In this document: piece after piece, positions 1-64,000 of the stretch
Layout: each line of letters opens with the position of its first letter
Position numbering within the stretch: position 1 is the first letter of the stretch
The notes under the pieces: model-generated
Databases searched by the model: none
Seen by the model: the letters and a program-made list of their open reading frames with translations, nothing else
What the model was told of the DNA's origin: nothing
Sequence record: NC_070963.1
Reading direction: 5' to 3' (one strand)
DNA: 64,000 nucleotides
Program-made: the position numbers and the translations under genes

Positions 1-1
1 T

Positions 2-280
2 CTTTATTCATTAATTGAAAAGGGGCAAGAAGCAATTAATGGGATAATGGAACTTGCTGGAGAAGGTGGAAGTCCAAGAGCATATGAAGTTGCTGGACAA
101 CTTATCAAAAGTGTTGGAGATGTAACAGATAAACTTATAGATTTACAGAAAAAACTTAAAGAAGTTGAAGATGAATCTGTTAAAACAACTAATAATGTCA
201 CAAATAATGCAGTTTTTGTTGGATCAACTTCAGAACTTTCAAAATTACTCAAGCAAGGTTTTCTAAATAATAAAGAGTAA
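2..280 (+). CDS. gp16: Terminase small subunit (T4 gp16-like), 5'-truncated by window edge
   Basis: Open frame from base 2 (LYSLIEKGQEAINGIMELAGEGGSPRAYEVAGQLIK...NNAVFVGSTSEL); PRAYEV and FVGST motifs typical of T4-like gp16; upstream of gp17. Confidence 0.85.
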   Translation, partial: LYSLIEKGQEAINGIMELAGEGGSPRAYEVAGQLIKSVGDVTDKLIDLQKKLKEVEDESVKTTNNVTNNAVFVGSTSELSKLLKQGFLNNKE

Positions 281-293
281 TTTTAGTATCTCA

Positions 294-2123
294 ATGGGTT
301 GGTCAGAAAAATATAAAAAATCTATTGACTGTAACAATCCAAAAGGATTTTCTCAAAGAGCTCATTGTCAAGGACGAAACAAAAAATTGAAAGAACAATT
401 TAAACCATTTAAAACAGTTGAGGAAATTGCTAAGAAGCATCGTATGGATGTTTCATTTATTCAAAAGCAATTGGACATGGGCGAACCAATCGAACATGAG
501 CATACTAAAAATCATGAACTAGCAAAAGAAATTGCTCTTCAACATTTAGATGAAATTCCAGATTACTATACTCGTTTGAAAAAAATGGAGGCATCTGCAA
601 AAAAAGAACATAAAAAGTTCAAAGATGTAAAAATTAATGAAGAAGGTCTTCGTGCTTGGTTTGGAAAGTCTAAGTCTAAAGAAGGAAAACCTGGTTGGGT
701 AAATGTTGTTACAGGTGGAACTTGTGCTAGTGATGAACCTGGAGAAGGAACTCCAAAATGCGTATCTTCAGCAAAAAGAGCAAGCATGACTAAAGCAGAA
801 AGATTATCTGCAGCAAGAAGAAAAAAAGCAGCAGATCCTGGTCAACAAGAAAAGTCAGGTGCTGCAAAACCAACTTATGTTACAACAGATCCAAAGAAAA
901 AAATGAAAGAAGAACTGGATTTACAAGAAGTCACAGATAAACCTGGAAAAGGTAGTGGTAAAAAAGACGCTTGCTATCATAAAGTAAAATCAAGATATGA
1001 TGTTTGGCCAAGTGCATATGCTTCTGGAGCACTTGTTAAGTGTCGTAAAGTAGGTGCTGCAAATTGGGGAACTAAGTCTGAAGCAATGGAAATGGTTAGA
1101 TATTGTCCAAAGTGCCAAAAAGATGAAACTAGAAATGAATGCAAATATGGCGTAAAATATTGGGATATGTTCTCTAGACCTTCTGCTTTGACCACAAATC
1201 AATTGAAATATAATATTGCGACTGTCCATCCAGGAAACTTTCCAGAATCATATGATCATGAGTATTCGATGGCACGTTCTGAACTTTCAACCATTATTGC
1301 TGCAGCAAAAAGACTTCGTAAAAAAATGAAAGGTGAAGGTAATATTGAAGCATGGGTGCAATCAAAAATTACCAAAGCAGCAGATTATATTGATGCAGCT
1401 GCTGATTATATCGATAGTGGTGAAATGTCTGAACAGGTTGCAAATACTGATACAATGTCAGATAAAAAACCATTTGACATTGCAGTTAAAAAAATTATGG
1501 ATAGAAAAGGTAAACTGACTCCTTCTCAAAGAATTATTGCTCTTAAACAAGCAGGAAAACTTCAAGGTGTCGATGAAAGTGCTGCTGCATTACTTCGTGC
1601 TGGTCTTGCTGCAGGAACTGCTCTTGCTGGTATGAGTGTTGTTAAACAAGCAAAAGAAGTTGGCAAAAAAATAGAAGCAAGAAATCAACAAACTCAAAAA
1701 GCAATTGATAGTCTTAGAAACTCTTATGACTTAGAGGGTGAAGTAATTGATGAAAAGTGTTGGGATGGATATAAGAAAAAAGGAATGAAGACAATGTTTG
1801 GAAAGAGATATCCAAATTGCGTAAAAGCAGAAGGATTCTCTAACTGGAGAGAAGAAATGGGTTTAAGTGAGGATTGGCAATCAGTAAATCGTAAAGATAA
1901 AACTGATGGATTAAGTCAAAAAGCAGTTAATGCCTATCGTCGTGAGAATCCAGGTTCAAAACTTCAAACTGCAGTAACTGAAAAAAAACCAACTGGTAAA
2001 AGAGCAAAGCGTCGTGCTTCATTCTGTCGTAGATCTGCTGGACAAAGAGATATGCATAATATAGATTGTTCTAAAACGCCAGATAAACCAATTTGTAAGG
2101 CAAGAAAGAGGTGGAATTGTTAA
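294..2123 (+). CDS. Modular hypothetical protein (609 aa) made of small Cys/basic modules, including a DUF5661-like segment
   Basis: ORF track; distinct modules such as IEHEHT...IALQHLDEIPDYYTRL, DACYHKVKSRYDVWPSAYASGALVKCRK, KCWDGYKKKG...YPNCVK. Confidence 0.7.
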   Translation: MGWSEKYKKSIDCNNPKGFSQRAHCQGRNKKLKEQFKPFKTVEEIAKKHRMDVSFIQKQLDMGEPIEHEHTKNHELAKEIALQHLDEIPDYYTRLKKMEASAKKEHKKFKDVKINEEGLRAWFGKSKSKEGKPGWVNVVTGGTCASDEPGEGTPKCVSSAKRASMTKAERLSAARRKKAADPGQQEKSGAAKPTYVTTDPKKKMKEELDLQEVTDKPGKGSGKKDACYHKVKSRYDVWPSAYASGALVKCRKVGAANWGTKSEAMEMVRYCPKCQKDETRNECKYGVKYWDMFSRPSALTTNQLKYNIATVHPGNFPESYDHEYSMARSELSTIIAAAKRLRKKMKGEGNIEAWVQSKITKAADYIDAAADYIDSGEMSEQVANTDTMSDKKPFDIAVKKIMDRKGKLTPSQRIIALKQAGKLQGVDESAAALLRAGLAAGTALAGMSVVKQAKEVGKKIEARNQQTQKAIDSLRNSYDLEGEVIDEKCWDGYKKKGMKTMFGKRYPNCVKAEGFSNWREEMGLSEDWQSVNRKDKTDGLSQKAVNAYRRENPGSKLQTAVTEKKPTGKRAKRRASFCRRSAGQRDMHNIDCSKTPDKPICKARKRWNC

Positions 2124-2147
2124 TTCATACCTTTTTCATTACATAAA

Positions 2148-2155
2148 TATAAATA
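2148..2155 (+). promoter_or_regulatory. T4-type late promoter TATAAATA
   Basis: Exact consensus 16 nt upstream of the EndoVII-family ORF. Confidence 0.7.
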
Positions 2156-2171
2156 GAGTAATGAAAAAGGT

Positions 2172-2582
2172 ATGAATACTAAAATTTGTACAAAATGTAA
2201 AGAAGAAAAACCAAGAGATAATATAAGTTTTCCCCCACATAATAAGTGTAAAGATGGTTTAGATAGTTGGTGTAGAAAATGTAGAGCAAATTATAGATCA
2301 GAAATATGTAGAGGAAAATTTAGAGGGCAACTTACAGATGATGAAGTTAGGAAATTAAAAAAACAAGAAAAATGTGATATATGTGGAGGTAATGAAATTG
2401 CAGGATCTAGAAATAATATACATGTCGGAAAACTATACGCACTAGTAATGGATCATAATCATAATAGTGGAAAGTTTCGTGGAATGTTATGCCACCATTG
2501 CAATAGAGGTTTGGGAAATTTTAAGGATAATATAAATACTTTACATGCAGCAATAGAGTATTTAAGAGAAAGAGATAAGTAA
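2172..2582 (+). CDS. Endonuclease VII-family (His-Me) putative homing endonuclease
   Basis: CxxC motifs, DHNHNSGKFRGMLCHHCNRGLGNFKDN core. Confidence 0.85.
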   Translation: MNTKICTKCKEEKPRDNISFPPHNKCKDGLDSWCRKCRANYRSEICRGKFRGQLTDDEVRKLKKQEKCDICGGNEIAGSRNNIHVGKLYALVMDHNHNSGKFRGMLCHHCNRGLGNFKDNINTLHAAIEYLRERDK

Positions 2583-2890
2583 TGAAATCTTTCAAACAGT
2601 TTATTTCAGAGAGTGTAAATATAGCAGGAGATTTCAATGGAAATCTTTATATGAACAGTTCTCAACCAGAACAAGCAACCGAATCTTTTCTTGCTGATAT
2701 AGTTTGGCAGGGTAAGTTATATCGTATGGAAGTGGAAGGTAAAATGCTCGATAAAAATGCGTTAACAGAACAACTTCAAGATGAGTATCCTGGAGCAATT
2801 GTTCATAACATTTATCCAGCAACATCAAATCCTTTAAAGATTAAAAACGCACAGAGATATAGACCTGAAAGTTTAACTTGGAGTGATTAA
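2582..2890 (+). CDS. Hypothetical protein with CTS-like N-terminus (MKSFKQFISE)
   Basis: ORF track; start overlaps upstream stop codon. Confidence 0.7.
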   Translation: MKSFKQFISESVNIAGDFNGNLYMNSSQPEQATESFLADIVWQGKLYRMEVEGKMLDKNALTEQLQDEYPGAIVHNIYPATSNPLKIKNAQRYRPESLTWSD

Positions 2891-2893
2891 TTA

Positions 2894-4213
2894 ATGGCAC
2901 AGTGGAATAAGAATGAACAAGATTATTTAAATCAGGAAAGAACACTTTTTGAAGTTAATGGTGTTGCGACAAGAGATGGACATATTGTAGACGAATATAA
3001 TCCATTTCCAGTAACTATAAACACAGATGCTTTTGGAAGAACAAGAGTATCAAACCCACTTACACTTTTTGATTCATCTCACAGATATAGGGATAATAAT
3101 CTATGGGAATCCTTAGTTGTGGGAACTGGTTCTACGGTTGGATTTGTAACAGCACAGGGTTTAGTTTCTCTTGGAATTGGAACCACTGCCGGTTGTTCTA
3201 TCACAAGAGAAACCACAAAGGTATTTTCATATCAACCAGGAAAATCTTTATTAATTTTGAATACTTTTGTGATGAATGCACCAAAAGAAAATCTTCGCCA
3301 AAGAGCAGGATATTTTGGTGCTGATAATGGAATTTATTTTGAAGTTGCAGGAATTGGATCTACTTCTGTAAGTTTTGTAGAAAGAAGTTTGTCAACTGGA
3401 ACAGAAACAAAAGTTCCACAATCTCAATGGAACGGAGATAAATTAGATGGAACAGGGCATTCTGGATTAACTTTAGATACATCCAAAGCACAAATTTTGT
3501 GGACAGATGTTGAATGGTTAGGATTAGGAACTGTACGAGTTGGATTTGTAATCAATGGAAAATTCATCCATTGTCATTCTTTCCATCACGCAAATATAAT
3601 TGAATCTACTTACATGACAACTGCTTCTTTGCCGTTGAGATTGGAAATTTCAAATACTGGAATTACTACAAGTTCAAGTATATTCAAACAAGTTTGTTCA
3701 ACTGTTATTTCAGAAGGTGGATATGAACTTCGTGGATTGCAACAAGCAGTACAAACTCCTATTACTACTCCAGTAGATTTGCCAGTTGCGGGAACATATT
3801 ATCCAATAATCTCTCTTCGTCTTAAAACTTCTCCCAATAGATTAGATGCAATCGCTATTTTGACTGCATTATCAATAATGGGTTCTGGAAATGGTCCAAA
3901 ATATAACTGGCAAATGAGAGCATCCGCAACTACAAGTGGTGGAACTTGGGTTGATGCTGGTACTGATAGTGCTGTGGAATACAAACTTGATGGTGGAACT
4001 GTAACTGGTGGAAGAATATTAGCATCTGGATTTTTAACATCAGCAAACCAAACGACACCAACAGTTGATATTCTTAAAGAAGCACTATTTAAATTCCAAT
4101 TAGAGAGAAATTCATTTACTGGAACACCTTATGAACTAACACTTGTTTGTGCCAGTGATACTGCTGGTGCTGATGTGTTTGCTTCAATGGACTGGGAAGA
4201 AATTAGTAGATAA
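2894..4213 (+). CDS. Probable virion structural protein (beta-rich, G/S/T-rich, 439 aa)
   Basis: Long ORF in late operon; composition typical of beta-sandwich structural proteins. Confidence 0.55.
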   Translation: MAQWNKNEQDYLNQERTLFEVNGVATRDGHIVDEYNPFPVTINTDAFGRTRVSNPLTLFDSSHRYRDNNLWESLVVGTGSTVGFVTAQGLVSLGIGTTAGCSITRETTKVFSYQPGKSLLILNTFVMNAPKENLRQRAGYFGADNGIYFEVAGIGSTSVSFVERSLSTGTETKVPQSQWNGDKLDGTGHSGLTLDTSKAQILWTDVEWLGLGTVRVGFVINGKFIHCHSFHHANIIESTYMTTASLPLRLEISNTGITTSSSIFKQVCSTVISEGGYELRGLQQAVQTPITTPVDLPVAGTYYPIISLRLKTSPNRLDAIAILTALSIMGSGNGPKYNWQMRASATTSGGTWVDAGTDSAVEYKLDGGTVTGGRILASGFLTSANQTTPTVDILKEALFKFQLERNSFTGTPYELTLVCASDTAGADVFASMDWEEISR

Positions 4214-4215
4214 TT

Positions 4216-5937
4216 ATGACAATTCAAGATATTCAACTCAATCAAAAAGACGCTTATCTTTCTAATCCAAATCTAAAGAGAGCAAATACAACAATTCAAT
4301 GGACTGAAGATCAGATTGTCGAGTTTTTGAAGTGTAAGGAAGACCCTGTATACTTTGCTAGAAATTATATCAAAATTGTTTCTCTGGATCACGGATTGGT
4401 GCCATTTAAGATGTATCCGTTTCAGGAAAAACTTGTAACTAATTTTCATAAGAATCGATTCAATATTTGTAAGATGCCCCGCCAGACGGGTAAATCTACT
4501 ACTTGCGTATCTTATCTTTTACATTATGCACTTTTCAATGATAATGTAAATATTGCTATTCTTGCTAACAAAGCATCTACCGCAAGAGATCTTCTCCAAA
4601 GATTACAACTTGCTTATGAGAATCTTCCTAAATGGATGCAGCAAGGTGTTCTTCAATGGAACAGGGGAAGTTTAGAATTAGAGAATGGATCCAAAATTAT
4701 GGCAGCATCCACATCAGCATCTGCTGTTCGTGGTGGATCTTATAATATTATTTTCTTGGACGAATTTGCGTTTATTCCAAATCATATTGCTGATGACTTT
4801 TTTGCTTCAGTATATCCTACTATCTCTTCCGGACAAAGCACAAAAGTTATCATAGTTTCAACGCCACGAGGTATGAATCACTTCTACCGTATGTGGCACG
4901 ACGCAGAGCGTGGTAAAAATGAATATGTGCCTACTGATGTTCATTGGTCTGAAGTTCCCGGTAGAGACGAAAACTGGAAGGCACAGACAATTGCTAATAC
5001 ATCGGAGCAACAGTTTAAAGTTGAGTTTGAATGTGAGTTTTTAGGATCTGTCAATACCTTGATTAATCCAGCAAAACTTCGAAATCTTGTTTATGAAGAT
5101 CCAATTAAAAGAAATGCTGGACTTGACATTTACGAAAACCCTAAAGAAGAACACAACTACTTAATAACAGTTGACGTTGCTCGTGGTATTGGAAATGATT
5201 ATTCAGCATTTATTGTTTTCGATATCACCAACTTTCCATATAAAGTTGTTGCAAAATATAGAAATAATGAAATCAAACCAATGTTATTTCCCAGCATTAT
5301 TCACGAAGTAGCAAAAGGATATAATGATGCTTGGTTATTGGTTGAAGTTAATGATATTGGAGATCAAGTTGCGAATATTTTACATTTCGATCTCGAATAT
5401 GATAATGTTTTAATGTGTGCTATGAGAGGAAGAGCAGGGCAGATTGTAGGATCGGGATTTAGTGGTAAAAAGTCTCAACTGGGAGTTAGAATGACTGCTG
5501 CCGTTAAAAAGTTGGGATGTTCCAATTTAAAGACACTGCTAGAAGATGATAAATTATTAACTGTTGACTATGACATTATATCAGAATTAACAACATTTGC
5601 ACAGCGTCATAATTCATTTGAGGCGGAAGAAGGATGTAATGACGACTTAGCAATGTGTCTAGTTATTTTCTCTTGGTTAGTTGCTCAAGATTATTTTAAA
5701 GAAATGACGGACAATGATGTTCGTAAAAGAATCTATGAAGAACAAAAAAACCAAATTGAACAAGATATGTCACCATTTGGTTTTATTTCTGATGGATTAG
5801 ATGATTTTAATGTTACTATTGATGAAGAAACTGGAGATCGATGGATATCTGCCGGATTAAAAAATGAAAATAATGCGTTAGAAGTATGGAATGTAGATGA
5901 GTATGGTGATAGATCTTACATGTGGGAATATCGTTAG
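4216..5937 (+). CDS. gp17: Terminase large subunit
   Basis: Walker A PRQTGKST, Walker B IIFLDEFAF, RNase H-like VDVARG and DDLAM nuclease motifs. Confidence 0.97.
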   Translation: MTIQDIQLNQKDAYLSNPNLKRANTTIQWTEDQIVEFLKCKEDPVYFARNYIKIVSLDHGLVPFKMYPFQEKLVTNFHKNRFNICKMPRQTGKSTTCVSYLLHYALFNDNVNIAILANKASTARDLLQRLQLAYENLPKWMQQGVLQWNRGSLELENGSKIMAASTSASAVRGGSYNIIFLDEFAFIPNHIADDFFASVYPTISSGQSTKVIIVSTPRGMNHFYRMWHDAERGKNEYVPTDVHWSEVPGRDENWKAQTIANTSEQQFKVEFECEFLGSVNTLINPAKLRNLVYEDPIKRNAGLDIYENPKEEHNYLITVDVARGIGNDYSAFIVFDITNFPYKVVAKYRNNEIKPMLFPSIIHEVAKGYNDAWLLVEVNDIGDQVANILHFDLEYDNVLMCAMRGRAGQIVGSGFSGKKSQLGVRMTAAVKKLGCSNLKTLLEDDKLLTVDYDIISELTTFAQRHNSFEAEEGCNDDLAMCLVIFSWLVAQDYFKEMTDNDVRKRIYEEQKNQIEQDMSPFGFISDGLDDFNVTIDEETGDRWISAGLKNENNALEVWNVDEYGDRSYMWEYR

Positions 5938-5954
5938 ATTAAGAAGTACGAAAT

Positions 5955-5962
5955 TATAAATA
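5955..5962 (+). promoter_or_regulatory. T4-type late promoter TATAAATA
   Basis: Exact consensus upstream of gp18. Confidence 0.85.
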
Positions 5963-5999
5963 CTTCTAGAATATTCTGTAATTGTAGAGGAGAATAAAG

Positions 6000-8177
6000 A
6001 TGCCGCTTAATTTAGCATCTCCTGGAATTGTAGTAAGAGAGGTTGATTTAACACTTGGAAGAGTTGCACCATCATCTGACAAAATTGGTGCAATTGTTGC
6101 ACCTTTTTCGAAAGGGCCTGTAGATTCACCAACTTTAGTTGAAAATGAGAACGATTTATTAGTAAATTTTGGAGAACCATACTCAACAGACAAACATTAT
6201 GAGCATTGGTTATCAGCTTCTTCATACTTAGCATATGGTGGAGCACTTAGAGTTGTAAGAGCAAATGATAATGATTTAAGAAATGGATTTGTAGGAACTG
6301 CATCAAGTGTAAAAATTGACAGTTTAGATCATTATAATGCTTTAGGATATGATGAAAATACTCTTTCTGGAGTAGTTGTTGCTGCAAGAAATCCAGGATC
6401 TTGGTCTAATGGACTTAAGGTTGCTATTATTGACTCAAAAGCAGATCAAATTTTAGTAGGTGTTAACACATCGGTAGCATCGGGAATTACAAATATTGCA
6501 GTCGGATATGGTGTCACCCAATCAATAGCAGGTAGAATTAATCCTGGTGCAGGAACAACTTCAGTTCTTGATGGATACTTAAAAGGAATTATTACAGAAA
6601 TTTCTGGAAGTAGTGTATATGTTAAAGTTCTTTCTTATGTGTCTGCAGCAGGAACTGAAACTCAAGTAGATTATCAACCTTCAGGTGTTTATGCTTTCTC
6701 TTCAAGTGGAAGCGTAGCAATCCATACAAGTGGACAAACAGTTTCCACAGGATCAACTTCATATACTGGAAGACTTGATTGGTTTGATCAGCAAACTTTA
6801 GGTATTACCAGCACTTCAACTATTTCTTGGAACAATATTGCACCAAGACCAGGAACTTCTGCATATGCTGCAGCAAGAGACTCAAGATTTGATGAAGTGC
6901 ATGTAGTTGTAATTGATGCTCTTGGAACAGTAACTGGAAATGCTGGTACAATTCTTGAGAAGCATTTAAGTCTGTCTAAAGCAACTGATGCTGAGTTTTC
7001 TGTAGGAAATCCAGCATACTGGAGAAAGTACATTGTAAATAATTCAGAGTATATCTTTGGACTTGGTGCTCCAACAGGAATTGTTACTACAGGATATAGT
7101 AGTGGGTTTAGTTTAGAATCTGATGTCGCTTGGGATCAAACAGCAGAAGGTATTACTTTTGCTGCTGCAGGAGCATCTACAAACACTTTGGTAGGTGGTA
7201 AAGATTACAGTGGAGCACAAGATCTTAATTCTGCAGGTTCTTTAACAGCAACTCTCGGTGAGTTATCTGATGGATATGATTTATTTGAAAACACTGAAAA
7301 CTTTAATGTAGATTTCCTTTTAATGGGATCTGCTGCTTATGATATTTCAACTGCTCAGGCACTTGCAAATAAACTCATTTCTGTAGCAGAATTAAGAAAA
7401 GATGCAATCGCCTTTATTTCCCCATACAGAGGTGCTGCTTTATCAGACACTTCAGTACAAACTGCAGTAACAGTAAGATCTGCTGCTGACATTACTGATA
7501 ATGTAGTTCAATTTTATGCTTCGGTTTCATCATCTTCTTATGCAATATTTGATAGTGGATACAAATACATGTATGATAGATTTTCAAATACATTTAGATA
7601 TGTTCCATTAAATGGTGATATTGCAGGTTTATGTGCTCGTAATGATATTAATAACTTCCCTTGGTACTCACCAGCAGGGACATCAAGAGGTGCGATTCTG
7701 AATGCAGTTAAACTTGCATACAATCCAACAAAAACTCAAAGAGATACACTTTATTCAAATAGAGTTAATCCAGTAATTTTCTCACCTGGTGCGGGAATTA
7801 TTCTGTTTGGTGATAAAACGGGACTTGCTAAAGCATCAGCATTTGACAGAATTAACGTTCGTCGCCTGTTTGTTTATCTTGAGAATGCGATTTCTCAAGC
7901 GGCAAAAGATGCTCTCTTTGAGTTTAATGATGAAATTACCAGAACAAACTTTGTAAATACAATTGAACCATTCTTACGTGATGTTCAAGCAAAGAGAGGT
8001 ATCTTTGATTATGTTGTTATTTGTGATGAAACAAATAACACTGCTGCGGTAATCGACAACAATGAATTTGTTGCCGACATCTATATCAAACCAGCAAGAT
8101 CAATTAACTTCATTGGTCTTAACTTTATTGCCACCAAAACTGGTGTTGACTTTGAAGAAGTAATCGGAAACTTTTAA
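6000..8177 (+). CDS. gp18: Tail sheath protein
   Basis: LASPGIVVREVDLT N-terminus; WYSPAGTSRG, FDRINVRRLF, FEFNDEITR sheath motifs. Confidence 0.96.
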   Translation: MPLNLASPGIVVREVDLTLGRVAPSSDKIGAIVAPFSKGPVDSPTLVENENDLLVNFGEPYSTDKHYEHWLSASSYLAYGGALRVVRANDNDLRNGFVGTASSVKIDSLDHYNALGYDENTLSGVVVAARNPGSWSNGLKVAIIDSKADQILVGVNTSVASGITNIAVGYGVTQSIAGRINPGAGTTSVLDGYLKGIITEISGSSVYVKVLSYVSAAGTETQVDYQPSGVYAFSSSGSVAIHTSGQTVSTGSTSYTGRLDWFDQQTLGITSTSTISWNNIAPRPGTSAYAAARDSRFDEVHVVVIDALGTVTGNAGTILEKHLSLSKATDAEFSVGNPAYWRKYIVNNSEYIFGLGAPTGIVTTGYSSGFSLESDVAWDQTAEGITFAAAGASTNTLVGGKDYSGAQDLNSAGSLTATLGELSDGYDLFENTENFNVDFLLMGSAAYDISTAQALANKLISVAELRKDAIAFISPYRGAALSDTSVQTAVTVRSAADITDNVVQFYASVSSSSYAIFDSGYKYMYDRFSNTFRYVPLNGDIAGLCARNDINNFPWYSPAGTSRGAILNAVKLAYNPTKTQRDTLYSNRVNPVIFSPGAGIILFGDKTGLAKASAFDRINVRRLFVYLENAISQAAKDALFEFNDEITRTNFVNTIEPFLRDVQAKRGIFDYVVICDETNNTAAVIDNNEFVADIYIKPARSINFIGLNFIATKTGVDFEEVIGNF

Positions 8178-8196
8178 TTTAGAGGTTTAAACTACT

Positions 8197-8787
8197 ATGG
8201 CAACTAGACAACAATTAAATCCACCTCCACTAAGAAAGATTACTGACTTCAAAAGTAAGTTAACCGGTGGTGGTGCAAGAAGTAACCTTTTTGAAGTCGT
8301 TCTTTCATTCCCAGATATTGCCCCAGCAGATACTAATGTTCTTGATAAAGCAAGATTTTTAGTTAAAGGTGCAAATTTACCAGCATCAAACGTTGCACCT
8401 ATTGATGTTCCATTTAGAGGAAGAACTTTAAAAGTTGCTGGAGACAGAACTTTTGAAAGTTGGACTGTAACAGTCATTAACGATACTGATTTTGCAATCC
8501 GTTCTGCATTTGAGAACTGGATGAACAGAATTAATAGAGTATCTGATAATACTGGTGTTACAGACCCTACTGCATATACAGCAGATGCTTTTGTATATCA
8601 ACTTGATCGTGATGGATCTACTCTGAGAGCATATCATTTTTATGATATTTTCCCAACCTCAATTGGTTCAATAACTCTTGATTATGGAACTAGCACAATT
8701 CAAGAGTTCCCTGTAGAGTTCCAAATTCTTTGGTGGGAAGCAGTTAAGGGCGATTCTCCTGCTGCTGGTGGTCAGGATATTAACTAA
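8197..8787 (+). CDS. gp19: Tail tube protein
   Basis: GGGARSNLFEV, VPFRGRTLKVAGDRTFESWTVTVINDTDF. Confidence 0.95.
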   Translation: MATRQQLNPPPLRKITDFKSKLTGGGARSNLFEVVLSFPDIAPADTNVLDKARFLVKGANLPASNVAPIDVPFRGRTLKVAGDRTFESWTVTVINDTDFAIRSAFENWMNRINRVSDNTGVTDPTAYTADAFVYQLDRDGSTLRAYHFYDIFPTSIGSITLDYGTSTIQEFPVEFQILWWEAVKGDSPAAGGQDIN

Positions 8788-8817
8788 ATATAGTATATAA
8801 TCAGTTAAATTTATAAA

Positions 8818-10509
8818 ATGGCGAAACTTTTTGGTTTTTCGATTGAGGATACCGAACAAAAATCCAAATCTATAGTCTCCCCCGTTCCTCCTAATAATGA
8901 GGACGGGGTTGATCATTTTATTCAATCTGGGTTCTATGGACAATATGTTGATATTGAGGGCGTTTATAGAACAGAGTATGATTTAATTCGCAGATATCGT
9001 GAAATGGCACTTCATCCAGAGTGTGATGGTGCCATTGAAAACGTAGTCAATGAGGCTATTGTCAGTGATCTTTATGATTCTCCTGTAGAAATCGAATTAT
9101 CAAATTTAAACGCCAGTGATCGTTTAAAAGAAGTTATAAGAGCAGAATTTAAATATATTAAAGAAATTTTAGATTTTGATAAAAAATCTCATGAAATTTT
9201 TAGAAATTGGTATATAGACGGACGTTTGTTTTATCTAAAAGTTATTGATCAAAAAAATCCTGAGGCAGGTATTCAGGAATTAAGATATATTGATCCAATG
9301 AAAATGAAGCATGTTCGTCAAGAAAAAAAGACGGGTAATGATTCAAATGGAACTAGAAATTTAAATTTACTATCAAGATCTTTCGGACAAGATCAAGAAT
9401 ATAATTTTCCAGAGATTGAAGAATATTTCATTTATACACCAACTCCTAATTTCCCAATGGGAACAATTAGTGGTGGATCTAAAAAAGGAGTCAAAATAGC
9501 AAAAGATTCAATTACATATTGTACTTCTGGATTAGTTGATAGAAATAAAGGAACCGTTCTTTCATATCTTCATAAAGCAATTAAGGCACTCAATCAACTT
9601 AGAATGATTGAGGATTCTTTGGTTATCTATCGCTTATCAAGAGCACCAGAACGTCGTATCTTTTATATTGATGTTGGTAATCTTCCAAAAGTAAAAGCAG
9701 AACAATACCTTAAAGAGGTTATGTCTCGTTATAGGAATAAGTTGGTTTATGATGCTAATACTGGAGAAATTCGTGACGATCGTAAGTTTATGAGTATGCT
9801 TGAAGATTTTTGGTTACCAAGAAGAGAAGGTGGTAGAGGAACTGAAATTACAACTCTTCCTGGTGGTCAGAATCTTGGAGAACTTTCTGATATTGAATAT
9901 TTCCAGAAAAAACTTTATAGAGCACTTGGAGTTCCAGAAACAAGAATTGCTGGTGGAGGAGATGGATTTAATCTTGGTAGATCATCAGAAATTCTTCGTG
10001 ATGAATTAATGTTTTCTAAATTTGTAGGAAGATTAAGGAAGCGTTTTGCAAATCTTTTTAATGATATGCTTCGCACTCAACTTCTTTTAAAAAATATTGT
10101 TTCTCTAGAAGATTGGGAGCAAATGAGTGATCATATTCAATATGATTTCTTATATGATAATCATTTTTCAGAATTAAAAGAAGCAGAACTTTTGACAAAT
10201 AGATTAACTCTTGCTACAACAATTGAACCTTACATTGGTAAGTATTACTCTACAGAATATGTTCGTAAAAAGATTTTACGTCAAACTGATTCGGAAATTA
10301 TTGAAATTGATCTTCAAATTGAAGATGAAATTGCAAAAGGTATATTGCCAGATCCAAATGCACCTGTAGATGAAATGGGGAATCCATTGCCACCAGAGGA
10401 AGGAGCAGGTGAAGCAATTGAGCAAGGTGCTGGTGGTGAAATTCCCATAGAACCGACTGTAAACGTTTCAGCAGCAGAAATACAAACCCCTAAAGGTGGC
10501 AAAATATAA
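8818..10509 (+). CDS. gp20: Portal protein
   Basis: YRLSRAPERRIFYIDVGNLPKVKAEQY, EDFWLPRREGGRGTEITTLPGGQNLGE. Confidence 0.97.
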   Translation: MAKLFGFSIEDTEQKSKSIVSPVPPNNEDGVDHFIQSGFYGQYVDIEGVYRTEYDLIRRYREMALHPECDGAIENVVNEAIVSDLYDSPVEIELSNLNASDRLKEVIRAEFKYIKEILDFDKKSHEIFRNWYIDGRLFYLKVIDQKNPEAGIQELRYIDPMKMKHVRQEKKTGNDSNGTRNLNLLSRSFGQDQEYNFPEIEEYFIYTPTPNFPMGTISGGSKKGVKIAKDSITYCTSGLVDRNKGTVLSYLHKAIKALNQLRMIEDSLVIYRLSRAPERRIFYIDVGNLPKVKAEQYLKEVMSRYRNKLVYDANTGEIRDDRKFMSMLEDFWLPRREGGRGTEITTLPGGQNLGELSDIEYFQKKLYRALGVPETRIAGGGDGFNLGRSSEILRDELMFSKFVGRLRKRFANLFNDMLRTQLLLKNIVSLEDWEQMSDHIQYDFLYDNHFSELKEAELLTNRLTLATTIEPYIGKYYSTEYVRKKILRQTDSEIIEIDLQIEDEIAKGILPDPNAPVDEMGNPLPPEEGAGEAIEQGAGGEIPIEPTVNVSAAEIQTPKGGKI

Positions 10510-10512
10510 ATA
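10505..10512 (+). promoter_or_regulatory. T4-type late promoter TATAAATA
   Basis: Exact consensus overlapping the gp20 stop. Confidence 0.75.
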
Positions 10513-10536
10513 GTCCTATAATAATAAAATAAATTT

Positions 10537-10704
10537 ATGGAAGAACTTATCGACTTGATCGCATCTGATGGATCTCCATCAGATGTTTCTGACAAAATTA
10601 AAGAATTGCTATATGCAAAATCTGCTGATAGAGTAGATTCTGCTCGACCAGAAGTTGCAGCAATGATGTTTGGTGATAATAATCAAACAGGAGATAATGA
10701 ATAA
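10537..10704 (+). CDS. Small acidic protein (55 aa), possible prohead core protein (gp67 position)
   Basis: Manually translated MEELIDLIASDGSPSDVSDKIKELLYAKSADRVDSARPEVAAMMFGDNNQTGDNE; not in ORF track; syntenic position after portal. Confidence 0.65.
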   Translation: MEELIDLIASDGSPSDVSDKIKELLYAKSADRVDSARPEVAAMMFGDNNQTGDNE

Positions 10705-11231
10705 TGGCAATAAAAGTTGTTCAAAATGTAAATAGAATTTCTCCTACAGTTTCTGTAGCAGCAACAAGCAATCCTATTGCATTAAAAAGTGGTTATATTA
10801 GAGTTGCTGCAGGATTGACTGCAGTATATGTAGAAACTGGAGGAAATCCAGTTGCAACTACAAATTCTTTTTATATTTCACCATATGCTAATGAAGTATT
10901 AAAAGAAAGAATTGCAAAACAACAAATTATTGGAATTACTACAGGAACATCTACTGTAATTACATTTAATAATAATGCGGGTAATCCATTTTTAGTTGGA
11001 GATTATGTAACAATTGAGAATGCTCAACCTTCAGGAATAAATACAGTTCACCAGTTAGTAACCGCAACTACTGACGGAACAGTTACTATTGCTGCTAATA
11101 CTTCAGCAGTAGTTGGTGTAATTACTGCTACAGGTTCTACTTTATCCAGAAGTGTAAAAGTTTCAGCTCTTGCAGATAGTAATTCAACAAATTTAAGTAT
11201 TACAGAAGTAGTTCAATTAGTTTCCGAATAA
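10704..11231 (+). CDS. Hypothetical structural protein
   Basis: ORF between portal and prohead protease, T/A/V-rich. Confidence 0.6.
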   Translation: MAIKVVQNVNRISPTVSVAATSNPIALKSGYIRVAAGLTAVYVETGGNPVATTNSFYISPYANEVLKERIAKQQIIGITTGTSTVITFNNNAGNPFLVGDYVTIENAQPSGINTVHQLVTATTDGTVTIAANTSAVVGVITATGSTLSRSVKVSALADSNSTNLSITEVVQLVSE

Positions 11232-11232
11232 A

Positions 11233-11883
11233 ATGAAACTCATCACAGAAGAAGTCCAACAAGTAAAGTTTATCACCGAAGGAAAAGGTGCCGATAAAAA
11301 AATGTATATTGAAGGAATTTTCCTTCAAGGTGATATTTGCAATCGTAATGGAAGAATGTATCCAATGGAAACTCTTTCACGTGAGGTGAAGAGATATACT
11401 GAGGCATTTGTCAATAAAGGACGTGCTCTTGGAGAACTCGGACATCCAGATGGACCAACAGTAAATCTTGATCGTGTTTCTCATAAAATTGTTTCCCTCA
11501 CTGCAGAGGGGACTAATTTTAAAGGTAAAGCACAACTGCTTGAAACTCCGATGGGTAAAATTGCAAAATCTTTAATTAGTGAGGGAGTTTGTCTTGGTGT
11601 TTCTTCTCGTGGTGTTGGATCACTCAAAATGACCAATGAAGGTCATAAAGTTGTTGGTGAAGATTTTATGCTTGCAACTGCTGCTGATATTGTTGCGGAT
11701 CCTTCTGCCCCAGATGCATTTGTTCAGGGGATTATGGAAGGAAAAGAATGGGTTTGGGATGGTGGAATTCTTCGTGAAAAATTTGCCGAACAAACTCAAA
11801 GAAGAATCAATACTCTCGTTGATCAAAAAATATTGGAAGAACATAAATTGAATCTTTTCAATGAATTTCTTTCAAATCTTTAA
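11233..11883 (+). CDS. gp21: Prohead maturation protease
   Basis: NRNGRMYP, ALGELGHPDGPTVNLDRVSH, GVSSRGVGS, DIVADPSAPDAFV. Confidence 0.96.
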   Translation: MKLITEEVQQVKFITEGKGADKKMYIEGIFLQGDICNRNGRMYPMETLSREVKRYTEAFVNKGRALGELGHPDGPTVNLDRVSHKIVSLTAEGTNFKGKAQLLETPMGKIAKSLISEGVCLGVSSRGVGSLKMTNEGHKVVGEDFMLATAADIVADPSAPDAFVQGIMEGKEWVWDGGILREKFAEQTQRRINTLVDQKILEEHKLNLFNEFLSNL

Positions 11884-11885
11884 AT

Positions 11886-11893
11886 TATAAATA
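11886..11893 (+). promoter_or_regulatory. T4-type late promoter TATAAATA
   Basis: Exact consensus upstream of gp22. Confidence 0.8.
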
Positions 11894-11918
11894 AATATAG
11901 ATTATAACACAATCAAAA

Positions 11919-13079
11919 ATGTCCGTTGGTAGAAATTTACAAGAAATGGAAAACGTAGTAACCAAAGGGGCTGCACCTGCCGATCCAATGAGCACCATTG
12001 CCCAGAATGCTTCTGGAGTTATGATTCCAGGACAAACTGGTAGTTGGGAAGATTTAGGCGGTCCTACCCCAGAAAATTATCGCCCAGACGATGATTCTGC
12101 AGCACTTAAAACTCCTGGAGCAACTCTTGCTCAAGTAAAGAACGTAGTTAATGCTAAAGCAGCAGCTGCTGAACCAATGCATACTATGGCAAAGGAGGAA
12201 GTTGAGGAAGATGATGATCTTGTCGATGAAGAAGAACTTGATGAAGATGAAGAAGTAGTTGCTGAAGAATCTTCTAAAAAGAAGAAGAAAGAGGAAAAAG
12301 AAGATGAAGATGAGGACGAAGATGAAGAGGATGAAATGAAGGAAGAGTTTGACATTGAAGAAGATGTCAATGCTCTTCTTGCTGGTGAAGAACTTTCTGA
12401 GGAATTCCAAGAGAAAGCACGCACCATTTTTGAAGCTGCTATTCGTTCAAAAGTTTCTGAAATTAAAGAAGAACTTCAACAGACTTATGAAAATGCTTTA
12501 GTTGAAGAAGTTCAATTTATTAAACAGGAACTTACCGAACGTGTAGATGCATACCTTGAGTATGTTGCTGACGAGTGGATTCAAGAGAATGCACTTGCAG
12601 TTGAGCACGGTCTTAAGACTGAAATGACCGAATCATTCCTTCAAGGAATGAAGAGTCTTTTTGAAGATCATTATGTAACAATCCCTGAAGATAGATATGA
12701 TGTAATCGAGAGTATGGTAGATAAACTTGATGAAATGGAAGGAAAACTCAACGAGCAAATTGAAAGAAATGTTGCTCTCAATAGAAGATTAGCAGAGTCA
12801 GTTGCTGATGTAATTTTTGCAGATGTCGCTGAGGGTCTTGCACTTTCTCAGAAGGACAAACTCGCTTCTCTTGCCGAAAATGTTGAGTTTGATGGTGAAG
12901 CAAACTATCGTGAGAAACTGGTAACTCTGAGGGAATCATACTTCCCAACAAATACTGGTACTCAAAGGGGTATCTCTGAGAACTTATCAGAAGAAGTTTC
13001 ATATGAAGGAACTGAAAATTCAGTTTCACCAATTATGGAAGCATATCTTCAGACTCTCAGTAGAGTCGCTAACAAGTGA
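11919..13079 (+). CDS. gp22: Prohead core scaffolding protein
   Basis: Very acidic, coiled-coil; FQEKARTIFEAA, YLEYVADEW, LRESYF; located between gp21 and gp23. Confidence 0.93.
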   Translation: MSVGRNLQEMENVVTKGAAPADPMSTIAQNASGVMIPGQTGSWEDLGGPTPENYRPDDDSAALKTPGATLAQVKNVVNAKAAAAEPMHTMAKEEVEEDDDLVDEEELDEDEEVVAEESSKKKKKEEKEDEDEDEDEEDEMKEEFDIEEDVNALLAGEELSEEFQEKARTIFEAAIRSKVSEIKEELQQTYENALVEEVQFIKQELTERVDAYLEYVADEWIQENALAVEHGLKTEMTESFLQGMKSLFEDHYVTIPEDRYDVIESMVDKLDEMEGKLNEQIERNVALNRRLAESVADVIFADVAEGLALSQKDKLASLAENVEFDGEANYREKLVTLRESYFPTNTGTQRGISENLSEEVSYEGTENSVSPIMEAYLQTLSRVANK

Positions 13080-13127
13080 TTTTTAAATTATAAATCAAAC
13101 AAAACTTTTTTAAAGAGGTAAAATTCA

Positions 13128-14543
13128 ATGCAGATGTACAACAACGAATATCTGCAGGAGAAGTGGGCACCGATCCTTGATTATCAAGGGATGGATCAAA
13201 TCAAAGATTCACATCGTAGAGCGGTAACTGCAATCCTGCTAGAAAACCAAGAGAGAGAACTTCGTGAAGAGCGTTCTTTCCTCAGCGAAGCATCCCCAAC
13301 CAACTCTGCCGGTACTGGTGGTTTTGGTGGTAGTGCAGCAAACACAACAGGAAGTCCTGTTGCAGGTTTCGACCCAGTTCTGATCTCACTGATCAGACGT
13401 TCAATGCCTAATCTGATCGCTTATGATCTTTGCGGCGTTCAACCAATGAATGGTCCTACCGGACTCATCTTCGCAATGCGCTCACGTTACAGCAGCCAGT
13501 CTGGAACTGAGACTTTCTACAACGAAGTAGATTCCGCATTCTCTGGTCAAAATAACAGCCGTAATCTTACTGCTGGATTCATTGATGGAACTGTTGGTTT
13601 AGGTACTACCGCACAAGGCGGATCTAATCCTTCAATTCTTGATGTTTCAAACCAAGCAAATAACGCTGCTACCGGTGCTAACCAGTACAACGTTGGCGAA
13701 GGTATGACCACTGGTAATGCCGAAGCACTTGGTGACGGAGCAAGCAACTACTTTAACGAGATGGCTTTCTCAATTGAGAAACTCACCGTTACTGCTAAGT
13801 CACGTGCTCTGAAAGCTGAGTACTCACTCGAACTTGCACAAGACCTGAAAGCAATTCATGGTCTGAATGCAGAAGCTGAGCTTGCTAACATCCTCAGCAC
13901 TGAGATCCTCGCTGAAATCAACAGAGAGATCATTCGTACCGTTTATAAGGTTGCTGTTCCTGGTGCTCAGGTCAACACTGCTACCGCTGGTACTTTTGAC
14001 CTTGACGTTGACTCCAACGGCCGTTGGTCGGTTGAGAAGTTCAAAGGTCTTATCTTCCAAATCGAGCGCGATGCAAACGCAATCGCTCAGCAAACTCGTA
14101 GAGGGAAGGGTAACATGATCCTCTGCTCTGCTGACGTTGCTTCGGCACTCACCATGGCAGGTGTTCTTGATTACACCCCTGCACTCAACGCTAACCTGAA
14201 CGTTGATGATACTGGTAACACCTTCGCTGGTGTTCTACAAGGTAAGTATCGCGTATACATCGACCCATATTCGGCAAACGTTGCTGCTAATCAGTTCTAC
14301 GTTGTCGGTTATAAGGGTGCATCTCCTTATGATGCCGGTCTCTTCTACTGCCCATACGTTCCTCTTCAGATGGTTCGTGCAGTTGGTGAGCAAACCTTCC
14401 AACCAAAAATTGGATTCAAGACTCGTTATGGAATCGTTGCTAATCCATTTGCGAAGGGTGCTACTACTCCAACCGCTCCAGACAACATTGCAACTAACTC
14501 AAACGTTTACTACAGAAGAGTCAAAGTCGCAAATCTTATGTGA
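13128..14543 (+). CDS. gp23: Major capsid protein
   Basis: GVQPMNGPTGLIFAMRSRY, KSRALKAEYSLELAQDLKAIHGLNAE, FYCPYVPLQM, PKIGFKTRYG. Confidence 0.98.
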   Translation: MQMYNNEYLQEKWAPILDYQGMDQIKDSHRRAVTAILLENQERELREERSFLSEASPTNSAGTGGFGGSAANTTGSPVAGFDPVLISLIRRSMPNLIAYDLCGVQPMNGPTGLIFAMRSRYSSQSGTETFYNEVDSAFSGQNNSRNLTAGFIDGTVGLGTTAQGGSNPSILDVSNQANNAATGANQYNVGEGMTTGNAEALGDGASNYFNEMAFSIEKLTVTAKSRALKAEYSLELAQDLKAIHGLNAEAELANILSTEILAEINREIIRTVYKVAVPGAQVNTATAGTFDLDVDSNGRWSVEKFKGLIFQIERDANAIAQQTRRGKGNMILCSADVASALTMAGVLDYTPALNANLNVDDTGNTFAGVLQGKYRVYIDPYSANVAANQFYVVGYKGASPYDAGLFYCPYVPLQMVRAVGEQTFQPKIGFKTRYGIVANPFAKGATTPTAPDNIATNSNVYYRRVKVANLM

Positions 14544-14566
14544 GTCATTTGGTTCACTAAGTTATC

Positions 14567-14595
14567 AGACCTCCTCTTTGAGGGGGTCTTTTTTT
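14567..14595 (+). terminator. Intrinsic terminator after gp23
   Basis: AGACCTCCTC-TTT-GAGGGGGTCT hairpin followed by T-run. Confidence 0.85.
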
Positions 14596-14613
14596 ATCTA
14601 AATAAAATTAAAA

Positions 14614-14784
14614 ATGAAATCGTTTCAACAATTTCAAGAAGATCTTTCTAAAAATGTAATTCGTTTGGATAAAGAATCTCAAAAGAATTTGAATAAAGCA
14701 AAAAAGGGACAAATTGGTCCAGGATCTAAACCAGTTCCACACACGCAATTTAAATTGGAACCCCTCAATATTCCTATGAAATAA
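14614..14784 (+). CDS. Small protein (56 aa) with CTS-like N-terminus (MKSFQQFQE)
   Basis: Manual translation; CTAAATA late-promoter variant at 14598-14604. Confidence 0.65.
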   Translation: MKSFQQFQEDLSKNVIRLDKESQKNLNKAKKGQIGPGSKPVPHTQFKLEPLNIPMK

Positions 14785-14786
14785 TA

Positions 14787-15329
14787 ATGACAAACGCTCT
14801 TGCAAATCAAATTTCAAATAGAAATTATCTTTCTCCTGTTGGATTTAAGTTTACTTTAGCAAAAGAACCTAAAGTTTCTTTTTTCTGCACTAATGCAAAA
14901 ATACCAGAAATAGTATTACAAACTGAAATTCAACAAAATTATTTAAAAGATATTGACGTTCCTGGGGATAAAATTACCTATGGGGATTTATCTTTAAAAT
15001 TTTTAGTTGATGAAGATATGAATAATTACATGGCAATTCATACTTGGATTACTGGTTTGGGATTTCCGGATAGTGCTCAGGATTATAGAGATTTACTTAC
15101 TAATCAAGATGATATAACTCAACCATCAGATCCCAAAAGGGCATTTAGTGATGGAAGTCTTTATATCTTAAACAGCAACTATAACACTACTGCAATTGTA
15201 AAATTTAAAGATTTATTTCCAGTATCTCTGACTTCATTGGAGTTTGATTCTAAGCAAACTGACATCCAGTACTTTACAGCAGAGGCATCTTTCAAGTATA
15301 CTATCTATGATATTACCACAGGTCTATGA
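14787..15329 (+). CDS. gp3: Tail completion / sheath stabilizer
   Basis: NRNYLSPVGFKF, FLVDEDMNNY, FKDLFPVSLTSLEFD. Confidence 0.9.
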   Translation: MTNALANQISNRNYLSPVGFKFTLAKEPKVSFFCTNAKIPEIVLQTEIQQNYLKDIDVPGDKITYGDLSLKFLVDEDMNNYMAIHTWITGLGFPDSAQDYRDLLTNQDDITQPSDPKRAFSDGSLYILNSNYNTTAIVKFKDLFPVSLTSLEFDSKQTDIQYFTAEASFKYTIYDITTGL

Positions 15330-15757
15330 CGCTTGATGAAATTCAGGAGATGTGGCAGAGAGATTCTGTTATCGATCCTGATAATTTGCACGATGAATCT
15401 TTAAAAATTCCCCAACTGCACGCAAAATATTATACCATCTATAATACCATTACGCTGTTACGTGAAAAGGCAAGAGACACATATAACAGAGTCAAACTTG
15501 AACGCTACAATTACTACTCCGGAAAGGCACCTGTAGAGGTTTATGAGGAGGAACCGTTTCCTTATAAAGTCAGAGACAAAGAGGCGTTACAGAGGCATAT
15601 GGACGCCGATGAGAAGTTGAGTAAAGTAGAACTCAAAATTAGATACTACGACATTATGTTAAAGTTTCTTGAAGAGATTATCAAAACTGTTTCGAATCGC
15701 ACGTATCAAATTAAGAATAGTATAGAATTTTTAAAGTTCACTGCCGGTTATAATTAA
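15326..15757 (+). CDS. uvsY: Recombination mediator UvsY
   Basis: SLKIPQLHAKY, RTYQIKNSIEFLKF; adjacent to uvsW. Confidence 0.88.
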   Translation: MTLDEIQEMWQRDSVIDPDNLHDESLKIPQLHAKYYTIYNTITLLREKARDTYNRVKLERYNYYSGKAPVEVYEEEPFPYKVRDKEALQRHMDADEKLSKVELKIRYYDIMLKFLEEIIKTVSNRTYQIKNSIEFLKFTAGYN

Positions 15758-15789
15758 TCAAATAAATATTCATAACTGATACTTTATGA

Positions 15790-17253
15790 ATGTCCCATTT
15801 GATTATCTCAAAAAAGAATGAGGTATATCTTCAGGTTGAGGCAGAAGCACACGTCTATTACGAATTAAGAGACGCATTTCAATTTGAAGTTCCAAATGCA
15901 AAGTTTGCCCCCGCTTATAAGAATAAGTGGTGGGACGGACATATCTATTTGTTTAATGTCAATACTCACGAAATCTATGTTGGTTTATTAGATAAACTCA
16001 TTAGATTTTGTGAGCAACACAATTATACTTATGAGTTTAAAAACAATAAGTATTATGGTCTTCCGTTTGAAGTCAATGAAATGATTTCAAAAGAAGGTGT
16101 GAAGGATTATATGACTTCTATTTCAAAGTATGCTCCCCGCGATTATCAAGTTGAGGGAGTATACGACGCTTTAAGACATAATCGCAAGTTGTTGATATCT
16201 CCAACTGCTTCTGGAAAGTCGTTGATGATATATTCGATTGTGAGATATTACGTTGAGAAAGGACAAAATACTCTGATAGTCGTTCCAACGACATCCCTTG
16301 TAGAGCAGATGTATAAAGATTTTGCAGATTATGGGTGGGATGTGGGTTCATTTTGCCACAAGATTTATGCTGGAAAAGAGAGAGAAACTGACTCGCAAGT
16401 TATTATTACAACTTGGCAATCAATCTACAAACTACCTAAACAATACTTTTCAAGATTTAATGTGGTAGTCGGAGATGAAGCACATAATTTCAAGTCCAAG
16501 TCATTAGTATCTATAATGACAAAACTTTTCGATGCCAAATATCGTTTTGGATTTACTGGAACACTTGATGGTACACAAACTCATAAGTGGGTTCTAGAAG
16601 GATTATTCGGACCTTCCTATAAGATTATTAAAACTGATGAGTTAATGAAAAAGGGTCACGTTGCAACTCTTGATATTAACATTTTGTTACTTAAACATTC
16701 CCCAAATCGATTTGAAAACTTTGAAGAGGAAGTTCAATATATCATTAATCACGAAAAACGTAACAAATTCATTAAAAATCTTGCTCTTGATTTGAAAGGA
16801 AACACTCTCATTCTATTTTCAAGAGTTGAAGGTCACGGGCAACCTTTATACGAACTCATAAATAATAGCAAAACTGGCAACCGTCAAGTTTTCTTTGTTC
16901 ATGGTGGAGTAGATACTGAAGACCGAGAAAAAATAAGAGAAATTACTGAAAAGGAAAATAATGCAATCATCGTTGCTTCTTACGGCACTTTTTCTACTGG
17001 TATTAACATCAGAAATTTACATAATGTTATCTTTGCTTCCCCTAGTAAATCAAGAATCAGAAACCTCCAATCAATCGGAAGAGTCCTAAGAAAAGGAAAC
17101 AATAAAACAAAAGCAACTCTGTATGATATTGCTGATGATATTAGTTACAAGTCAAGAAAAAATTATACACTTAATCACTTAATCGAACGAATCAAAGTCT
17201 ATAATGAAGAAAACTTTAATTATGATATTGTAAACATACCTTTTAAGAACTAA
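15790..17253 (+). CDS. uvsW: SF2 DNA/RNA helicase UvsW
   Basis: SPTASGKS, GDEAH, GFTGT, QSIGRVLR helicase motifs. Confidence 0.95.
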   Translation: MSHLIISKKNEVYLQVEAEAHVYYELRDAFQFEVPNAKFAPAYKNKWWDGHIYLFNVNTHEIYVGLLDKLIRFCEQHNYTYEFKNNKYYGLPFEVNEMISKEGVKDYMTSISKYAPRDYQVEGVYDALRHNRKLLISPTASGKSLMIYSIVRYYVEKGQNTLIVVPTTSLVEQMYKDFADYGWDVGSFCHKIYAGKERETDSQVIITTWQSIYKLPKQYFSRFNVVVGDEAHNFKSKSLVSIMTKLFDAKYRFGFTGTLDGTQTHKWVLEGLFGPSYKIIKTDELMKKGHVATLDINILLLKHSPNRFENFEEEVQYIINHEKRNKFIKNLALDLKGNTLILFSRVEGHGQPLYELINNSKTGNRQVFFVHGGVDTEDREKIREITEKENNAIIVASYGTFSTGINIRNLHNVIFASPSKSRIRNLQSIGRVLRKGNNKTKATLYDIADDISYKSRKNYTLNHLIERIKVYNEENFNYDIVNIPFKN

Positions 17254-17666
17254 TGGGAGATGAGTTTTACGCAGCAATCAAATTAGTTACAGGTGAAGAA
17301 ATCTTCTCTCTCATTTCTGTTGATGAGAATGATGGAGACCCAATCATTATTCTTCAAAATCCAGTGATTATGAAAGTCTTTGCAAATCAGACTGGAACTT
17401 ATATGAAGATAAAACCTTGGATGGAAATACCTGATGATGATTTGTTTCTAATTAAACTTGATAAAATCGTTACAATGACTGAAATCAAAAATCAATCTAC
17501 GATTGATTTTTATCGTAGATACCATAGTGATGAAAGTATTGATACAGAAGTTGATGGTAAAGTTTCAATCTCTGATAAAATGGGATATCTGGGTTCTGTA
17601 GAGTCTGCTCGTAAGTCCTTAGAAGATATTTTCCTTAAGGATCTTAAAGATAATAAAGAAAGCTAA
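17253..17666 (+). CDS. Conserved hypothetical protein (Sm-like fold candidate)
   Basis: IKLVTGEEI N-terminus typical of phage Sm-like proteins; sits between uvsW and gp55. Confidence 0.55.
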   Translation: MGDEFYAAIKLVTGEEIFSLISVDENDGDPIIILQNPVIMKVFANQTGTYMKIKPWMEIPDDDLFLIKLDKIVTMTEIKNQSTIDFYRRYHSDESIDTEVDGKVSISDKMGYLGSVESARKSLEDIFLKDLKDNKES

Positions 17667-17692
17667 ATCTCATCTTGAAAAACAACAAACCT

Positions 17693-17721
17693 AGTCTACA
17701 CACATTTTTGATACTTGTCAA
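17693..17721 (-). promoter_or_regulatory. Sigma70-type promoter on minus strand (TTGACA-N17-TAGACT)
   Basis: Reverse complement reads GGGCTTGACAAGT...TAGACTAGGTTTGT; near-identical boxes at 55332-55373. Confidence 0.65.
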
Positions 17722-17744
17722 GCCCTTGTATAGTGTGGTATAAT
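17715..17744 (+). promoter_or_regulatory. Sigma70-type promoter for gp55 (TTGTCA-N18-TATAAT)
   Basis: Hexamers seen directly; TG just upstream of -10. Confidence 0.6.
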
Positions 17745-17779
17745 AACTTCATCTTATACTCATCAAAAGTAGATATGTT

Positions 17780-18256
17780 ATGCCCAAAAAGAAATCAGAA
17801 CATTATGTAAACAATAAGGAGTTACTCGAAGCATTGATTGTTTACAGAACAAAGGTTGCAGCAGCAAAAGAACAAGGACTTCCAAAACCCCGTATCACTA
17901 ATTATCTTGGTGAGTGTTTCCTGAAGATTGCGACTCACCTTTCATATAAACCCAATTTTGTTAATTATATGTTTCGGGATGATATGATTTCTGACGGCAT
18001 AGAAAATTGTGTTCAGTATATTCACAATTTTAATCCAGAGAAATCACAAAACCCCTTTGCTTATTTTACACAGATTATTCATTATGCTTTTCTTCGTCGT
18101 ATTCAAAAGGAGAAAAAGCAATTGGAAATCAAGACCAAGATTATTGAACGCACTGGTTTTGATGAGGTTATGACTGTTGATGATGGGTTGCTTTCTGGTA
18201 GCAGTTCAGACTATAACACAATTAAGGACAATGTTTCTTACAGAAATAATCTGTAA
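17780..18256 (+). CDS. gp55: Late-transcription sigma factor
   Basis: HYVNNKELL, YLGECFLKIA, NPFAYFTQIIHYAFLRRIQKEKKQ. Confidence 0.95.
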   Translation: MPKKKSEHYVNNKELLEALIVYRTKVAAAKEQGLPKPRITNYLGECFLKIATHLSYKPNFVNYMFRDDMISDGIENCVQYIHNFNPEKSQNPFAYFTQIIHYAFLRRIQKEKKQLEIKTKIIERTGFDEVMTVDDGLLSGSSSDYNTIKDNVSYRNNL

Positions 18257-18276
18257 TATTTATAATACTTTGATAT

Positions 18277-18284
18277 TATAAATA
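18277..18284 (+). promoter_or_regulatory. T4-type late promoter TATAAATA
   Basis: Exact consensus upstream of second EndoVII ORF. Confidence 0.65.
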
Positions 18285-18305
18285 ATGATAGTATTATAAA
18301 AACAT

Positions 18306-18761
18306 ATGACTACTTTTATAGGAAAACCTTGTAGAAAATGTGGAAATACTGAAAGATATTGTTCTGGAAACAAACCTTGTGTTAAATGTGTAAAAGAAAA
18401 TTCTGAACTTCGCTCTAAAAATGGTAAAAGGACTGAATGGTCTAGAAAAAATAAAGATAAAATATATTCTAAAAATAACGCCCATTATCATTCTCTAACT
18501 CCAGAACAAAAAACATTACGAAATAGGAAACAGCAAGTTTCTTTATATGGATTGACTTTGGAAGGTTATGATGCTATGCTTGAAAAACAAAATGGAGTTT
18601 GCGCTATTTGTTCTCAAAAACCTGATGGCAATTTGCACATAGACCACAATCATCAAACTAATGAAGTGCGAGGATTGCTGTGTAAAAAATGTAATATTGC
18701 AATAGGATTATTAAATGATGATATTTCTTTATTTACAAAAGCAATTCTTTACTTGACTTAA
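18306..18761 (+). CDS. Endonuclease VII-family putative homing endonuclease
   Basis: YGLTLEGYDAMLEKQNGVCAIC, HIDHNHQTNEVRGLLCKKCNIAIG. Confidence 0.88.
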   Translation: MTTFIGKPCRKCGNTERYCSGNKPCVKCVKENSELRSKNGKRTEWSRKNKDKIYSKNNAHYHSLTPEQKTLRNRKQQVSLYGLTLEGYDAMLEKQNGVCAICSQKPDGNLHIDHNHQTNEVRGLLCKKCNIAIGLLNDDISLFTKAILYLT

Positions 18762-18762
18762 T

Positions 18763-19800
18763 ATGCGTATAGCTATACTGACAGACACTCACTGGTCGGC
18801 AAGGAAAGCGTCCAGACATCTCCATGATTACTTTGAACTCTTTTATAAAAATATTTTCTTTCCTGCGTTAGAAGAGCATGGAATTGAAACAGTGATTCAT
18901 ATGGGAGATGCTTTTGATAATCGCAAAAGTATAGACTTCTGGGGTCTTGACTGGACACGAAGAGTTGTATTAGATCCTCTTTCAAAGTATAATGTTCATA
19001 TGGTTGTTGGTAATCATGACATTTTTCTTCGTAATTCTACAGAGATTAATGCTCCAGAACTTTTACTCAAAGACTATCCAAACATTAAAACTTATAGTTC
19101 ACCACAAACGGTAAAAATTGGTGGCATAGACATTATGATGGTGCCATGGATTTGTAGTGAAAACTATGATGAGACTCTGAAACAAATTAAAAAGTCCAAA
19201 GCAAAAGTTGCAATGGGACATTTAGAACTTCAAGGTTTCCGTGTGAATCGCAATCTTCTAATGGAAGAGCACGGTACTGACCCAAAGATTTTTGATAAGT
19301 TTACCAAAGTATTTTCGGGACATTATCATACTCGCTCTGATAACGGTAAAATCTTTTACTTGGGTAATACTTATGAAATGTATTGGAACGATGTAAATGA
19401 TACTCGTGGTTTCCATATTTTTGATACGGAAACATTAGAGCACACCCCAATCAATAATCCTTATAAATTATTCTATAACATTTACTATGAAGATACTCCA
19501 CATCAAGTATTTGATGCTACGGAGTATGCGAATAAGATTGTAAAAGTCATTGTACGTAAAAAATCTAAACCAAAGGATTTTGAAAAGTTCATTGATAAAC
19601 TTTATACAGTCGGCATTCAGGACCTTAAGATTATTGAAAACTTTGAGATTCAAGAAAATGAGGAGTTTGAAATCAGTGAAGATGAAAACACTCTTACGAT
19701 TCTAAATCGTTATATTGAAGAATCAGAATTTCAGTTTGATAAAAATGTAATCAAAGGTATTTTCCAAGATCTTTATAGGCAAGCTTGCGAAGTAGAATAA
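18763..19800 (+). CDS. gp47: Recombination endonuclease subunit (Mre11/SbcD-like)
   Basis: TDTHW, GDAFD, VGNHD, GHL, SGHYH metallophosphoesterase motifs. Confidence 0.95.
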   Translation: MRIAILTDTHWSARKASRHLHDYFELFYKNIFFPALEEHGIETVIHMGDAFDNRKSIDFWGLDWTRRVVLDPLSKYNVHMVVGNHDIFLRNSTEINAPELLLKDYPNIKTYSSPQTVKIGGIDIMMVPWICSENYDETLKQIKKSKAKVAMGHLELQGFRVNRNLLMEEHGTDPKIFDKFTKVFSGHYHTRSDNGKIFYLGNTYEMYWNDVNDTRGFHIFDTETLEHTPINNPYKLFYNIYYEDTPHQVFDATEYANKIVKVIVRKKSKPKDFEKFIDKLYTVGIQDLKIIENFEIQENEEFEISEDENTLTILNRYIEESEFQFDKNVIKGIFQDLYRQACEVE

Positions 19801-20069
19801 TGTTTCTTCTCACTCTCAAAAATAGAAAAGACGACGGAGCATACGCAGTTCAAAACCGATATGGTGAAAAGGTCTTATTTTTGTTTGAGGAAGAAGATGA
19901 TGCAACTCGATACGCTTTAATGTTGGAAGATCAAGAAAAAACTATAATGGATGTTGTAGAAGTTGATGATGAACTTGCAATAAAGACATGTAAACGCTAT
20001 AATTATAAGTATGCTGTGATCACTCCTGACGATATCGTAATTCCTCCTAAAAATGTTAGTATTTCATAA
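19785..20069 (+). CDS. Conserved hypothetical protein
   Basis: ORF between gp47 and gp46; LFEEEDDATRY motif. Confidence 0.65.
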   Translation: MRSRIMFLLTLKNRKDDGAYAVQNRYGEKVLFLFEEEDDATRYALMLEDQEKTIMDVVEVDDELAIKTCKRYNYKYAVITPDDIVIPPKNVSIS

Positions 20070-21780
20070 AATTCGTTGGCGTAATTTTCTTTCCACTGGA
20101 AATCAGTTTTCGGAAATTGACTTTGAAAAGAATCATACAAATCTGATTATTGGTACAAACGGGGCAGGTAAATCTACGGTTTTGGATGCTCTGACCTTTG
20201 TGCTTTTTAATCGTCCGTTCCGTAAAATTAACAAACCTCAACTTGCTAATACGACAAATGAGAAAGATTGTTTAGTTGAGATTGAGTTTACTGTTAATAA
20301 TCGTGATTATTTGGTGCGGCGTGGAATTAAACCAAATATTTTTGATATTGAAGTGAATGGTGTACCTCTTCATAAAGAAGCGGATGACCGTGCAAATCAA
20401 AAAATTTTGGAAGAGAATATTCTAAAGGTAAATTATAAGTCTTTTACTCAAATTGTTATTTTGGGTAGTAGCACCTTTGTGCCTTTTATGCAGTTGACTA
20501 CGGCACATCGTCGTGAGGTGATTGAGGATCTTCTAGACATTCGTATTTTTTCTGCAATGAACTCTCTGATTAAAGATAAGATTCGGGAAAAGAAAGATCA
20601 AATCAAATCTTTAGATCTCAAAAAAGAGACTCTCAAAGATAAGATGAGAATGCAAGAGAGTTTTATTGAAGAACTTGAGAGTCGTGGAAATGCAAATATC
20701 AATGCCAATCAAGAAAAGATTGCCAAGTTAGATGCAGAAGTTGGCATTTATATGACTGAAAATGCTAGAACCGAAGAGGATATTTTTAAGTATACAAAGG
20801 AGCAAGAAGAGGTTCTTGGTGCTGCTGATAAGTTAGTAAAATTAAACAATCTCAAAGGTAAAATTTCTCAAAAAGTATCAGTTATTACTAAAGAACATAA
20901 GTTCTTCACTGAGAATACGGTTTGTCCTACCTGCACACAAACGATTGAGGAAGAGTTTCGGTTAAATAGAATCAAGGACGCTCAAAATAAAGCAAAGGAA
21001 CTCCAGAAAGGTTATCAAGACCTTGAGGAGACAATCAAATTGGAACAAGAACGAGAGCGTCAATTTACCGTTCTTTCAAAGGAGATTACGAAACTCAATC
21101 ATGAGATTTCTCAAAACAATACTCGGATTTCGCTCAATCAGAGACAAATCAGAGACCTTGAATCTGAAATTCAAACTCTTACCCAACAACTTAAAAACAG
21201 AAATACTGAACATGAGAAGTTAGAAGAATTCAGAGAAAATCTCCAAAAAACATTCGAAGACCTTTCAAAGAAAAAAGAAGAAATCGTTTATTACGATTTT
21301 GCCTATTCCTTACTTAAGGATGACGGCGTAAAAACGAAAATAATTAAGAAGTATCTTCCGTTCATAAATCAGCAGGTGAATCGTTATCTTCAGATGATGG
21401 ATTTTTATATTAACTTCCATCTGGATGAAGAATTCAACGAAACGGTAAAGTCACCCATTCACGAAGACTTTTCTTATAGTTCCTTCAGTGAGGGTGAAAA
21501 AATGAGAATCGACCTTGCTCTTCTCTTCACCTGGAGAGAAGTTGCTAGAGTCAAAAACTCAGTTAATACTAATCTGCTGATTATGGATGAGGTATTTGAT
21601 TCTTCACTTGATGGTTTTGGCACTGATGAGTTCCTCAAGATTATTCGTTACGTGATTAAGGATGCTAATATATTTGTGATTTCTCATAAGTCTGATTTAC
21701 ATGACAAATTTGAAAGTGTCCTCCGATTCGAAAAAGTCAAAGGTTTTTCACGTATGATGTCCCAACAAGCACAAGACTAA
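20053..21780 (+). CDS. gp46: Recombination ATPase subunit (Rad50/SbcC-like)
   Basis: GTNGAGKS Walker A, CPTC zinc hook, FSEGEK signature, LLIMDEVFD. Confidence 0.96.
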   Translation: MLVFHKIRWRNFLSTGNQFSEIDFEKNHTNLIIGTNGAGKSTVLDALTFVLFNRPFRKINKPQLANTTNEKDCLVEIEFTVNNRDYLVRRGIKPNIFDIEVNGVPLHKEADDRANQKILEENILKVNYKSFTQIVILGSSTFVPFMQLTTAHRREVIEDLLDIRIFSAMNSLIKDKIREKKDQIKSLDLKKETLKDKMRMQESFIEELESRGNANINANQEKIAKLDAEVGIYMTENARTEEDIFKYTKEQEEVLGAADKLVKLNNLKGKISQKVSVITKEHKFFTENTVCPTCTQTIEEEFRLNRIKDAQNKAKELQKGYQDLEETIKLEQERERQFTVLSKEITKLNHEISQNNTRISLNQRQIRDLESEIQTLTQQLKNRNTEHEKLEEFRENLQKTFEDLSKKKEEIVYYDFAYSLLKDDGVKTKIIKKYLPFINQQVNRYLQMMDFYINFHLDEEFNETVKSPIHEDFSYSSFSEGEKMRIDLALLFTWREVARVKNSVNTNLLIMDEVFDSSLDGFGTDEFLKIIRYVIKDANIFVISHKSDLHDKFESVLRFEKVKGFSRMMSQQAQD

Positions 21781-21926
21781 TGCAAGTCCCTAATCGCTAT
21801 CATCACTCCAAGAAGGAGCAGAAGCGGAAACTGAAACCGCAGGCACTCCGACAAGCAAAGGCACGCCGCCAAGCACTCAAGAAGCGTCTCCAACACGGGG
21901 ACGCTTCTTCTTTTATAAATATTTGA
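21780..21926 (+). CDS. Small basic protein (48 aa)
   Basis: Manual translation MQVPNRYHHSKKEQKRKLKPQALRQAKARRQALKKRLQHGDASSFINI; start overlaps gp46 stop. Confidence 0.5.
   Translation: MQVPNRYHHSKKEQKRKLKPQALRQAKARRQALKKRLQHGDASSFINI
21879..21914 (+). terminator. Hairpin/terminator
   Basis: AAGAAGCGTC...GACGCTTCTT 10-bp stem followed by CTTTT. Confidence 0.6.
21914..21921 (+). promoter_or_regulatory. T4-type late promoter TATAAATA
   Basis: Exact consensus upstream of the ORF at 21942. Confidence 0.75.
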
Positions 21927-21941
21927 AAATATTTTGGTCAA

Positions 21942-22622
21942 ATGGCAAAGGACGAAACCGAAATTGGTATTACCGGTAAACCTATTCCCAAAAAGAAAAG
22001 ATCTCCTAAAAAGCAATATGCGTTTGAAAAGAAGAGAAGGGAAAATCTAGGTCAAAATGTTGGTGGGATAACTTATAGATCCGATGTAAGTCCAAATTTT
22101 AATCCTCGTTCAGTTCGTGAAGAACTTCTTGTGGATTATCTTCTTGGGGAAGGTTTTGCTTCTGATGAAAAGTCAGCAAAAGCAATCGCTGGTGCAATGA
22201 GTGAAGAGTGGAAACAAAATATTGTTGAAAGAGGATTTGGATTGGGATTTCTAGATCTTAGAAAACCAGCAGCAAAACCAAAAGCAGAACCAACACCAAA
22301 ACCACCAACTGTAAAAAGTTCTGGTGGTGCAGGCGGACAGGTTACTGTAGATAAACAGTATCCAGCAACTCTTGGTGGAAAAAAAGGAGTGAAATCCACT
22401 GATGCACAGGGAACTGAGTATTTTATGCCATATCAACCTCAAGGTGGATTGCCAAAACCAAATACACTTCCAGATTTAAATAAGGCACAATATAAAAATA
22501 CTTACACAAATACATATAAAGATATCCCTGCCAGTCAGTCTACAAAGAATCCACAATCACATCTTAGTCGCACAGGAGTTCCTAGAGTTCGTAGTGCTAC
22601 ACGCACATATGGAATTGATTAA
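21942..22622 (+). CDS. Hypothetical late protein with EG(F/Y)A...MSEEW paralogous domain
   Basis: ELLVDYLLGEGFASDEKSAKAIAGAMSEEWKQNIVE; P/K-rich tail. Confidence 0.7.
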   Translation: MAKDETEIGITGKPIPKKKRSPKKQYAFEKKRRENLGQNVGGITYRSDVSPNFNPRSVREELLVDYLLGEGFASDEKSAKAIAGAMSEEWKQNIVERGFGLGFLDLRKPAAKPKAEPTPKPPTVKSSGGAGGQVTVDKQYPATLGGKKGVKSTDAQGTEYFMPYQPQGGLPKPNTLPDLNKAQYKNTYTNTYKDIPASQSTKNPQSHLSRTGVPRVRSATRTYGID

Positions 22623-22644
22623 GACCACTTTTTAAACTGTCCAC

Positions 22645-22671
22645 AAGAGGGTTTCACCACCCTCTTTTTTT
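22645..22671 (+). terminator. Intrinsic terminator
   Basis: AAGAGGGT-TTCACC-ACCCTCTT then T-run. Confidence 0.8.
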
Positions 22672-22700
22672 GTATGATAGGGTCATTCCAAAACAAACCC

Positions 22701-24872
22701 ATGACCGTCCGCCACGAAATCAAGTCCCAACTCGCCAAACTGCTTGCCACTGAAGATCTTGTGGTTGAGCACAAGAAGGTAGAGACTGCCCAGTTCAATG
22801 TTCACACCCGTGTGCTTACCCTGCCTATGTGGGAGAAGGCAAGCAACACCGTATATGACTTGCTGGTGGGGCATGAGGTTGGACACGCCCTCTATACCCC
22901 CGATGAAGATTGGACTCAAAATCATAAAGTTCCTCCACAATTTGTGAATGTTGTAGAAGACGCTCGTATTGAGAAATTGATGAAACGTCGTTATGCTGGT
23001 CTTGCAAAGACTTTTTACAACGGATATAAAGAACTTGCCAAAGATGATTTTTTCCAAATTGGTGATGACAATCTGGAAACGTATAATCTTGCTGATCGTG
23101 CAAATCTTTACTTTAAGATTGGCAACTTTACCAATGTTCCTATTCAACGTGGTGAAGAAATGGAAATTATCAATCAGATTGCAGGTGCTGAAACATTTTC
23201 AGATGCTTTGAATGCTGCTGAAGTTCTCTATAAGTATTGTAAACAAAAGCAGCAAGAAGAAATCAAAGTCAATCTTGATGCTCATGAAACTCCACAAAGT
23301 GGTAGTGGTAGTGGTAGTGATTCTGGCGAGTTTGAGAATCAAGAAAAAAGTGAAAACGATCAACCTGAAACTGAAGGATCTGATGGATCTGGATCGAAAG
23401 GTGAAACTCAACAAAAGAAGGATAATAATCAAAACCCTCAATCTCAAAATGGGCAGCAAGGTGATGAGGATACAGATCCTGAAGTGAAGACGATGGAATC
23501 ACTTGAAGAAGCACTTAAAGATCTTGCAAGCACTTCTGGTTATGAGAATGTTTATCTGGAATTGCCAAAACTTGATTTGAACAAAATTATTGTTACGAAC
23601 ACTGAAATTCATAATAAATGTAAAGAAACTTGGGGAGAGTATTTGGTCAATAGTGGATATTCTTCAGATGAAATTTTTGGCAAAGTCGATAAAAAATTTA
23701 ATGAGTTCAAGCGTTCGGCACAAAAAGAAGTCAATTATCTAGTAAAAGAATTTGAGTGTCGTAAGGCAGCAGATTCATATGCACGTGCTACAACTGCTCG
23801 AACTGGTGTTTTGGATTGTTCTAAACTTCATACTTATAAGTTTAATGAAGATCTCTTCAAAAAAGTTACGACTCTTGCCAATGGTAAAAATCATGGTTTG
23901 ATTTTTATTCTTGATTGGTCTGGATCAATGGGTAATGTAATGCTTGATACAGTCAAACAACTTTTCAATCTTGTTTGGTTTTGTAAAAAAGTTTCGATTC
24001 CATTTGAGGTTTACTCGTTTACAACTGATTACCCTCTTGTGAAGTATGATGAACAAGGAAAGGCAAATATGAGAACTCTCGCCTATGAAAAGCGGGATGG
24101 TCTAATTCAAGTTGGTGAATGGTTTTCTTTAATGAATATGCTTACCAGCAAAACAAATACTAGAACTCTTGATGATCAAATGCGAAATATTTGGCGTCTT
24201 GCTTGCTCCTTTGATTCTAAAAATTATATTCGTTATAATATTCCTTTGGGAATGAGTCTTTCCGGAACTCCTCTGAATGAGTCGTTAATTGCTCTTCATC
24301 AAATTCTGCCAAAATTTCAAAAAGAAAACAAACTTCAAAAAATTCAATGTGTTGTTTTGACGGATGGGGAAGCATGTGGTATTAAATGTCATCGTGAGGT
24401 CAAACGTCACTGGGAAAATGAACCTTATATTGGAACTTCTCATATTGGAAATAATTCTTTTCTTCGTGATCGTAAAACAGGACATACTTATTCTTTGAAT
24501 TGTGAGTGGCATGAAATGACCGATATTTTTCTTCAAAATCTCCGGGATAAGTTTGAAGATATTAACTTTATTGGTATTCGCATTCTTGAATCAGGTGGAG
24601 TCGGGACTTTTGTTCGTCGTTATTGTGGATACTATGGTGATCAATATAATAAAGTAATGAGTATCTGGAAAAAACAAAAAGCATTTTCTTTGAAAAACAC
24701 TGGTTATCATACTTATTTTGGTCTTTCTGCAAATGCTTTGTCCCAAGATAGTGAATTTGAAGTTTCTGATGATGCAACAAAATCACAAATTAAAAATGCT
24801 TTTATGAAGAGTTTGAAATCTAAGAAAATGAATAAAAAAATTCTTGGAGAGTTTATTGAACTTGTAGTTTAA
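22701..24872 (+). CDS. CobT-like protein: N-terminal HEXXH metallopeptidase-like region, acidic linker, C-terminal vWA domain
   Basis: HEVGH and EDARIE; ILDWSGSM (MIDAS DxSxS), GTPL, LTDGE; start taken at MTVRHEIK. Confidence 0.8.
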   Translation: MTVRHEIKSQLAKLLATEDLVVEHKKVETAQFNVHTRVLTLPMWEKASNTVYDLLVGHEVGHALYTPDEDWTQNHKVPPQFVNVVEDARIEKLMKRRYAGLAKTFYNGYKELAKDDFFQIGDDNLETYNLADRANLYFKIGNFTNVPIQRGEEMEIINQIAGAETFSDALNAAEVLYKYCKQKQQEEIKVNLDAHETPQSGSGSGSDSGEFENQEKSENDQPETEGSDGSGSKGETQQKKDNNQNPQSQNGQQGDEDTDPEVKTMESLEEALKDLASTSGYENVYLELPKLDLNKIIVTNTEIHNKCKETWGEYLVNSGYSSDEIFGKVDKKFNEFKRSAQKEVNYLVKEFECRKAADSYARATTARTGVLDCSKLHTYKFNEDLFKKVTTLANGKNHGLIFILDWSGSMGNVMLDTVKQLFNLVWFCKKVSIPFEVYSFTTDYPLVKYDEQGKANMRTLAYEKRDGLIQVGEWFSLMNMLTSKTNTRTLDDQMRNIWRLACSFDSKNYIRYNIPLGMSLSGTPLNESLIALHQILPKFQKENKLQKIQCVVLTDGEACGIKCHREVKRHWENEPYIGTSHIGNNSFLRDRKTGHTYSLNCEWHEMTDIFLQNLRDKFEDINFIGIRILESGGVGTFVRRYCGYYGDQYNKVMSIWKKQKAFSLKNTGYHTYFGLSANALSQDSEFEVSDDATKSQIKNAFMKSLKSKKMNKKILGEFIELVV

Positions 24873-24907
24873 TAAATAAAAATAAGAAAAAAATATAAAA
24901 AATTTGT

Positions 24908-25816
24908 ATGAATTCCCAGCAAGTTCAAGATATCCGCCTCATGTATGAGGCGGTTTATAATTCTCAGTTAAGAGAAAAAGTAGAAGAATATAATGATATG
25001 ATCCGTGATGAAGATATTGTTGAAGTTGCAACTGAGTATTTTTATACTTACGGATTAAATTCAACTGGCGTAGATATTTTAATTGAAAAAGTAGGTCTTG
25101 ATAATTTTGTTGAATTTGTTTATGATCTTTCTGAAGGTTTAATTCTTACTGAGGCAAAAAAGACAAGCAAAGCAAAAAAACAACCATCAATGCTTGCTAG
25201 TCAAAGAGCAAAATTAGCGGCACAGAAGGCAGCAAAAGAAAGAACAGAAACTGAAAAAAAAGAACCTGAATCAAAAGGTGCTGATACTGAAGCAAAATCA
25301 GAACAACCAAAATCAAAAAAACCAATTCGTGATGCAATTGCCAGACAAATTCTTGCTGGAATGGAGCGTCATCGTAAAGGAATGGAACTTGCTAAAAAAA
25401 CTGGTCAAACTTTAGGCAAACTTGCTTCTGTAACTCACGAAGCAGGCCGTCGTGCTGGTGAACATGTTAAAAAGCATGGTTTAAAGTCACTTGCAAATGA
25501 AGAAACTGATCTTTTTGATATTATTCTTGAGCATTTGGTATCAGAGGGTTATGCAGAAACCGAAGATGCTGCAGTGGTTATTATGGCAAATATGAGCGAA
25601 GAGTGGAAAGAAAACATTCTTATTGATGAAGGATTACTGGACGTTGCTGCTAGGGGTGTTAAGTTAATTGGCAAAAAGGTTGGTAATTATTTAAACTCAC
25701 CTTCTGATGATCCAGACATCAAAAGAGATCCTAGTTATAACCCAAAAACTGGTAAAGGTGATTATAAAGACCCACGTAAACAATCACCAAGACCAGGTGA
25801 GGTTAGAACATATTGA
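24908..25816 (+). CDS. Hypothetical protein with EGYA...MANMSEEW paralogous domain
   Basis: DLFDIILEHLVSEGYAETEDAAVVIMANMSEEWKENIL. Confidence 0.7.
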   Translation: MNSQQVQDIRLMYEAVYNSQLREKVEEYNDMIRDEDIVEVATEYFYTYGLNSTGVDILIEKVGLDNFVEFVYDLSEGLILTEAKKTSKAKKQPSMLASQRAKLAAQKAAKERTETEKKEPESKGADTEAKSEQPKSKKPIRDAIARQILAGMERHRKGMELAKKTGQTLGKLASVTHEAGRRAGEHVKKHGLKSLANEETDLFDIILEHLVSEGYAETEDAAVVIMANMSEEWKENILIDEGLLDVAARGVKLIGKKVGNYLNSPSDDPDIKRDPSYNPKTGKGDYKDPRKQSPRPGEVRTY

Positions 25817-25842
25817 AATTAAACCACCTTTCAAACTGTCAC

Positions 25843-25868
25843 AGGGGGCACTGACTGCTCCCTTTTTT
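25843..25868 (+). terminator. Intrinsic terminator overlapping a promoter
   Basis: AGGGGGCA-CTGAC-TGCTCCCT stem plus T-run. Confidence 0.75.
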
Positions 25869-25879
25869 GTGTGTATAAT
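25851..25879 (+). promoter_or_regulatory. Sigma70-type promoter (CTGACT-N17-TATAAT) for CobS-like gene
   Basis: Hexamers and 17-nt spacing seen directly. Confidence 0.65.
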
Positions 25880-25913
25880 ATGAGAGTTCAAATGAAACAC
25901 ACCTAACTACATT

Positions 25914-27050
25914 ATGACTCGCAAGTCCTCTGTGAACGACAAACAACTGATTGCCTCTATTCAAGAACTTTATGGGTCGGAAATCACTTCCGGAGACCTG
26001 AAGGGTTTTTGTGCCTCACGTGGTCTTAATTATCAGACTGTGACTCGTCGTCTGGAAAACTTTAAGACTTCTCGTGGTCGGTGGAATTTGGAAGTGACGC
26101 AAGAACGTGTTGAAGAGATTGAGCGTTCTTATCAAGCACCTCCTGCTCTTCCTGCTGTTGAACAAAACCTTATTCCTGATAAAGATGATACCTTCGTCAA
26201 GTTTGGTAACTTTAACGATATTAAAAAAATTATTCAGTCCCGTCTCTTTTATCCTACGTTCATTACGGGTCTTTCGGGTAATGGTAAAACGTTCAGTGTG
26301 GAGCAGGCGTGCGCTCAACTTGGTCGAGAATTGATTCGTGTCAATATTACTATTGAGACTGATGAAGATGATCTGATTGGTGGTTTCCGTCTTGTGAATG
26401 GTGAAACTGCTTGGCACAATGGACCTGTGGTGGAAGCACTTGAGCGTGGTGCTATTCTGCTTCTGGATGAGATTGACCTTGCTTCCAATAAGATTCTGTG
26501 TCTTCAGTCTATTCTTGAAGGTAAGGGCGTATTTCTGAAAAAGATTGGTCGTTTTGTCAAACCTGCTGCTGGGTTTAACGTGGTTGCCACTGCCAATACC
26601 AAAGGTAAAGGTTCTGATGATGGACGTTTCATCGGCACCAATGTGATGAATGAAGCATTTCTGGAACGCTTTCCTGTGACCTTTGAGCAGTCTTATCCTG
26701 CCCCTGCTACTGAGCAGAAGATTCTGGAAGGCATTTCTCTGGACTTGGGTGTGGAAGACCGCGACTTCTGTAAGCGTCTTTGCGATTGGGGTGAGGTTAT
26801 TAGAAAAACTTTCTATGATGGTGGTATTGAGGAAATCATCAGCACTCGTCGTCTTGTTCACATTATTCGTGCCTACAGCATTTTCCAAGATAAGGCAAAG
26901 GCAATTCAAGTTTGTATCAATCGTTTTGACGACGAAACCAAACAATCTTTCTTGGAACTTTATGATAAAATTGACGCAGATTTCCAGATGCCTGATGTTG
27001 AAGTAAAATCTTCAATTGGTTCTGACATTGACTCCACTCCTCCTTTCTGA
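25914..27050 (+). CDS. cobS: CobS/MoxR-like AAA+ ATPase
   Basis: GLSGNGKT Walker A, DEDDLIGG, LLLDEID, TANTKGKG, NEAFLERF, STRRL. Confidence 0.88.
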   Translation: MTRKSSVNDKQLIASIQELYGSEITSGDLKGFCASRGLNYQTVTRRLENFKTSRGRWNLEVTQERVEEIERSYQAPPALPAVEQNLIPDKDDTFVKFGNFNDIKKIIQSRLFYPTFITGLSGNGKTFSVEQACAQLGRELIRVNITIETDEDDLIGGFRLVNGETAWHNGPVVEALERGAILLLDEIDLASNKILCLQSILEGKGVFLKKIGRFVKPAAGFNVVATANTKGKGSDDGRFIGTNVMNEAFLERFPVTFEQSYPAPATEQKILEGISLDLGVEDRDFCKRLCDWGEVIRKTFYDGGIEEIISTRRLVHIIRAYSIFQDKAKAIQVCINRFDDETKQSFLELYDKIDADFQMPDVEVKSSIGSDIDSTPPF

Positions 27051-27056
27051 TATAAT
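27028..27056 (+). promoter_or_regulatory. Sigma70-type promoter (TTGACT-N17-TATAAT)
   Basis: Near-consensus hexamers, 17-nt spacer. Confidence 0.8.
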
Positions 27057-27057
27057 T

Positions 27058-27088
27058 GGGGAAGGTAAAACTATGACCTTCCCCTTTT
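27058..27088 (+). terminator. Intrinsic terminator after CobS-like gene
   Basis: GGGGAAGGT...ACCTTCCCC then TTTT. Confidence 0.75.
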
Positions 27089-27091
27089 ATT

Positions 27092-27475
27092 ATGGATGAA
27101 CATCCTTATTCTACAAATGAATTTACAATCACTATGAATGAACATAGTGGATATATGGACATTACAAAAACTTCTGTAACTATGAACAACAACGCGAATC
27201 ATTTTTGGAAATACAACGAAGATAAAATTCTAGATCAACTTGAAGAATATATTGCTGGAACTTATAATCAGCATTATGTTGATCGAACTGGTGGTGGAAC
27301 AGAACAAACGCTTGACAAAATCAAGCATAATCGTCGTGAAGGATTTTGTGCAGGTAATGTGACCAAGTATATTGATCGTTATGACACTAAAGGCACTCCT
27401 CGTGCGGATCTTTTCAAAGTTTTGCACTATACTATTCTTCTGATCAATCACCTGAATCTTGTTGAACAAAAATGA
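27092..27475 (+). CDS. Conserved hypothetical protein (DUF3310-like)
   Basis: TYNQHY, GFCAGNVTKYIDRY, DLFKVLHY motifs. Confidence 0.6.
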   Translation: MDEHPYSTNEFTITMNEHSGYMDITKTSVTMNNNANHFWKYNEDKILDQLEEYIAGTYNQHYVDRTGGGTEQTLDKIKHNRREGFCAGNVTKYIDRYDTKGTPRADLFKVLHYTILLINHLNLVEQK

Positions 27476-28137
27476 AACTTTCTGACAATACTCTGACCGT
27501 TCTAAAAAACTTTGCTGCTATCAACAACTCGATTCTAGTCAAGCAAGGTAACAAACTCCGCACGATTTCTGTAGCAAAAAATATTCTTGCCGAAGCAGAC
27601 ATTACTGAAGAATTCCCTCGTGAGTTTGCAATTTATGATCTTAATCAGTTTCTGAATGGTCTTGGACTTCATCAAGATCCGGATCTTGATTTTGGAGAAA
27701 ATTCTCATATTACTATCCGTGAGGGTAAACGTCGGGTTAAATATTTCTTTGCAGACCCCAATGTAATTGTTTCACCTCCTGAAAAAGAGATTCAACTTCC
27801 TTCTAAAGATGTTTGTTTCCAACTTGAAAGTGTGACTCTTGAGAAACTCTTGAAAGCAGCAGCAGTTTATCAACTTCCAGATCTTTCTGCGGTTGGTGAA
27901 GCAGGTGTTATTCGTCTTGTAGTTCGTGATAAGAAGAATGATACCTCTAACGAATACTCTATTGTAGTTGGTGAAACTGATAAAGAATTTACATTCAACT
28001 TTAAGGTGGAGAATATCAAGATTATTCCAGGTGCTTATGATGTAGTTGTGTCTTCTAAACTTTTGTCACAGTTTAAGAATAGTAAGTATAACTTGACCTA
28101 TTATATTGCTCTAGAACCCGACTCTACTTTTGAGTAA
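27472..28137 (+). CDS. gp45: Sliding clamp
   Basis: MKLSDNTLTVLKNFAAINNSI, FAIYDLNQFL, YYIALEPDS. Confidence 0.94.
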   Translation: MKLSDNTLTVLKNFAAINNSILVKQGNKLRTISVAKNILAEADITEEFPREFAIYDLNQFLNGLGLHQDPDLDFGENSHITIREGKRRVKYFFADPNVIVSPPEKEIQLPSKDVCFQLESVTLEKLLKAAAVYQLPDLSAVGEAGVIRLVVRDKKNDTSNEYSIVVGETDKEFTFNFKVENIKIIPGAYDVVVSSKLLSQFKNSKYNLTYYIALEPDSTFE

Positions 28138-28565
28138 TGGAATTTCTTCTTTATCTTTCTACTCAACAAATGGATGTCTATAAAATAGTATCCCAAAAAG
28201 TTCGAGTAGTTGAAAATTCTTCAGTTTGTAAAAAATACAGTGTGTTTGGGTTTTATAGTTCTACCCAAAAAACACTTTCAATTTGCACTGATAAAATTAA
28301 GAGTTATCAAAATGTTGAAAAAAATGTAAATGAAACTCTAATGCATGAATCAGTGCATGTTGCACAATCTTGTAAAACAAAATTTAGACATTTGACTTCT
28401 TTTGGAATTAATCCTTCAAGTATGCCTTTAAGTTATTATAAAGAAGCAGACCTAAAAAAAGTCATTGCTTTTGATAGAAACTTAAAAAATATTGACAGAG
28501 AGGCATTTTGGATGGAGGATAAACCTGAAAAAGTAAAGTATGTTGTTCAAAGGTATTGTTTCTAA
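28137..28565 (+). CDS. Hypothetical HEXXH zinc-metallopeptidase-like protein
   Basis: ETLMHESVHVAQ ... EAF. Confidence 0.55.
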   Translation: MEFLLYLSTQQMDVYKIVSQKVRVVENSSVCKKYSVFGFYSSTQKTLSICTDKIKSYQNVEKNVNETLMHESVHVAQSCKTKFRHLTSFGINPSSMPLSYYKEADLKKVIAFDRNLKNIDREAFWMEDKPEKVKYVVQRYCF

Positions 28566-29074
28566 TGAATATTTTTGTTACGCATCAATTCCCTGCGGAA
28601 TGTGCAATTGCACTTCCCGATCGACACATAACTAAAATGCCACTTGAATGTTGTCAAATGCTTTCTATTGTAGCATCAAAGTGGTATCATAATTATGGGT
28701 CACTTCACAAAAAGGATGGAAATCCTTATGCTACCGAAAAAGGTGCTTTTCGAAATCATCCTTGCACTCAGTGGGCAGCAAAATCTATTGATAATGCTTA
28801 CTGGTTAATCAAGCATGGAATGAATCTTTGTGATGAGTTTCAACTGCGGTATGGCAAAGCACATTCGTGTTATAATACTCTTTTAGAGGCATACTATTTG
28901 TTCCCAAAGGGAAAATTGACCAATGTAACCCCATTTGCAAGAGCAATGCCTGATGAATTTAAGTATGATACTTCAATAGATACATTTGAAGCATACAAGA
29001 GATATATTGCTTCAAAAATTTGGGTAAAGGATAATTACCTGCGTATGCCTGAACGCAAACCTGAATGGATATGA
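28565..29074 (+). CDS. Pyrimidine-dimer DNA glycosylase (DenV-like) family protein
   Basis: MNIFVT...LPDRHITKMPLECCQML, NHPCTQW, FARAMPDEFK. Confidence 0.6.
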   Translation: MNIFVTHQFPAECAIALPDRHITKMPLECCQMLSIVASKWYHNYGSLHKKDGNPYATEKGAFRNHPCTQWAAKSIDNAYWLIKHGMNLCDEFQLRYGKAHSCYNTLLEAYYLFPKGKLTNVTPFARAMPDEFKYDTSIDTFEAYKRYIASKIWVKDNYLRMPERKPEWI

Positions 29075-29193
29075 AATACAAGAAAGGCACCTTTTTTCTT
29101 GATAAACATACACATAAAGTGTATATTTTTGATGGGAAAGAATGGTGGGAAATTGTCCCAAGTTCTTATTTGAAAAAACCTGATTGGATTTAA
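29071..29193 (+). CDS. Small hypothetical protein (40 aa)
   Basis: Manual translation MKYKKGTFFLDKHTHKVYIFDGKEWWEIVPSSYLKKPDWI; ATGA overlap; fills the gap before gp44. Confidence 0.5.
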   Translation: MKYKKGTFFLDKHTHKVYIFDGKEWWEIVPSSYLKKPDWI

Positions 29194-29196
29194 ATT

Positions 29197-30141
29197 ATGA
29201 GCAGTGATTTTATCTGGGTGGAGCGATATCGCCCAAAAACTATTGACGACTGTATTCTTCCTGATAATACTAAAAAAACTTTTAAGGAGTTTGTGGCAAA
29301 AGGTGAGATTCCAAATCTTCTTCTTGCTGGGCCTCCTGGTATTGGTAAGACAACCATTGCAAAAGCATTGTGTAATGAATTAGGAGCAGACTTCTATGTC
29401 ATCAACGGATCCGACGAAGGGCGTTTCTTGGATACTGTACGGAACCAAGCAAAGAACTTTGCTTCGACCGTATCACTTCAAGGAAATGGTAGGCACAAAG
29501 TCATTATTGTGGATGAGAGTGACAACACAACCGCAGATGTTCAACTCCTTTTGCGGGCGAATATTGAGACATTTTATAACAACTGTAGATTCATCTTTAC
29601 CTGCAATTACAAAAACAAAATCATTGAACCACTCCATTCCCGATGTGCAGTCATTGACTTCACAATCAAAGGGAAAGAAAAAACCAAGTTGGCGGGATCC
29701 TTTTTCAAGCGTTTACAGAACATCTTGGATGAGGAACGCATCGAATATGATCAAAAAGTCCTTGTTGAAATCATCTCTAAACATTTCCCCGACTTCAGGA
29801 GAGTCCTTAACGAGTGTCAAAGATATGCGGTGGGAGGCAAAATTGACTCAGGCATTCTTGCATCTTTCTCAGACATCTCTGTAGATGAGTTGATTAAATA
29901 TCTTAAAGAGAAAAACTTTACAGAAGTTCGAAAATGGGTTGTATCTAATTTAGATAATGATGCTAACCTGATTCTTCGTAGAGTGTATGATTCTTGTTAC
30001 AATCATTTGACTCCACAAACAATTCCTGCTGCAGTTCTTGTGATTGCAAAGTATCTTTATCAAAGCAGTTTTGTTGCTGATCAAGAAATTAATCTCCTAG
30101 CAGCATTAACTGAAATTATGGTGGATTGTGAGTTCAAATGA
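29197..30141 (+). CDS. gp44: Clamp loader large subunit
   Basis: WVERYRPKTI, GPPGIGKT, IVDESD, EPLHSRC. Confidence 0.95.
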   Translation: MSSDFIWVERYRPKTIDDCILPDNTKKTFKEFVAKGEIPNLLLAGPPGIGKTTIAKALCNELGADFYVINGSDEGRFLDTVRNQAKNFASTVSLQGNGRHKVIIVDESDNTTADVQLLLRANIETFYNNCRFIFTCNYKNKIIEPLHSRCAVIDFTIKGKEKTKLAGSFFKRLQNILDEERIEYDQKVLVEIISKHFPDFRRVLNECQRYAVGGKIDSGILASFSDISVDELIKYLKEKNFTEVRKWVVSNLDNDANLILRRVYDSCYNHLTPQTIPAAVLVIAKYLYQSSFVADQEINLLAALTEIMVDCEFK

Positions 30142-30347
30142 ATCCTTATAAAATTAAAAAGGTAGATCTTTATGATGTTCCAGTAAAAACAAATCCCGAA
30201 AATGTGCAAGAAGCAAATGAAGGTTTGTTTCGTGCTACACTAAATCTTCCTGCTGCCGCAAAGCATTGTGGTATGACGCAGAAAGAAATGAAACTTACTT
30301 TTCGTGAATATTTAAAGTATCATCCTATTGATTATGAACAGAATTGA
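30138..30347 (+). CDS. Small conserved hypothetical protein
   Basis: ORF track; NLPAAAKHCGMT...EMKLTF. Confidence 0.6.
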   Translation: MNPYKIKKVDLYDVPVKTNPENVQEANEGLFRATLNLPAAAKHCGMTQKEMKLTFREYLKYHPIDYEQN

Positions 30348-30921
30348 AATTATTAAAGATGAATCTCGTCTAGAGGTTTATTGTTATCGTACTTTTCTTG
30401 ATTTTGAGAATCCTAAAGTTCTTGATTTTTGGAAAAAAAATAGAAATAAAACAGATGCTGTTAGATCTGTTACTCGTCCATTTTATGATCTAGTTCATTC
30501 TCTTTCTGTTCCTTCTGGTTTTATTACTGAACGAGCATTAGAGAAAAAGAGAAATGACCCAACTTGGACACTCTGTAGGGATCATTGCTATTCCCCACAA
30601 TTCATTTATCAGATGCTCATGGATAATCATGAAGTTTATGTGAATGATTATGAAAAGTATTTTCAAATTTTTAAAATTGCTTGTACAACTATTGATATAT
30701 TGTCTGAGCAAAATAAGAGTCTATCACTTTTAACCTCAAATCGTAATGGTAAATATTGCGTTTATGTTCCAACTGATAAAAAATATCAATATCTTGACAT
30801 CAAATTGGTGAAAAGAAATTATGGTAGAATGTGGTATAAACTTCCGGCAGATTCTGTAAGTAACTATATTGATACTCCAAAAGAGTTGTTGGAATATGAA
30901 AAGAATTTTTTGATAGGTTAG
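30328..30921 (+). CDS. Hypothetical protein (197 aa)
   Basis: ORF track; overlaps upstream gene; RDHCYSPQ motif. Confidence 0.55.
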   Translation: MIMNRIEIIKDESRLEVYCYRTFLDFENPKVLDFWKKNRNKTDAVRSVTRPFYDLVHSLSVPSGFITERALEKKRNDPTWTLCRDHCYSPQFIYQMLMDNHEVYVNDYEKYFQIFKIACTTIDILSEQNKSLSLLTSNRNGKYCVYVPTDKKYQYLDIKLVKRNYGRMWYKLPADSVSNYIDTPKELLEYEKNFLIG

Positions 30922-30922
30922 T

Positions 30923-31981
30923 ATGTTATCGAACAATGACGCTATTTGGGCAGCAGATCAATTTATAAAGTATTATTCTAAGTTTAATCGGATTGATGAT
31001 TATCTTAGGTATGTAAAATCTAGCAGAATAACAAATTCTTTAGGAAAACTTTTTGGTCCGGAAGATGAAATATTTTCTGACTTTGATATGCATCCAAATG
31101 ATATGTCATTTTCTATTCATGAAGTTGATACTAGTCCCAAACCAAAATCTAAGTACAATCAAGATTTGTATGCTGAAATTCTAAATGAAACAGCGTCAAA
31201 TGCTATTGAAGAGGCAATTCCTGGTAGAACAATTAAATGGATAGTTACTGAAGATACAACCAAAAAAATTATTGGTGTTGTTAGATTTGGATCTCCAACA
31301 ATTAACTCTAAACCAAGAAATGAATATTTTGGTGAAGTTCTTCCACTATCAGTAATTAATAATGAATTTGTAATGGGATTCAATATTGTTCCTGTGCAAC
31401 CATTTGGATATAATTATCTTGGTGGAAAACTTCTTGCTCTTTTAGCATCTTCTGATAAGTTAAGAAGAGATTTTGATAACAAATATGGTACAGATTTAAA
31501 ATACTTTGAAACAACTTCATTATATGGAACTACAAAAGGTGTATCCATGTACGATGGATTAAAACCTTATATTAGACATATTGGTGATACTGAAAGTAAA
31601 TTTTTACCATTGTTTCATGACGATTACTTTAGAGATTTATTTTGGTGGTTCAACAATAATGCTAATGGTGGTGAGAGATTAATTTCTGCCGATAAATCCT
31701 CAAAGAAGTTAAAGATACAGACTAAAATGATTTCAATTATTCGCAATTCTCTAAAGGATATGGATAAGTTGAAAGAGTTTAATAAATGTATTGAACACGC
31801 TAAATCTTTAACTGAAAAGAAAAGATACTATATTTCAAGGTTCGGATATGAACCTGAAGAAGTTATTAGTTGGTGGAAAATAAAAGCAACCAAAAGATAT
31901 GAAAAACTAAAAATTGAAGGTAACTTGAGAACTGAACTTGAATTATGGAAACATGGATCTGATTTGGAAATTATTAGATGA
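30923..31981 (+). CDS. DUF4338/DruA-like protein
   Basis: VPVQPFGYNYLGGKLLALLASS and ETTSLYG...SMYDGL resemble DUF4338 motifs (recalled, not searched). Confidence 0.55.
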   Translation: MLSNNDAIWAADQFIKYYSKFNRIDDYLRYVKSSRITNSLGKLFGPEDEIFSDFDMHPNDMSFSIHEVDTSPKPKSKYNQDLYAEILNETASNAIEEAIPGRTIKWIVTEDTTKKIIGVVRFGSPTINSKPRNEYFGEVLPLSVINNEFVMGFNIVPVQPFGYNYLGGKLLALLASSDKLRRDFDNKYGTDLKYFETTSLYGTTKGVSMYDGLKPYIRHIGDTESKFLPLFHDDYFRDLFWWFNNNANGGERLISADKSSKKLKIQTKMISIIRNSLKDMDKLKEFNKCIEHAKSLTEKKRYYISRFGYEPEEVISWWKIKATKRYEKLKIEGNLRTELELWKHGSDLEIIR

Positions 31982-32364
31982 CACTTGAATTAAAAAATTG
32001 GTTAAACTCTATCAATCAAACAAAGAAAAATCTTATTGATGAAGATCCATCTCTTGAAAAAGAGTATGCTCCTTATATTATAAATCGTTGTCTTTCTGGG
32101 GAGATTGATTGTATTTTATTTGCTAATGAAATGAATCAATATCATTTTCTTTCCAAAAAGATGCAATATGATTTTTTGCTAAATAGTCTGAGGAAAAAGA
32201 AGAGGTATTCTCCCTGGATCCGACAAGATAAAATCAAAGATCTTGATTATGTCAAACGTTATTATGGTTATAGTAATGAAAAGGCAAAACAGGCTTTGAG
32301 GATTCTTTCAAAAGAACAACTTACTTTTATAAAATCTAAATTTGAAACTGGAGGAAAACAATGA
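31978..32364 (+). CDS. gp62: Clamp loader small subunit
   Basis: YAPYIINRCLS, MQYDFLLNSLRKKKRYSPW, YYGYSNEKA. Confidence 0.92.
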   Translation: MTLELKNWLNSINQTKKNLIDEDPSLEKEYAPYIINRCLSGEIDCILFANEMNQYHFLSKKMQYDFLLNSLRKKKRYSPWIRQDKIKDLDYVKRYYGYSNEKAKQALRILSKEQLTFIKSKFETGGKQ

Positions 32365-32801
32365 GCGTCGTTCAAGAACCTATTGTAAACTGGACGCCTA
32401 ATATGATGGTTGAAGTTTTGTTGAATGAGCCTGATGACTTTTTGAAAGTTCGTGAGACTTTGACTCGTATCGGGGTTGCTTCGAGAAAGGAAAAGAAAAT
32501 CTATCAATCTTGCCACATTCTTCATAAGCAAGGTAAATATTTTATTGTCCACTTTAAAGAACTTTTTGCTCTGGATGGTAAACATGCTAACTTAACTGTA
32601 AATGATGTTCAGCGTCGTAATCGCATTGCTCAACTAATTGCAGATTGGGGTTTAATTGCGATTGTAGATACTAGTAAAATTCAAGACATTGCTCCTTTGA
32701 ATCAAATTAAAGTTCTTTCTTATAAGGATAAAGGAGATTGGATTCTGGAAACTAAGTATAATATTGGTGCTAAAAAGAAAAAGGTAGAGGATGGTGAGTG
32801 A
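32361..32801 (+). CDS. regA: Translational repressor RegA
   Basis: DDFLKVRETLTRIG, QSCHILHKQGKYFIVHFKELFALDG. Confidence 0.96.
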   Translation: MSVVQEPIVNWTPNMMVEVLLNEPDDFLKVRETLTRIGVASRKEKKIYQSCHILHKQGKYFIVHFKELFALDGKHANLTVNDVQRRNRIAQLIADWGLIAIVDTSKIQDIAPLNQIKVLSYKDKGDWILETKYNIGAKKKKVEDGE

Positions 32802-33046
32802 TGGCTTCTGGAAGTTTTCAATTTCGTTACAATCATAGTAACGAAAATGCTGCTTGGCATACAAATCCTAATACTAAATTTGCTTTACCTGAAGAAGATG
32901 TAGATATTAGATGTGATGATCCATATCTAAATGAAACTCAATTTTTAGAAATGGTAAGAAGATTTTTCATTGCTTGTGGGTATACTGAAAAGCAATGGAA
33001 GAGTGCATTGACTGCTCATCTTAAAGAAGCAGTAGATACCGAATAA
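32801..33046 (+). CDS. Hypothetical protein
   Basis: ORF track, follows regA. Confidence 0.55.
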   Translation: MASGSFQFRYNHSNENAAWHTNPNTKFALPEEDVDIRCDDPYLNETQFLEMVRRFFIACGYTEKQWKSALTAHLKEAVDTE

Positions 33047-33052
33047 AAAGGT

Positions 33053-33077
33053 GGGGAGTTCAACACTCCCCTTTTTT
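33053..33077 (+). terminator. Intrinsic terminator
   Basis: GGGGAGT-TCAAC-ACTCCCC then T6. Confidence 0.85.
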
Positions 33078-33154
33078 ATGCTTTTGATATAAATTATATA
33101 CGGATGCCGAAAGGGTTCACAAAACACAAACTCGCTTTTAAAGGAGATGCTAAA

Positions 33155-33589
33155 ATGACTAACCTTACAAGGTATACTGCTGCGGATCTTCCTGCCTTAA
33201 TGGAAAGAATTACACGCAATAGTATTGGAATGGATGAATATTTTGATCGTCTGTTTAATCTTCACGAAACAACTTCTAACTATCCCCCATATAATCTTGT
33301 TCAAGTCAGCAATGTTGAGTCTCGTTTAGAGATTGCACTTGCAGGATTTAAGAAGTCTGAAGTTAATGTTTTTACTGAATATGGGAAACTTTTTGTAGAG
33401 GGTCAAAAAGAAGACAAAGAAACTGATACTCAATATGTTCACAAAGGTCTTGCTCAAAGAAGTTTCAAGAGAGCGTGGACAATTGCAGATGATACTGAAG
33501 TGAAAGATGTAGTTTTTGAAGATGGTTTGCTTTCAATTGAATTGAGAAAGATTATTCCTCAACACCATCAGCGTAAGGACTATCTCTAA
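33155..33589 (+). CDS. hsp20: Small heat-shock protein (Hsp20)
   Basis: NYPPYNL, ALAGF, HKGLAQRSF, FEDGLLSI; SD AAGGAG supports the 33155 start. Confidence 0.93.
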   Translation: MTNLTRYTAADLPALMERITRNSIGMDEYFDRLFNLHETTSNYPPYNLVQVSNVESRLEIALAGFKKSEVNVFTEYGKLFVEGQKEDKETDTQYVHKGLAQRSFKRAWTIADDTEVKDVVFEDGLLSIELRKIIPQHHQRKDYL

Positions 33590-33605
33590 ATAAAAATAAA
33601 ACCAA

Positions 33606-33785
33606 ATGAAAACCTTCCAGCAATTCATGGAAAAGGTGGGGGATTTTGGAAATCCTCCATTACCAACCAAAGAAAACTGTTATGGCAGAACTGTAAAGTA
33701 TGCTATGGCACCAAAGAAAAAAGTATGTGCTTTGGATACTGATAGTGGTTCTGGTGGGTCTTCTGGTGATTGTGGTGGGGACTAA
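33606..33785 (+). CDS. Small protein (59 aa) with CTS-like N-terminus (MKTFQQFME)
   Basis: Manual translation; CTAAATA at 33586-33592. Confidence 0.6.
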   Translation: MKTFQQFMEKVGDFGNPPLPTKENCYGRTVKYAMAPKKKVCALDTDSGSGGSSGDCGGD

Positions 33786-33832
33786 ATACAATTGAATATC
33801 GTCGCCGCAGGGAGGTAACTGGCACAATCCAG

Positions 33833-33861
33833 TTGACACCTCCCCTTTTTTTGAGTATAAT
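33833..33861 (+). promoter_or_regulatory. Sigma70-type promoter (TTGACA-N17-TATAAT) embedded in terminator hairpin
   Basis: Perfect consensus; hairpin GGAGGT-AACTGG...CCAGTT-GACACCTCC plus T-run. Confidence 0.88.
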
Positions 33862-33883
33862 GTGTTGAAGGAGAGAGATAAAA

Positions 33884-34192
33884 ATGTCGATTAAACTTGC
33901 CCTATTAAAATCTGGTGAGACAATTATTTCTGATGTTAAGGAAATTGTTTCTGATGAAAAACCTTGTGGATACATTTTTAATAAACCATATAAGGTCCTT
34001 ACAGAAAGGTCTATTCTTTTGACTGAAGATGTAGATTATGATGCTAAAATTGAAGTATCTTTGTCGTCTTGGATTCTTTTGACGCAAGACGAACAGATTT
34101 TAGTTCCGTTAGATTGGGTAGTAACGATTGTTGAACCACTCAATTCAGTTAAAAATCTTTATGAGGAAAGAGTAAATGGAAAAAACAGTTAA
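33884..34192 (+). CDS. Conserved hypothetical protein
   Basis: MSIKLALLKSGETII; SD GGAG upstream. Confidence 0.65.
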   Translation: MSIKLALLKSGETIISDVKEIVSDEKPCGYIFNKPYKVLTERSILLTEDVDYDAKIEVSLSSWILLTQDEQILVPLDWVVTIVEPLNSVKNLYEERVNGKNS

Positions 34193-34430
34193 GTGCCTTT
34201 TGTTAAAGGTTGATAATGTAATTGTTACAGAGATTGTTGAGGTTGGTTCTGAACTTGGGGAACCAGATTGTAAACTGATTAATCCTTATCAAATCGACGC
34301 TGAAGGAAACTTAACTCCTTGGCCTGATGTGACCGATCAAACCGAAATGATGATTCACTCTGATAGTATCCTTACAATTGTAGATCCAAAAGAAGAAATT
34401 ATTGAAAAGTATCTTGAATTAACTGCCTGA
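34176..34430 (+). CDS. Conserved hypothetical protein
   Basis: ORF track; GEPDCKLINPY. Confidence 0.6.
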   Translation: MEKTVKCLLLKVDNVIVTEIVEVGSELGEPDCKLINPYQIDAEGNLTPWPDVTDQTEMMIHSDSILTIVDPKEEIIEKYLELTA

Positions 34431-36931
34431 TGAGATTTTATACCAACGTGCAGATGGTCGGGGATTACTTCTTGGTTCGTGGTTATGAAAATGGCAAACA
34501 TTTTATGACACGTGAGAAGTTTTACCCGACTCTTTTTGTCCCTTCAAAAAAGAAAACTAAATACCAAACTTTAACTGGTGAGTATGTAGAAGAAGTTAAT
34601 CCTGGAACTGTAAGGGAATGTCGTGATTTTGTTAAAAGGTATGATGGTGTAGAAAACTTCAAGATTTATGGAAACACTGGATACATCTATCAATATATCT
34701 CTGAAATGTATCCGGAAGAGGAGTTAAAATTTGATATTAGTAAAATCAAAGTCACAACTCTTGATATTGAGGTTGCTTCTGAAAATGGATTCCCTGATGT
34801 AGAATCTGCCGCCGAAGAAGTTCTTTTGATTACAATTCAAGATTATGCTTCAAAGCAAATTCGCACTTGGGGAGTTGGTCCTTTTCAAAACAAGCAAAAA
34901 AATGTGATGTATAAATCTTTTGCAACTGAAAGGGATTTGCTAAATGATTTTATCGCTTGGTGGATGACTGAGGATAATACTCCAGAGGTTGTAACTGGAT
35001 GGAATATTGAATTATATGATATTCCATATCTTATCCGTCGCCTTGATAGAATTCTTGGTGAAAAACTAATGAAGCGTATGTCTCCTTGGGGTCTTGTGAC
35101 TGAAAGTGAGATTTATATTTCTGGCCGCAAACACATTTCTTATGATGTTGGTGGAATTACTCAACTTGATTATCTGAACCTTTATAAAAAATTTACTTAT
35201 AAGGCACAAGAATCTTATCGTCTAGATTATATTGCAAATGTTGAACTGGGTCAGAAAAAACTTGACCACTCTGAATTTGACACTTTCAAGGACTTTTATA
35301 CTAAAGGTTGGCAAAAGTTTGTAGAGTATAACATCATTGACGTGGAACTTGTTGACCGTTTGGAAGACAAGATGAAACTGATTGAACTTGCTATTACGAT
35401 GGCATATGACGCAAAGGCAAATTATGCTGATGTGTTTTCTCAAGTTCGGATGTGGGATACAATTATCTACAACTATCTGAAAAAGAGGAACATTGTCATT
35501 CCTCCTAAAGAACGGTCTGATAAAGATTCCAAATATGCTGGTGCTTATGTAAAAGAACCAATTCCGGGAATGTATGATTGGGTTGTGTCTTTTGACCTTA
35601 ACAGTCTATATCCACACTTGATTATGCAGTTTAATGTAAGTCCCGAAACTCTTATAGATGATAGACATCCTACAGTCACAGTTGATAAGATTCTGAATCA
35701 AGAATTGACATTTGAACTTTATAAGGATTATGCGGTATGTGCTAATGGTGCAATGTATCGTAAAGATGTTCGTGGATTTCTTCCAGAACTAATGGATAAG
35801 ATTTATAAAGATCGCACCATTTATAAAAAGAAAATGCTTGCAGCAAAGCAACAGTATGAAAAAACTCCAACAAAAGAATTGGAGAAAGAAATTGCTCGCT
35901 GCAACAATATTCAAATGGCACGAAAAATTCAACTTAACTCTGCTTATGGTGCTATTGGCAATCAATATTTCCGTTACTATAAACTAGCAAATGCAGAAGC
36001 AATTACTCTTTCGGGACAGGTTGCAATTCGTTGGATTGAAAATAAACTCAATCAATATTTGAATAAAGTTCTAAAAACTAAAGAGGTAGATTATGTTATT
36101 GCTTCTGATACCGACTCTGTTTATCTCAATATGGGCCCTTTGGTTGAAACTGTATACAAGGGAAGAGAGAAAACTACTGAAGGCATTGTCACATTCCTTG
36201 ATAAGGTCTGTAAAGTGGAACTTGAAAAGTATATTGAAGGTTGCTACCAAGAACTGGCTGAGTATGTGAATGCTTATGACCAGAAGATGCAGATGAAGCG
36301 TGAGAACATTGCCGAACGTGGAATCTGGACTGCCAAGAAGCGTTATATTCTTAATGTATGGGATAGTGAAGGTGTTCGCTATGAAGAACCCAAACTTAAG
36401 ATGATGGGCATTGAGGCAGTTAAGTCATCAACTCCAGCACCTTGTCGAAAGATGATTAAAGATGGTCTTAAGTTGATGATGAGTGGAACAGAGGATGACG
36501 TAATTAATTTTATAGACAAATGTCGTGAAGAATTCAAGTCTCTTCCACCAGAACAGATTGCCTTTCCAAGAACTGCTTCTGATGTGCGTAAGTATCATTC
36601 TCATTCAACAATTTACGCTTCAAAAACTCCTATTCATATTCGTGGAGCACTTCTCTTTAATCATTATGTAAAAGAAAAGAAACTTACAAATAAGTATTCA
36701 TTAATTGCTAATGGTGAAAAGATTAAGTTTGTGTATTTGAAAAAACCAAATACAATTCAAGAAAATATTATTTCTTTCATTCAAGATTTTCCAAAAGAAC
36801 TTGGTCTTGACAAATACATAGACTATGACCTACAATTTGAAAAGAGTTTTATTGACCCACTTAAGTCAATTCTTGATTCGATTGGATGGAGAGTGGAAAA
36901 AACAACAAGTCTTGATTCATTTTTTATATGA
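34430..36931 (+). CDS. gp43: Family B DNA polymerase
   Basis: Exonuclease DIE, GWNIELYD; polymerase DLNSLYPH, KIQLNSAYG, SDTDS, KKRY; uninterrupted. Confidence 0.98.
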   Translation: MRFYTNVQMVGDYFLVRGYENGKHFMTREKFYPTLFVPSKKKTKYQTLTGEYVEEVNPGTVRECRDFVKRYDGVENFKIYGNTGYIYQYISEMYPEEELKFDISKIKVTTLDIEVASENGFPDVESAAEEVLLITIQDYASKQIRTWGVGPFQNKQKNVMYKSFATERDLLNDFIAWWMTEDNTPEVVTGWNIELYDIPYLIRRLDRILGEKLMKRMSPWGLVTESEIYISGRKHISYDVGGITQLDYLNLYKKFTYKAQESYRLDYIANVELGQKKLDHSEFDTFKDFYTKGWQKFVEYNIIDVELVDRLEDKMKLIELAITMAYDAKANYADVFSQVRMWDTIIYNYLKKRNIVIPPKERSDKDSKYAGAYVKEPIPGMYDWVVSFDLNSLYPHLIMQFNVSPETLIDDRHPTVTVDKILNQELTFELYKDYAVCANGAMYRKDVRGFLPELMDKIYKDRTIYKKKMLAAKQQYEKTPTKELEKEIARCNNIQMARKIQLNSAYGAIGNQYFRYYKLANAEAITLSGQVAIRWIENKLNQYLNKVLKTKEVDYVIASDTDSVYLNMGPLVETVYKGREKTTEGIVTFLDKVCKVELEKYIEGCYQELAEYVNAYDQKMQMKRENIAERGIWTAKKRYILNVWDSEGVRYEEPKLKMMGIEAVKSSTPAPCRKMIKDGLKLMMSGTEDDVINFIDKCREEFKSLPPEQIAFPRTASDVRKYHSHSTIYASKTPIHIRGALLFNHYVKEKKLTNKYSLIANGEKIKFVYLKKPNTIQENIISFIQDFPKELGLDKYIDYDLQFEKSFIDPLKSILDSIGWRVEKTTSLDSFFI

Positions 36932-37047
36932 TGAACCTACCGATTACTGAACGTGAATTTGAAAAAATTCTCGAATTACTTAAAAAAACTGATGAAAAGC
37001 AGTTATATAATAAATTATGGTCTTTTAATTTTAACAGGAACAAATAA
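36928..37047 (+). CDS. Small hypothetical protein (39 aa)
   Basis: Manual translation MMNLPITEREFEKILELLKKTDEKQLYNKLWSFNFNRNK; ATGA overlap with gp43. Confidence 0.5.
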   Translation: MMNLPITEREFEKILELLKKTDEKQLYNKLWSFNFNRNK

Positions 37048-37048
37048 C

Positions 37049-37221
37049 TATGGACTTTCTTAAGGAAACTAATGATACAATGATTAAGGTAAAATATAAA
37101 TTTAAAGAGTATCCAAATTCAACACTCTCTAAGTTATTTAAAACTGAAGAACAGGTAGAGATTTTTAAATGTCAAAATTCACATTATATTTTTGAGTGAT
37201 TTATGGACTTTCTTAAGGAAA
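37049..37221 (+). repeat. 20-bp direct repeat TATGGACTTTCTTAAGGAAA (37049-37068 and 37202-37221)
   Basis: Exact match read from the sequence. Confidence 0.9.
37050..37199 (+). CDS. Small hypothetical protein (49 aa) starting with a copy of the uvsX 5' end
   Basis: Manual translation MDFLKETNDTMIKVKYKFKEYPNSTLSKLFKTEEQVEIFKCQNSHYIFE. Confidence 0.5.
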   Translation: MDFLKETNDTMIKVKYKFKEYPNSTLSKLFKTEEQVEIFKCQNSHYIFE

Positions 37222-38213
37222 TTGTAAAAGAAGTTGGTGGTGAATACACTCAACTTGCTGCTGACATTGATGAGACTGAAAAGTATGTTGATACGGGTTC
37301 ATATATTTTTAACGCACTGGTTTCAGGTAGCATATTTGGTGGTGTATCTGGGAATAAGATTACTGCTATTGCTGGAGAGTCTTCTACTGGAAAGACTTTT
37401 TTCTCTCTCGCCGTGGTTAAGAACTTTCTTGATACTCATCCCGATGGTTACTGTCTCTACTTTGACACTGAGGCTGCTATCACTAAATCTCTATTAGAAA
37501 GTCGTGGTGTTGATATTAATCGCACTGTTGTTGTAAATGTAGTAACCATTGAAGAGTTTCGTGGAAAAGCACTCAAGGCAGTAGACTTGTACATGAAAAA
37601 ACCTGCTGAAGATCGCAAACCTTGTATGTTTGTGCTAGACTCTTTGGGGATGCTCTCAACCGAAAAGGAAATCACAGATGCACTAAACGATAAACAAGTT
37701 CGGGATATGACCAAATCTCAACTGGTCAAAGGTGCTTTTCGTATGCTTACTCTTAAGTTGGGGCAGGCAAATATTCCAATGATTGTTACCAACCATGTAT
37801 ATCAAGTTATTGGATCTTATGTTCCAACACAGGAAATGGGTGGAGGTAGTGGTCTTAAGTATGCCGCTTCTACTATTATTAGTCTTGGTAAAAAGAAAGA
37901 AAAGGATGGAACAGAAGTGGTTGGAAACATTATCAAAGCAAAGAGTCTTAAGTCGCGTTTAAGTAAAGAAAATCAAGAAGTTGAAGTTCGTCTTTATTAT
38001 GATGAAAGAGGTCTAGACCGATATTATGGTCTTCTAGAACTTGGTGAGATTGGCGGACTCTGGAAGAATGTAGCAGGTCGTTACGAAATTAACGGAAAGA
38101 AAATCTATGGAAAAGAGATTCTTAAAAATCCGGAGGAATATTTTACTGATGAAGTTATGGAAAAACTTGATGAGATTGCCCGACAAGAGTTTTCTTATGG
38201 ATCTAAAAAATAA
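37203..38213 (+). CDS. uvsX: RecA-like recombinase
   Basis: AGESSTGKT, YFDTEAAI, VLDSLGML, MGGGSGLKYAAS. Confidence 0.95.
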   Translation: MDFLKEIVKEVGGEYTQLAADIDETEKYVDTGSYIFNALVSGSIFGGVSGNKITAIAGESSTGKTFFSLAVVKNFLDTHPDGYCLYFDTEAAITKSLLESRGVDINRTVVVNVVTIEEFRGKALKAVDLYMKKPAEDRKPCMFVLDSLGMLSTEKEITDALNDKQVRDMTKSQLVKGAFRMLTLKLGQANIPMIVTNHVYQVIGSYVPTQEMGGGSGLKYAASTIISLGKKKEKDGTEVVGNIIKAKSLKSRLSKENQEVEVRLYYDERGLDRYYGLLELGEIGGLWKNVAGRYEINGKKIYGKEILKNPEEYFTDEVMEKLDEIARQEFSYGSKK

Positions 38214-38221
38214 TATAAATA
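38214..38221 (+). promoter_or_regulatory. T4-type late promoter TATAAATA
   Basis: Exact consensus upstream of the HNH ORF. Confidence 0.7.
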
Positions 38222-38244
38222 AGTATGGTTAGTAACCATACTTT

Positions 38245-38826
38245 ATGTTTATAGATACTCATCATATTGTTCCAAAATACGAAGGTGGAACTGATACTCC
38301 AAATAATTTAGTTAAACTTCCAAGAAAACTTCATCAAGAAGTTCATTATCGTCGTTGGTTGGTGTATAAAAATCTATCAGATTTATATGCTTTCCAACTT
38401 CTTGGTGGAAATTTATCTGATGATGAATTGAATAAGATTTATGATGATCAAGTTAATCGTTGCAAGCGAGATAGTAAAAAATTAACGGAGGCAAGGTTGA
38501 GTTCGGAAAACTGGAGACAGGCACATCAGTCTGAGGAATATAAACAAAAAAAGAGAGAGCAAAGTTTATTATTAAATCAATTGGGAAAAATAAATTCCCC
38601 AGAATCATCATTGCTTATAAGTAAGGTAAAGCAATCTGTAACAAATTACAATTCTAAAAGAATATCAGTTTATGGTATAATATGGGAAGATTCTTCCAAG
38701 TGTTTTAGAAATGGTGGGGCAAAAGGTCTAACCTTGAGGCAATTGAGGTATAGGGCAAAAAGTGGAAATTATCCAGATATTTTTTATGTGGATATTGATA
38801 ATGAGGTAAATGATGGAACGAATTGA
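38245..38826 (+). CDS. HNH putative homing endonuclease
   Basis: HHIVPKYEGGTDTPNNLVKLPRKLHQEVH; inserted between uvsX and gp41. Confidence 0.85.
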   Translation: MFIDTHHIVPKYEGGTDTPNNLVKLPRKLHQEVHYRRWLVYKNLSDLYAFQLLGGNLSDDELNKIYDDQVNRCKRDSKKLTEARLSSENWRQAHQSEEYKQKKREQSLLLNQLGKINSPESSLLISKVKQSVTNYNSKRISVYGIIWEDSSKCFRNGGAKGLTLRQLRYRAKSGNYPDIFYVDIDNEVNDGTN

Positions 38827-40192
38827 GACAACGATTCTCAGAAACCTAATATTCAATGAAGATTACTCACGCAAAGTCATTCCTTTCATACAACCAGATT
38901 ATTTTGAGCAAAAGACCGAGAAGGTCATTTTTGAGGAGATTGTCCAATTTATTGTTAAATATGGTTCGGCAATCACAATCGAAGCACTCAATATTGAGGT
39001 AGAGAGTCGAACCGATTTAACTGAAGAACAAATCAAAGATATCAGAGAGATTAATAAGTCTCTTAACGATTCTGTGGTTGATAAACAATGGTTGCTTGAT
39101 ACAACCGAAAAGTGGTGTCGTGATCGTGCAATCTATCTGGCACTTATGGAATCTATTCATATTGCTGATGGTAATAATGAAAAAAAGAATCGTGATGCGA
39201 TTCCAAGTATTCTTTCCGATGCCCTAGCAGTATCTTTTGACAATAATATTGGACACGACTACCTACAAAATTATGAGGAACGATATGACTTTTACCACAG
39301 AAAAGAAGACAAAATTGAATTTGATCTTGACTATTTTAACAAAATTACCAAAGGCGGTCTCCCTAACAAAACTCTTAATATCGCTCTTGCTGGTACGGGC
39401 GTCGGGAAGTCTCTATTCATGTGCCATGTGGCTAGCTCCGTCTTGCTCCAAGGACGGAACGTTCTGTACATTACGTTGGAAATGGCGGAAGAGCGAATTG
39501 CTGAACGAATTGATGCGAACCTATTGAATGTTCCTATTCAGCAATTGATGGAACTTCCTCGTCAAATGTTTGAGAATAAGGTAACTGGTATTGCTAAAAA
39601 AACACAAGGAACTCTTATAATTAAGGAATATCCAACTGCTTCTGCCCATAGTGGACACTTTAAAGCACTTCTTAATGAATTGGCACTTAAGAAGTCATTT
39701 AGACCTGATATTATTTTCATCGATTACCTTAATATTTGTGCTTCCTCTAGGCATAAGGCAAATAGTTCTATCAATTCTTATTCATATATCAAATCAATTG
39801 CTGAGGAACTTAGGGGACTCGCCGTTGAGTTTAATGTCCCGATTGTATCCGCTACTCAGACCACTCGTTCAGGTTTTGGTTCTTCTGATGTTGAACTTAC
39901 TGATACTAGCGAGTCCTTTGGTCTCCCTGCTACTGCTGATCTTATGTTTGCCCTTATTAGCACTGAAGAGTTGGAACAACTTGGGCAGATTATGGTGAAA
40001 CAATTGAAGAATCGTTACAATGATCCAACAATTTACAAACGTTTTATTGTTGGTATTGATAGGGCAAAAATGCGTCTTTATGACTGTGAGCAAACCGCAC
40101 AGAAAGACATACTTGACTCTGGACAAGAAGAAGAGTATAATGACAATGAAGACAAAAAACTCAAAAAGTCGTTCGAAGGATTTAAATTTTAA
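38813..40192 (+). CDS. gp41: Replicative DNA helicase (DnaB-like)
   Basis: AGTGVGKSLFMCH, LEMAEERIAERIDAN, IFIDYLNIC, SESFGLPATAD, KQLKNRY. Confidence 0.96.
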   Translation: MERIETTILRNLIFNEDYSRKVIPFIQPDYFEQKTEKVIFEEIVQFIVKYGSAITIEALNIEVESRTDLTEEQIKDIREINKSLNDSVVDKQWLLDTTEKWCRDRAIYLALMESIHIADGNNEKKNRDAIPSILSDALAVSFDNNIGHDYLQNYEERYDFYHRKEDKIEFDLDYFNKITKGGLPNKTLNIALAGTGVGKSLFMCHVASSVLLQGRNVLYITLEMAEERIAERIDANLLNVPIQQLMELPRQMFENKVTGIAKKTQGTLIIKEYPTASAHSGHFKALLNELALKKSFRPDIIFIDYLNICASSRHKANSSINSYSYIKSIAEELRGLAVEFNVPIVSATQTTRSGFGSSDVELTDTSESFGLPATADLMFALISTEELEQLGQIMVKQLKNRYNDPTIYKRFIVGIDRAKMRLYDCEQTAQKDILDSGQEEEYNDNEDKKLKKSFEGFKF

Positions 40193-40605
40193 TGGAAACT
40201 AAACACGTTAATTTTGATAAGTATGCGGAATTTGTAGATGTGGTCACTAGTGACGCATCCAAAGATTTTCTTGCTCTCTCTGATCGTCTGGTTCAATTAG
40301 ACGAGAAGGGTGCTAATATTGAACGTCTTCTAACTGCTGGTGTTGGTATCAATGCTGAAGGTGGTGAATTTCTTGAGATTATTAAGAAAATGATTTTTCA
40401 AGGCAAACCATATAATGAAGACAATCGTGAGCATCTGATTATTGAACTTGGGGATATTATGTGGTATGTTGCCCAAGCATGTCTTGCACTTGAGATTACA
40501 CTCGATGATGTGGTTGCCCGTAACGTTCAGAAACTTCTGAAGCGTTATCCTGAAGGTGCTTTTGATGTTTATTTTTCTGAAAACCGCGCTGCTGATGATC
40601 GATGA
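40192..40605 (+). CDS. mazG: MazG-like nucleotide pyrophosphohydrolase
   Basis: GINAEGGEFLEIIKK, IELGDIMWYVAQ, NVQKLLKRYP. Confidence 0.9.
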   Translation: METKHVNFDKYAEFVDVVTSDASKDFLALSDRLVQLDEKGANIERLLTAGVGINAEGGEFLEIIKKMIFQGKPYNEDNREHLIIELGDIMWYVAQACLALEITLDDVVARNVQKLLKRYPEGAFDVYFSENRAADDR

Positions 40606-40781
40606 CTAAAGAAAAACAAGTTACAATTAAAATGGATGTTCGTTCTGCTGCTGCAGTTCGTCAAGTCCTCTTTGAGCATCAGAGGGGACACAGTTATGAG
40701 TTTGCTTCTGAAAGAATCACTGATATCCGTTCAGTTATTCGAGATATTGATGCTGATCTTGGTGCAGTTCTAGGTGTATAA
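40602..40781 (+). CDS. Small hypothetical protein (59 aa)
   Basis: Manual translation MTKEKQVTIKMDVRSAAAVRQVLFEHQRGHSYEFASERITDIRSVIRDIDADLGAVLGV. Confidence 0.55.
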   Translation: MTKEKQVTIKMDVRSAAAVRQVLFEHQRGHSYEFASERITDIRSVIRDIDADLGAVLGV

Positions 40782-40796
40782 TAAATATTTTAAAAA

Positions 40797-41195
40797 ATGT
40801 CTTTGATTGGTAAGAGAAAAGGAAGACCAACTACAAGAATACAGTTTGATGCTATTCTTAAAAGATTCATTGTCTTCCTTAAAAGAGAAATTCGTTTAAC
40901 GTATGATATTCCATATGTGTTAATAGATGATTCTGATTTTGCCAAAACTAATATGACTTTTGGTATGATGAATAGAGAAACACTTTATATTAGTGTTATC
41001 AATCGTCATCCTATGGATATTTTGAGAACTATTTCTCACGAGTTTATACATTATAAACAAATTATGGATGGTAAGAAAATATCATCACATCCTGGAAGTC
41101 CTGCTGAAAATGAAGCAAATGCAAAAGCAGGTGAGATTATGCGGAAGTATGGAAAACTTCATCCAGAATTATTTGACCTAATGCCGATTAGGTGA
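40797..41195 (+). CDS. Hypothetical HEXXH metallopeptidase-like protein
   Basis: DILRTISHEFIHYKQ ... ENEANAKAG. Confidence 0.6.
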   Translation: MSLIGKRKGRPTTRIQFDAILKRFIVFLKREIRLTYDIPYVLIDDSDFAKTNMTFGMMNRETLYISVINRHPMDILRTISHEFIHYKQIMDGKKISSHPGSPAENEANAKAGEIMRKYGKLHPELFDLMPIR

Positions 41196-41210
41196 TATAA
41201 TTCTTTTATT

Positions 41211-41283
41211 GGGGATATAGCTCAGTTGGTAGAGCGCGGTCTTTGCAAGGCTGATGTCAGGAGTTCGAGTCTCCTTATCTCCA
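41211..41283 (+). tRNA. tRNA-Ala(TGC)
   Basis: GGGGATA/TATCTCC acceptor stem; anticodon loop TT-TGC-AA; GTTCGA T-loop. Confidence 0.93.
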
Positions 41284-41287
41284 CTTT

Positions 41288-41368
41288 GCCCAAGTGGTGT
41301 AATGGTAGCCACGTATGCCTTAGGAGCATATATCGTAAGATGTGGAGGTTCGAGTCCTCTCTTGGGCA
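41288..41368 (+). tRNA. tRNA-Leu(TAG)
   Basis: GCCCAAG/CTTGGGC acceptor; TATGC-CTTAGGA-GCATA; long variable arm. Confidence 0.93.
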
Positions 41369-41427
41369 TTAAAATAAATAAATATATAATAAAAATAGTT
41401 GTTATAAGTAGTAGTTATAACTAAAGA

Positions 41428-42750
41428 ATGAAAAATTTTCACCAATTCATAACGGAAGCAACTTCAGCGTCAGTTCAGGCAAAACGTCTTGGACTTGTTG
41501 GCGATGGACACGGAGGGTGGTATAATAGGGCTACCGGTGAATTTGAGGCAAAAACCGTGGGTGGTCAACTTAAGTATTTCAATAAGCGACAGGTCATTGG
41601 TGGAAAAGATCCTAAACAGAGTGAATTTGAAAAAAATATTCCTCTTGGATCTTCAATTCCAAATCAACCTGCACCTCAACAAGAAGTTCCTGTAGAGCAA
41701 CAACCTCCAGAAGAAATTCCTCAAGAAGCACCTGTTGCAACTCCACCACCAGTTCCTAAAACTAATGGAACTCTTACGATTGCTTTTGGGCGTTTTAATC
41801 CCCCAACAGTCGGACATCAGCAGTTAATGGATACTGCTGCCATGGCAGCAATGGAAGATGGTGGTGATTATATTATTGTTCCTTCCCGTAGTCAGGATAA
41901 AAAGAAAAATCCATTAGATCCTGACACAAAAATTTCATATATGAGAAAGATGTTCCCGGATCATAGTGAAAGAATTGTAAATGATAAAAACTTTAAAACC
42001 ATTTTTGATGTTCTTAAAAAAGCACATAATGATGGATATGCTAATGTAAGAATTGTCGGCGGTTCTGATAGAGTTAAAGAATTTGAAAGATTGTCTAATG
42101 ATTATAATGGACAACTTTATCAATTTGATATGATTAACGTTGTGTCATCTGGTGATAGGGATCCTGATAGTAATAAAGGTGTAGAAGGAGTTTCCGCGTC
42201 AAGACTTAGACTTGCAGCAGCTGAAGGTGATTTTATAACGTTTAGATCTGGTCTTCCTGTTGGTATTAAAACCAAAGAAGCACTTCAACTTTTTGATCTT
42301 GTCAGACAAGGAATGGGTATTCAGGAAATACAACAAGAGGGTTATAATACTTGGGAAATTGCACCAAAATTTGATTCACAATCTCTAAGAGAAAATTACA
42401 TCGATAAAAATATTTTTAAAGTTGGAACTTTTGTCGAAAATTTGAATACTGGATTAAATGGTGAAATTATTCGTAGAGGAACTAATTATTTAATTTGTGT
42501 AACTGAAAATGGAATGATGTTTAAATCTTGGATTAAAGATGTGAAAGAATCATACTCTGAAAAGCACATGGATAGAATGATGAGACTTCCTGGAAAACCA
42601 AATACTCTAATAGGAACATTGGGTGCATTTAAATATGCTGCAATGATGACTCCGGGTGCAATCGGAACTGGTATGGAAAATATTCAAAGTGGTGGAAAAC
42701 CTTATGGTGTTAATTTGATAAATAAAAATAGGAAAAAAGTAAAAGGTTAA
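41428..42750 (+). CDS. HIGH-motif nucleotidyltransferase (cytidylyltransferase-like) with CTS-like N-terminus
   Basis: AFGRFNPPTVGH, KNPL, VGGSDRV, SSGDRDPD, GVSASRLR; starts MKNFHQFITE. Confidence 0.8.
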   Translation: MKNFHQFITEATSASVQAKRLGLVGDGHGGWYNRATGEFEAKTVGGQLKYFNKRQVIGGKDPKQSEFEKNIPLGSSIPNQPAPQQEVPVEQQPPEEIPQEAPVATPPPVPKTNGTLTIAFGRFNPPTVGHQQLMDTAAMAAMEDGGDYIIVPSRSQDKKKNPLDPDTKISYMRKMFPDHSERIVNDKNFKTIFDVLKKAHNDGYANVRIVGGSDRVKEFERLSNDYNGQLYQFDMINVVSSGDRDPDSNKGVEGVSASRLRLAAAEGDFITFRSGLPVGIKTKEALQLFDLVRQGMGIQEIQQEGYNTWEIAPKFDSQSLRENYIDKNIFKVGTFVENLNTGLNGEIIRRGTNYLICVTENGMMFKSWIKDVKESYSEKHMDRMMRLPGKPNTLIGTLGAFKYAAMMTPGAIGTGMENIQSGGKPYGVNLINKNRKKVKG

Positions 42751-42759
42751 ATTCTTCAT

Positions 42760-44418
42760 ATGAAAAAGCATATTGCTGAGGATCTTCCTGCAAGAAAGCA
42801 CCCACAGGCACAAATGTCTGCACAAACAAAAAAACCAGAGGGTGATCAAAAAAGACCTGGTGGAAGAGATGATGCTGGTGGAAACAAAACACCAGAAGAA
42901 AGAATTAGTCAAGCTGCTTCAGATATTCGTTATCGAGCAAGAAGAGAAGATATTCCACTAAGACAAGCATATTCTCAATATATGCAAAATAGTTCAATGT
43001 CCGAACAGGAAAAATCTGCAGTAAGAGATAAACTTTTTGGTAAAGGTGGAATGCAATCCGAAGACTTTACCAATTACATGAAAGAATCTGCTTCAAATGC
43101 GGTTTCTAAAGCACTTTATAAAGTTTTTGCAGAAAAGAAAAGTGAAGTGATTGATTCGGATCAACTCAAGTATGGGTTAGAAGAAAAAGTAAATGATACT
43201 TCTGAGGGAAAAAAGTATAAAGTAAGAGTTACTGATCCTAAAAATAATGTTACATATGTGAGATATGCAACTCGTCAAAAAATCAGTGAACTTAGAGGAA
43301 AAGGTCTTGAAGTTGAAATGACCGAATATGGAACTCCATATGAAGGTGAGAGAACAAAAGGTGAAAAAACTGCTGAAGTTTTAGGTAATAGAGCAAAAAA
43401 AGATTATGATGGTGATGGTAAAGTAGAAAGCGGTGCTAAAGAGTATCGTGGAGCAGTTCATAACGCTATTCAACGCAAGAAAGGTGGAGTTGCTGATGGT
43501 AAAGATACCTCAAGCGTAAAAGAAGGTTTTTTAGGTGAGGTAGCAGCAACTGCAAATTTACCCCAAACTGATGCACCTCAAATAGTAAATCCAGATACTA
43601 ATCCCACACAAATTGATTTTACTACTAAAAAAAATAAAATTGTTGTGAATCCAACTGACAATTCACAATCTAAATTGATGGCACATCATGAAATGAAAGG
43701 TGATGTAATTCTTGAAAATGGTTACTCTAAGTTTCTTAAAAAAGTTCATGCTCTTCAAGAAAAAGCAGAAAGTGAGCAGCAGCAAAAACTTTTTGGACTT
43801 GCACTTTCAGTTAAAAGAGGTAAAACCTCAAGATCAGAAGTAAGTGCTGAAGTTCTTAAAATTGTAGATTCGATGAGTGAAAAAGAAATTCGAAAGTTTG
43901 CTAAAACTAAGCATGAAGGAATTCCTAAAAAAGTTCAAAAAGAAGAAACTGAGTGTGGATCTGAAAAAGAAAATGAGGTAGATCGTCGTCCTCTTGCAAC
44001 AGCAATTAATCTTGCAAAAAATAAAGCAAGAGCAATGGGGGATAAAAATCCTATTGTAATGGTTGCTTCTGAAAATATTGAATCTGGACCAATTCTTCCT
44101 GGAGAAAAGGGAAAAAGAGTTTTTCCTAAAGGACAAGAACCCAAAGCGACTGGAGCAAAACTACCACTTCAAAAAGCACACTATGAACTGGAAGGTGAAG
44201 TTCTTGATGAGGAAATGCCAAAAAAAGCAAAAAAGAAACCATCTGAAGGAACTACAACTCTTTCACATATGGGAATCTATGGCAGAAAGCAAAAACAAAA
44301 GAAAACACCATTGAAAAGAATTTTTTCTGATAAAACAGATGATGATGGTCCTGATGATAATGATCCACGCAATCATCCTTCTCTAAGTGCCAGAGAAAGA
44401 AATCCAAATTTAAGATAA
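42760..44418 (+). CDS. Modular hypothetical protein containing a DUF3008-like module
   Basis: AESEQQQKLFGLALSVKRG...MSEKEIRKFAKTKHEGIPKK; DYDGDGKVES motif. Confidence 0.65.
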   Translation: MKKHIAEDLPARKHPQAQMSAQTKKPEGDQKRPGGRDDAGGNKTPEERISQAASDIRYRARREDIPLRQAYSQYMQNSSMSEQEKSAVRDKLFGKGGMQSEDFTNYMKESASNAVSKALYKVFAEKKSEVIDSDQLKYGLEEKVNDTSEGKKYKVRVTDPKNNVTYVRYATRQKISELRGKGLEVEMTEYGTPYEGERTKGEKTAEVLGNRAKKDYDGDGKVESGAKEYRGAVHNAIQRKKGGVADGKDTSSVKEGFLGEVAATANLPQTDAPQIVNPDTNPTQIDFTTKKNKIVVNPTDNSQSKLMAHHEMKGDVILENGYSKFLKKVHALQEKAESEQQQKLFGLALSVKRGKTSRSEVSAEVLKIVDSMSEKEIRKFAKTKHEGIPKKVQKEETECGSEKENEVDRRPLATAINLAKNKARAMGDKNPIVMVASENIESGPILPGEKGKRVFPKGQEPKATGAKLPLQKAHYELEGEVLDEEMPKKAKKKPSEGTTTLSHMGIYGRKQKQKKTPLKRIFSDKTDDDGPDDNDPRNHPSLSARERNPNLR

Positions 44419-44462
44419 TTATTTTCTAAATAAAGCGGGATACTCTTCACACGGAGGTCATT

Positions 44463-44639
44463 ATGAGAGACGCACTAATAGTGGTTGTTAAACCACTTAT
44501 CATTTCAATTGCAACACATCCGGCAGTTAAAAATCTTGTTCTTGACTTACTTAAAAAGTATGTTGACAGCACAGATAATAGTATTGACAATGTAGTTTAT
44601 GAACTTGTAAAAGAAAAACTCTTCCAACCACAAAGATAA
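44463..44639 (+). CDS. Small hypothetical protein (58 aa)
   Basis: Manual translation; strong SD GGAGG; STDNSIDN motif. Confidence 0.6.
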   Translation: MRDALIVVVKPLIISIATHPAVKNLVLDLLKKYVDSTDNSIDNVVYELVKEKLFQPQR

Positions 44640-44666
44640 AACTAATAAAAATTTAGTCAATATTCG

Positions 44667-44695
44667 GGAGACCAAACTTAAGGTCTCTTTTTTTT
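44667..44695 (+). terminator. Intrinsic terminator followed directly by late promoter TATAAATA (44695-44702)
   Basis: GAGACC-AAACTTAA-GGTCTC then T-run. Confidence 0.8.
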
Positions 44696-44733
44696 ATAAA
44701 TATCATTAGAAAAGAATTCATAGGTAAGGAAAC

Positions 44734-45297
44734 ATGTCTCTTTGGGGCAATAAAGATTCTTTAAGCAATCTTACTGGAACTATCACAATTGATCTTGCTA
44801 CTGAAACCGTAACTGGTAGTGGCACAACTTTTGTAACTGCAGGAATTTCTACTGGGGATATATTAGTAGTTGGTGCTGGTGCTACATACGGTCAAGCAGT
44901 AATTACCGGTGTAACTTCTGCTACGCAACTTTCAATTGGATCAACTCAGTTTCTCATTGGAATTGGCACCGTTGGATTTGGTGCAACAGTAGGCGTTGCT
45001 TATACAGTAACTCAAAAACCAAAATACACTCTTGAAGATGGGCAATATTTTGCTCCTGACGTAAAGGCAAATAGATTCTCTGCTGTTTTTGGTGTTGGAA
45101 CTACTGAGGCAAATGTAGCAGCAGGAAGAACTGTTGGTGGTAAAAATGCTGCTTATGCTGTTGCTCATGCTGGTTGGGTTGGAGTTACAACTTATGTTGA
45201 TACTCATGGAAACTTCAGAGTTAAAACAGAAACTCTAGTTGCTGGATCTAGCATTACTGGAGATGCTGACGATGATGGTAGATATCCAGACAGCTGA
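44734..45297 (+). CDS. Probable virion structural protein
   Basis: MSLWGNKD...HAGWV...KTETLVAGSSITGDADDD; late promoter upstream; G/T/V-rich. Confidence 0.6.
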   Translation: MSLWGNKDSLSNLTGTITIDLATETVTGSGTTFVTAGISTGDILVVGAGATYGQAVITGVTSATQLSIGSTQFLIGIGTVGFGATVGVAYTVTQKPKYTLEDGQYFAPDVKANRFSAVFGVGTTEANVAAGRTVGGKNAAYAVAHAGWVGVTTYVDTHGNFRVKTETLVAGSSITGDADDDGRYPDS

Positions 45298-45306
45298 TAA
45301 TATGTT

Positions 45307-45678
45307 ATGAGATTTGATGAATTGAATGAAGATAATTATTTAATCTTTGCTATAAAATTTTATGATAATCCTCAAGCATTGACTATGGAGGATTTTCAAT
45401 CTGATTTGAAAAGAATACGATATGTCAAGAGATTATTAAAAAAATATAGAAATACAGGTGAGCTTCGAACTCACCTTATTTTAAATCATTTAACAATACT
45501 TTTTAATGTTTTCAATGATGCCGCTGTGCCATTGTTGTTTTATAATTTGGAAAAAGAATTATGGCCAACAATAAAAAGTTTTCTTTTATTTTTGAATAGA
45601 TTTCCAGAATATCCAAAAACACATATGCATGATATTGAAGAAGATATAGAGTGTTTGTCACAATTGCAAACAATTTAA
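45307..45678 (+). CDS. Conserved T4-like hypothetical protein
   Basis: FAIKFYDNPQ, LRTHLILNHLTILFNVF. Confidence 0.65.
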   Translation: MRFDELNEDNYLIFAIKFYDNPQALTMEDFQSDLKRIRYVKRLLKKYRNTGELRTHLILNHLTILFNVFNDAAVPLLFYNLEKELWPTIKSFLLFLNRFPEYPKTHMHDIEEDIECLSQLQTI

Positions 45679-45881
45679 TGGATAAATTAGAAAAATTAAT
45701 TTTTATAATTCATAACATTAAAGAAGAGGCAGTTGCTTCTGCACCAACCAACTCTGCAAATTCTGCTGGATTAGGATTTAACCCAGACACAGAATCTCCA
45801 CCGGTTGATTTGAGAAAAAAAAGAAACTGGAATATTTTTTTCAAAGATATGGTAAGAAGACAGCGAAAAATAAGAAAATAA
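45678..45881 (+). CDS. Small hypothetical protein (67 aa)
   Basis: MDKLEKLIFIIHNIKEEAVASAPTNSANSAG...; start overlaps upstream stop. Confidence 0.55.
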   Translation: MDKLEKLIFIIHNIKEEAVASAPTNSANSAGLGFNPDTESPPVDLRKKRNWNIFFKDMVRRQRKIRK

Positions 45882-45924
45882 ATAACATTAGATTTGTTAT
45901 GAGCAAATCTTACCACCAAAGAAA

Positions 45925-46338
45925 ATGTTTAATCAAAATACCTCATCCGATACCAAAATTGCTGTTTTAGAAGAGCGTCTTTCATCATACGAACTTTTGC
46001 TAAAAAAGATTGATGAAGCAATTCAGATTATGGGTAAAACCAGTCAAAATATTAGTAAGATGCTTGCCGTTCACGACGAAAAAATCGAGCAATGTGGTAA
46101 GACGGATGAGATGATTTCCAAAATGATTGGTGAGTTGAAAGAAGAAAATAGAGAGCAACATAGTAGTGTAACAGAAAGAATTAAAGTTTTAGAAACAAAG
46201 GTTGAAGAAATCGCAAAGTTTCGTTGGATAATTTTTGGAGCAGCGGTTGTAATTTCTTTTGCAATTTCTCAATCTCCTATGGTCGTGGACATCTTGACTC
46301 CAGATTCGCAACCTGCTAGAATAGAGAGCACGAAGTAA
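45925..46338 (+). CDS. Coiled-coil protein with C-terminal transmembrane segment
   Basis: Heptad-rich N-part; RWIIFGAAVVISFAI hydrophobic stretch. Confidence 0.6.
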   Translation: MFNQNTSSDTKIAVLEERLSSYELLLKKIDEAIQIMGKTSQNISKMLAVHDEKIEQCGKTDEMISKMIGELKEENREQHSSVTERIKVLETKVEEIAKFRWIIFGAAVVISFAISQSPMVVDILTPDSQPARIESTK

Positions 46339-46351
46339 TACTACCTTTATA

Positions 46352-47323
46352 ATGGATTTGATTGACTCCAAGTATATTGGACTTGTTTCATCACGTCTAC
46401 AAAAGTTTAAAAGGGTTAAGGCGGATCTCTACAACTTTCGCTGTCCCCTTTGTGGTGATTCTCAAAAGAATAAAAGTAAGACAAGAGGATATTTTTATCA
46501 AGTCAAAAATAATACAAACTTTAAGTGCCATAACTGTGGAGCAAGTTTGTCTTTAAATAATTTCCTTAAAGAATTAGATCCAACTCTTCACAAACAATAT
46601 ACGATGGAGAAGTTTAAGGAAGGACACACTGGAAAAAACTTCGTCGTAGAGCAACCAAAGTTAGAGTTTGTAAAACCAGTATTCAAAACAAAAATTAATT
46701 TGCCAAAAGCATCTGAGAATCAGATTGCCCGCGAATATTTGGAAAAAAGAAAACTTGATCCTGAAAAGTTTTACTTTGCTGACAAGTTCAAAGAATGGGC
46801 AAATACTCAAAAACATACCTTTAATACTATTGGTAAGGATGAATCTAGAATTATCATACCCCTATACGACATAGAAAAGAATCTGATTGGATTTCAGGGA
46901 AGAGCACTTGGTCCTTCTCCAAATAAATACATCACTGTCATGATTTCTAATGACTCGCCTAAACTTTACGGTCTTGAAAAAGTTGATACAACAAAAACGA
47001 TTTATATCGTTGAAGGTCCCTTTGACTCCACTTTCATTGAAAACGCTGTTGCTATGTGTGGGTCCGATGTTGATATTAGGTCGTTTGGTTGGAGCGATTA
47101 TATTTGGGTTTTTGATAATGAACCACGCAATCGAGAAATCGTCAAAAGAATATCAAAGACCATCGACAGAGGTGACCAAGTAGTGATCTGGCCCACAACT
47201 GTTCAGCATAAGGACATAAACGATATGGTTCTTGCTGGACATGACGTTATGAATGTGTTAAAATCAAATACATACGCAGGTTTAGAAGCACAAATTAAGT
47301 TTAACAACTGGAAAAAAGTATGA
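46352..47323 (+). CDS. gp61: DNA primase
   Basis: CPLCGDS...CHNC zinc finger, GFQGR, IVEGPFDS TOPRIM, FDNEPRN, KDINDM. Confidence 0.95.
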   Translation: MDLIDSKYIGLVSSRLQKFKRVKADLYNFRCPLCGDSQKNKSKTRGYFYQVKNNTNFKCHNCGASLSLNNFLKELDPTLHKQYTMEKFKEGHTGKNFVVEQPKLEFVKPVFKTKINLPKASENQIAREYLEKRKLDPEKFYFADKFKEWANTQKHTFNTIGKDESRIIIPLYDIEKNLIGFQGRALGPSPNKYITVMISNDSPKLYGLEKVDTTKTIYIVEGPFDSTFIENAVAMCGSDVDIRSFGWSDYIWVFDNEPRNREIVKRISKTIDRGDQVVIWPTTVQHKDINDMVLAGHDVMNVLKSNTYAGLEAQIKFNNWKKV

Positions 47324-49620
47324 GTAACGGAACAAAAGTAGTCAAGAGAAGCGGTGATATTGAATCTCTTGATTTAAATAAATTACATGTAATGGTCGAA
47401 GAATCTTGTAAGGATCTTGCTGGCGTTTCTGCCTCTCAAGTTGAAATGCAATCTGGAATTCAATTCTACAATGGAATTACCACTGCAGAAATTCAAGAAA
47501 TTCTAATTCGTTCTGCTTCTGACCTAATTGATCTTGAGCACCCTAATTACCAATTTGTTGCTGCTCGTCTTCTATTGTTTTCAATTCGTAAACAAATTTT
47601 TGGAAGAATTTACAATAGTTTGACTGTGTTGGAACATACACGTAAGTGTGTTGAAATGGGAGTTTATGATCCTGAAATTTTAAATCTATATTCTGAAGAA
47701 GAATTTGAAAAGTTAGAGTCTTTTATTGATCATGATCGAGATTATCTTTTTACTTATGCAGGTCTTCGTCAAGTCGTAGATAAGTATCTCGTTCAAGATC
47801 GTAGCACTAACGAACTTTATGAAACGCCACAATACATGTATCTTTTGATTGCGGCGACTATATTTTCAAAGTATCCAAAAGAAACACGTTTAGATTACGT
47901 TAAGAAGTATTATGACGCAATCTCAAAGCATAAAATCAACATTCCTACACCAATCATGGCAGGTGTTAGAACCCCACTTCGCCAATATGCAAGTTGTGTT
48001 CTTGTTGATGTTGATGACACCCTTGACAGCATCTTCAGTTCTGATATGGCAATTGGTCGCTATGTATCTCAGAGAGCAGGAATTGGTATCAACGCAGGTC
48101 GAATCCGTGGCATCAACTCTAAAATCAGAGGTGGGGAAGTTCAGCATACAGGCGTTGTCCCATTCCTCAAAAAGTTTGAAGCAACTGTTAGATGTTGTAC
48201 ACAAAATGGGATTCGTGGTGGAAGTGCTACTGTACATTTCCCAATCTGGCACCAAGAAATCGAAGATATTCTAGTTCTCAAAAATAATAAAGGAACCGAA
48301 GATAATCGTGTCCGTAAGTTAGATTATTCTATTCAAATCAGCAAACTCTTCTATGAGCGATTCATCCGTAACGAAGAAATCTCCCTCTTCTCTCCCCACG
48401 CTGTTCCTGGTCTGTATGATGCTTTTGGCACTGATGGATTTGACGACTTATATCTTCGTTATGAACGAGATGAGTCTATTCCAAGAAAAACTATCGGCGC
48501 TCAAGAACTCTTTCTTTCACTCTTAAAGGAACGTGCTGAAACTGGTCGTATTTACATTATGAATATTGACCATTGTAATTCTCATTCATCTTTCCTTGAT
48601 AAAGTTGAAATGAGTAATCTTTGTCAAGAAATTACTCTTCCGACTAAACCTATTCAACATATTGATGATCCTGATGGTGAAATTGCTCTTTGTATTTTGA
48701 GCGCAATTAACGTTGGAAAACTTAAATCTAATGATGAACTTGAAGTTCTTTGTGATCTTTCTGTTCGTTCTCTTGATGAGTTGATTGACTTTCAAGGATA
48801 CCCCGTCAAATCGGCAGAAATCGCCACCAGAGCACGTCGTTCTCTTGGGGTAGGGTATATTGGTCTTGCTCACTATCTTGCCAAACATGGGGAGCATTAT
48901 GACGATCCTGGCGCTTGGAAATTAGTTCATGATCTAACAGAAGCATTTCAGTATTATTTGATTAAAGCAACTGTTAATCTTGCTAAGGAAAAAGGTGCTT
49001 GTGAATATTCACATCGAACTAAGTATGCTCAAGGTATTCTTCCTATAGATACTTACAAGAAAGACGTGGATGAAATTGTACCTAACGAACTTAAGTATGA
49101 TTGGGAGTCGCTACGGGAGCAGGTTAAGAAGTATGGAGTACGGAACTCAACATTGTCCGCACAGATGCCATCGGAGAGCAGTTCCGTTGTGTCAAACGCA
49201 ACCAATGGAATCGAACCACCTAGAGGATACTTGTCCGTTAAGAAGTCGAAGAAAGGACCTCTTAAGCAAATTGTTCCACAGTACCAAACTCTTAAGAACA
49301 ATTATACGCTTCTTTGGGATATGCCTAGCAATCTTGGTTATATCAATATTGTTGCTGTTATGCAAAAATTCTTTGATCAGGCGATTTCTGGAAACTGGTC
49401 ATATAACCCACAGAATTATTCAGATAATGAAGTTCCTGTTAGCGTAATGGCACAAGACCTTCTAATGACCTATAAGTTGGGTTGGAAGACCAGTTATTAT
49501 CAAAATACCTATGACATTAAAACTGATGAAGTAGTTGAAGAACCAAAGCAAGAACTCCAGTCTCTTCTAGATGATATTATGAGTAGTGATGAAGATGATT
49601 GTGAAAGTTGCAAAATTTGA
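47320..49620 (+). CDS. nrdA: Ribonucleotide reductase class Ia alpha subunit
   Basis: ATP-cone, ASCVL, SNLCQEI, LCILSA, MPSESSS, C-terminal CESC; no intein. Confidence 0.97.
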   Translation: MSNGTKVVKRSGDIESLDLNKLHVMVEESCKDLAGVSASQVEMQSGIQFYNGITTAEIQEILIRSASDLIDLEHPNYQFVAARLLLFSIRKQIFGRIYNSLTVLEHTRKCVEMGVYDPEILNLYSEEEFEKLESFIDHDRDYLFTYAGLRQVVDKYLVQDRSTNELYETPQYMYLLIAATIFSKYPKETRLDYVKKYYDAISKHKINIPTPIMAGVRTPLRQYASCVLVDVDDTLDSIFSSDMAIGRYVSQRAGIGINAGRIRGINSKIRGGEVQHTGVVPFLKKFEATVRCCTQNGIRGGSATVHFPIWHQEIEDILVLKNNKGTEDNRVRKLDYSIQISKLFYERFIRNEEISLFSPHAVPGLYDAFGTDGFDDLYLRYERDESIPRKTIGAQELFLSLLKERAETGRIYIMNIDHCNSHSSFLDKVEMSNLCQEITLPTKPIQHIDDPDGEIALCILSAINVGKLKSNDELEVLCDLSVRSLDELIDFQGYPVKSAEIATRARRSLGVGYIGLAHYLAKHGEHYDDPGAWKLVHDLTEAFQYYLIKATVNLAKEKGACEYSHRTKYAQGILPIDTYKKDVDEIVPNELKYDWESLREQVKKYGVRNSTLSAQMPSESSSVVSNATNGIEPPRGYLSVKKSKKGPLKQIVPQYQTLKNNYTLLWDMPSNLGYINIVAVMQKFFDQAISGNWSYNPQNYSDNEVPVSVMAQDLLMTYKLGWKTSYYQNTYDIKTDEVVEEPKQELQSLLDDIMSSDEDDCESCKI

Positions 49621-49669
49621 TTCAGTTAAATATTACAGTGTGAGTTAAAGTTAATTTGTTGAGGGAAGT

Positions 49670-50851
49670 ATGGTTTTTAATTTTAAAACAAATTCAGAGG
49701 AAAAAAGCATGGTCGAATCAATGACCGTTTTTAATTCTCAAGAAGTAGATACCAAAAAGCAACCTATGTTTTTTGGTCAACCATTAGGATTACAAAGATA
49801 TGATCAATATAAATATCCAATTTTTGACAAATTAACTCAACAACAATTAGGTTATTTTTGGAGACCTGAAGAAATTTCTTTACAGAAAGATAGAGGAGAT
49901 TATCAAACTCTTCGTCCAGAACAGAAACATATTTTTACATCAAACTTAAAATATCAGATTATGCTTGATTCAGTTCAAGGAAGAGGCCCTGGTATGGCAT
50001 TTGCCCCATACTGTTCTCTTCCTGAATTGGAAGCATGTATGAAGGTCTGGGAGTTTATGGAAATGATCCATTCTCGCTCTTACACGTATATTATAAAAAA
50101 TGTATATTCAGACCCTTCTGAAGTTTTCGATACGATTTTAAATGATGATCGTATTATGGAACGTGCTATTAGTGTCACTGAATCTTATAATGAATTTATC
50201 AATAGTGCTCAACAATATGGAACATCTAATGATTGGATTTATGCGTTAGAACAAGTTCCCACCGCACAAAGTACAAGATATGAACTTAAAAGAAAACTGT
50301 ACCGAGCAGTTGCAAACGTTAATATTCTTGAAGGTATTCGCTTTTACGTCAGTTTCGCTTGCAGTTTTGCATTTGGCGAACTCAAGCTTATGGAAGGAAG
50401 TGCAAAAATCATCTCATTGATTGCTCGTGACGAAAGTCAGCACTTGGTCATTACTCAGAACATTCTAAACAAGTGGAAAGAGGGTGATGACCCTGATATG
50501 AAGAAAATCACACAAGAAGAAGAACAGTGGGTCTACAAGACGTTTGAGAAGGCAGTTAATCAAGAAAAACTTTGGGCAGAATATCTGTTCAAAAATGGTT
50601 CTATGATTGGACTTAATGATAAACTTCTTCAACAATATGTCGAATGGGTTGCAAATCGCAGAATGAAAGCGATTGGTCTAAAACCGATTTATGACATTCC
50701 CGCGAAAAATAATCCACTACCATGGACTGATCATTGGTTGAATTCTAAATCTTTGCAAAATGCCCCACAGGAAGTGGAAATTGAACAATACTTAATTGGT
50801 GGCATTAAGCAAGATATGAAAAATGATACTTTTGCAAACTTTAAACTATGA
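49670..50851 (+). CDS. nrdB: Ribonucleotide reductase class Ia beta subunit
   Basis: FWRPEEI, LDSVQGRG, EMIHSRSY, LEGIRFYVSF, IARDESQH. Confidence 0.97.
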   Translation: MVFNFKTNSEEKSMVESMTVFNSQEVDTKKQPMFFGQPLGLQRYDQYKYPIFDKLTQQQLGYFWRPEEISLQKDRGDYQTLRPEQKHIFTSNLKYQIMLDSVQGRGPGMAFAPYCSLPELEACMKVWEFMEMIHSRSYTYIIKNVYSDPSEVFDTILNDDRIMERAISVTESYNEFINSAQQYGTSNDWIYALEQVPTAQSTRYELKRKLYRAVANVNILEGIRFYVSFACSFAFGELKLMEGSAKIISLIARDESQHLVITQNILNKWKEGDDPDMKKITQEEEQWVYKTFEKAVNQEKLWAEYLFKNGSMIGLNDKLLQQYVEWVANRRMKAIGLKPIYDIPAKNNPLPWTDHWLNSKSLQNAPQEVEIEQYLIGGIKQDMKNDTFANFKL

Positions 50852-50994
50852 TTTCTAGTCATCATGAAATTGAGTGGAATCTTGAAGAAATGAAAAATGC
50901 TTACAAAGAAGCAGCAGAATCTGATAAATTTTTATTTGGAGACTTTGATTATTCTTATGTTTGGAAAGAATCAAATAGTAATGATGTTTATTAG
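50848..50994 (+). CDS. Small hypothetical protein (48 aa)
   Basis: Manual translation; ATGA overlap with nrdB. Confidence 0.45.
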   Translation: MISSHHEIEWNLEEMKNAYKEAAESDKFLFGDFDYSYVWKESNSNDVY

Positions 50995-51015
50995 AGTCCT
51001 TCGGGACTTTTTTTT
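50995..51015 (+). terminator. Intrinsic terminator with UUCG tetraloop, followed by late promoter TATAAATA (51015-51022)
   Basis: AGTCC-TTCG-GGACT then T-run. Confidence 0.85.
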
Positions 51016-51049
51016 ATAAATAAAATTATAGAGAACTAAGAAAGTAAAA

Positions 51050-52246
51050 ATGTCTAGAATTACTGGATTTGATGCTGCAAATTTGATAGAAGCATATAAT
51101 GCGGTGTATGCTCCTCAAGAAGAGATTGAACTCACTGAAGAACAATTTGCTGAAGAAGTTCAGCATTGGGTAGACGTTGTATTAGATGAGGGACATGATT
51201 TAAGTTCAATTACTTGGGATGATATTTATTTGATGGCAGAAGATGCTGTCGGTAGAACAGGTAGAAGTTGGGGTCAACAATTTGGGCAAGCACTAAGAGG
51301 CGCGGCTGGCGGTGCTTTAAACTCCGCCAGAAACGTAGTAAGAGGTGCTGCTGATGTTGCTGGTGCAAGTGCCCAAGGATTAATTGGACAAAAAACTACT
51401 TCAACTAATCCACTTGCTAGAATGGCAAATACTTCAAGCCGTATAGTAACTGCTCCAGCAAGAGGATATGGTAGATTTGTTCAAGGCAGTGCTGAAGGAA
51501 TTCTTGGAAAGAGCGGTTCACCAACTGCACCATCCTCAACTACTTTTCAAAATACTGGTGGATATGGTAGATACCAATCGCCAGCAACTCAACAATATGG
51601 CAATCAATCAAGATTTGCTGGTGCTCGTGATGCTGCAGTTGCAAGAGCAAGACAAATTAAAGGATCTCCCGTAGTTGGTCCAAGGTTAGTTGGTCCAGGA
51701 TCTTCTTCGACACCAGCAAGACCTGCTGTTCGTCCTGCAGCAACTACTACTGCTTCCACAAGACCTGTAGCAACCGCTCTCGCTGCCCCTGCCGCTCCTA
51801 GACCAACACCAACAGCAGCAGTTCCAAATGCTCCTGCTGCTCCTAGACCTTCTCTTGCTCAGCAAAGAGCAGAACTTGAGCAAATGAGAAAAAGATCTCA
51901 ACAGCGTATCATGGCACAAGGAGGAACTCCAGCAACTCCTTTAGTTCAATCTTTTGATCCTTTTGATATTGTAATGGGATATTTGATTGATGAAGGTTAT
52001 GCTGAAAATGAAGAAGCAGCAACAGTCATTATGGCAAATATGAGTGAAGGGTGGAGAGAAGAAATTCTTGAGGGAAGAGTTGCTAGTGAAACAATGGGTT
52101 CTGGTGAAAGAAGAAGAGAAAGAAATGATAGATATAGAGAAGAAAATCCAACTCTACCAAGTGGAAATCCTATAGGATCAAATGCTCAATTAATGAGACA
52201 AATGGCACATGCCAAAAAAAGAGGAGTGAAGAAGAAAAAAGATTAA
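51050..52246 (+). CDS. Late low-complexity protein with EGYA...MANMSEGW domain
   Basis: A/P/R/G-rich centre; DPFDIVMGYLIDEGYAENEEAATVIMANMSEGWREEILE. Confidence 0.7.
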   Translation: MSRITGFDAANLIEAYNAVYAPQEEIELTEEQFAEEVQHWVDVVLDEGHDLSSITWDDIYLMAEDAVGRTGRSWGQQFGQALRGAAGGALNSARNVVRGAADVAGASAQGLIGQKTTSTNPLARMANTSSRIVTAPARGYGRFVQGSAEGILGKSGSPTAPSSTTFQNTGGYGRYQSPATQQYGNQSRFAGARDAAVARARQIKGSPVVGPRLVGPGSSSTPARPAVRPAATTTASTRPVATALAAPAAPRPTPTAAVPNAPAAPRPSLAQQRAELEQMRKRSQQRIMAQGGTPATPLVQSFDPFDIVMGYLIDEGYAENEEAATVIMANMSEGWREEILEGRVASETMGSGERRRERNDRYREENPTLPSGNPIGSNAQLMRQMAHAKKRGVKKKKD

Positions 52247-52267
52247 ATTTATTTGTTTAATTTATTC

Positions 52268-52301
52268 AGAGGGTCTAACCAACCCTCTTTTTTTATAAAT
52301 A
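52268..52301 (+). terminator. Intrinsic terminator plus late promoter TATAAATA (52294-52301)
   Basis: AGAGGGT-CTAACCA-ACCCTCT, T-run. Confidence 0.8.
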
Positions 52302-52323
52302 ACTAAAAAAGTAAGAAAGAAAC

Positions 52324-53667
52324 ATGAAGTCCTTTAGTCAGTTTTTGGAAGAATCCTATTTGAGTGAAGAAGAGGCAAGACAAGGATCATTATTTACCCG
52401 CAGTGGAAAACCACAAAACTTTAAGGGTGGAAAAACTCCATTCACTGCAACAGATCCAACACCACTTCCAACATCTAAAAGACTTTCGGCAGGGGCACCA
52501 GAAGCACCAAAAACATCTCCTGGACAATTAAGTATTCCAGAACCAAAAACAACTAAGGTTTCTGGATCACAAGTTAGAAGTTCTGGAGAAGCAAGACAAG
52601 GATCATTACTTACAAAAAGTGGTCAAGCGCAAAATTTTACAGGTGGAAGAACTCCTTTTGTTGGGACTGAACCAGTAAAAGCAACCAAACGTCTCCCAGC
52701 AGCTGCTCCAGAAGCACCAAAAGTTTCTTCAGGTCAACAAGTAATTAGACAAACTTCTAATCCACCAACTACAAAAGCATTACCTCCCGGACAAAAAGGT
52801 GCTCCATTAGCAACAAGGTCTTCTACCAAACCAGCAACAACTCCACCAATTCAAGCAGTAAATGTAAAGGATATTACTCCAAAACCAAAGGCACTTCCTG
52901 CTGGTAAACCACCTTCTGGTCCAAAACTAACAGGAGGAACGGCAAAAGCAGCAAGCACGACATTAACTGCTGCAGGAAGTGCATCAAAATTAGGAAAAAT
53001 TGCAAAATTTGCTGGACCAGCATCTGCTGCGCTTGATACAGCACTCTCTACTGCGGATGAAAGAGCAAAAGGATCTGGTTGGGCGAGATCACTCGCTAAA
53101 GGTGCTACAGTTGCTGCTGGAGGTCTTTTAGGAGGAACTGCTGGAGCAATCGGTGGAGGTGGACTTCTAAGTGCTGCTACAGGAACTGCTGGCGCTATGG
53201 CAGGTGGTGCTGCTGCAGAAAAGGCATTTGATACTGTTGCTGGAGCTAATGCAAAAGAAAGAAAAGCAATGGCAACAGCAAATCGTCAGCGTCAAGCAGG
53301 AACTGCTATCAAAGGTATTGGTGGAAAAACAACCTTTGATACTAAAAAGAATACTATGACAACTGGTACAGGTTCGCAAAGAAAAACAGTTGGACTTGCT
53401 AAAACAGGTGTAGTTCAGCGTGGAGGTCAATCTGTTGCTGGACATCTTGCATATAAAGATGGTAAAGCGGTTTATAAAGCAGGACCAAGTGCTCAATCAC
53501 TTGCTAAAACTTCTTCCAATCCACTAGAAAGAATTGGTAGATCTTTATTTGCAGGAGCATATAAAAAGCATGATATTGCAAAATCTCAGCAGGCATTAAC
53601 AAAAGCAAGACAATCTGATGCTGCTCGTAATAAAGCACTTGGTGTTAAAATGAAGCCTGGTGGATGA
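52324..53667 (+). CDS. Late basic low-complexity protein with CTS-like N-terminus (MKSFSQFLEE) and internal repeat
   Basis: Two ~50-aa copies starting EARQGSL; K/A/G/T/P-rich. Confidence 0.7.
   Translation: MKSFSQFLEESYLSEEEARQGSLFTRSGKPQNFKGGKTPFTATDPTPLPTSKRLSAGAPEAPKTSPGQLSIPEPKTTKVSGSQVRSSGEARQGSLLTKSGQAQNFTGGRTPFVGTEPVKATKRLPAAAPEAPKVSSGQQVIRQTSNPPTTKALPPGQKGAPLATRSSTKPATTPPIQAVNVKDITPKPKALPAGKPPSGPKLTGGTAKAASTTLTAAGSASKLGKIAKFAGPASAALDTALSTADERAKGSGWARSLAKGATVAAGGLLGGTAGAIGGGGLLSAATGTAGAMAGGAAAEKAFDTVAGANAKERKAMATANRQRQAGTAIKGIGGKTTFDTKKNTMTTGTGSQRKTVGLAKTGVVQRGGQSVAGHLAYKDGKAVYKAGPSAQSLAKTSSNPLERIGRSLFAGAYKKHDIAKSQQALTKARQSDAARNKALGVKMKPGG
52372..52737 (+). repeat. Intragenic duplication (~52372-52527 and ~52588-52737)
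   Basis: EARQGSLFTRSGKPQNFKGGKTPF...APEAPKTSPGQ vs EARQGSLLTKSGQAQNFTGGRTPF...APEAPKVSSGQ. Confidence 0.85.
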
Positions 53668-53671
53668 TTTT

Positions 53672-53679
53672 TATAAATA
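53672..53679 (+). promoter_or_regulatory. T4-type late promoter TATAAATA
   Basis: Exact consensus upstream of the ORF at 53710. Confidence 0.75.
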
Positions 53680-53709
53680 CCTTTATATAAAGGTATTAAA
53701 TTTATAACC

Positions 53710-55308
53710 ATGTCTAGAATTTCGCAAGATTTCATCAACAGTGTTGGATACTTGTATGAGGAAATCAACATTCAGCAGAATGACTTTCTGAATGAAGAAT
53801 CTCAGTATTATGATGCCGAAGTATCAGAACTTGTAGAAGATATTCTTGCTACTATCTCAACTTCAATGGTTTATGAGGGATATAGTGCAGAAGGTATTAT
53901 TGGATTTCTTGCTGATTCTTCGGAGCAAGATATTGTTGAAAAGTATCTAAGTTTTGATGAGAACATTCTTACCGAAAGTGTAGTTTCTGAAGATTATATT
54001 ACAGAACAACTAGAACTTTTTGATGTTGCAATTGATGAAGGTATTGGATCATTAATTGGAAAAGTTGCTAAAGGTGCAATTGGACTTGCAGGAAGAGTAG
54101 CATCAAAACCTGCTAGAGCAGCAGTTGCTAAAAAAATGATGACAAGTAAAAATCCTGCTAAAACAGCAGCAGCGGTTGATAGACTTGCAAGAATGAAATT
54201 AAACAAAGCAGGTGCTCCTTCTGATATAACTAAAAAACTTGTAGATGCTGCACCAGATGTTTCGACCAAAACAAGGATAGCAGCAACTGCTCCTGTTGTT
54301 GGTAAACTTGTTAAAGGTGCTCAAAAAGTAAAAGATATTGGTCAAGGTGCAAAAAAAGCACTTCCAGGAATCGCTAAAGGTGCTGGAATCTTTGGATTAG
54401 GTGCCGCTGGTGGTTATGTTGGGGCAAAAATGGCAGGTGCTGGGTCTGGAACAAAATCAACAGAATCTCAAAGACCACCTGCTTCAGCAGATGCTTCAGC
54501 AGATGCTCCATCAGCACCTTCTACACCAGGATCTAGAACATCTTCTACACCTGCACCTAAAGCACCTTCTACAAGATCTTCTGCATCAGGTTCTAAACCC
54601 AGATCAAAAGATGCTGCACGTCCAGGAGAAACTCCAATGCAACAGTGGGCAAGACTACATCCAAATCTTGCTGCTAAGGTCAAACCGGGTCAGTCTGGAT
54701 ATGAAGAAATTTCACAAACAAGAGTGAAACCTGGTCCTTATGAGAAGCAAAATCAAACTCCCACTCAAGGACCATCAACTGCACAAATTGATACAAAGGA
54801 CGTAGATGCTGCCATAAAAGCAGAACAAGAAAGACAAAAGAAGAGATTAGAGCAGCAAAAGAATACCTCTATGACTGCTAAAGAATCCTATGAACCTTAT
54901 GATGTTGTTTTAAATTACTTGATGTCTGAGGGTCATGCAGATACCCTAGATGAAGCAAATTATATCATGTTAGAGATGGATGAAAAAGCAATTGGAACAA
55001 TTATTGAAGAGTATGAAGATTATTTACTTGCTGAAGAGATTCAAGAATGGGTCAATAGTCTTTTAGATGAAGGATACGATCTTTCAGAATATTCTTGGGA
55101 TGATGTTGTTGAGTATTATGTAACTGAAGCAAAGTATGGAACTGCAAAAGGTCGTAAAAAACTTGCAAAGAAAGTTCGTGCAGGAAAAGATGTTGGTAAA
55201 AAAGGTGCTGGATTTGAGGCAATTGTAGACAAAGCATCAGGAAAATATGGCAAAAAAAGAGCAACTAAAATTGCCGCTGCAGCAATGTGGAAAAATCTTG
55301 GTAAGTGA
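53710..55308 (+). CDS. Late modular protein, acidic/basic alternating, with EG(H/Y) paralogous domains
   Basis: YDVVLNYLMSEGHADTLDEANYIMLEM; EWVNSLLDEGYDLSEYSWDD; basic C-terminal module. Confidence 0.7.
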   Translation: MSRISQDFINSVGYLYEEINIQQNDFLNEESQYYDAEVSELVEDILATISTSMVYEGYSAEGIIGFLADSSEQDIVEKYLSFDENILTESVVSEDYITEQLELFDVAIDEGIGSLIGKVAKGAIGLAGRVASKPARAAVAKKMMTSKNPAKTAAAVDRLARMKLNKAGAPSDITKKLVDAAPDVSTKTRIAATAPVVGKLVKGAQKVKDIGQGAKKALPGIAKGAGIFGLGAAGGYVGAKMAGAGSGTKSTESQRPPASADASADAPSAPSTPGSRTSSTPAPKAPSTRSSASGSKPRSKDAARPGETPMQQWARLHPNLAAKVKPGQSGYEEISQTRVKPGPYEKQNQTPTQGPSTAQIDTKDVDAAIKAEQERQKKRLEQQKNTSMTAKESYEPYDVVLNYLMSEGHADTLDEANYIMLEMDEKAIGTIIEEYEDYLLAEEIQEWVNSLLDEGYDLSEYSWDDVVEYYVTEAKYGTAKGRKKLAKKVRAGKDVGKKGAGFEAIVDKASGKYGKKRATKIAAAAMWKNLGK

Positions 55309-55327
55309 AGTTATTATAACATCTTCA

Positions 55328-55373
55328 AAGGGGGCTTGACAAGTCCCCTTTTTTATTGCTAGACTAGGTTTGT
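55328..55373 (+). promoter_or_regulatory. Terminator hairpin overlapping sigma70-type promoter TTGACA-N18-TAGACT-AGGTTTGT
   Basis: AAGGGGGCTTGACAAGTCCCCTTTTTT; boxes shared with the minus-strand element at 17685-17725. Confidence 0.7.
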
Positions 55374-55395
55374 CTCCGTTGAAGATAAATTATAT

Positions 55396-55827
55396 TTAAT
55401 AATACTTAGAGCTCTTAAGGGCAGCACCATAAATTCTTTCAGATTCACTCATATAAAAAGTTCCGCCAATATTTGTATTATAATACTCTTCACTCATTAA
55501 TACATTGCGGTTGAACTGTTCATAAGTTTCATAATAACTCATTGATTTCTTATGAGGACATAGGTAAAGAATTTCACGAAGAAAATGTTCTTTACCTAAT
55601 TTTTTTACATCTTCATTAAGTTCATCACAAGATCCAAAGTAATTTTTCCAATCACTTTCTAGTGTTTTTCTTCTTCCAGTTTTTCTATCCTTTTGCCTTG
55701 TCCAGAAATGTTTTTTACCAATGTATTTTTTATTATTCGTAAGATTCGTAATTATATAAACAAATCCCTCCATTCCTTTGGGAACATCGGTAAAGACCTC
55801 TCCATTATATTGCCAATTCATAAGCAT
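55396..55827 (-). CDS. GIY-YIG endonuclease
   Basis: GFVYIITNLTNNKKYIGKK, YFGS, YYETYEQ, YYNTNI. Confidence 0.85.
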   Translation of the reverse strand: MLMNWQYNGEVFTDVPKGMEGFVYIITNLTNNKKYIGKKHFWTRQKDRKTGRRKTLESDWKNYFGSCDELNEDVKKLGKEHFLREILYLCPHKKSMSYYETYEQFNRNVLMSEEYYNTNIGGTFYMSESERIYGAALKSSKYY

Positions 55828-55905
55828 TCTTTATTTACCTATTTAGATTTGTCATCGGAGGATAAAAATGCTAGACTTGAAGAAATCGATGATTTTCTAA
55901 ATACT

Positions 55906-56082
55906 ATGACCACACTTGAAAAAACTCTTCGACAGTCTCATGATTGGGCAATTGATCGTATTCATGAGTTGTCTGAGCATGATCTTGAATCCGCATATGC
56001 AATTCAATCCGAATTTAGTGAATGGTTAAATCCAGATATTCCGGAACATGATGTTTTTTCACTCGAATACATAGGAGATTAA
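55906..56082 (+). CDS. Small hypothetical protein (58 aa)
   Basis: MTTLEKTLRQSHDWAIDRIH...; the longer 55693 start would overlap the GIY-YIG gene. Confidence 0.55.
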   Translation: MTTLEKTLRQSHDWAIDRIHELSEHDLESAYAIQSEFSEWLNPDIPEHDVFSLEYIGD

Positions 56083-56083
56083 A

Positions 56084-56785
56084 ATGATAATCGATCTTCA
56101 TAGTTTTTTTAAATTTTATGATGAGAAGAATCCAAAACATGTTGCAGCAGTAGAGCAATTTGAAAAAGATCTTCTTGCGAAAGCAGAAGAGTTGATGGAT
56201 GATGATTCAAATTGGGTAAGAATTTTTAGATCCAAAGTTGAAGCACCAAAGACTCCCGGTGTTCTTAATGTTCCTTTTTATCCACAAACAGATAATTACA
56301 AAGATGCAAATAGAACTTGTAATTCATCTTCTTGTGCGATGGTATTAGAATACTTTAAACCAGGCACACTTCAAGGACCCAAAGGCGATGACGCATACAT
56401 TCGCAAGGTTTTCGCAATTGGTGATACAACTGACCACGACGTTCAGACCAAAGTTCTTGCGTCTTATGGTATTAAGTCACAATTTAGGTACAATCTTTCT
56501 TTTGCTGACCTTGATAGGGAGCTTGCCGCTGGGAGACCTGTTTGTATCGGGATTCTTCATCGGGGTTCTCTATCTGCACCTACTGGTGGGCACATATGTG
56601 TAGTAATTGGTAAAAAAGGTGAAGATTATGTGATTAATGACCCATATGGTTCTTTGAATGATGGGTATACTGGTCCAGTCACAAATGGTAAAGGCGTCGT
56701 CTATAAGCGTTCAGATTTAGTTCGCCGTTGGTGTCCAAAGGGTAATGATGGTTGGGGAAGAGTCTTTGACGCAAAAAAGCAATGA
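56084..56785 (+). CDS. C39-like cysteine peptidase (cell-wall/lysis associated)
   Basis: VPFYPQTDN, RTCNSSSCAM (Q..C), GGHICVV (H), INDPYG (D). Confidence 0.8.
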   Translation: MIIDLHSFFKFYDEKNPKHVAAVEQFEKDLLAKAEELMDDDSNWVRIFRSKVEAPKTPGVLNVPFYPQTDNYKDANRTCNSSSCAMVLEYFKPGTLQGPKGDDAYIRKVFAIGDTTDHDVQTKVLASYGIKSQFRYNLSFADLDRELAAGRPVCIGILHRGSLSAPTGGHICVVIGKKGEDYVINDPYGSLNDGYTGPVTNGKGVVYKRSDLVRRWCPKGNDGWGRVFDAKKQ

Positions 56786-57246
56786 AAATTCCAGAACCAG
56801 CAATTAAATTAATCAAAGAGTTTGAAGGATGTCATCTAAAAGCATATCCAGATCCTTTAACTGGAGGACTTCCAATTACAATCGGATGGGGAAGCACTCG
56901 GGATTTTGATTACACTCCTTTCAAAAGAGATCGAGTCATTACACAAGAGTATGCTGATCGTTTATTGGAGCATGATTTACTCAATCGTTTTCTTCCAAAA
57001 TTATCTAAGATTCCTTATTGGAGTGAGATGAATGATAATCAAAAATCCGCATTGCTTTCTTTCAGTTATAATCTTGGGTCTGATTTTTATGGTGCTCCTG
57101 GATTCAATACGATCTCCAGAAAGTTAAAAGAAAGAGACTGGAAGGGTATTCCTGCGACTTTAGAAATGTACCGTAATCCTGGAACAAAAGTAGAAGCAGG
57201 ACTACGTAGAAGAAGAATTGCAGAAGGAAAACTATGGATGACTTAA
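56782..57246 (+). CDS. Phage lysozyme (GH24 endolysin)
   Basis: LIKEFEGCHLKAYPD...TIGWGST, ALLSFSYNLG, GLRRRRIAE. Confidence 0.9.
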   Translation: MKIPEPAIKLIKEFEGCHLKAYPDPLTGGLPITIGWGSTRDFDYTPFKRDRVITQEYADRLLEHDLLNRFLPKLSKIPYWSEMNDNQKSALLSFSYNLGSDFYGAPGFNTISRKLKERDWKGIPATLEMYRNPGTKVEAGLRRRRIAEGKLWMT

Positions 57247-57482
57247 TCTTCTACTTTAGTTCTTAATGCAATTACCGTAGTTAATATTGTTAAAAGTGTT
57301 TCATATCCTCTTCTTTCAGATTCTTTGCAATCTAAAGGAGGAGGATTTTTTAATCCACCTAGAACATTTGCACTGATAATTGATCCAGGAATCATAAAAT
57401 TACAAGCAATAAAATTAACACCAACAAATCCAACTGCAGAAAAACAAACTATAAAAATTAGTTTGGTGAGATTGAGTTTCAT
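57243..57482 (-). CDS. Small membrane protein
   Basis: Two hydrophobic stretches; convergent with the lysozyme gene. Confidence 0.55.
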   Translation of the reverse strand: MKLNLTKLIFIVCFSAVGFVGVNFIACNFMIPGSIISANVLGGLKNPPPLDCKESERRGYETLLTILTTVIALRTKVED

Positions 57483-57670
57483 TTTCCTTCTTGCTGATGT
57501 ATCCAGGTTTTTAATTCACTCACGTATTTTCTTAATATCTCTGCTTTTTCTAGATGCCACAAATTACCACTTTTGAAATACTCATAAGTGTGATTGTCAA
57601 TTGCTTTTAGAATTTGATGGATGGGTGCATTCCAAGGTTTTCTTTCATCAGTATTCCACTCTCGTGGCAT
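57479..57670 (-). CDS. Small hypothetical protein
   Basis: ORF track; ATGA-type overlap with downstream minus ORF. Confidence 0.55.
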   Translation of the reverse strand: MPREWNTDERKPWNAPIHQILKAIDNHTYEYFKSGNLWHLEKAEILRKYVSELKTWIHQQEGK

Positions 57671-57676
57671 AATACC

Positions 57677-57781
57677 TCACTTTTTCTTGCCACCATTTTT
57701 TGCTTTTTTCGCAGTTGCATTACCTTGGTTTTGTTTGGATCCGTTTGACCCTTTCTTACCTTTATTTGCTGATTTTGCCAT
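57677..57781 (-). CDS. 34-aa K/G-rich basic peptide
   Basis: Manual translation MAKSANKGKKGSNGSKQNQGNATAKKAKNGGKKK; CTAAATA on minus strand at 57803-57809. Confidence 0.5.
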   Translation of the reverse strand: MAKSANKGKKGSNGSKQNQGNATAKKAKNGGKKK

Positions 57782-57835
57782 TGGTGCATCGGCATAACAT
57801 ATTATTTAGGTGTACCACTTTATAATCTGTAACAC

Positions 57836-57864
57836 TTGACAACAAATAAATATTCACTTATTAT
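57836..57864 (+). promoter_or_regulatory. Sigma70-type promoter (TTGACA-N17-TATTAT)
   Basis: Hexamers with 17-nt spacer. Confidence 0.6.
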
Positions 57865-57930
57865 GTAAAATCCCATATGGGGTCCCTGTTATGAGCAGGG
57901 TTTTTTTACAATGAGTCTTTGACGTGACAA

Positions 57931-58000
57931 TTAGAGCCGTGGGTACTGCCCCTTGAGAAAGGGGAACTTCTCCTTTACCTATACGGATGTAGAGTTCAAT
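57931..58000 (+). ncRNA. Structured RNA candidate in leader of the lysozyme-like gene (resembles the abiF RNA motif as recalled)
   Basis: CCGTG/GGTA pairs with TACC/TACGG, enclosing CCCCTT-GAGA-AAGGGG hairpin. Confidence 0.45.
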
Positions 58001-58008
58001 TAATTTAA

Positions 58009-58650
58009 ATGCAAAACATCTTTACAGTAACCCTGCCTCTTCTGGCAACGGTTACAACCACAACGGCATCACTGCCTTCAGTGTTTCCTCCTCCACCTGT
58101 GAGTGGTCCTCCACCGTTTTCAATAGTTCAAGAGGAGCCTACATCAAAGACAGCAATCCGCAAGGTTGCTCCCGAAAAACCTAAAGAGACGAGGTTAATT
58201 TGTAAAGGGTGTAATGAACATGAGAATGCTACTCTGGCATACTTCCAGGAACGTGGTATTAAAGACAGAAACGCCCTTGCTACCATTATGGGCAATATTC
58301 GTCAGGAATCAACTTTTATTCCTAACATTTGTGAAGGTGGTAGCAGAACTGGATACCATAACTGCAATGGCGGTTTTGGAATTATCCAATGGACATCTGC
58401 CAACAGGTATTATGGATTGGGTGATTTTGCTAGGAAGTTTGGTGGGTCACCATCATCACTTCACACGCAACTTCGTTATCTGACCAATGAGGTTCAATGG
58501 CAAGAGATTGAGGAGAAGATGAAAACTCCTGGCAAATCAATCAATCGCTATATGGACTATGCGTACAGTTGGATTGGGTGGGGGCATCACGGTGCTCGTA
58601 CCTCATATGCACGTGACTATGCTTCCCGTCTGATCAAGGTAGAAGTTTGA
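58009..58650 (+). CDS. Phage-tail-lysozyme-like (Phage_lysozyme2) cell-wall hydrolase with N-terminal signal/Pro-rich linker
   Basis: ALATIMGNIRQES, GFGIIQWT, QLRYL motifs. Confidence 0.75.
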   Translation: MQNIFTVTLPLLATVTTTTASLPSVFPPPPVSGPPPFSIVQEEPTSKTAIRKVAPEKPKETRLICKGCNEHENATLAYFQERGIKDRNALATIMGNIRQESTFIPNICEGGSRTGYHNCNGGFGIIQWTSANRYYGLGDFARKFGGSPSSLHTQLRYLTNEVQWQEIEEKMKTPGKSINRYMDYAYSWIGWGHHGARTSYARDYASRLIKVEV

Positions 58651-58665
58651 CACAATAGAATAAAT

Positions 58666-58686
58666 AGGGGAGAGTTTTCTCCCCTT
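58666..58686 (+). terminator. Hairpin terminator
   Basis: AGGGGAGA-GTTT-TCTCCCCT. Confidence 0.65.
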
Positions 58687-58688
58687 CT

Positions 58689-59201
58689 ATGAAAAAAGCA
58701 ATTTTAGAGTTAGGTGGAAATATAAATCGTTTGGATACTGTATTAGAATTGGTAAAACAATATCCAGATGCTTTGATTATTATTTCATCGGAAGGTGATC
58801 CAAAAGGATGCCTTGCAAAACTTAAAGCCGCAGGTATTTCCAAAGATCGTTTCATTCTTGACTATCAGGCGTGGGATACGGTTACGAATTTTACGACAAC
58901 TCTTCCTATTATTCGTGATCAAGAAATTGCTGATTTGTATGTTGTGACTGATTTATTTCATATTCCAAGAGCACAGGCAATTTGTGAGTCTGTATATCTT
59001 TTTAGAGGTGTTGTGAAGCATTATGTTGCTCACGGAACCGATGATCATAAGGAAACAATTTGGTATGATACTTTCCGTGCTCTTCTTTGGAGGTTTACTG
59101 GATATCTTTTGTATGATAAATCAGTAAAAGACCAAAGAATGCCTGGTATTGAAGCAGACGCAAAGTTAGCGGAAGAACTTCTTAAATCTTATGAAGTTTG
59201 A
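58689..59201 (+). CDS. DUF218 / YdcF-ElyC-like protein
   Basis: LGGNINR, ISSEG, AWDTVTNF, VVTDLFHIPRA. Confidence 0.75.
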   Translation: MKKAILELGGNINRLDTVLELVKQYPDALIIISSEGDPKGCLAKLKAAGISKDRFILDYQAWDTVTNFTTTLPIIRDQEIADLYVVTDLFHIPRAQAICESVYLFRGVVKHYVAHGTDDHKETIWYDTFRALLWRFTGYLLYDKSVKDQRMPGIEADAKLAEELLKSYEV

Positions 59202-59604
59202 TTTTCAGTTTGGTAAAAAGAAACTAACAATAAAACAATATGTAATTGTAGGAATTGTATTATCTTCTATAATTGCAGCACTTTCACAATGTACAGGAGT
59301 ATCGCAAAATGGACTTTGGGACTTATTGGATGAGATTCAAAGAAAGTATTTCCCACAAACTATCATTAATGAGTTTATACTTAAAGATCCTGAAAAATTA
59401 AAACGTAGAATTGTTAGAGATGTAGATAAGGCAATTCGTGATGTAACTTCAGAATATGATCGCATTATTCAAAAGGCAGATCAAAAATATCAACCAAAGT
59501 ATCTTGAAGAACCAAACGATGATACTTTATGCTATACTGATGAATGTAAATCACTTGCTCCACCAATGAGAAAATGTGCTTCTTGGGTGGAAGATTGTAA
59601 TTAA
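59191..59604 (+). CDS. Hypothetical membrane-anchored protein
   Basis: N-terminal hydrophobic YVIVGIVLSSIIAAL; Cys-rich C-terminus. Confidence 0.55.
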   Translation: MKFDFQFGKKKLTIKQYVIVGIVLSSIIAALSQCTGVSQNGLWDLLDEIQRKYFPQTIINEFILKDPEKLKRRIVRDVDKAIRDVTSEYDRIIQKADQKYQPKYLEEPNDDTLCYTDECKSLAPPMRKCASWVEDCN

Positions 59605-59642
59605 ACGACTATATAAACATATCTTATTTTTTGGAGATTATT

Positions 59643-59831
59643 ATGTCTGTATCACAAGAACTACTGAATGCTGTTGAGGCGTGGAAAGTAGAAGATGAAA
59701 AGTTTGCTGCTGGGAATAATGCAGCAGGAACCCGTGCTCGTAAGGCACTGCAAGAAATTGCAAAACTGGTCAAGACTCGTAGGTCTGAAATTACTGAAGA
59801 AAAGAATGCTCGTAAGGAGGCAACCAAGTGA
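59643..59831 (+). CDS. Histone H1-like Hc1-family small protein
   Basis: GNNAAGTRARKALQEI motif; SD GGAG upstream of ATG 59643. Confidence 0.65.
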   Translation: MSVSQELLNAVEAWKVEDEKFAAGNNAAGTRARKALQEIAKLVKTRRSEITEEKNARKEATK

Positions 59832-60007
59832 CGGAACAACAAGAACATCTTAAAAATCTTCTAGAGCAAAGAAATAATCTAGAGCAACAAATGAATCAAA
59901 ATAGAGAACTTTTTTGGAAAGTTCAAGGTGCTATTGAATACTTGACTCAAATCGGAGTCAGTCTTCCACAACCAGAAGCAGTAACTGAAGTTACAGAAGA
60001 GGCTTGA
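59828..60007 (+). CDS. Small coiled-coil protein (59 aa, GTG start)
   Basis: Manual translation; GTGA overlap with upstream stop. Confidence 0.55.
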   Translation: MTEQQEHLKNLLEQRNNLEQQMNQNRELFWKVQGAIEYLTQIGVSLPQPEAVTEVTEEA

Positions 60008-60032
60008 CGGGTTGCGTGAAAGGTTCTATAAT
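60004..60032 (+). promoter_or_regulatory. Sigma70-type promoter for tRNA cluster (TTGACG-N17-TATAAT)
   Basis: Near-consensus, 17-nt spacer. Confidence 0.8.
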
Positions 60033-60118
60033 AGTCTCATAGGCAGCGGAGGTCCAAACTTCGTTTAAGTCCTGCCCCTCCTATGCCTCTCAACGATGCA
60101 CAAACCAGGAGGTCTCTT

Positions 60119-60192
60119 GTCTTGGTAGCTCAGATGGATAGAGCCACTCACTTCTAATGAGTTGGTCGGGGGTTCGAGTCCCTCCCAAGACG
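60119..60192 (+). tRNA. tRNA-Arg(TCT)
   Basis: GTCTTGG/CCAAGAC; ACTCA-CTTCTAA-TGAGT. Confidence 0.93.
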
Positions 60193-60277
60193 CTTGGAGT
60201 ATATGCTCCATATATAAAGAGATAGAGGGTAAGTCACTGTTATATCCTTATGAGATATATTACACTTACTCCATCAT

Positions 60278-60350
60278 TGGGGTGTAGCTCAGCGGTAGTA
60301 GCGGGATGCTGTTAACATCTAGGTCGCAGGTTCGATCCCTGCCGCCCCAG
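60278..60350 (+). tRNA. tRNA-Asn(GTT)
   Basis: TGGGGTG/CGCCCCA; GGATG-CTGTTAA-CATCT. Confidence 0.9.
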
Positions 60351-60556
60351 TTAGAAGGTCTGGAAATGTCTGGGTCTTCTAAATTGAAAACGCTGGACAA
60401 ACTTCGGAGGTAAATACTCTAGAGTCTCCCAACCCATTTGGTGCGTTCCTGAAGACAGGAAGAATAAGGTTTAGTGTTTTCTCTTATTCACTGCCCTCTA
60501 ATGCAGTGAAACTTGCAGGAAGTGTCTCCTGCGGGTGACGGGCACTCGTCACCCAT
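60351..60556 (+). ncRNA. Multi-hairpin structured RNA between tRNAs (manA-motif candidate)
   Basis: Six stems read by eye, with loop-loop complementarity AGTGTC/GGCACT; no ORF. Confidence 0.55.
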
Positions 60557-60558
60557 TT

Positions 60559-60631
60559 GCCCTTGTAGCTCAGCTGGTAGAGCGCGGCTTTTGTAAAGCC
60601 GATGTCGCAAGTTCAAGTCTTGTCGGGGGCT
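60559..60631 (+). tRNA. tRNA-Thr(TGT)
   Basis: GCCCTTG/CGGGGGC; CGGCT-TTTGTAA-AGCCG. Confidence 0.92.
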
Positions 60632-60659
60632 TGACATAATACTCATTATGTCTTATAAT
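60631..60659 (+). promoter_or_regulatory. Sigma70-type promoter (TTGACA-N17-TATAAT)
   Basis: Perfect consensus upstream of tRNA-Gly. Confidence 0.85.
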
Positions 60660-60708
60660 CTTTCTGTCCGTGTGAAAGGAAGTGCTGGGAGAGAAATCTC
60701 CCACTCTT

Positions 60709-60780
60709 GCGGAGTTAATTCAGTGGTAGAATGGCTGCCTTCCAAGCAGTTCGTCGTCGGTTCGAATCCGATACTCCGCT
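60709..60780 (+). tRNA. tRNA-Gly(TCC)
   Basis: GCGGAGT/ACTCCGC; GCTGC-CTTCCAA-GCAGT. Confidence 0.92.
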
Positions 60781-60806
60781 TATAAGAGAGAAAAAACCGT
60801 AAAGGC

Positions 60807-60835
60807 TTGACTGATCCCAAAGAAAATGTTAAGAT
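60807..60835 (+). promoter_or_regulatory. Sigma70-type promoter for porin (TTGACT-N17-TGnTAAGAT)
   Basis: Hexamers, 17-nt spacer, extended -10. Confidence 0.65.
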
Positions 60836-60912
60836 AAATACCGTGAAGTGACCGTGCCGCAACTATTTGCACGGTTCCTCATTATGTCGTTTAGTACTAA
60901 AAAACAAACTTT

Positions 60913-62391
60913 ATGAAACTCAATCAACTGATGCTTGCACCCGTTGCTCTGGGTATGGTTGCTCCTGTTGCTGCGAATGCCGCAGAACTGAACATTGCAG
61001 CAGTCAATCAATACTCTGAGAGTCAGGTTACCAGCATTAATCAATTCTCTGATGTTCGTCCTACAGATTGGGCGTATCAGGCACTCAGCAACCTTGTAGA
61101 TCGTTATGGTTGTGTTGCTGGTTATCCTAACGGAACTTTTGGTGGTGGTCGTGCAATGACTCGTTTTGAGGCAGCAGCACTTCTGAATGCTTGTCTGGAT
61201 CGTGTCTCCGAAACTACCGACGAACTTCGTCGTCTTCTTGCTGAATTCCAGGGAGAACTTGCTATTCTTCGTGGTCGTGTTGATGGTCTGGAAACCAAAG
61301 TTGGCATTCTGGAAGCACAACAATTCTCAACTACAACCAAACTGCGTGGTGAAGCAAACTTCATTCTGGGTGGTGTCAATGGTGCTCAACTGACCAATGG
61401 CACTCAAGTTGGAAACACTGCTTTCAACTATGACCTCCGTCTGAACTTTGATACTTCATTCACTGGCAAAGACCTGCTTCGCACTCGTCTGCGTAGTGGT
61501 AACTTCAGTGCTCAACCTTTTGGTTCTTCTGGGTCTCTGTTCAAACTGGACAAAGCAGAAACCACTGCTGACGGTGTAATTATTGACCGTTTGTATTACA
61601 GTTTCCCTGCGATTACAAAGGGTATGACTTTGACTGCAGGTGCTCTGGTTCGTAACACTGAAATGGCGTGGATTCCTAGCGCATATAAGTCAGAGATTCT
61701 TGACTTTTTCCAAGTTGCAGGTGCTCCTGGTGTTTATAACAAGGCAACTGGTCAAGGTTTTGGTGTTCAGTATGTTCAACCTGGTAAGAAAGGTGGAATC
61801 GTTGCTGGCATCAACTATGTTGCTCAAGACGGTGATAACAGTTCAACTGGTGTATTCAACTCCACTGGTGGTCTGAATACTCTGGCACAACTTGGTTATC
61901 GTGCTCCTAACTGGGGTGTTGCTTTCGGTTATCGTTACGGCACTCAAGGAACTCGTATTCGCACCTTTAATGGTCTGAATGGTGCTAATGGAACTCTTGC
62001 CGCAAATCAAGGTTCTAACGGTTATGCTATTAACGCATACTGGCAACCTCTTCAGTCTGGTTGGATTCCTTCTGTTTCTGCTGCTTATAGTTGGAACTAT
62101 GTTGCTGGTCCTTCGACTCCTAACAATGCAACCAATTCACAGACTTGGTTTGCAGGTCTTCAGTGGAGCGATGTATTTGCAAAGGGTAATGGTGCTGGTT
62201 TTGCTATCGGTCAACCTGGTAATGCCCAAGGACTCCCTGCAAATGCAACGATGTGGGAAGTATTCTATAAGTATCGTGTGAGCGATAATATCAGCATTAC
62301 TCCTGCTCTGTTCTATGTTTCTAACAACCAAGCATTCTCTGGTGCTTCCAGCAATGTTGGTGGTGTGATTCAGACCAAGTTCACGTTCTGA
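60913..62391 (+). CDS. Cyanobacterial-type outer-membrane porin (SLH domain plus beta-barrel; Som/iron-uptake porin family)
   Basis: Signal peptide; FSDVRPTDWAYQALSNLVDRYGCVAGYP SLH; QFSTTTKLRGE; C-terminal TKFTF. Confidence 0.92.
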   Translation: MKLNQLMLAPVALGMVAPVAANAAELNIAAVNQYSESQVTSINQFSDVRPTDWAYQALSNLVDRYGCVAGYPNGTFGGGRAMTRFEAAALLNACLDRVSETTDELRRLLAEFQGELAILRGRVDGLETKVGILEAQQFSTTTKLRGEANFILGGVNGAQLTNGTQVGNTAFNYDLRLNFDTSFTGKDLLRTRLRSGNFSAQPFGSSGSLFKLDKAETTADGVIIDRLYYSFPAITKGMTLTAGALVRNTEMAWIPSAYKSEILDFFQVAGAPGVYNKATGQGFGVQYVQPGKKGGIVAGINYVAQDGDNSSTGVFNSTGGLNTLAQLGYRAPNWGVAFGYRYGTQGTRIRTFNGLNGANGTLAANQGSNGYAINAYWQPLQSGWIPSVSAAYSWNYVAGPSTPNNATNSQTWFAGLQWSDVFAKGNGAGFAIGQPGNAQGLPANATMWEVFYKYRVSDNISITPALFYVSNNQAFSGASSNVGGVIQTKFTF

Positions 62392-62420
62392 TATCCTGAT
62401 ACGTAAAGTAATTGGGGGGG

Positions 62421-62449
62421 TTGACACTGACTCCCCTTTTTACTATAAT
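62421..62449 (+). promoter_or_regulatory. Sigma70-type promoter (TTGACA-N17-TATAAT) inside porin terminator hairpin
   Basis: GGGGGGG-TTGACACTGA-CTCCCC-TTTTT overlapping a perfect promoter. Confidence 0.85.
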
Positions 62450-62470
62450 ACGTATTGAGTTAGGAGGTTT

Positions 62471-62623
62471 ATGTCTCTAATTTCCCAACGTGACAGGCAA
62501 CTTGTTATTGATGCTCTTGAATCTTATTTGCAAGAACCAGAGTTAATGACTAATTATTCTACATCTGAAGTTTATGCTCTGATCAATTGGATTAAACTGG
62601 AACATTATAAGAATGAAAATTAA
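62471..62623 (+). CDS. Small hypothetical protein (50 aa)
   Basis: Manual translation; SD AGGAGG. Confidence 0.65.
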   Translation: MSLISQRDRQLVIDALESYLQEPELMTNYSTSEVYALINWIKLEHYKNEN

Positions 62624-62774
62624 TCTTTGGCAATGTAAAGAAATGAATCAATGGAGATGGACTCTCTGTGAAGATTCTAGACCAATTGTTAAAATGGAAT
62701 CGGGTCAAAGAGAAAATCTTCGTGATGCGATGAATGACATTGCAAATACTGTAGAATATCTTATAAGTCGATAA
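62613..62774 (+). CDS. Small hypothetical protein (53 aa)
   Basis: Manual translation MKINLWQCKEMNQWRWTLCEDSRPIVKMESGQRENLRDAMNDIANTVEYLISR. Confidence 0.55.
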   Translation: MKINLWQCKEMNQWRWTLCEDSRPIVKMESGQRENLRDAMNDIANTVEYLISR

Positions 62775-62785
62775 CGACTTTTTAT

Positions 62786-62857
62786 GGGCGGTTGGCACAG
62801 TGGTAGCGCGTTTCGTTTACACCGAAAGGGACGGGGGTTCGAATCCCTCACCGCCCA
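62786..62857 (+). tRNA. tRNA-Val(TAC)
   Basis: GGGCGGT/ACCGCCC; TTTCG-TTTACAC-CGAAA. Confidence 0.92.
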
Positions 62858-62860
62858 CTT

Positions 62861-62868
62861 TATAAATA
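62861..62868 (+). promoter_or_regulatory. T4-type late promoter TATAAATA
   Basis: Exact consensus upstream of dps. Confidence 0.75.
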
Positions 62869-62888
62869 CTTGAAAAAAGTATGGTATA

Positions 62889-63323
62889 ATGGAAAAGTTA
62901 TACAAGATTTTATCGGATACTCAAGCAAGTCTTTTTGTATTATTTCAAAAAACTTGGGTATATCATTGGCATATTACTGGTCCTGATTTTTATCAAATCC
63001 ATACTCTTTTTGGAGAGCAGTATAATGCACTTTTTGAAGAAGTAGATAGAATTTCTGAACACATTAGATTTCTTGGTGCAAAACCAATTAGTTCTCTTTC
63101 AAGAGTTGCTGAAGTATCAAGAGTATCAGAAGCAAAAAGTGGTCTTTCTGAAATGGCAATGATTAAAGATCTTCTAGAAGATCATAAAAAAGTCATTGAA
63201 ATGTTTGGGGAAGCGGCAAAGATTTCTGAAGAACTTAATTCGAGAGGCACGACAAATCTACTTGATGATCTCAACGAAGCACACGGTAAGTTTGTTTGGT
63301 TCTTAAGATCATTTACTGAATAA
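62889..63323 (+). CDS. dps: Dps/ferritin-like DNA-protection protein
   Basis: YHWHITGPDFYQIHTLFGEQY...EEVDRISEHIRFLG, HGKFVWFL. Confidence 0.92.
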   Translation: MEKLYKILSDTQASLFVLFQKTWVYHWHITGPDFYQIHTLFGEQYNALFEEVDRISEHIRFLGAKPISSLSRVAEVSRVSEAKSGLSEMAMIKDLLEDHKKVIEMFGEAAKISEELNSRGTTNLLDDLNEAHGKFVWFLRSFTE

Positions 63324-63341
63324 GAATTACCTTATAATACA

Positions 63342-63599
63342 ATGGAAAACATTAAAATTAGATGCCGCTCCTGTGGTAAGGAGTTAGAAGGCATTTCTGG
63401 AAAATCAGTGTCTTGTGGTTGTCCAAATATGGCAACGATTCGTAATGGAGTTATATCAGCATTTGACTTGGGTCAAGTGGTGATGCTTAATTCTTATGGA
63501 AATCAAAAAAAATCTGGTGTTCTGTCAAATGAAGATCTTGCCTTTCAAGAAGAAAGGCGTCAGCGTAAAGTAAGAAGACTTGATTTTGAAGTCAGATAG
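63342..63599 (+). CDS. Small zinc-finger protein
   Basis: CRSC ... CGCPN. Confidence 0.6.
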   Translation: MENIKIRCRSCGKELEGISGKSVSCGCPNMATIRNGVISAFDLGQVVMLNSYGNQKKSGVLSNEDLAFQEERRQRKVRRLDFEVR

Positions 63600-63999
63600 G
63601 TTGTAAGACGCAGTTTTCATCATAACGAGCATATTGAAATCCATCATCTTGTAGTTCTCCAAAACCAAATTTGCGAGCAACTAAAGACCTTTGATGCTTT
63701 CCAAGAACCAATGAGGATTCTGTAAAACCTTCATTGATTTTTGGTCCATAGGGTTTTGCTGCTAAAATATCCCCAGGTCTTGGAGTTAAGTTAACCATAC
63801 CTTTTTCAAGATTTTTATAGGTGTATTTCATGAAGTGGTAAAAGATTTGCTTTCTTTCTTCGAGAGAAAATTCATCTGGTTGTTTGGTATATTTAACTTC
63901 CCAACCAACTTCGGCAAGTCGTGTCTTTTCATTAAAATGAATATTTTCAGCAAGTGTTGAAATACGTTCTTTTAACGATGGTGACTTGTAATGGTCTAA
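63592..63999 (-). CDS. Hypothetical protein, 5'-truncated by window end
   Basis: Frame is open from 63999 (LDHYKSPSLKER...) through the tracked MKYTYK ORF. Confidence 0.55.
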   Translation of the reverse strand, partial: LDHYKSPSLKERISTLAENIHFNEKTRLAEVGWEVKYTKQPDEFSLEERKQIFYHFMKYTYKNLEKGMVNLTPRPGDILAAKPYGPKINEGFTESSLVLGKHQRSLVARKFGFGELQDDGFQYARYDENCVLQPI

Positions 64000-64000
64000 A

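What the first reader, a model, noticed from the sequence alone, without database searches (positions are those of the whole stretch)
294..2123. Terminase-region ORF looks like a polyprotein of Cys-paired basic mini-domains separated by protease-type sites
Seen: the 609-aa protein is a chain of short, self-contained modules, many with a Cys pair and basic residues (IDCNNPKGFSQRAHC; GGTC...PKC; DACY...VKC; YCPKC...EC; KCW...NCVK; SFC...DC...IC...WNC). Several modules begin right after (I/L/V)-x-E: KINEE|GLR, DLQE|V, GVDE|SAA, VIDE|KCW, GLSE|DWQ. Known: T4 gp21 cleaves head proteins after Glu in (I/L)-x-E. Inference: the protein is packaged in the prohead and cut into a set of small peptides that may be delivered with the DNA.
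Basis: partly seen in the sequence, partly recalled or inferred. Interest (0 to 1): 0.7.

Follow-up and report, generated by a model that had tools for sequence, protein, structure and literature searches.

The report
Shuffled mini-protein polyprotein in cyanophage head locus
This cyanophage gene encodes a string of small, basic, cysteine-paired modules joined by linkers that look like cutting sites for the phage's own head protease, so it is probably packed into the head and cut into separate mini-proteins, though no cutting has been observed.

Summary
The window is Synechococcus phage S-SRM01, a T4-like cyanomyovirus. ORF 294-2123 (609 aa) lies just after the small terminase gene. It belongs to gene cluster T4-GC119, which has more than 12,500 clusters at 50% identity in metagenomes.

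- **Modules:** The protein is built from at least seven modules, which occur in 60 or more different orders among 269 relatives.
- **Separate genes elsewhere:** Non-T4 marine phages encode the same modules as runs of separate small genes.
- **Cysteines:** Five modules each keep a nearly invariant cysteine pair, and a sixth keeps three cysteines.
- **Cutting sites:** The count of (I/L/V)-x-E sites in this one protein is not above chance. Across 150 diverse relatives, however, [ILVM]-x-E is the top junction motif at the N-edge of six unrelated modules (12-52 fold enrichment). It is depleted inside module cores.
- **Internal versus N-terminal copies:** All 19 internal copies of the first module carry Glu exactly where N-terminal copies carry Met.
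Four of the five proposed sites match these family-wide sites.

Relatives are virion proteins in S-SM1 and, by annotation, in S-SCSM1. The phage encodes an S77 (gp21) protease. It also has T4-like capsid-targeting leaders on neighbouring genes and on the virion-borne cytidylyltransferase.

Cleavage, head location in this phage and delivery with the DNA remain inferred. Verdict: a probable gp21-processed head polyprotein, a new variant of a known kind.

The parts
294..2123 (+). Polyprotein ORF (609 aa, 68.5 kDa, pI 9.6); member of cyanophage gene cluster T4-GC119; single copy in the genome
294..386 (+). Module M0 (aa 1-31), Cys13/Cys25. N-terminal copies start M-[GS]-W-S; internal copies in relatives are always preceded by Glu.
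396..632 (+). Module M1 = DUF5661 (aa 35-113), helical, no Cys. The same domain sits inside the DUF2213 head protease/scaffold-like protein of Vibrio phage VPs20.
633..641 (+). Predicted protease site I114-N-E116 | E117 (M1|M2 junction); phi-x-E in 70 of 93 close homologues
642..914 (+). Module M2 (aa 117-207), Cys144/Cys156 (99% conserved); a separate small gene in HTVC027P, C75C1 and CRP-901
921..929 (+). Predicted protease site L210-Q-E212 | V213 (M2|M3 junction); phi-x-E in 98 of 99 close homologues
930..1085 (+). Module M3 (aa 213-264), Cys227/Cys250 (93% conserved); weak DUF5872 likeness; a separate 54-65 aa gene in other phages
1086..1433 (+). Module M4 (aa 265-380). It splits into M4a (C271-x2-C274-x8-C283 hairpin) and M4b (helical, highly conserved, starts near D321-H-E). 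The M3|M4 junction is K-S-E263|A, with no hydrophobic P3.
1434..1745 (+). Variable, indel-rich stretch (aa 381-484), no Cys; contains the candidate site V426-D-E428|S
1746..1754 (+). Predicted protease site I485-D-E487 | K488 directly before K-C-W of M5; phi-x-E in 54 of 79 close homologues
1755..1838 (+). Module M5 (aa 488-515), Cys489/Cys509 (100% conserved); predicted beta-hairpin with the two Cys at its open end
1863..1871 (+). Predicted protease site L524-S-E526 | D527, in the low-confidence linker between M5 and M6; phi-x-E in 96 of 115 close homologues
1872..2120 (+). Module M6 = DUF6321 (aa 527-609), helical, pI 10.5. Cys578 and the C-terminal Cys609 are conserved; Cys592 and Cys601 are specific to this phage. 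C-terminal in 112 of 119 relatives.
11233..11883 (+). gp21-type prohead protease (Peptidase_S77), the presumed processing enzyme
1..280 (+). 3' part of the small terminase gene g16. The polyprotein ORF starts 13 nt after its stop, with no late-promoter-like motif of its own.
2582..2890 (+). Syntenic 102-aa gene (phrog_1742) with a T4-like capsid-targeting leader M-K-S-F-K-Q-F-I-S-E | S
2894..4213 (+). Syntenic 439-aa virion structural protein (phrog_1645)

Best explanation
ORF 294-2123 is most likely a late, head-associated polyprotein.

**What it is.** It is a flexible, lysine-rich chain carrying at least seven small, independently folding modules, most of them stapled by one conserved cysteine pair.

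**Proposed steps.** The chain is incorporated into the prohead. There the phage's gp21-type serine protease (window 11233-11883) cuts after Glu in hydrophobic-x-Glu sites that lie in the linkers. The predicted cuts are after E116, E212, E487 and E526, and possibly after E34, E380 and E428. This would release basic mini-proteins of about 4.6 to 24 kDa, plus one neutral 6 kDa linker piece (aa 429-487), that stay with the packaged DNA.

**Shown here.** The modularity and shuffling are shown. So are the conserved Cys pairs and the strong positional enrichment of the protease-type motif at module edges, with its depletion inside modules. The same modules exist as separate small genes in phages without this arrangement. 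Relatives are associated with virions. The protease and T4-like capsid-targeting leaders are present in the same genome.

**Inferred.** Incorporation into the head of this phage, the cleavage itself and disulfide formation are all inferred. So is whatever the pieces do, whether DNA charge neutralisation, condensation or an action in the host after ejection.
For: 1. **Module shuffling.** There are 60 or more module orders among 269 homologues, and M6 is C-terminal in 112 of 119.
2. **Same modules as separate genes.** HTVC027P gp49-gp52 encode M3, M2, N2 and M6 and lie between the portal and capsid genes. Phages C75C1 and CRP-901 do the same.
3. **Junction motif.** [ILVM]-x-E ranks first of 64 motif classes at the N-edge of each of M0, M2, M3, M4, M5 and M6. 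It is present at one fixed offset in 89, 49, 53, 20, 44 and 41% of copies, against 1.7% per residue background. Further modules also follow phi-x-E by inspection (SNPRIP.., DDMKGM.., N2, N6 and partly DUF192; not quantified).
4. **Inside versus outside cores.** Sites inside module cores number 168 against 227 +/- 13 expected. Outside cores they number 1281 against 796 +/- 24.
5. **Same mature N-terminus.** Internal M0 copies have Glu (19 of 19) where N-terminal copies have Met, so both routes would give G-W-S. N-terminal M2 copies keep short leaders ending in phi-x-E.
6. **Site conservation in close homologues.** LQE212 98/99, LSE526 96/115, INE116 70/93, IDE487 54/79.
7. **Structure.** LSE526 lies in the low-confidence linker between two confidently modelled modules.
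8. **Virion association.** T4-GC119 was detected in S-SM1 virions with 13 peptide counts. S-SCSM1 ORF29 is labelled 'virion protein' by the group that did the virion mass spectrometry.
9. **Protease and its specificity.** A Peptidase_S77 protease is present. T4 gp21 cuts after L/I-x-E (PMC9026906).
10. **The T4 targeting and cleavage system appears conserved here.** Leaders resembling the T4 capsid-targeting sequence (CTS) MKTYQEFIAE are found on the neighbouring 102-aa gene. They are also on 115 of 120 homologues of the virion-borne cytidylyltransferase.
11. **Internal targeting-like stretches.** Stretches fitting K-[ST]-F-x-x-F-phi-x-E occur inside 11 relatives, most of them right before recognisable module starts, against 0.03 expected by chance.
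Against: - No fragment, junction-spanning peptide or non-tryptic N-terminus has been reported for any family member.
- There is no virion proteome for S-SRM01.
- The Syn9 homologue was not detected in virions, and S-PM2 lacks the gene, so it is dispensable.
- This protein has no N-terminal capsid-targeting leader, and none of 269 relatives has one, so the route into the prohead is unknown.
- P1 is not Glu in 38-48% of junction copies for M2, M3, M5 and M6 (62% for M4). In T4, Asp at P1 blocks cleavage.
- The M3|M4 junction always has Lys at P3.
- The raw site count in this single protein is within chance.
- Junction motifs could be inherited together with modules, so the copies counted are not independent events.
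- A fold of gp21 with residues 476-540 gave no answer.
Confidence: 0.52

Rival explanations
1. The protein is an unprocessed virion protein of the beads-on-a-string type. It stays whole and works as a long, flexible, multivalent basic protein, for instance binding or condensing DNA inside the capsid or lining its inner surface. On this view the hydrophobic-x-Glu motif at module edges is a structural or folding feature of the linkers.
For: - The whole chain is largely predicted as disordered between small folded units.
- The modules are basic.
- Relatives are in virions, but there are no data on their size there.
- Many junction copies lack Glu at P1.
- There is no N-terminal targeting leader.
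Against: - Six or more unrelated modules share the same protease-type motif at a fixed offset, and it is depleted inside the modules.
- The Glu/Met equivalence at M0 argues for a defined mature N-terminus.
- Free shuffling of module order, and the same modules being separate genes in other phages, argue that covalent linkage is not needed for function.
Confidence: 0.27
2. The protein sits elsewhere in the virion (neck, tail or baseplate accessory), or is a sticky contaminant of virion preparations. It would then be out of reach of the head protease, and the motif would be coincidental to this lineage.
For: - The gene lies among neck, sheath and terminase genes.
- Proteomes only say 'virion'.
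- Basic proteins co-purify easily.
Against: - DUF5661 occurs inside a head protease/scaffold-like protein of another phage.
- The stand-alone module genes of HTVC027P lie between the portal and capsid genes.
- The syntenic neighbour carries a T4-like capsid-targeting leader.
- Internal CTS-like stretches occur in relatives.
Confidence: 0.12
3. The protein is a non-virion accessory factor for DNA packaging or late gene regulation. It would bind nucleic acid through metal-bound cysteine pairs and act with the adjacent terminase.
For: - The ORF starts 13 nt after g16 and is probably co-transcribed with it.
- It contains a CxxC...C hairpin and many basic residues.
Against: - The gene is not always next to g16/g17 in the same order. 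In P-SSM2 it lies before g16, and it is absent from S-PM2.
- It was detected in virions.
- Most modules have only two Cys, too few for a classical zinc site.
Confidence: 0.06

Closest known systems
T4 internal proteins IPI/IPII/IPIII and Alt (packaged through the capsid-targeting sequence, trimmed by gp21, ejected with the DNA)
   Same: These are basic proteins of a T4-type phage. They have a hydrophobic-x-Glu site for an S77 protease and are non-essential and highly variable between relatives. Genes in the same genome carry T4-like targeting leaders.
   Different: T4 internal proteins are single proteins cut once after a 10-residue N-terminal leader. This protein has no such N-terminal leader and would be cut at several internal junctions into different mini-proteins. 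There is no sequence similarity to T4 internal proteins.
T4 prohead core proteins gp22, gp67 and gp68 (cut by gp21 into several peptides)
   Same: They have multiple L/I-x-E cuts within one polypeptide inside the prohead.
   Different: Those are scaffold components, and their fragments mostly leave the head. Here the pieces are conserved, folded, Cys-paired modules that also exist as genes of their own in other phages.
Polyvalent proteins of phages and conjugative elements (Iyer et al. 2017, PMC5512222)
   Same: Many unrelated domains lie in one polypeptide with variable architectures. They are thought to be packaged and released as separate effectors. Some relatives carry extra domains such as DUF192, DUF3008 and an intein.
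   Different: No hallmark enzymatic or anti-defence domains were found here, only small domains of unknown function. The paper does not mention cyanophages or these domains. Processing here would be by the capsid protease, not by an in-built peptidase.
Multiply cleaved head and ejection proteins of giant phages (phiKZ, 201phi2-1, SPN3US)
   Same: The head protease cuts after Glu at short motifs in many internal head proteins.
   Different: The motif is different (S/A-x-E), the proteins are large, and they are not chains of shuffled mini-modules.
Pfam DUF5661, DUF6321 and DUF5872; PHROGs 727, 3477, 12753, 38880, 4689; cyanophage cluster T4-GC119
   Same: The protein is a member by sequence: DUF5661 1e-13, DUF6321 9e-12 and phrog_727 1e-82. 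T4-GC119 is given in the annotation of orthologues.
   Different: All of these are families of unknown function, and none describes processing or modular shuffling. The DUF5872 match is below threshold.

Membership tests
Substrate of a T4-type (S77, gp21) prohead protease | The phage encodes the protease | tested here: met
   Window 11233-11883 matches Peptidase_S77, E 8e-37
Substrate of a T4-type (S77, gp21) prohead protease | L/I-x-E sites lie in exposed positions | tested here: met
   INE116, LQE212, IDE487 and LSE526 lie at module junctions. They are conserved in close homologues and enriched 12-52 fold at junctions family-wide. LSE526 lies in a low-confidence linker.
Substrate of a T4-type (S77, gp21) prohead protease | The protein is present in the prohead or head | tested here: inconclusive
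   Relatives were detected in whole virions of S-SM1 (13 counts), and S-SCSM1 ORF29 is labelled 'virion protein'. The Syn9 homologue was not detected. There are no data for S-SRM01 and none on location within the virion.
Substrate of a T4-type (S77, gp21) prohead protease | Cleavage products are observed | not testable with these tools
   No peptide-level proteomic data are accessible. The complex prediction gave no answer.
T4 internal-protein class (targeted by the capsid-targeting sequence, CTS) | An N-terminal ~10-residue capsid-targeting leader resembling MKTYQEFIAE and ending in phi-x-E | tested here: not met
   None of 269 family members starts with such a leader. Eleven relatives have internal look-alikes. 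The neighbouring 102-aa gene and two other ORFs in the window do have it.
Polyvalent proteins (Iyer et al. 2017) | Two to fifteen unrelated domains in one polypeptide, with variable architectures | tested here: met
   At least 7 modules and 60 or more architectures
Polyvalent proteins (Iyer et al. 2017) | Hallmark conflict-related enzymatic or anti-defence domains, or an in-built processing peptidase | tested here: not met
   Pfam and NCBIfam find only DUF5661 and DUF6321 here. In relatives they find DUF192, DUF3008 and one intein.
Pfam DUF5661 / DUF6321 | Score above the curated gathering threshold | tested here: met
   51.6 bits against a cut-off of 27, and 45.9 bits against 28.5
Classical zinc-finger or zinc-ribbon proteins | Four metal ligands (Cys/His) per unit | tested here: inconclusive
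   M0, M2, M3, M5 and M6 each have only two conserved Cys. M4a has three Cys plus invariant His312/His322. No metal modelling was done.

The most novel reading that the evidence does not exclude
T4-like cyanophages may use one gene as a combinatorial delivery cassette. Each bead would be a separate, disulfide-stapled, basic mini-protein that the head protease frees inside the capsid and that is ejected with the genome. These could act as protamine-like DNA counter-ions. They could also act as host-takeover or anti-defence peptides. The enormous shuffling and diversity (more than 12,500 clusters at 50% identity) would record an arms race. Internal copies of the T4-type capsid-targeting leader would mean that beads can be targeted and released individually.
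Probability: 0.25. Interest if true: 0.8.

Novelty: new variant of a known kind. Interest (0 to 1): 0.64.

Why it matters
T4-like cyanophages are among the most abundant viruses in the sea, and this family is one of their largest blocks of genes without a known role. If the model holds, three things follow.

- It would give the first functional frame for T4-GC119, DUF5661 and DUF6321.
- It would show that the T4 system of head targeting and gp21 trimming is conserved in cyanophages. That would explain why a cytidylyltransferase keeps turning up in their virions.
- It would describe a new way for a phage to pack a changeable set of small proteins with its DNA.

The idea is directly testable by re-searching existing virion mass-spectrometry data for N-termini that follow the junction Glu residues.

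Tried and rejected
- **Motif count in the single protein:** it is not significant, so the raw count was dropped as an argument.
- **Whole-protein AlphaFold2 model:** mean pLDDT 52.7, unusable for fold search.
- **PDB by sequence:** profiles of the whole protein and of M5+M6 found nothing.
- **Foldseek against PDB with the M5+M6 model:** nothing had E below 1. The alpha-defensin hairpin matches (E 3-8) are generic hairpins and were not used.
- **AlphaFold DB and BFVD:** they returned only homologues without a known function.
- **Complex prediction of gp21 with residues 476-540:** no answer, so it counts neither way.
- **Weak Pfam and NCBIfam hits:** IF2_N, SF3a60_Prp9_C, DUF3781, AFF4_CHD, DA_C and TfpZ are all below threshold and were rejected.
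- **Literature:** searches for DUF5661, DUF6321 and for 'capsid targeting sequence' with cyanophage found nothing relevant. The polyvalent-protein paper does not cover this family.
- **Loose capsid-targeting pattern** ([FYW]..[FLIMW][ILMV].E): not enriched, 13 against 8.9 +/- 3.0. Only the strict T4-like form is enriched.
- **Second copy in the genome:** none found.
Full report
**Where we are.** The window is 100% identical to Synechococcus phage S-SRM01 (MW015081), a freshwater T4-like cyanomyovirus of 240,842 bp. ORF 294-2123 (+) encodes 609 aa and starts 13 nt after the stop of the small terminase gene g16. Downstream lie, in order:
- an endonuclease VII gene (2172-2582);
- a 102-aa gene (2582-2890);
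- a 439-aa virion structural protein (2894-4213);
- the large terminase (4216-5937), sheath, tube and portal genes;
- a Peptidase_S77 prohead protease (11233-11883, E 8e-37);
- a T4-type scaffold and the gp23 capsid protein.

The ORF has no late-promoter-like TATAAATA motif of its own, so it probably rides on the g16 transcript. There is a single copy in the genome.

**Checking the observation.** The 15 cysteines group as 13/25, 144/156, 227/250, 271/274/283, 489/509 and 578/592/601/609. Lys plus Arg make up 20% of residues, and the pI is 9.6. On its own this protein has 9 [ILV]xE sites against 5.7 +/- 2.1 in shuffles, which is not significant. The case therefore rests on comparison with relatives.

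**The family.** Pfam finds DUF5661 (aa 43-99) and DUF6321 (aa 534-607). PHROGs gives several families of unknown function that each cover only part of the protein. Orthologues are annotated as cyanophage gene cluster T4-GC119. Sullivan et al. 2010 (PMC3037559) report three things about this cluster:
- It ranges from 276 to 2985 nt among 16 cyanophages.
- It is absent from S-PM2.
- It was found in purified S-SM1 virions (13 peptide counts) but not in Syn9 virions.

The S-SCSM1 orthologue (ORF29) is labelled 'virion protein' by the group that ran the virion mass spectrometry. The family is very large. A phmmer search of 1.84 billion representatives returns 12,543 clusters at 50% identity with E <= 1e-3, of which 4,170 have E <= 1e-10. 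Sampled relatives sit in the same gp13-gp14-gp15-gp16 context.

**Modules are real and shuffled.** The best-match boundaries of 150 diverse relatives recur at query residues ~35, 113-116, 207-212, 262-269, 377-389, 482-487 and 519-525. I defined seven modules:

| Module | Residues | Notes |
|---|---|---|
| M0 | 1-31 | |
| M1 | 35-113 | DUF5661 |
| M2 | 117-207 | |
| M3 | 213-264 | |
| M4 | 265-380 | separable into M4a and M4b |
| M5 | 486-515 | |
| M6 | 525-609 | DUF6321 |

With these, 269 homologues show at least 60 different module orders. M6 is C-terminal in 112 of 119 relatives and usually ends in ..W-x-Cys. Relatives carry further modules, including DUF192 (10 segments), DUF3008 (4), one intein and several unnamed ones.

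Non-T4 marine phages encode the same modules as consecutive small genes:
- Pelagibacter phage HTVC027P gp49 (M3), gp50 (M2), gp51 and gp52 (M6), which lie between the portal and capsid genes;
- phage C75C1, three such genes;
- Roseobacter phage CRP-901, at least two.

In Vibrio phage VPs20, DUF5661 sits inside the DUF2213 head protease/scaffold-like protein next to the capsid gene.

The Cys pairs are conserved at 100/100% (M0), 99/99% (M2), 93/93% (M3), 100/100% (M5) and 99/96% (M6). M4a keeps three Cys, and M1 has none.

**Junction motif.** In 150 representatives (no more than 50% identical overall) I projected each module's start and asked where [ILV]xE ends relative to it. The background is 1-3% per position. 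At one fixed offset the frequency rises to 79% (internal M0), 36% (M2), 45% (M3), 18% (M4), 41% (M5) and 38% (M6).

Among 64 class-x-residue motifs, [ILVM]-x-E ranks first at every one of the six junctions, enriched 12-52 fold. P3 is hydrophobic inside otherwise Glu/Lys- or Gly/Asn-rich linkers.

All 19 internal M0 copies, which sit behind diverse upstream sequences, have Glu exactly where the 20 N-terminal copies have the initiator Met. The two forms read ..G-G-V-S-E|G-W-S and M-G-W-S. Cleavage in one case and Met removal in the other would therefore give the same mature end. N-terminal M2 copies keep short leaders ending in phi-x-E. Several further modules also follow phi-x-E by inspection, though I did not quantify this.

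Inside module cores the motif is depleted (168 against 227 +/- 13 expected). Outside cores it is enriched (1281 against 796 +/- 24).

In 119 close homologues of the S-SRM01 protein, phi-x-E is kept as follows:
- LQE212 in 98/99;
- LSE526 in 96/115;
- INE116 in 70/93;
- IDE487 in 54/79;
- VDE428 in 34/38;
- LKE34 in 68/97.

VEE44 is not conserved. LDE87 and VTE563 are conserved but lie inside domain cores. The M3|M4 junction always reads K-x-E. S-SM1 and S-SCSM1, the two relatives linked to virions, have sites at the corresponding junctions.

One caveat applies: copies of a module share ancestry, so the percentages are not counts of independent events. The weight lies in the same motif recurring at unrelated modules.

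**The T4 targeting and trimming system in this phage.** T4 gp21 cuts after L/I-x-E, and T4 internal proteins enter the prohead through the leader MKTYQEFIAE (PMC9026906; PMC8442874). Four ORFs in the S-SRM01 genome start with a close look-alike:

| ORF | Size | Leader |
|---|---|---|
| window 2582-2890 (syntenic neighbour) | 102 aa | M-K-S-F-K-Q-F-I-S-E\|S |
| window 41428-42750 (cytidylyltransferase-like) | 440 aa | M-K-N-F-H-Q-F-I-T-E\|A |
| window 52324-53667 | 447 aa | M-K-S-F-S-Q-F-L-E-E\|S |
| record 47292-47495 (outside the window) | 67 aa | M-K-S-F-Q-E-F-L-F-E\|E |

The leader is kept in the 102-aa orthologues of S-CAM9, S-T4 and S-SCSM1. It is also kept in 115 of 120 cytidylyltransferase homologues. 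That enzyme (T4-GC190) is the one repeatedly found in cyanophage virions, and the leader offers a reason for this.

No polyprotein relative has the leader at its N-terminus. However, 11 relatives have a strict internal look-alike (K-[ST]-F-x-x-F-phi-x-E), most of them right before a recognisable module start, against 0.03 expected by chance. I found no paper linking capsid-targeting sequences to cyanophages.

**Structure.** The whole protein models poorly (mean pLDDT 52.7). Only DUF5661, the CxxC hairpin, M5 and part of M6 are confident, which fits small units on a flexible chain. With a 108-sequence module alignment, residues 488-609 model well (mean pLDDT 82.8). M5 is a beta-hairpin (493-511) with its two Cys at the open end. 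M6 is helical (528-606). The least confident stretch is the linker that holds LSE526. No solved or predicted structure of known function matches.

**Best reading.** The gene most likely encodes a head-associated polyprotein that the gp21-type protease cuts at linker sites. The products would be basic, Cys-stapled mini-proteins (predicted 13.8, 10.3, 24.2, 4.6 and 9.6 kDa; pI 9.3-10.5) plus a neutral 6.2 kDa linker piece (aa 429-487, pI 6.2). I put this at about 0.5.

The following are shown:
- the modules, their shuffling and their Cys pairs;
- the motif position and its depletion inside modules;
- the stand-alone gene equivalents in other phages;
- virion association of relatives;
- the presence of the protease and of targeting leaders in the same genome.

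The following are inferred: entry into the prohead (route unknown), cleavage, disulfide formation, and any role after ejection.

The main rival is the same protein left uncut as a multivalent internal protein (about 0.27). A location elsewhere in the virion (0.12) and a packaging-accessory role (0.06) are less likely.

**Compared with what is known.** It works like the T4 internal proteins and the multiply cut prohead core proteins, and it resembles 'polyvalent proteins' in architecture. It fails the defining test for the first class, because it has no N-terminal targeting leader. It fails a hallmark of the last class, because it has no conflict-type enzymatic domains and no in-built peptidase. 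By sequence it is a member of T4-GC119, DUF5661 and DUF6321, all of unknown function. The reading as a protease-processed chain of shuffled mini-proteins is, as far as the searchable literature shows, new. I rate it a new variant of a known kind.

**Dead ends.** These are listed under Tried and rejected. The complex prediction is not evidence either way.

Noticed in passing
window 2582-2890, 41428-42750, 52324-53667 (and record MW015081 47292-47495, outside the window): Four ORFs start with a close look-alike of the T4 capsid-targeting sequence (T4: MKTYQEFIAE; here MK[SN]F..F[IL].E). One is the cytidylyltransferase-like protein (T4-GC190) that several studies found unexpectedly in cyanophage virions. 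Its leader is conserved in 115 of 120 homologues. This suggests T4-style head targeting and gp21 trimming in cyanophages. No paper in the library reports it.
   Followed up: partly
window 4216-5937 and 6000-8177 (record MW015081 128216-132177): Product names in the GenBank record are shifted by one gene. The ORF with Terminase_6N/6C domains is called 'tail sheath protein', and the sheath gene is called 'terminase large subunit'.
   Followed up: yes
window 2172-2582: An endonuclease VII gene with its own TATAAATA motif (2148) sits between the polyprotein and the 102-aa gene. In S-CAM9, S-T4 and S-SCSM1 those two genes are adjacent, so this looks like a homing-endonuclease insertion.
   Followed up: partly
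window, + strand: 2148, 2531, 5955, 10505, 11886, 52294 and others: The T4 late-promoter-like motif TATAAATA occurs 15 times against 4.4 expected, 14 of them on the + strand. Copies lie just upstream of the 102-aa gene, the sheath gene, the scaffold gene and the 447-aa ORF with a targeting leader.
   Followed up: no
relatives P0131, P0133, P0156, P0194 and others; L014 4404-7061: Some family members carry larger extra domains inside the chain: DUF192 in 10 segments, DUF3008 in 4 and one intein. BFVD also lists weaker matches of M5/M6 to large proteins named AAA, SET or cytidylyltransferase in uncultured phages.
   Followed up: partly
window 1755-1838 (module M5): The Cys-stapled hairpin K-C-W..N-C-V matches small bacterial proteins of 38-47 aa in AlphaFold DB at 54-70% identity over 23-24 residues. 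One of them is automatically named 'SSU ribosomal protein S31P'. It also superposes on alpha-defensin hairpins, but that match is not significant.
   Followed up: no
L003 (P-SSM2) 2992-3807: In P-SSM2 the T4-GC119 gene lies between g15 and g16, not after g16, and is only 271 aa. The gene's position and size both vary within the g15-g17 hyperplastic region.
   Followed up: no
window 11919-13079: The scaffold protein has a long, almost purely acidic tract (about aa 93-150, 28 [ILVM]xE sites in all). This could give basic head proteins an electrostatic route into the core. The idea was not tested.
   Followed up: no
window 60001-62000: G+C rises to 0.46 here against about 0.35 elsewhere. Not examined.
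   Followed up: no

Follow-up and report, generated by a model that had tools for sequence, protein, structure and literature searches.

A portable N-terminal leader resembling the T4 capsid targeting sequence on unrelated proteins of the freshwater cyanophage S-SRM01

Introduction

In a 64,000-nucleotide stretch of the genome of Synechococcus phage S-SRM01 (Kyanoviridae; MW015081, positions 124001 to 188000; sequence record NC_070963.1), here referred to as the window, five open reading frames (ORFs) begin with nearly the same 9 or 10 residues, and this raises the question of what the shared leader is for. S-SRM01 is a freshwater cyanobacterial virus with a genome of 240.8 kb. Among the viruses that infect the main primary producers of the ocean, T4-like cyanophages rank with the most abundant, and to our knowledge essentially nothing is known of the cargo that their virions carry besides DNA. 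An earlier note on this DNA read the leader as a portable address tag that loads diverse proteins into the phage head. The analysis presented here supports that reading through a match to T4, the presence of gp21 and gp22, residue constraint, and the detection of tagged enzyme orthologues in virions of two relatives, and no result spoke against it. We put the probability of a T4-type capsid targeting sequence (CTS) at about 0.75.

Results

The five leader peptides reported in the earlier note open ORFs at the positions given there, all on the plus strand (a slash marks the point after the Glu):

2582..2890, + strand: leader ORF 1, 102 aa, pI 5.1 (acidic), phrog_1742; leader MKSFKQFISE/S at 2582-2611
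14614..14784, + strand: leader ORF 2, 56 aa, pI 10.0 (basic); short-type leader MKSFQQFQE/D
33606..33785, + strand: leader ORF 3, 59 aa; short-type leader MKTFQQFME/K
41428..42750, + strand: leader ORF 4, 440 aa, annotated "cytidyltransferase"; leader MKNFHQFITE/A (residues 1-10)
52324..53667, + strand: leader ORF 5, 447 aa, pI 10.7 (very basic), A/G/P/S/T/K-rich; leader MKSFSQFLEE/S

A search of all six frames of the window with the core pattern K[STN][FY].[QE]F..?E, which does not demand an initial Met, gave these five matches, each corresponding to residues 2-10 of an ORF after its ATG, with a stop codon no more than 6 codons upstream of the ATG in all five cases. The whole genome contains nine matches, all at annotated CDS starts, the further four being located at record positions 47292, 81722, 82315, and 83142; there was no internal match in about 480,000 codon positions. 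The motif is thus confined to ORF N-termini (9 versus 0) rather than being as frequent elsewhere. As had been claimed, the bodies of the leader ORFs are mutually unrelated (BLASTP, E<=1e-4), save for the paralogues at 82315 and 83142, and the nine ORFs fall into eight unrelated groups. The five N-termini in the window are thus real, and chance is far from accounting for them. When the six frames of the genome were scored with a position-weight matrix derived from the leaders of the enzyme family, no further convincing leader emerged, and the structural late genes gp20, gp22, and gp23 are without one.

As read from these sequences, the leader has a long form, M-K-[STNK]-F-x-[QK]-F-[IL]-x-E, and a short form of 9 residues, M-K-[ST]-F-x-Q-F-[QM]-E. 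The short leader of ORF 3 is missing in GenBank because the annotated start is Met8, at 33627. The cargo of S-SRM01 comprises a number of basic proteins of low complexity, some small and some large, which are likely DNA associated, together with one acidic 102-aa protein and one adenylyltransferase-like enzyme. Leader ORF 2 forms a separate unit between gp23 and gp3, and at least two near-identical 56-aa ORFs are present in IMG/VR. In leader ORF 5, a stretch of about 50 aa occurs twice, at residues 16-68 and again at 87-138; the protein is represented in the phage isolate collection by S-SRM01 records only, with no relative in other phages of that collection. For leader ORFs 2, 3, and 5, neither Pfam nor PHROG nor, where scanned, NCBIfam gave a family; among the five window cargo proteins, four were without a Pfam family and three without a PHROG. 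The matches obtained were to cytidyltransferase or function-unknown families, and none named an internal virion protein family. Homology of the cargo to T4 IPI, IPII, or IPIII was considered and is not supported: there was no match to such a Pfam or PHROG family, and only the leader is alike.

Leader ORF 1 is widespread, with 135 cyanomyovirus records aligning from residue 1 (tblastn). In its AF2 model, residues 1-32 are disordered and residues 35-79 form a small beta-beta-alpha-beta domain. Foldseek gave no match at E<=0.001 for this model, the best being T7 Gp2 (E=0.09) and YkzG; we regard this predicted likeness as a lead only.

The nucleotidyltransferase call made previously agrees with a match of the 440-aa ORF to Pfam CTP_transf_like at residues 118-220 (29.6 bits; cutoff, 21). 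According to an AF2 model and an entropy profile, the protein consists of the leader (residues 1-10), a conserved small beta module (12-60), a variable P/Q/E linker (61-112), a HIGH-motif nucleotidyltransferase domain (113-300), and a poorly modeled C-terminal part; a match to phrog_395 begins at residue 108. While a PDB sequence search gave no match and all NCBIfam scores were far below the cutoffs, the best of the latter was the NadR NMN adenylyltransferase domain, and the best Foldseek matches of the model were NadD/NMNAT, PPAT, and FAD synthetase (14-18% identity). The predicted fold of this "cytidyltransferase" therefore appears closest to those of NMN/NaMN and phosphopantetheine adenylyltransferases.

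T4 ipII and ipIII start with MKTYQEFIAE/A (read from NC_000866), and the leaders fit this CTS template, as the earlier note had proposed. Mutagenesis of the T4 CTS assigned residues 4 and 7 to targeting and residues 8 and 10 to processing (PMC9026906). An alignment of 117 sequences homologous to the 440-aa enzyme shows no variation at K2, F7, or E10; position 4 has F in 115 sequences and Y in the other 2, I or L occupies position 8 (V once), and A11 is present in 113, whereas positions 3, 5, and 9 vary freely (entropy, 1.8-2.7 bits). Judged from this alignment, the conservation pattern equals the T4 mutational map at positions 4, 7, 8, and 10, and one homologue begins with MKTYKEFIKE/A. Conservation is at the amino acid level and is concentrated on K2, F4, F7, I/L8, and E10: within the conserved leader codons, the nucleotides at positions 1 and 2 show an identity of 0.95 and those at position 3 one of 0.47, and identity is about 0.30 in the DNA flanking the leaders. 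Since the first two codon positions are kept while third positions and flanks have diverged, the leader behaves as a peptide signal and not as a DNA cassette. Tagged 51-aa peptides are homologous to the untagged ORF 294 from peptide residue 11 on, directly after the leader; by sequence comparison, the leader is a separable module that is portable across unrelated cargo.

The same arrangement was found when the scan was extended to relatives in IMG/VR, where the tag is located at ORF starts in contigs of T4-like cyanophages. The long-type, short-type, and cellular-genome scans covered at least 120 loci each, and what was compared is the position of the match within ORFs, not its density. Among the matches listed, the leader Met was the first ATG after a stop codon for 115 of 122 of the long type and for 112 of 122 of the short type, and plausible ORF starts made up only 29 of 121 matches in the cellular-genome control. 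Also among the matches listed, 264 in viral loci were preceded by Met versus 6 that were not, over 4.1 million codon positions. Gene sharing with S-SRM01 was seen for 112 of the 120 long-type loci among those listed. The cargo formed at least 53 long-type and at least 38 short-type clusters among the matches listed and represents at least dozens of unrelated, mostly basic families.

Late-promoter-like boxes are present upstream of all five leader ORFs, as claimed, with one of them weak:

2531-2538, + strand: late-promoter-like box TATAAATA, 44 nt upstream of leader ORF 1
14597-14604, + strand: late-promoter-like box TCTAAATA, upstream of leader ORF 2
33585-33592, + strand: late-promoter-like box TCTAAATA, upstream of leader ORF 3
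41373..41384, + strand: weak late-box candidate AATAAATAAATA, upstream of leader ORF 4 (41428), directly after tRNA-Leu
52294-52301, + strand: late-promoter-like box TATAAATA, upstream of leader ORF 5

Within the window, TATAAATA/CTAAATA occurs at most 80 nt upstream of 4 of the 5 leader ORFs versus 14 of 74 other CDS (Fisher P = 0.009), and an NTAAATA box occurs within the same distance of 5 of 5 versus 21 of 74 (P = 0.003), statistics that concern short boxes in an AT-rich genome. Terminator-like hairpins at 14567-14589 and 52268-52288, followed by TCTAAATA and TATAAATA, respectively, directly precede leader ORFs 2 and 5.

The head-assembly genes lie in the same window:

11233..11883, + strand: gp21-type prohead protease (Pfam Peptidase_S77, E=7.9e-37; GenBank "primosomal protein")
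11919..13079, + strand: gp22 scaffolding core protein (Pfam T4_CASP, E=3e-80)
13128..14543, + strand: gp23 major capsid precursor (Pfam Gp23 domain from residue 78)

By analogy with T4, the gp21-type protease would be the enzyme expected to remove the leader, and gp22 would be its expected docking partner. At residues 51-54 of gp23 (nt 13278-13289), the candidate maturation site SFLSE/ASP is similar to the leader ends QFISE/S, QFITE/A, and QFLEE/S; the equivalent place in gp23 of phage S-SZBM1 reads GILTE/AAP. Leader-like sites, MKLITE/E and KFITE/G, are also found at the N-terminus of gp21. The short leader has F, not L or I, at P3.

Evidence from virions concerns one cargo family and one degenerate leader, all from phages other than S-SRM01. 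In published proteomes of CsCl-purified virions, the tagged enzyme orthologue was detected in S-SM1 (MKKFSAFLNE/A; 25 peptide counts) and in S-SZBM1 (MRFRQFIIE/A, a leader that the strict pattern misses and that was recognized by eye), detection in such particles being compatible with a location in the head or elsewhere in the virion. The sole other leader-like ORF of S-SM1, with the degenerate leader MLSFKELQE, is also in the virion proteome. When the virion proteomes were pooled, 3 of 5 leader ORFs were detected versus 68 of 447 others (P = 0.03) with a broad pattern set after data inspection; if counting is restricted to the strict motif, significance is lost (P = 0.12). Two further tagged proteins, SSZBM1_191 (the orthologue of the 102-aa protein) and SSZBM1_192, are absent among the 30 reported S-SZBM1 virion proteins, and the proteomes of Syn9 and S-PM2, which are less deep, do not include the enzyme, even though gp184 of Syn9 carries the leader. 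The papers on S-SM1 and S-SZBM1 report "cytidylyltransferase" in virions, and neither offers a mechanism for its presence there.

Discussion

The data presented here are consistent with a model in which leader-bearing proteins would be made late and the leader would dock its cargo on the gp22 scaffolding core during prohead assembly, with F4 and F7 as the key contacts. The gp21-type prohead protease would then cut behind the Glu, at sites where P3 is I/L or F and P1' is usually A or S, and the mature cargo would remain trapped in the head with the DNA and presumably exit with it at the next infection. We infer scaffold docking, cleavage after the Glu, a location in the head and not the tail, ejection (by analogy with T4), and the role of each cargo. 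For cleavage, the likeness of the leader ends to the candidate gp23 and gp21 sites and the onset of the ORF 294 homology directly behind the leader offer indirect support. The tag probably marks what S-SRM01 and many of its relatives carry into the cell.

It is conceivable, if unlikely, that the leader serves as an address or is recognized elsewhere than in the head interior, for instance in incorporation into the tail or baseplate, by a chaperone, or in timed proteolysis as a degron. The proteomes give no position within the particle for the enzyme, and two tagged S-SZBM1 proteins went undetected in virions, both of which would fit such a tag. However, the leader is nearly identical to a peptide that was experimentally defined in T4 as head targeting, including the four functional positions; its end resembles the candidate sites for gp21 that this phage has in its gp23 and in gp21 itself; and the cargo is mostly small and basic, like the T4 internal proteins.

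Explanations that deny the peptide a present function fare worse. T4-type genomes shuffle genes at regulatory cassettes, and a late box directly precedes each of several leader ORFs, so that the similarity might be a leftover of shared ancestry or of repeated recombination at gene 5' ends, for example of a mobile promoter/5' cassette. We consider this improbable, as the DNA on either side of the leaders shows only random likeness and similarity is confined to the leader codons, with their third positions randomized, and as specific residues have stayed invariant in the 117 diverged homologues while their neighbors drift. Still less probable is a translation initiation feature, in which an AAA second codon and an A/U-rich unstructured start raise late expression. 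Lys (AAA) as the second codon and AT-rich starts do favor bacterial initiation, but this leaves the invariant Phe4, Phe7, and Glu10, the synonymous codon variation, and the match to the T4 CTS unexplained, and late structural genes such as gp20, gp22, and gp23 do without the leader. Chance or an ORF-calling artifact, for which the shortness of the motif speaks and nothing else, is effectively refuted by the lack of internal matches in the genome, by the Met-preceded excess among the viral loci listed, and by the different behavior of the cellular-genome control.

A T4-type CTS shares with the tag of S-SRM01 the N-terminal 10-mer of T4 IPII/IPIII, M-K-T/S-aromatic-x-Q/E-F-I/L-x-E, followed by Ala, as well as diverse, mostly basic cargo with the tag as the only common part. 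The two differ in that position 4 is Phe in S-SRM01 and Tyr in T4, that S-SRM01 has the second, 9-residue form ending in F-Q/M-E, that its nine tagged genes are scattered through the structural and replication modules of one genome, and that its cargo includes the 440-aa adenylyltransferase-like enzyme and basic proteins of 276-447 aa. The T4 CTS is experimentally defined, whereas the S-SRM01 system is known here from sequence. In the giant phages phiKZ, 201phi2-1, and SPN3US, a prohead protease related to gp21 processes many proteins of the head interior on the C-terminal side of a Glu, and their propeptides are thought to direct incorporation (PMC9026906). Cleavage after Glu at a short motif by such a protease is what we propose likewise for S-SRM01; the giant-phage propeptides are, however, long and lack a single common 10-mer (motif S/A-x-E), whereas the cyanophage tag is short, nearly invariant, and portable, as in T4. 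In encapsulins, whose shell has the HK97 fold, a short terminal peptide is enough for unrelated cargo to be loaded. Their cargo-loading peptides are unrelated in sequence to the cyanophage leader, usually lie at the C-terminus, undergo no proteolytic removal, and bind the shell and not a scaffold.

The earlier note also named this the best candidate for an undescribed system in the window, which is half right. The mechanism itself is not new, being that of T4, which is extended here to a distant and ecologically important branch; its presence and breadth in cyanophages, on the other hand, we did not find described. We found no CTS in cyanophages in the literature, of which subscription papers (e.g., on the Syn9 and S-PM2 genome or proteome) may mention one, and the system is apparently new to cyanophages. 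A packaging tag would explain "cytidylyltransferase" in S-SM1 and S-SZBM1 virions, would predict virion-delivered proteins for cyanophage genomes and metagenomic contigs with such ORFs, would flag candidate early-acting counterdefense or takeover proteins, and could serve as a natural tag with which to bring foreign proteins into the heads of cyanophages.

A wider reading, which we hold tentatively and rate below even odds, is that the Kyanoviridae as a whole have a large, fast-turning-over set of CTS-tagged, virion-delivered proteins that act at the very onset of infection, ahead of all phage gene expression. The families in this set may number from dozens to hundreds, most of them small basic peptides, and may include an adenylyltransferase retained across lineages from freshwater to the sea. 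Counterdefense or host takeover are possible roles; going by the structural models, examples might be NMNAT/PPAT-like nucleotide-cofactor chemistry and RNA polymerase binding by the 102-aa protein. If true, the injected proteome of marine cyanophages could be read straight from sequence.

The sequences also predict the peptides by which processing would be recognized. For the S-SRM01 enzyme, the N-terminal peptide would be ATSASVQAK if the leader is cleaved and NFHQFITEATSASVQAK if it is intact; for the S-SZBM1 enzyme, the processed and unprocessed peptides would be AVAAAAK and QFIIEAVAAAAK, respectively; and for the S-SM1 enzyme, the predicted leader-spanning peptide is FSAFLNEAER.

Leader peptides of S-SRM01

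The leader, an N-terminal peptide of 9 or 10 residues, is a portable tag on late-type genes of S-SRM01, a freshwater T4-like cyanomyovirus, and it co-occurs with a prohead protease and a scaffolding protein. Its best explanation, to which we give a probability of roughly 0.75, is a capsid targeting sequence (CTS) system of the T4 type. By megablast, positions 41000-45000 of the window are 100% identical to S-SRM01 (MW015081.1, 240,842 bp, Kyanoviridae), and the window as a whole is 124001-188000 of that record, + strand. An earlier note had placed the leader on five ORFs in the window, and all five peptides were found there as ORF starts: a six-frame search of the window with the core motif K[STN][FY].[QE]F..?E, in which Met was not required, gave five matches, each corresponding to residues 2 to 10 of an ORF whose ATG comes only a few codons after a stop. 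The full-genome scan that the note had proposed gave nine matches, all at annotated CDS starts (9/9) and none elsewhere, and a weight matrix scan of the S-SRM01 genome revealed no more convincing leaders.

ORFs of S-SRM01 with the leader, by start (w, window; rec, whole-genome record). Long form, 10-mer ending in F-[IL]-x-E; short form, 9-mer ending in F-[QM]-E.
w 2582: 102 aa, pI 5.1, long; conserved family, 135 isolate records
w 14614: 56 aa, pI 10.0, short; small, basic
w 33606: 59 aa, pI 7.7, short; near neutral
w 41428: 440 aa, pI 9.0, long; nucleotidyltransferase ("the enzyme")
w 52324: 447 aa, pI 10.7, long; low complexity, internal repeat of ~50 aa
rec 47292 (outside the window): 67 aa, pI 8.75, long; mildly basic
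rec 81722 (outside): 53 aa, pI 10.2, short; small, basic
rec 82315 (outside): 276 aa, pI 10.5, short; paralogue of rec 83142
rec 83142 (outside): 338 aa, pI 10.7, short; paralogue of rec 82315

The deposited CDS of the ORF at 33606-33785 begins at 33627 (Met8), which hides the leader. The ATG at 33606 gives the full leader back, a TCTAAATA box ends 14 nt upstream of it, and 33606 is probably the real start.

Late expression signals

The T4-type late boxes TATAAATA and CTAAATA show a strong strand bias in the window, with 23 copies on the + strand and 3 on the - strand. This bias fits a nearly unidirectional gene order and suggests that the majority of the boxes are genuine late promoters. The association of leader ORFs with late boxes, as the note had proposed, held up: 4 of the 5 leader ORFs have TATAAATA or CTAAATA no more than 80 nt upstream, versus 14 of 74 other CDS (p=0.009), and all 5 have NTAAATA there, versus 21/74 other window CDS (p=0.003). 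The box upstream of 41428 is weak and lies downstream of two tRNA genes. At 14614 and 52324, a terminator-like hairpin is followed by a late box and then the ORF, an arrangement by which both look like separate late units. The tRNA-Ala(TGC) and tRNA-Leu(TAG) genes at 41211-41369 are immediately upstream of the tagged enzyme gene, and short BLAST matches to Lak megaphages are due to this stretch.

Late or virion genes seem to form an island amid the replication genes at 42760-55308. Untagged ORFs of this replication module with a late-type box within 80 nt upstream begin at 42760, 44463, 44734, 45925, 51050 and 53710. In the relative S-SM1, the enzyme gene and its vicinity account for six virion-detected genes (SSM1_188, 190, 191, 192, 195 and 197).

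Processing machinery and likeness to T4

The window holds a head and tail morphogenesis block in the order gp16, gp18, gp17, gp19, gp20, gp21, gp22, gp23, gp3, as well as a replication block that includes gp43, UvsX, gp41, gp61 and NrdAB. The genes relevant here are as follows.
11233-11883, + strand: gp21-type prohead protease (Peptidase_S77, E=7.9e-37), in the canonical position between portal and gp22
11919-13079, + strand: gp22 scaffolding protein (T4_CASP)
13128-14543, + strand: gp23

The GenBank product name of the first, "primosomal protein," is wrong in view of the Peptidase_S77 match. T4 gp21 and its relatives cleave C-terminal to Glu within a short motif (PMC9026906). Candidate sites are present in S-SRM01 gp23 (SFLSE/ASP, upstream of its Pfam domain; the slash marks the putative cut) and in gp21 (N-terminal MKLITE/E, and KFITE/G). 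These strongly resemble the leader ends QFISE/S, QFITE/A and QFLEE/S, and by this resemblance cleavage would occur there.

T4 ipII and ipIII (NC_000866) both start with MKTYQEFIAE followed by Ala, the same template as the S-SRM01 leader, and the pI of at least 10 in 5 of the 9 leader ORFs is reminiscent of T4's basic internal proteins. In the T4 CTS, residues 4 and 7 serve mainly capsid targeting and residues 8 and 10 processing (PMC9026906). Homologues of the 440-aa ORF were sought independently of the motif; 120 close relatives were obtained, and the 117 starting with [MV]-K-x-[FY] were analyzed. K2, F7 and E10 are invariant; residue 4 is F in 115 sequences, with Y in the remaining 2, residue 8 is I or L apart from a single V, and residue 11 is Ala in 113, while residues 3, 5 and 9 vary freely. 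Since residues 4, 7, 8 and 10 are conserved and 3, 5 and 9 are free, the cyanophage pattern matches the experimental T4 map. As judged from these alignments, the leader residues critical in T4 are under selection at the peptide level. By analogy with T4, the tag would dock onto the scaffold and be cut after Glu, and the cargo would be located in the head and injected into the host.

The earlier note had called this the best candidate in the window for an undescribed system. It fits the known T4-type CTS, but no paper tying the CTS to cyanophages or printing the leader was found in the searchable corpus, the key subscription papers being outside its scope. Its importance lies in the breadth of the tag and the ecological setting of cyanophages.

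Breadth and alternative explanations

Chance is much less likely than a CTS as the source of the leaders. In IMG/VR, at least 120 loci match a degenerate DNA pattern built on the long leader; of the 122 matches listed, 115 are first ATGs downstream of an in-frame stop, and 109 of these 115 begin ORFs of 40 aa or more. Residue 3, left free in the pattern, was Ser or Thr in 81% of the listed matches and residue 11 Ala or Ser in 68%; the cargo fell into at least 53 unrelated clusters, and 112 of the 120 listed loci have genes in common with S-SRM01, including gp41, tail sheath, terminase and portal. For the short leader, 112 of 122 listed matches were at first ATGs, with at least 38 cargo clusters, a median ORF length of 55 aa and a pI above 9 in 99%. 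The motif is not as common elsewhere, the outcome on which the note's claim turned: over 4.1 million codon positions in the listed viral loci, it was preceded by Met 264 times and not so 6 times. Among 185,579 cellular genomes, the same DNA pattern behaves like noise, with plausible ORF starts in just 29 of 121 listed matches and a residue 3 that is varied and not mainly Ser or Thr.

A fossil of recombination and a translation signal are likewise much less likely. Among the nine copies, identity of the conserved leader codons is 95% at positions 1 and 2 and only 47% at position 3, every synonymous codon is used for Lys, Phe, Gln, Glu and Ser, and the 40 nt on each side are ~30% identical, which is random for the composition. 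Third-position drift, synonymous codon use and random flanks rule out both a mobile cassette of DNA and an effect at the mRNA level; because codon positions 1 and 2 are conserved and position 3 and the flanks are not, the signal is a peptide and not a piece of DNA. At least 55 tagged IMG/VR ORFs, mostly of 51 aa and of the form MKTFKQFQE[EDS]W..., share 63-72% identity with residues 3-43 of an untagged 609-aa S-SRM01 ORF (294-2123; DUF5661 N-terminal, DUF6321 C-terminal). The homology begins immediately past the leader; the tag is therefore separable from the rest of the protein, as a module subject to gain and loss. The first 43 residues of the 609-aa protein, which correspond to the stand-alone tagged peptide, are a module that is small and tagged in some phages and fused and untagged in S-SRM01.

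A tag for another destination is also much less likely, given the near-identity of the leader to the head-targeting peptide of T4, the four functional positions included.

Relatives add independent evidence: in them, tagged orthologues of one cargo, the enzyme, are virion proteins. CsCl-purified S-SZBM1 particles contained 30 proteins by LC-MS, the one enzyme among them being the cytidylyltransferase SSZBM1_140 (PMC9146016, Table 1), whose N-terminus, MRFRQFIIE/AVAAAAK, is a leader one residue shorter. In S-SM1 virions, the cytidylyltransferase (T4-GC190) reached 25 peptide counts, more than gp20 (18) and gp21 (8) (PMC3037559, Suppl. Table 8). This protein, SSM1_190 (MKKFSAFLNE/AERS), has the sole strict leader in the whole S-SM1 genome; a looser pattern adds SSM1_192 alone (MLSFKELQE; T4-GC1455), which was detected with 7 counts (PMC3037559). 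For both phages together, virion detection reached 3/5 for leader ORFs and 68/447 for others (p=0.03), and 2/4 for strict leaders alone (p=0.12). SSZBM1_191 (orthologue of the 102-aa ORF) and SSZBM1_192 (MKTFKQYITE) were absent from the 30 S-SZBM1 proteins; few convenient tryptic peptides are expected from the mature 102-aa protein, which is an excuse and no evidence. The proteomes of Syn9 and S-PM2, both shallower, did not include the enzyme and also missed gp21, gp4, gp5 and gp14; Syn9 gp184 does bear the leader (MKKFSAFLSE/A).

Cargo proteins

In the model of the 102-aa protein, a disordered N-terminal third precedes a small beta-beta-alpha-beta domain (residues 35-79). Its best fold matches, which are non-significant, are T7 Gp2 (E=0.09, TM 0.69 on target) and YkzG, both RNA polymerase binders, a likeness that may serve as a lead only. 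In the 440-aa enzyme, the leader is modeled as part of an N-terminal helix; then come a small beta module that is conserved, a linker that is variable and rich in Pro, Gln and Glu, and a confident Rossmann nucleotidyltransferase domain. Its nearest folds, at 14-18% identity, are NaMN/NMN adenylyltransferases, phosphopantetheine adenylyltransferase and FAD synthetase, and curated family models gave sub-threshold NMNAT-like matches and none above threshold. "Cytidyltransferase" is thus a nominal label, as the nearest folds are of the adenylyltransferase type and the family matches sub-threshold. The small beta module (residues 12-60; 41461-41607; QAKRLGLVGDGHGGWY...) matches no family and also occurs on leader-tagged proteins of 144-185 aa, which are far too short to be full-length enzymes.

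Three leader ORFs (53, 276 and 338 aa) lie inside 2.4 kb at rec 81722-84158, the 53- and 276-aa ones being separated by an untagged ORF of 157 aa; one IMG/VR locus carries relatives of the 53-aa ORF ~600 bp from relatives of the large paralogues. The repeat of the 447-aa protein (52369-52737) is present in two copies, residues 16-68 and 87-138, with the consensus EARQGSL[FL]T[RK]SG..QNF.GG[KR]TPF...KRL.A.APEAPK.

Follow-up and report, generated by a model that had tools for sequence, protein, structure and literature searches.

T4-like cyanophages are among the most abundant viruses of lakes and oceans. We know of essentially no account of what their heads contain, and T4 internal-protein homologues are, to our knowledge, yet to be recognised there. 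In the phiKZ-like jumbo phages, inner-body or internal head polyproteins are cut after Glu by the prohead protease into several fragments. In T4, gp21 cuts after L/I-x-E and divides the core proteins into fragments, most of which leave the head (PMC9026906). Internal proteins of T4 are injected, and they include at least one anti-defence factor (PMC9026906). The ipI-III genes lie beside e and the tRNA genes, outside the head module. In the T4 capsid-targeting leader (CTS), a Glu-to-Asp change at the P1 position blocks cutting. This leader (MKTYQEFIAE, a propeptide of 10-19 residues) has an aromatic residue at positions 4 and 7, L or I at position 8 and E at position 10, and these four positions have been shown to matter (PMC9026906).

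We analysed 64,000 nucleotides of NC_070963.1 (the window), which derives from Synechococcus phage S-SRM01, a freshwater T4-like cyanomyovirus. Four proteins encoded in the window are designated A (ORF 21942), B (ORF 24908), C (ORF 51050) and D (ORF 53710), and the gene between C and D is designated P0006. Their layouts are as follows (an arrow marks an x-E boundary).

21942..22622, + strand: ORF A, 226 aa; basic N-terminus, acidic domain (residues ~56-101), basic Pro/Lys/Gly-rich tail
24908..25816, + strand: ORF B, 302 aa; N-terminal helix (LMYEAVY), acidic N-terminal block to LILTE↓AKK, basic middle, acidic domain, tail
51050..52246, + strand: ORF C, 398 aa; N-terminal helix (NLIE↓AYNAVY), module 2, disordered segment, acidic domain, basic tail
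52324..53667, + strand: P0006, 447 aa; MKSFSQFLEE leader, low-complexity sequence, net charge +43, Gly/Ala-rich hydrophobic stretch
53710..55308, + strand: ORF D, 532 aa; acidic N-terminal block, basic segment, acidic domain, module 2, Lys-rich tail

The acidic domain and its companion modules

An acidic domain of 46 aa recurred in A, B, C and D, in agreement with the first-pass annotation, with pairwise BLASTP E values from 9e-15 for B and C (66% identity across 38 aa) to 1e-9 for A and B. A profile built from the four sequences and run over all 240,842 bp of the genome recovered these four places and no others (E 1e-24 to 1e-27).

22107..22244, + strand: acidic domain, A copy, ending NIVE↓RG
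25502..25639, + strand: acidic domain, B copy, ending ILIDE↓GLL
51950..52087, + strand: acidic domain, C copy, ending EILE↓GRV; AlphaFold2 pLDDT 91.7
54886..55023, + strand: acidic domain, D-type copy, GHADT...YIMLEMDE

The domain was predicted with confidence as a three-helix bundle (AlphaFold2, pLDDT 91.7), and residues L12, G16, A24, M28, M31 and I39 are invariant or nearly so. D+E make up 26.5% and K+R 2.9% of its residues, compared with 18.5% K+R outside it, and a hand count on the alignment gave a net charge of about -9 per 46 residues.

Homologues of the domain formed 4,358 clusters at 50% identity (E<=1e-3), many of the proteins having 2-3 copies, and more than 500 viral loci in IMG/VR contained it. 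Cellular genomes were nearly free of the domain (3 MAG contigs among 185,579 species genomes). Its ESM Atlas neighbours were 100% viral and hypothetical, the matches of a word search through 5.8 billion proteins were all named 'hypothetical protein', and B, C and D matched phrog_3708, phrog_22522 and phrog_27516 (E 9e-17 to 1e-4), all of them annotated 'unknown function'. No Pfam family reached its gathering threshold against A-D, and precomputed Pfam domains were absent across 120 domain homologues. A Foldseek search of the PDB with the domain model returned only generic three-helix matches (best E 1.0), and the domain profile gave E>=0.47 at best against PDB sequences. VIA-align (wide) reached a best Z of 5.7, with HMG boxes at about Z 4, which for helical models is under the tool's stated noise level. 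The domain family is thus large, virus-restricted and without functional annotation.

The domain also occurs alone, in the 51-aa protein PSSM2_140, and at the extreme N-terminus of S-SCSM2R ORF205; it may therefore have an independent function. A role as anchor only leaves the stand-alone PSSM2_140 domain unexplained.

A second module is common to C, where it is N-terminal, and D, where it is C-terminal (BLASTP E 2e-10), as had been claimed. Its pattern, WV..L.EEG[YH]DLS..[ST]W[DE][DE], was kept in 23 non-redundant relatives. Profile-profile comparison did not support module 2 as a diverged acidic domain (hhalign probability 9.6%).

51143..51241, + strand: module 2 in C, residues 32-64, ending YLMAE↓D
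55024..55128, + strand: module 2 in D, residues 439-473, ending YYVTE↓AKYG

The N-terminal helix that had been noticed in these proteins is present and strongly conserved among relatives (L-M/I-E-A-Y-x-A-V-Y in C-type and G-Y-L-Y-E-E-I in D-type proteins). In D it belongs to an acidic N-terminal block of 110 aa that ends AIDE↓GIG and includes a degenerate domain-like unit; this degenerate copy of the domain pattern was seen by eye and is missed by the profile.

Folded acidic modules alternate with basic low-complexity stretches, and A-D are largely disordered. In C a segment of about 230 aa, rich in Ala, Pro, Gly and Arg, separates module 2 from the acidic domain, and the full-length prediction is disordered between modules. 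The basic low-complexity segment of D is about 280 aa long and contains a Gly-rich hydrophobic stretch; Gly/Ala-rich hydrophobic stretches were found in D, P0006 and relatives. The earlier description of these payloads as unrelated did not hold, as all are rich in Ala, Gly, Pro, Ser, Thr, Lys and Arg, are predicted to be disordered and are alike in composition. Among the 10 longest relatives no enzymatic Pfam domain was found, the sole Pfam match being a short LisH in one of them. The basic segments evolve freely, and the domain is by far the best-conserved part.

Gene islands and late promoters

The genes had been called dispersed; they instead occupy two conserved late-gene islands. The slots are nrdA-nrdB-[C-P6-D] and gp46-[A]-peptidase-[B]-cobS, both of which hold in P-SSM2, and the surroundings are replication and nucleotide-metabolism genes, not the head module. 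Orthologues are also encoded by S-CRM01, as they are by P-SSM2. P0006 shares the conserved island of C and D and has no acidic domain.

The proposal that these genes are late was borne out by promoter type on motif evidence, with TATAAATA located 28-39 nt 5' of A, C, P0006 and D, and AATAAATA 5' of B.

21914..21921, + strand: TATAAATA for A, 28 nt upstream, after a hairpin plus T-run
24871..24878, + strand: AATAAATA for B, 37 nt upstream, a weaker late-promoter-like element
51015..51022, + strand: TATAAATA for C, 35 nt upstream, directly after a terminator-like hairpin (50993-51010)
52294..52301, + strand: TATAAATA for P0006, 30 nt upstream, after a hairpin (52268-52288)
53672..53679, + strand: TATAAATA for D, 38 nt upstream
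55327-55351: terminator-like hairpin 3' of D

TATAAATA was also found 5' of the gp22 and large terminase genes of the same phage. Its 15 occurrences in the window (4.4 expected) were on the coding strand in all but one case (14/15), and 59 of 75 non-redundant relatives had it no more than 60 nt upstream. These sequence motifs support transcription of A-D late, from T4-type (gp55-type) promoters.

Module boundaries and the leader of P0006

The six x-E boundaries quoted by the first-pass annotation (LTE↓AKK, IDE↓GLL, MAE↓DAV, ILE↓GRV, IDE↓GIG and VTE↓AKY) are all present in the sequence. At its end the acidic domain has Ile at position 39 (87-93%), a hydrophobic residue at position 40 and Glu at position 41 (68-76%), after which conservation collapses. 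Module 2 ends Y-L/I/V-x-E in 23/23 non-redundant relatives, and in relatives of C this end is Y-L/I-x-E in 90% or more. The L/I-x-E motif cleaved by T4 gp21 is thus conserved at the ends of the acidic modules and conservation is lost just after it, which supports the view that putative cleavage-type boundaries close these modules. The motif is short, and some of the site's apparent conservation would be structural, since Ile39 probably occupies a core position in helix 3. When sequences were shuffled, L/I-x-E at acid-to-basic switches was significant for B only (P=0.0045), in a test whose shuffling itself destroys the block structure.

Further upstream, E14-A15-Y16 is invariant among C-type proteins. 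These proteins have no conserved x-E site upstream of the domain; a cut at its end would therefore free the basic C-terminal tail and leave the domain on the upstream low-complexity segment.

The same phage encodes a gp21-type prohead protease, which is presumed to be the processing enzyme for A-D, and a gp23 major capsid protein; the maturation site of T4 gp23 is FLTE↓A.

11233..11883, + strand: gp21-type prohead protease, with LITE↓E and FITE↓G near its own N-terminus
13128..14543, + strand: gp23 major capsid protein, with a T4-like maturation site, FLSE↓A

The leader of P0006, MKSFSQFLEE, has the canonical T4-type capsid-targeting pattern, and F4, F7, L/I8 and E10 were kept in 22-23 of 23 orthologues. 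A canonical N-terminal CTS is absent from A-D, which start MAKDE.., MNSQQ.., MSRITG.. and MSRISQ..; C has LIE↓A at residues 12-14, yet does not show the CTS pattern.

Proposed function and comparison with known systems

Judging from these sequence features, the reading we rate most likely, at about even odds, is that A-D are prohead-core or internal head proteins processed by the head protease. The original proposal, that the domain anchors A-D in the prohead core and that A-D are virion proteins, is in our estimate about equally balanced for and against. In such a scheme A-D would be made late and enter the scaffolding core alongside P0006 with its CTS. The gp21-type protease would then cut behind the conserved L/I-x-E at the end of each acidic module, parting acidic units from basic peptides. 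Before packaging the acidic units would neutralise or organise the basic segments, and after cleavage they would be free to exit like T4 core fragments, with the basic peptides remaining with the DNA. A wider proposal is tentative: the acidic domain and module 2 might form a second, CTS-independent, cleavable system for capsid loading and charge neutralisation, widespread in T4-like cyanophages (more than 4,000 clusters). It would bring long, basic, histone- or protamine-like disordered peptides into the head, and gp21 would release them there by cutting at module boundaries, so that they condense the DNA or accompany it.

A somewhat doubtful but serious alternative is that A-D are late non-virion proteins, that is, disordered cytoplasmic or assembly factors such as assembly chaperones, proteins that bind DNA or RNA and form condensates, or factors that act on lysis timing or on the envelope. 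In that case the acidic bundle would bind other proteins or neutralise the chain itself, and the x-E ends would be no more than the ends of helices. Consistent with this, family proteins are missing from the shallow virion lists consulted. The module-2 protein gp082 was not among the 30 proteins detected in the S-SZBM1 virion, and S-CREM2 gave no match to S-CRM01 g291. The S-SCSM2R proteome lists a single protein of unknown function, which may be ORF205 or another protein. Table S8 of Sullivan 2010 covers proteomes of S-SM1, Syn9 and S-PM2; run on the latter two, the domain profile found no copy. Proteins rich in Lys and Arg, and propeptides that are expelled, would, however, be expected to evade tryptic proteomics. 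The location of the genes among replication and nucleotide-metabolism genes, away from the head module, also fits a non-virion role, but the T4 internal-protein genes likewise lie outside the head module. The occurrence of the domain alone, and the hydrophobic Gly/Ala-rich stretches of D, P0006 and relatives, which are possibly membrane-active, point the same way. Two points argue against a non-virion role: the genes are tightly and widely conserved beside P0006, whose T4-type capsid-targeting leader is complete, and Glu is conserved exactly at each module boundary.

The roles of the two kinds of segment could also be reversed, which we regard as unlikely. The acidic domain would be the delivered effector, for example a DNA mimic or host-protein binder injected with the genome, much as T4 IPI is an anti-restriction protein, and the basic segments would be packaging or DNA-binding handles. 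Its strong conservation next to freely evolving basic segments, its charge of about -9, the stand-alone 51-aa protein and the presence of 2-3 copies in many proteins are consistent with this reading, as is the precedent of T4, whose internal proteins are injected with at least one acting against defences (PMC9026906). However, the comparisons linked the domain neither to known DNA mimics nor to any solved protein, in structure or in sequence, no host target is indicated, and a structural role in the core fits the conservation equally well. An explanation by composition, in which acidic low-complexity sequence produces a spurious resemblance in proteins that are indeed rich in low-complexity sequence, is effectively ruled out by position-specific matches, profile E values to 1e-27, the confident AlphaFold2 fold and thousands of homologues.

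The analysis defines a large virus-only domain family without annotation, tied to late expression, and gives residue-level predictions of protease sites. Predicted cuts would fall after Glu82 (LILTE) and Glu241 (ILIDE) of B, after Glu14 (NLIE), Glu64 (LMAE) and Glu341 (EILE) of C, and after Glu110 (AIDE) and Glu473 (YYVTE) of D. If the head-protein reading is true, A-D would represent the cyanophage equivalent of T4 internal proteins, and capsid loading would have a new, modular form, with a bearing on DNA condensation, early host take-over and engineered protein delivery by phage heads.

The concept proposed for A-D would be the same as in the phiKZ-like jumbo phages, in a different lineage and with no known sequence relationship. 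Like A-D, T4 IPI, IPII, IPIII and Alt are products of late genes scattered outside the head module, and they are basic proteins, presumed to be with the DNA and bounded by L/I-x-E motifs. The likeness to CTS-targeted cargo extends to P0006, which adjoins C and D and matches CTS positions 4, 7, 8 and 10. A-D themselves differ from the T4 internal proteins in having neither a canonical CTS nor sequence similarity to them, and they are much longer, mostly disordered and equipped with folded acidic modules that the T4 proteins do not have. With T4 gp67, gp68 and gp22 they share acidic helical segments and, in the case of gp68, a basic tail; FLIE↓G of gp67 resembles the domain end EILE↓G. Homology to T4 gp67, gp68, gp21, gp22, Inh and Alt fragments was considered and not supported by hmmsearch with the domain profile (best E 0.15). 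A gp22 and a gp67-like ORF are already present in the head module of S-SRM01, and A-D would thus be additional components of a T4-like head rather than replacements.

The acidic domain and its family

The window is part of Synechococcus phage S-SRM01 (MW015081.1, 240,842 bp; megablast), a freshwater T4-like cyanomyovirus of the Kyanoviridae; window positions are record positions minus 124,000. It covers the last part of the head module (portal, gp67-like ORF, gp21 protease, gp22 scaffold and gp23) and the recombination, replication and nucleotide-metabolism module. Four ORFs, each annotated as 'hypothetical protein' in the record, translated as the first-pass annotation had described:

A, 21942-22622, ORF with one acidic domain
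B, 24908-25816, ORF with one acidic domain
C, 51050-52246, ORF with one acidic domain and a second acidic module
D, 53710-55308, ORF with one acidic domain and a second acidic module

The proposal that they share an acidic domain was borne out. Pairwise comparison of the shared unit gave E values of 9e-15 for B and C (25/38 residues identical) and 1e-9 for A and B, and a profile built from the four copies matched exactly four places in the complete S-SRM01 genome. The 46 residues were modelled by AlphaFold2 as a three-helix bundle (mean pLDDT 91.7), and L12, G16, A24, M28, M31 and I39 were invariant or nearly so in a 43-sequence non-redundant alignment. The N-terminal helix and the second module, module 2 (C versus D, E 2e-10), also proved to be real conserved modules, as had been suggested. 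In an hhalign comparison, module 2 showed no relationship to the three-helix domain; similarity of the domain to T4 gp67, gp68 or gp22 was not found, and a search for structural relatives gave no match above noise.

The domain extends well beyond this genome. Its profile matched 4,358 representatives of 50% identity clusters at E<=1e-3 (3,051 at E<=1e-10), many of them with two or three copies, and it is encoded on >500 IMG/VR stretches. Among cultured phages it occurs in S-CRM01 (g93, g94, g291, g292), P-SSM2, P-SSM5, S-SCSM2R, B3, B23, ACG-2014f, S-CAM7 and DSL-LC02/03; it was not found in Syn9, S-PM2, P-SSM4 or P-HM2. Prokaryotes (185,579 species, one genome each) yielded three matches, all on MAG contigs, and the nearest Atlas clusters were 100% viral. 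Every named homologue is a 'hypothetical protein' and the matching PHROGs are of unknown function. The domain thus defines a large, unannotated, virus-only family. In S-CRM01 (L082, 8424-9318), g95 has the family N-terminal helix and a TATAAATA promoter, g94 begins in the middle of an acidic domain, and g93, another small member, is intact; g95 and g94 look like one member split by frameshift or annotation.

Late promoters and gene slots

The window contains 15 copies of the T4-type late-promoter element TATAAATA, compared with 4.4 expected; 14 are on the coding strand. Copies stand 28-45 nt upstream of gp22, the large terminase gene, A, C, D, ORF 44734 and P0006, a 447-aa ORF between C and D, and there usually follow directly on a hairpin and T-run; B is preceded by the variant AATAAATA. 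Across 75 non-redundant family members on viral contigs, the 60 nt upstream contained TATAAATA in 59 and NATAAATA in 70. Most contigs keep the slot nrdA-nrdB-[C-P0006-D]-NAD synthetase, others have gp46-[A-like]-732-aa peptidase-[B-like]-cobS, and a third group has gp41-[member]-cytidylyltransferase. P-SSM2 retains the nrdB slot, occupied by PSSM2_211, 212 and 213. The promoter association and the conserved slots point to late-gene islands embedded within the replication module.

Several neighbouring features were also recorded. At 50993-51022 and 52268-52301 a terminator-like hairpin, T-run and TATAAATA are merged into a compact 30-nt element, the terminator T-run leading straight into the late promoter. 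The 55-aa acidic ORF at 10537-10704 (+), directly 3' of the portal gene and annotated hypothetical, has TATAAATA at 10505 and begins MEELIDLIAS, like T4 gp67 (MEGLIEAIKS); it is probably a core protein of the gp67 type. Between A and B, the 732-aa 'peptidase' (22674-24872, +) has an HEVGH zinc-metallopeptidase motif, a C-terminal half that is vWA-like by eye and an adjoining MoxR/CobS-type ATPase, with zero Pfam matches at E<0.01. A 193-aa ORF after uvsX (38245-38826, +), with TATAAATA 31 nt upstream at 38214 and a start resembling an HNH-type motif by eye, is probably a homing endonuclease.

Module boundaries and composition

The T4 prohead protease gp21 cleaves after L/I-x-E, upon which most fragments of the core exit the head (PMC9026906). 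All of the x-E boundaries quoted in the first-pass annotation are present (LTE|AKK, IDE|GLL, MAE|DAV, ILE|GRV, IDE|GIG, VTE|AKY). At the domain end, I39 is found in 87-93% of sequences, position 40 is hydrophobic and E41 is found in 68-76% (plus 9-14% Asp); column conservation collapses right past position 41. Module 2 ends in Y-(L/I/V)-x-E in 23/23 non-redundant sequences, which are unalignable immediately after, and the C-type N-terminal helix has invariant E14-A15-Y16 preceded by L/M-M/I. This regularity, a purely motif-level argument, is the best support for the putative proteolytic processing, tempered by the shortness of the motif and by Ile39 probably being a core residue of helix 3. 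S-SRM01 gp23 itself carries FLSE|A where T4 has FLTE|A, and LITE|E and FITE|G stand at the start of gp21.

In the alignment of C-type proteins, the stretch immediately before the domain lacks a conserved x-E. Contrary to what had been proposed, cleavage would therefore not excise the acidic unit cleanly; it would detach the basic tail at the C-terminus, and the domain would stay attached to the low-complexity segment before it.

Charge swings sharply along the proteins: over 20 residues the net value is -5 to -7 in some blocks and +3 to +8 in those that alternate with them. Asp+Glu make up 26.5% and Lys+Arg 2.9% of the domain in 150 diverse relatives, while sequence outside it is 18.5% Lys+Arg with much Ala, Gly, Pro, Ser and Thr. 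When C was modelled at full length from an alignment of 26 sequences, confidence was high only for the N-terminal helix, module 2, one pre-domain helix, the domain and the tail helices; residues 92-262 were mostly below pLDDT 50. A Pfam search of A-D and ten long relatives found no enzymatic or other domain except a short LisH match in one relative. Given this composition and the lack of Pfam domains, the 'payloads' are similar basic low-complexity segments rather than the unrelated functional cargo originally envisaged.

Virion proteomes and a proposed link to the head

Three proteomes were reported by Sullivan (2010), those of S-SM1, Syn9 and S-PM2; neither Syn9 nor S-PM2 had a match to the domain profile. 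The S-SZBM1 protein gp082, in which module 2 occurs together with DUF3008 and which has the same genomic position as window ORF 294-2123, is absent from the 30 proteins listed in the S-SZBM1 virion proteome. Absence from such a proteome carries little weight, because tryptic MS would, we expect, under-detect disordered proteins rich in Lys and Arg as well as propeptides that exit the head.

A 552-aa basic low-complexity protein (42760-44418, +) has DUF3008 (E 6e-14), a DYDGDGKVE calcium-loop-like motif and GATAAATA upstream. It lies directly 3' of the gene for the cytidylyltransferase, a protein that has been detected in virions of S-SM1 and S-SZBM1. In the relatives S-CREM1 ORF219 and S-SZBM1 gp082 the same pieces are joined with module 2, which suggests that several late proteins draw on a shuffled set of modules. 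The third most abundant S-SZBM1 virion protein (emPAI 2.66) is gp081 (S-SZBM1_195; L098, 2274-2537), an 87-aa Val/Thr/Ala-rich hypothetical protein just past the small terminase gene and unlike the acidic-domain family.

P0006 (52324..53667, +), which has no acidic domain, begins MKSFSQFLEE, compared with MKTYQEFIAE in T4 IPII and IPIII. The first 10 residues of this T4 capsid-targeting sequence (CTS) suffice for packaging, targeting depending on residues 4 and 7 and processing on residues 8 and 10 (PMC9026906). In 23 non-redundant P0006 orthologues, Phe4 is kept in 22, Phe7 in 23, Leu/Ile8 in 22 and Glu10 in 22, and TATAAATA lies upstream of 21. Four ORFs on the + strand begin MK[ST]F.QF, resembling the IPII/IPIII CTS, each with a late-promoter-like element before it; by their N-termini they are candidate CTS-targeted head cargo:

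2582 (start), +, 102-aa ORF
14614 (start), +, 56-aa ORF
33606 (start), +, 59-aa ORF
52324 (start), +, 447-aa ORF (P0006)

Conserved sequence features and the CTS-bearing neighbour thus lend support to two parts of the original interpretation, late expression of A-D and protease-type module boundaries; its other parts (head location, cleavage and an 'anchor' role) we infer. That A-D are head-internal, gp21-processed proteins strikes us as about an even call. Of the two main rival readings, a late role outside the virion would accommodate the proteome absences and, set beside the boundaries and the neighbour, seems less likely; that the roles are reversed, with the acidic domain as delivered effector, is quite improbable. 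The 51-aa protein PSSM2_140 consists of the domain alone, S-SCSM2R ORF205 has it at its very N-terminus with EILE|GYKG after it, and tandem copies also exist, so the domain may have a function of its own.

We liken A-D, as putative head-internal proteins, to T4-type internal or core head proteins; they lack the defining CTS feature and are accordingly not placed in the CTS class. T4 ipI, ipII and ipIII are also scattered outside the head module, as the family genes are here.
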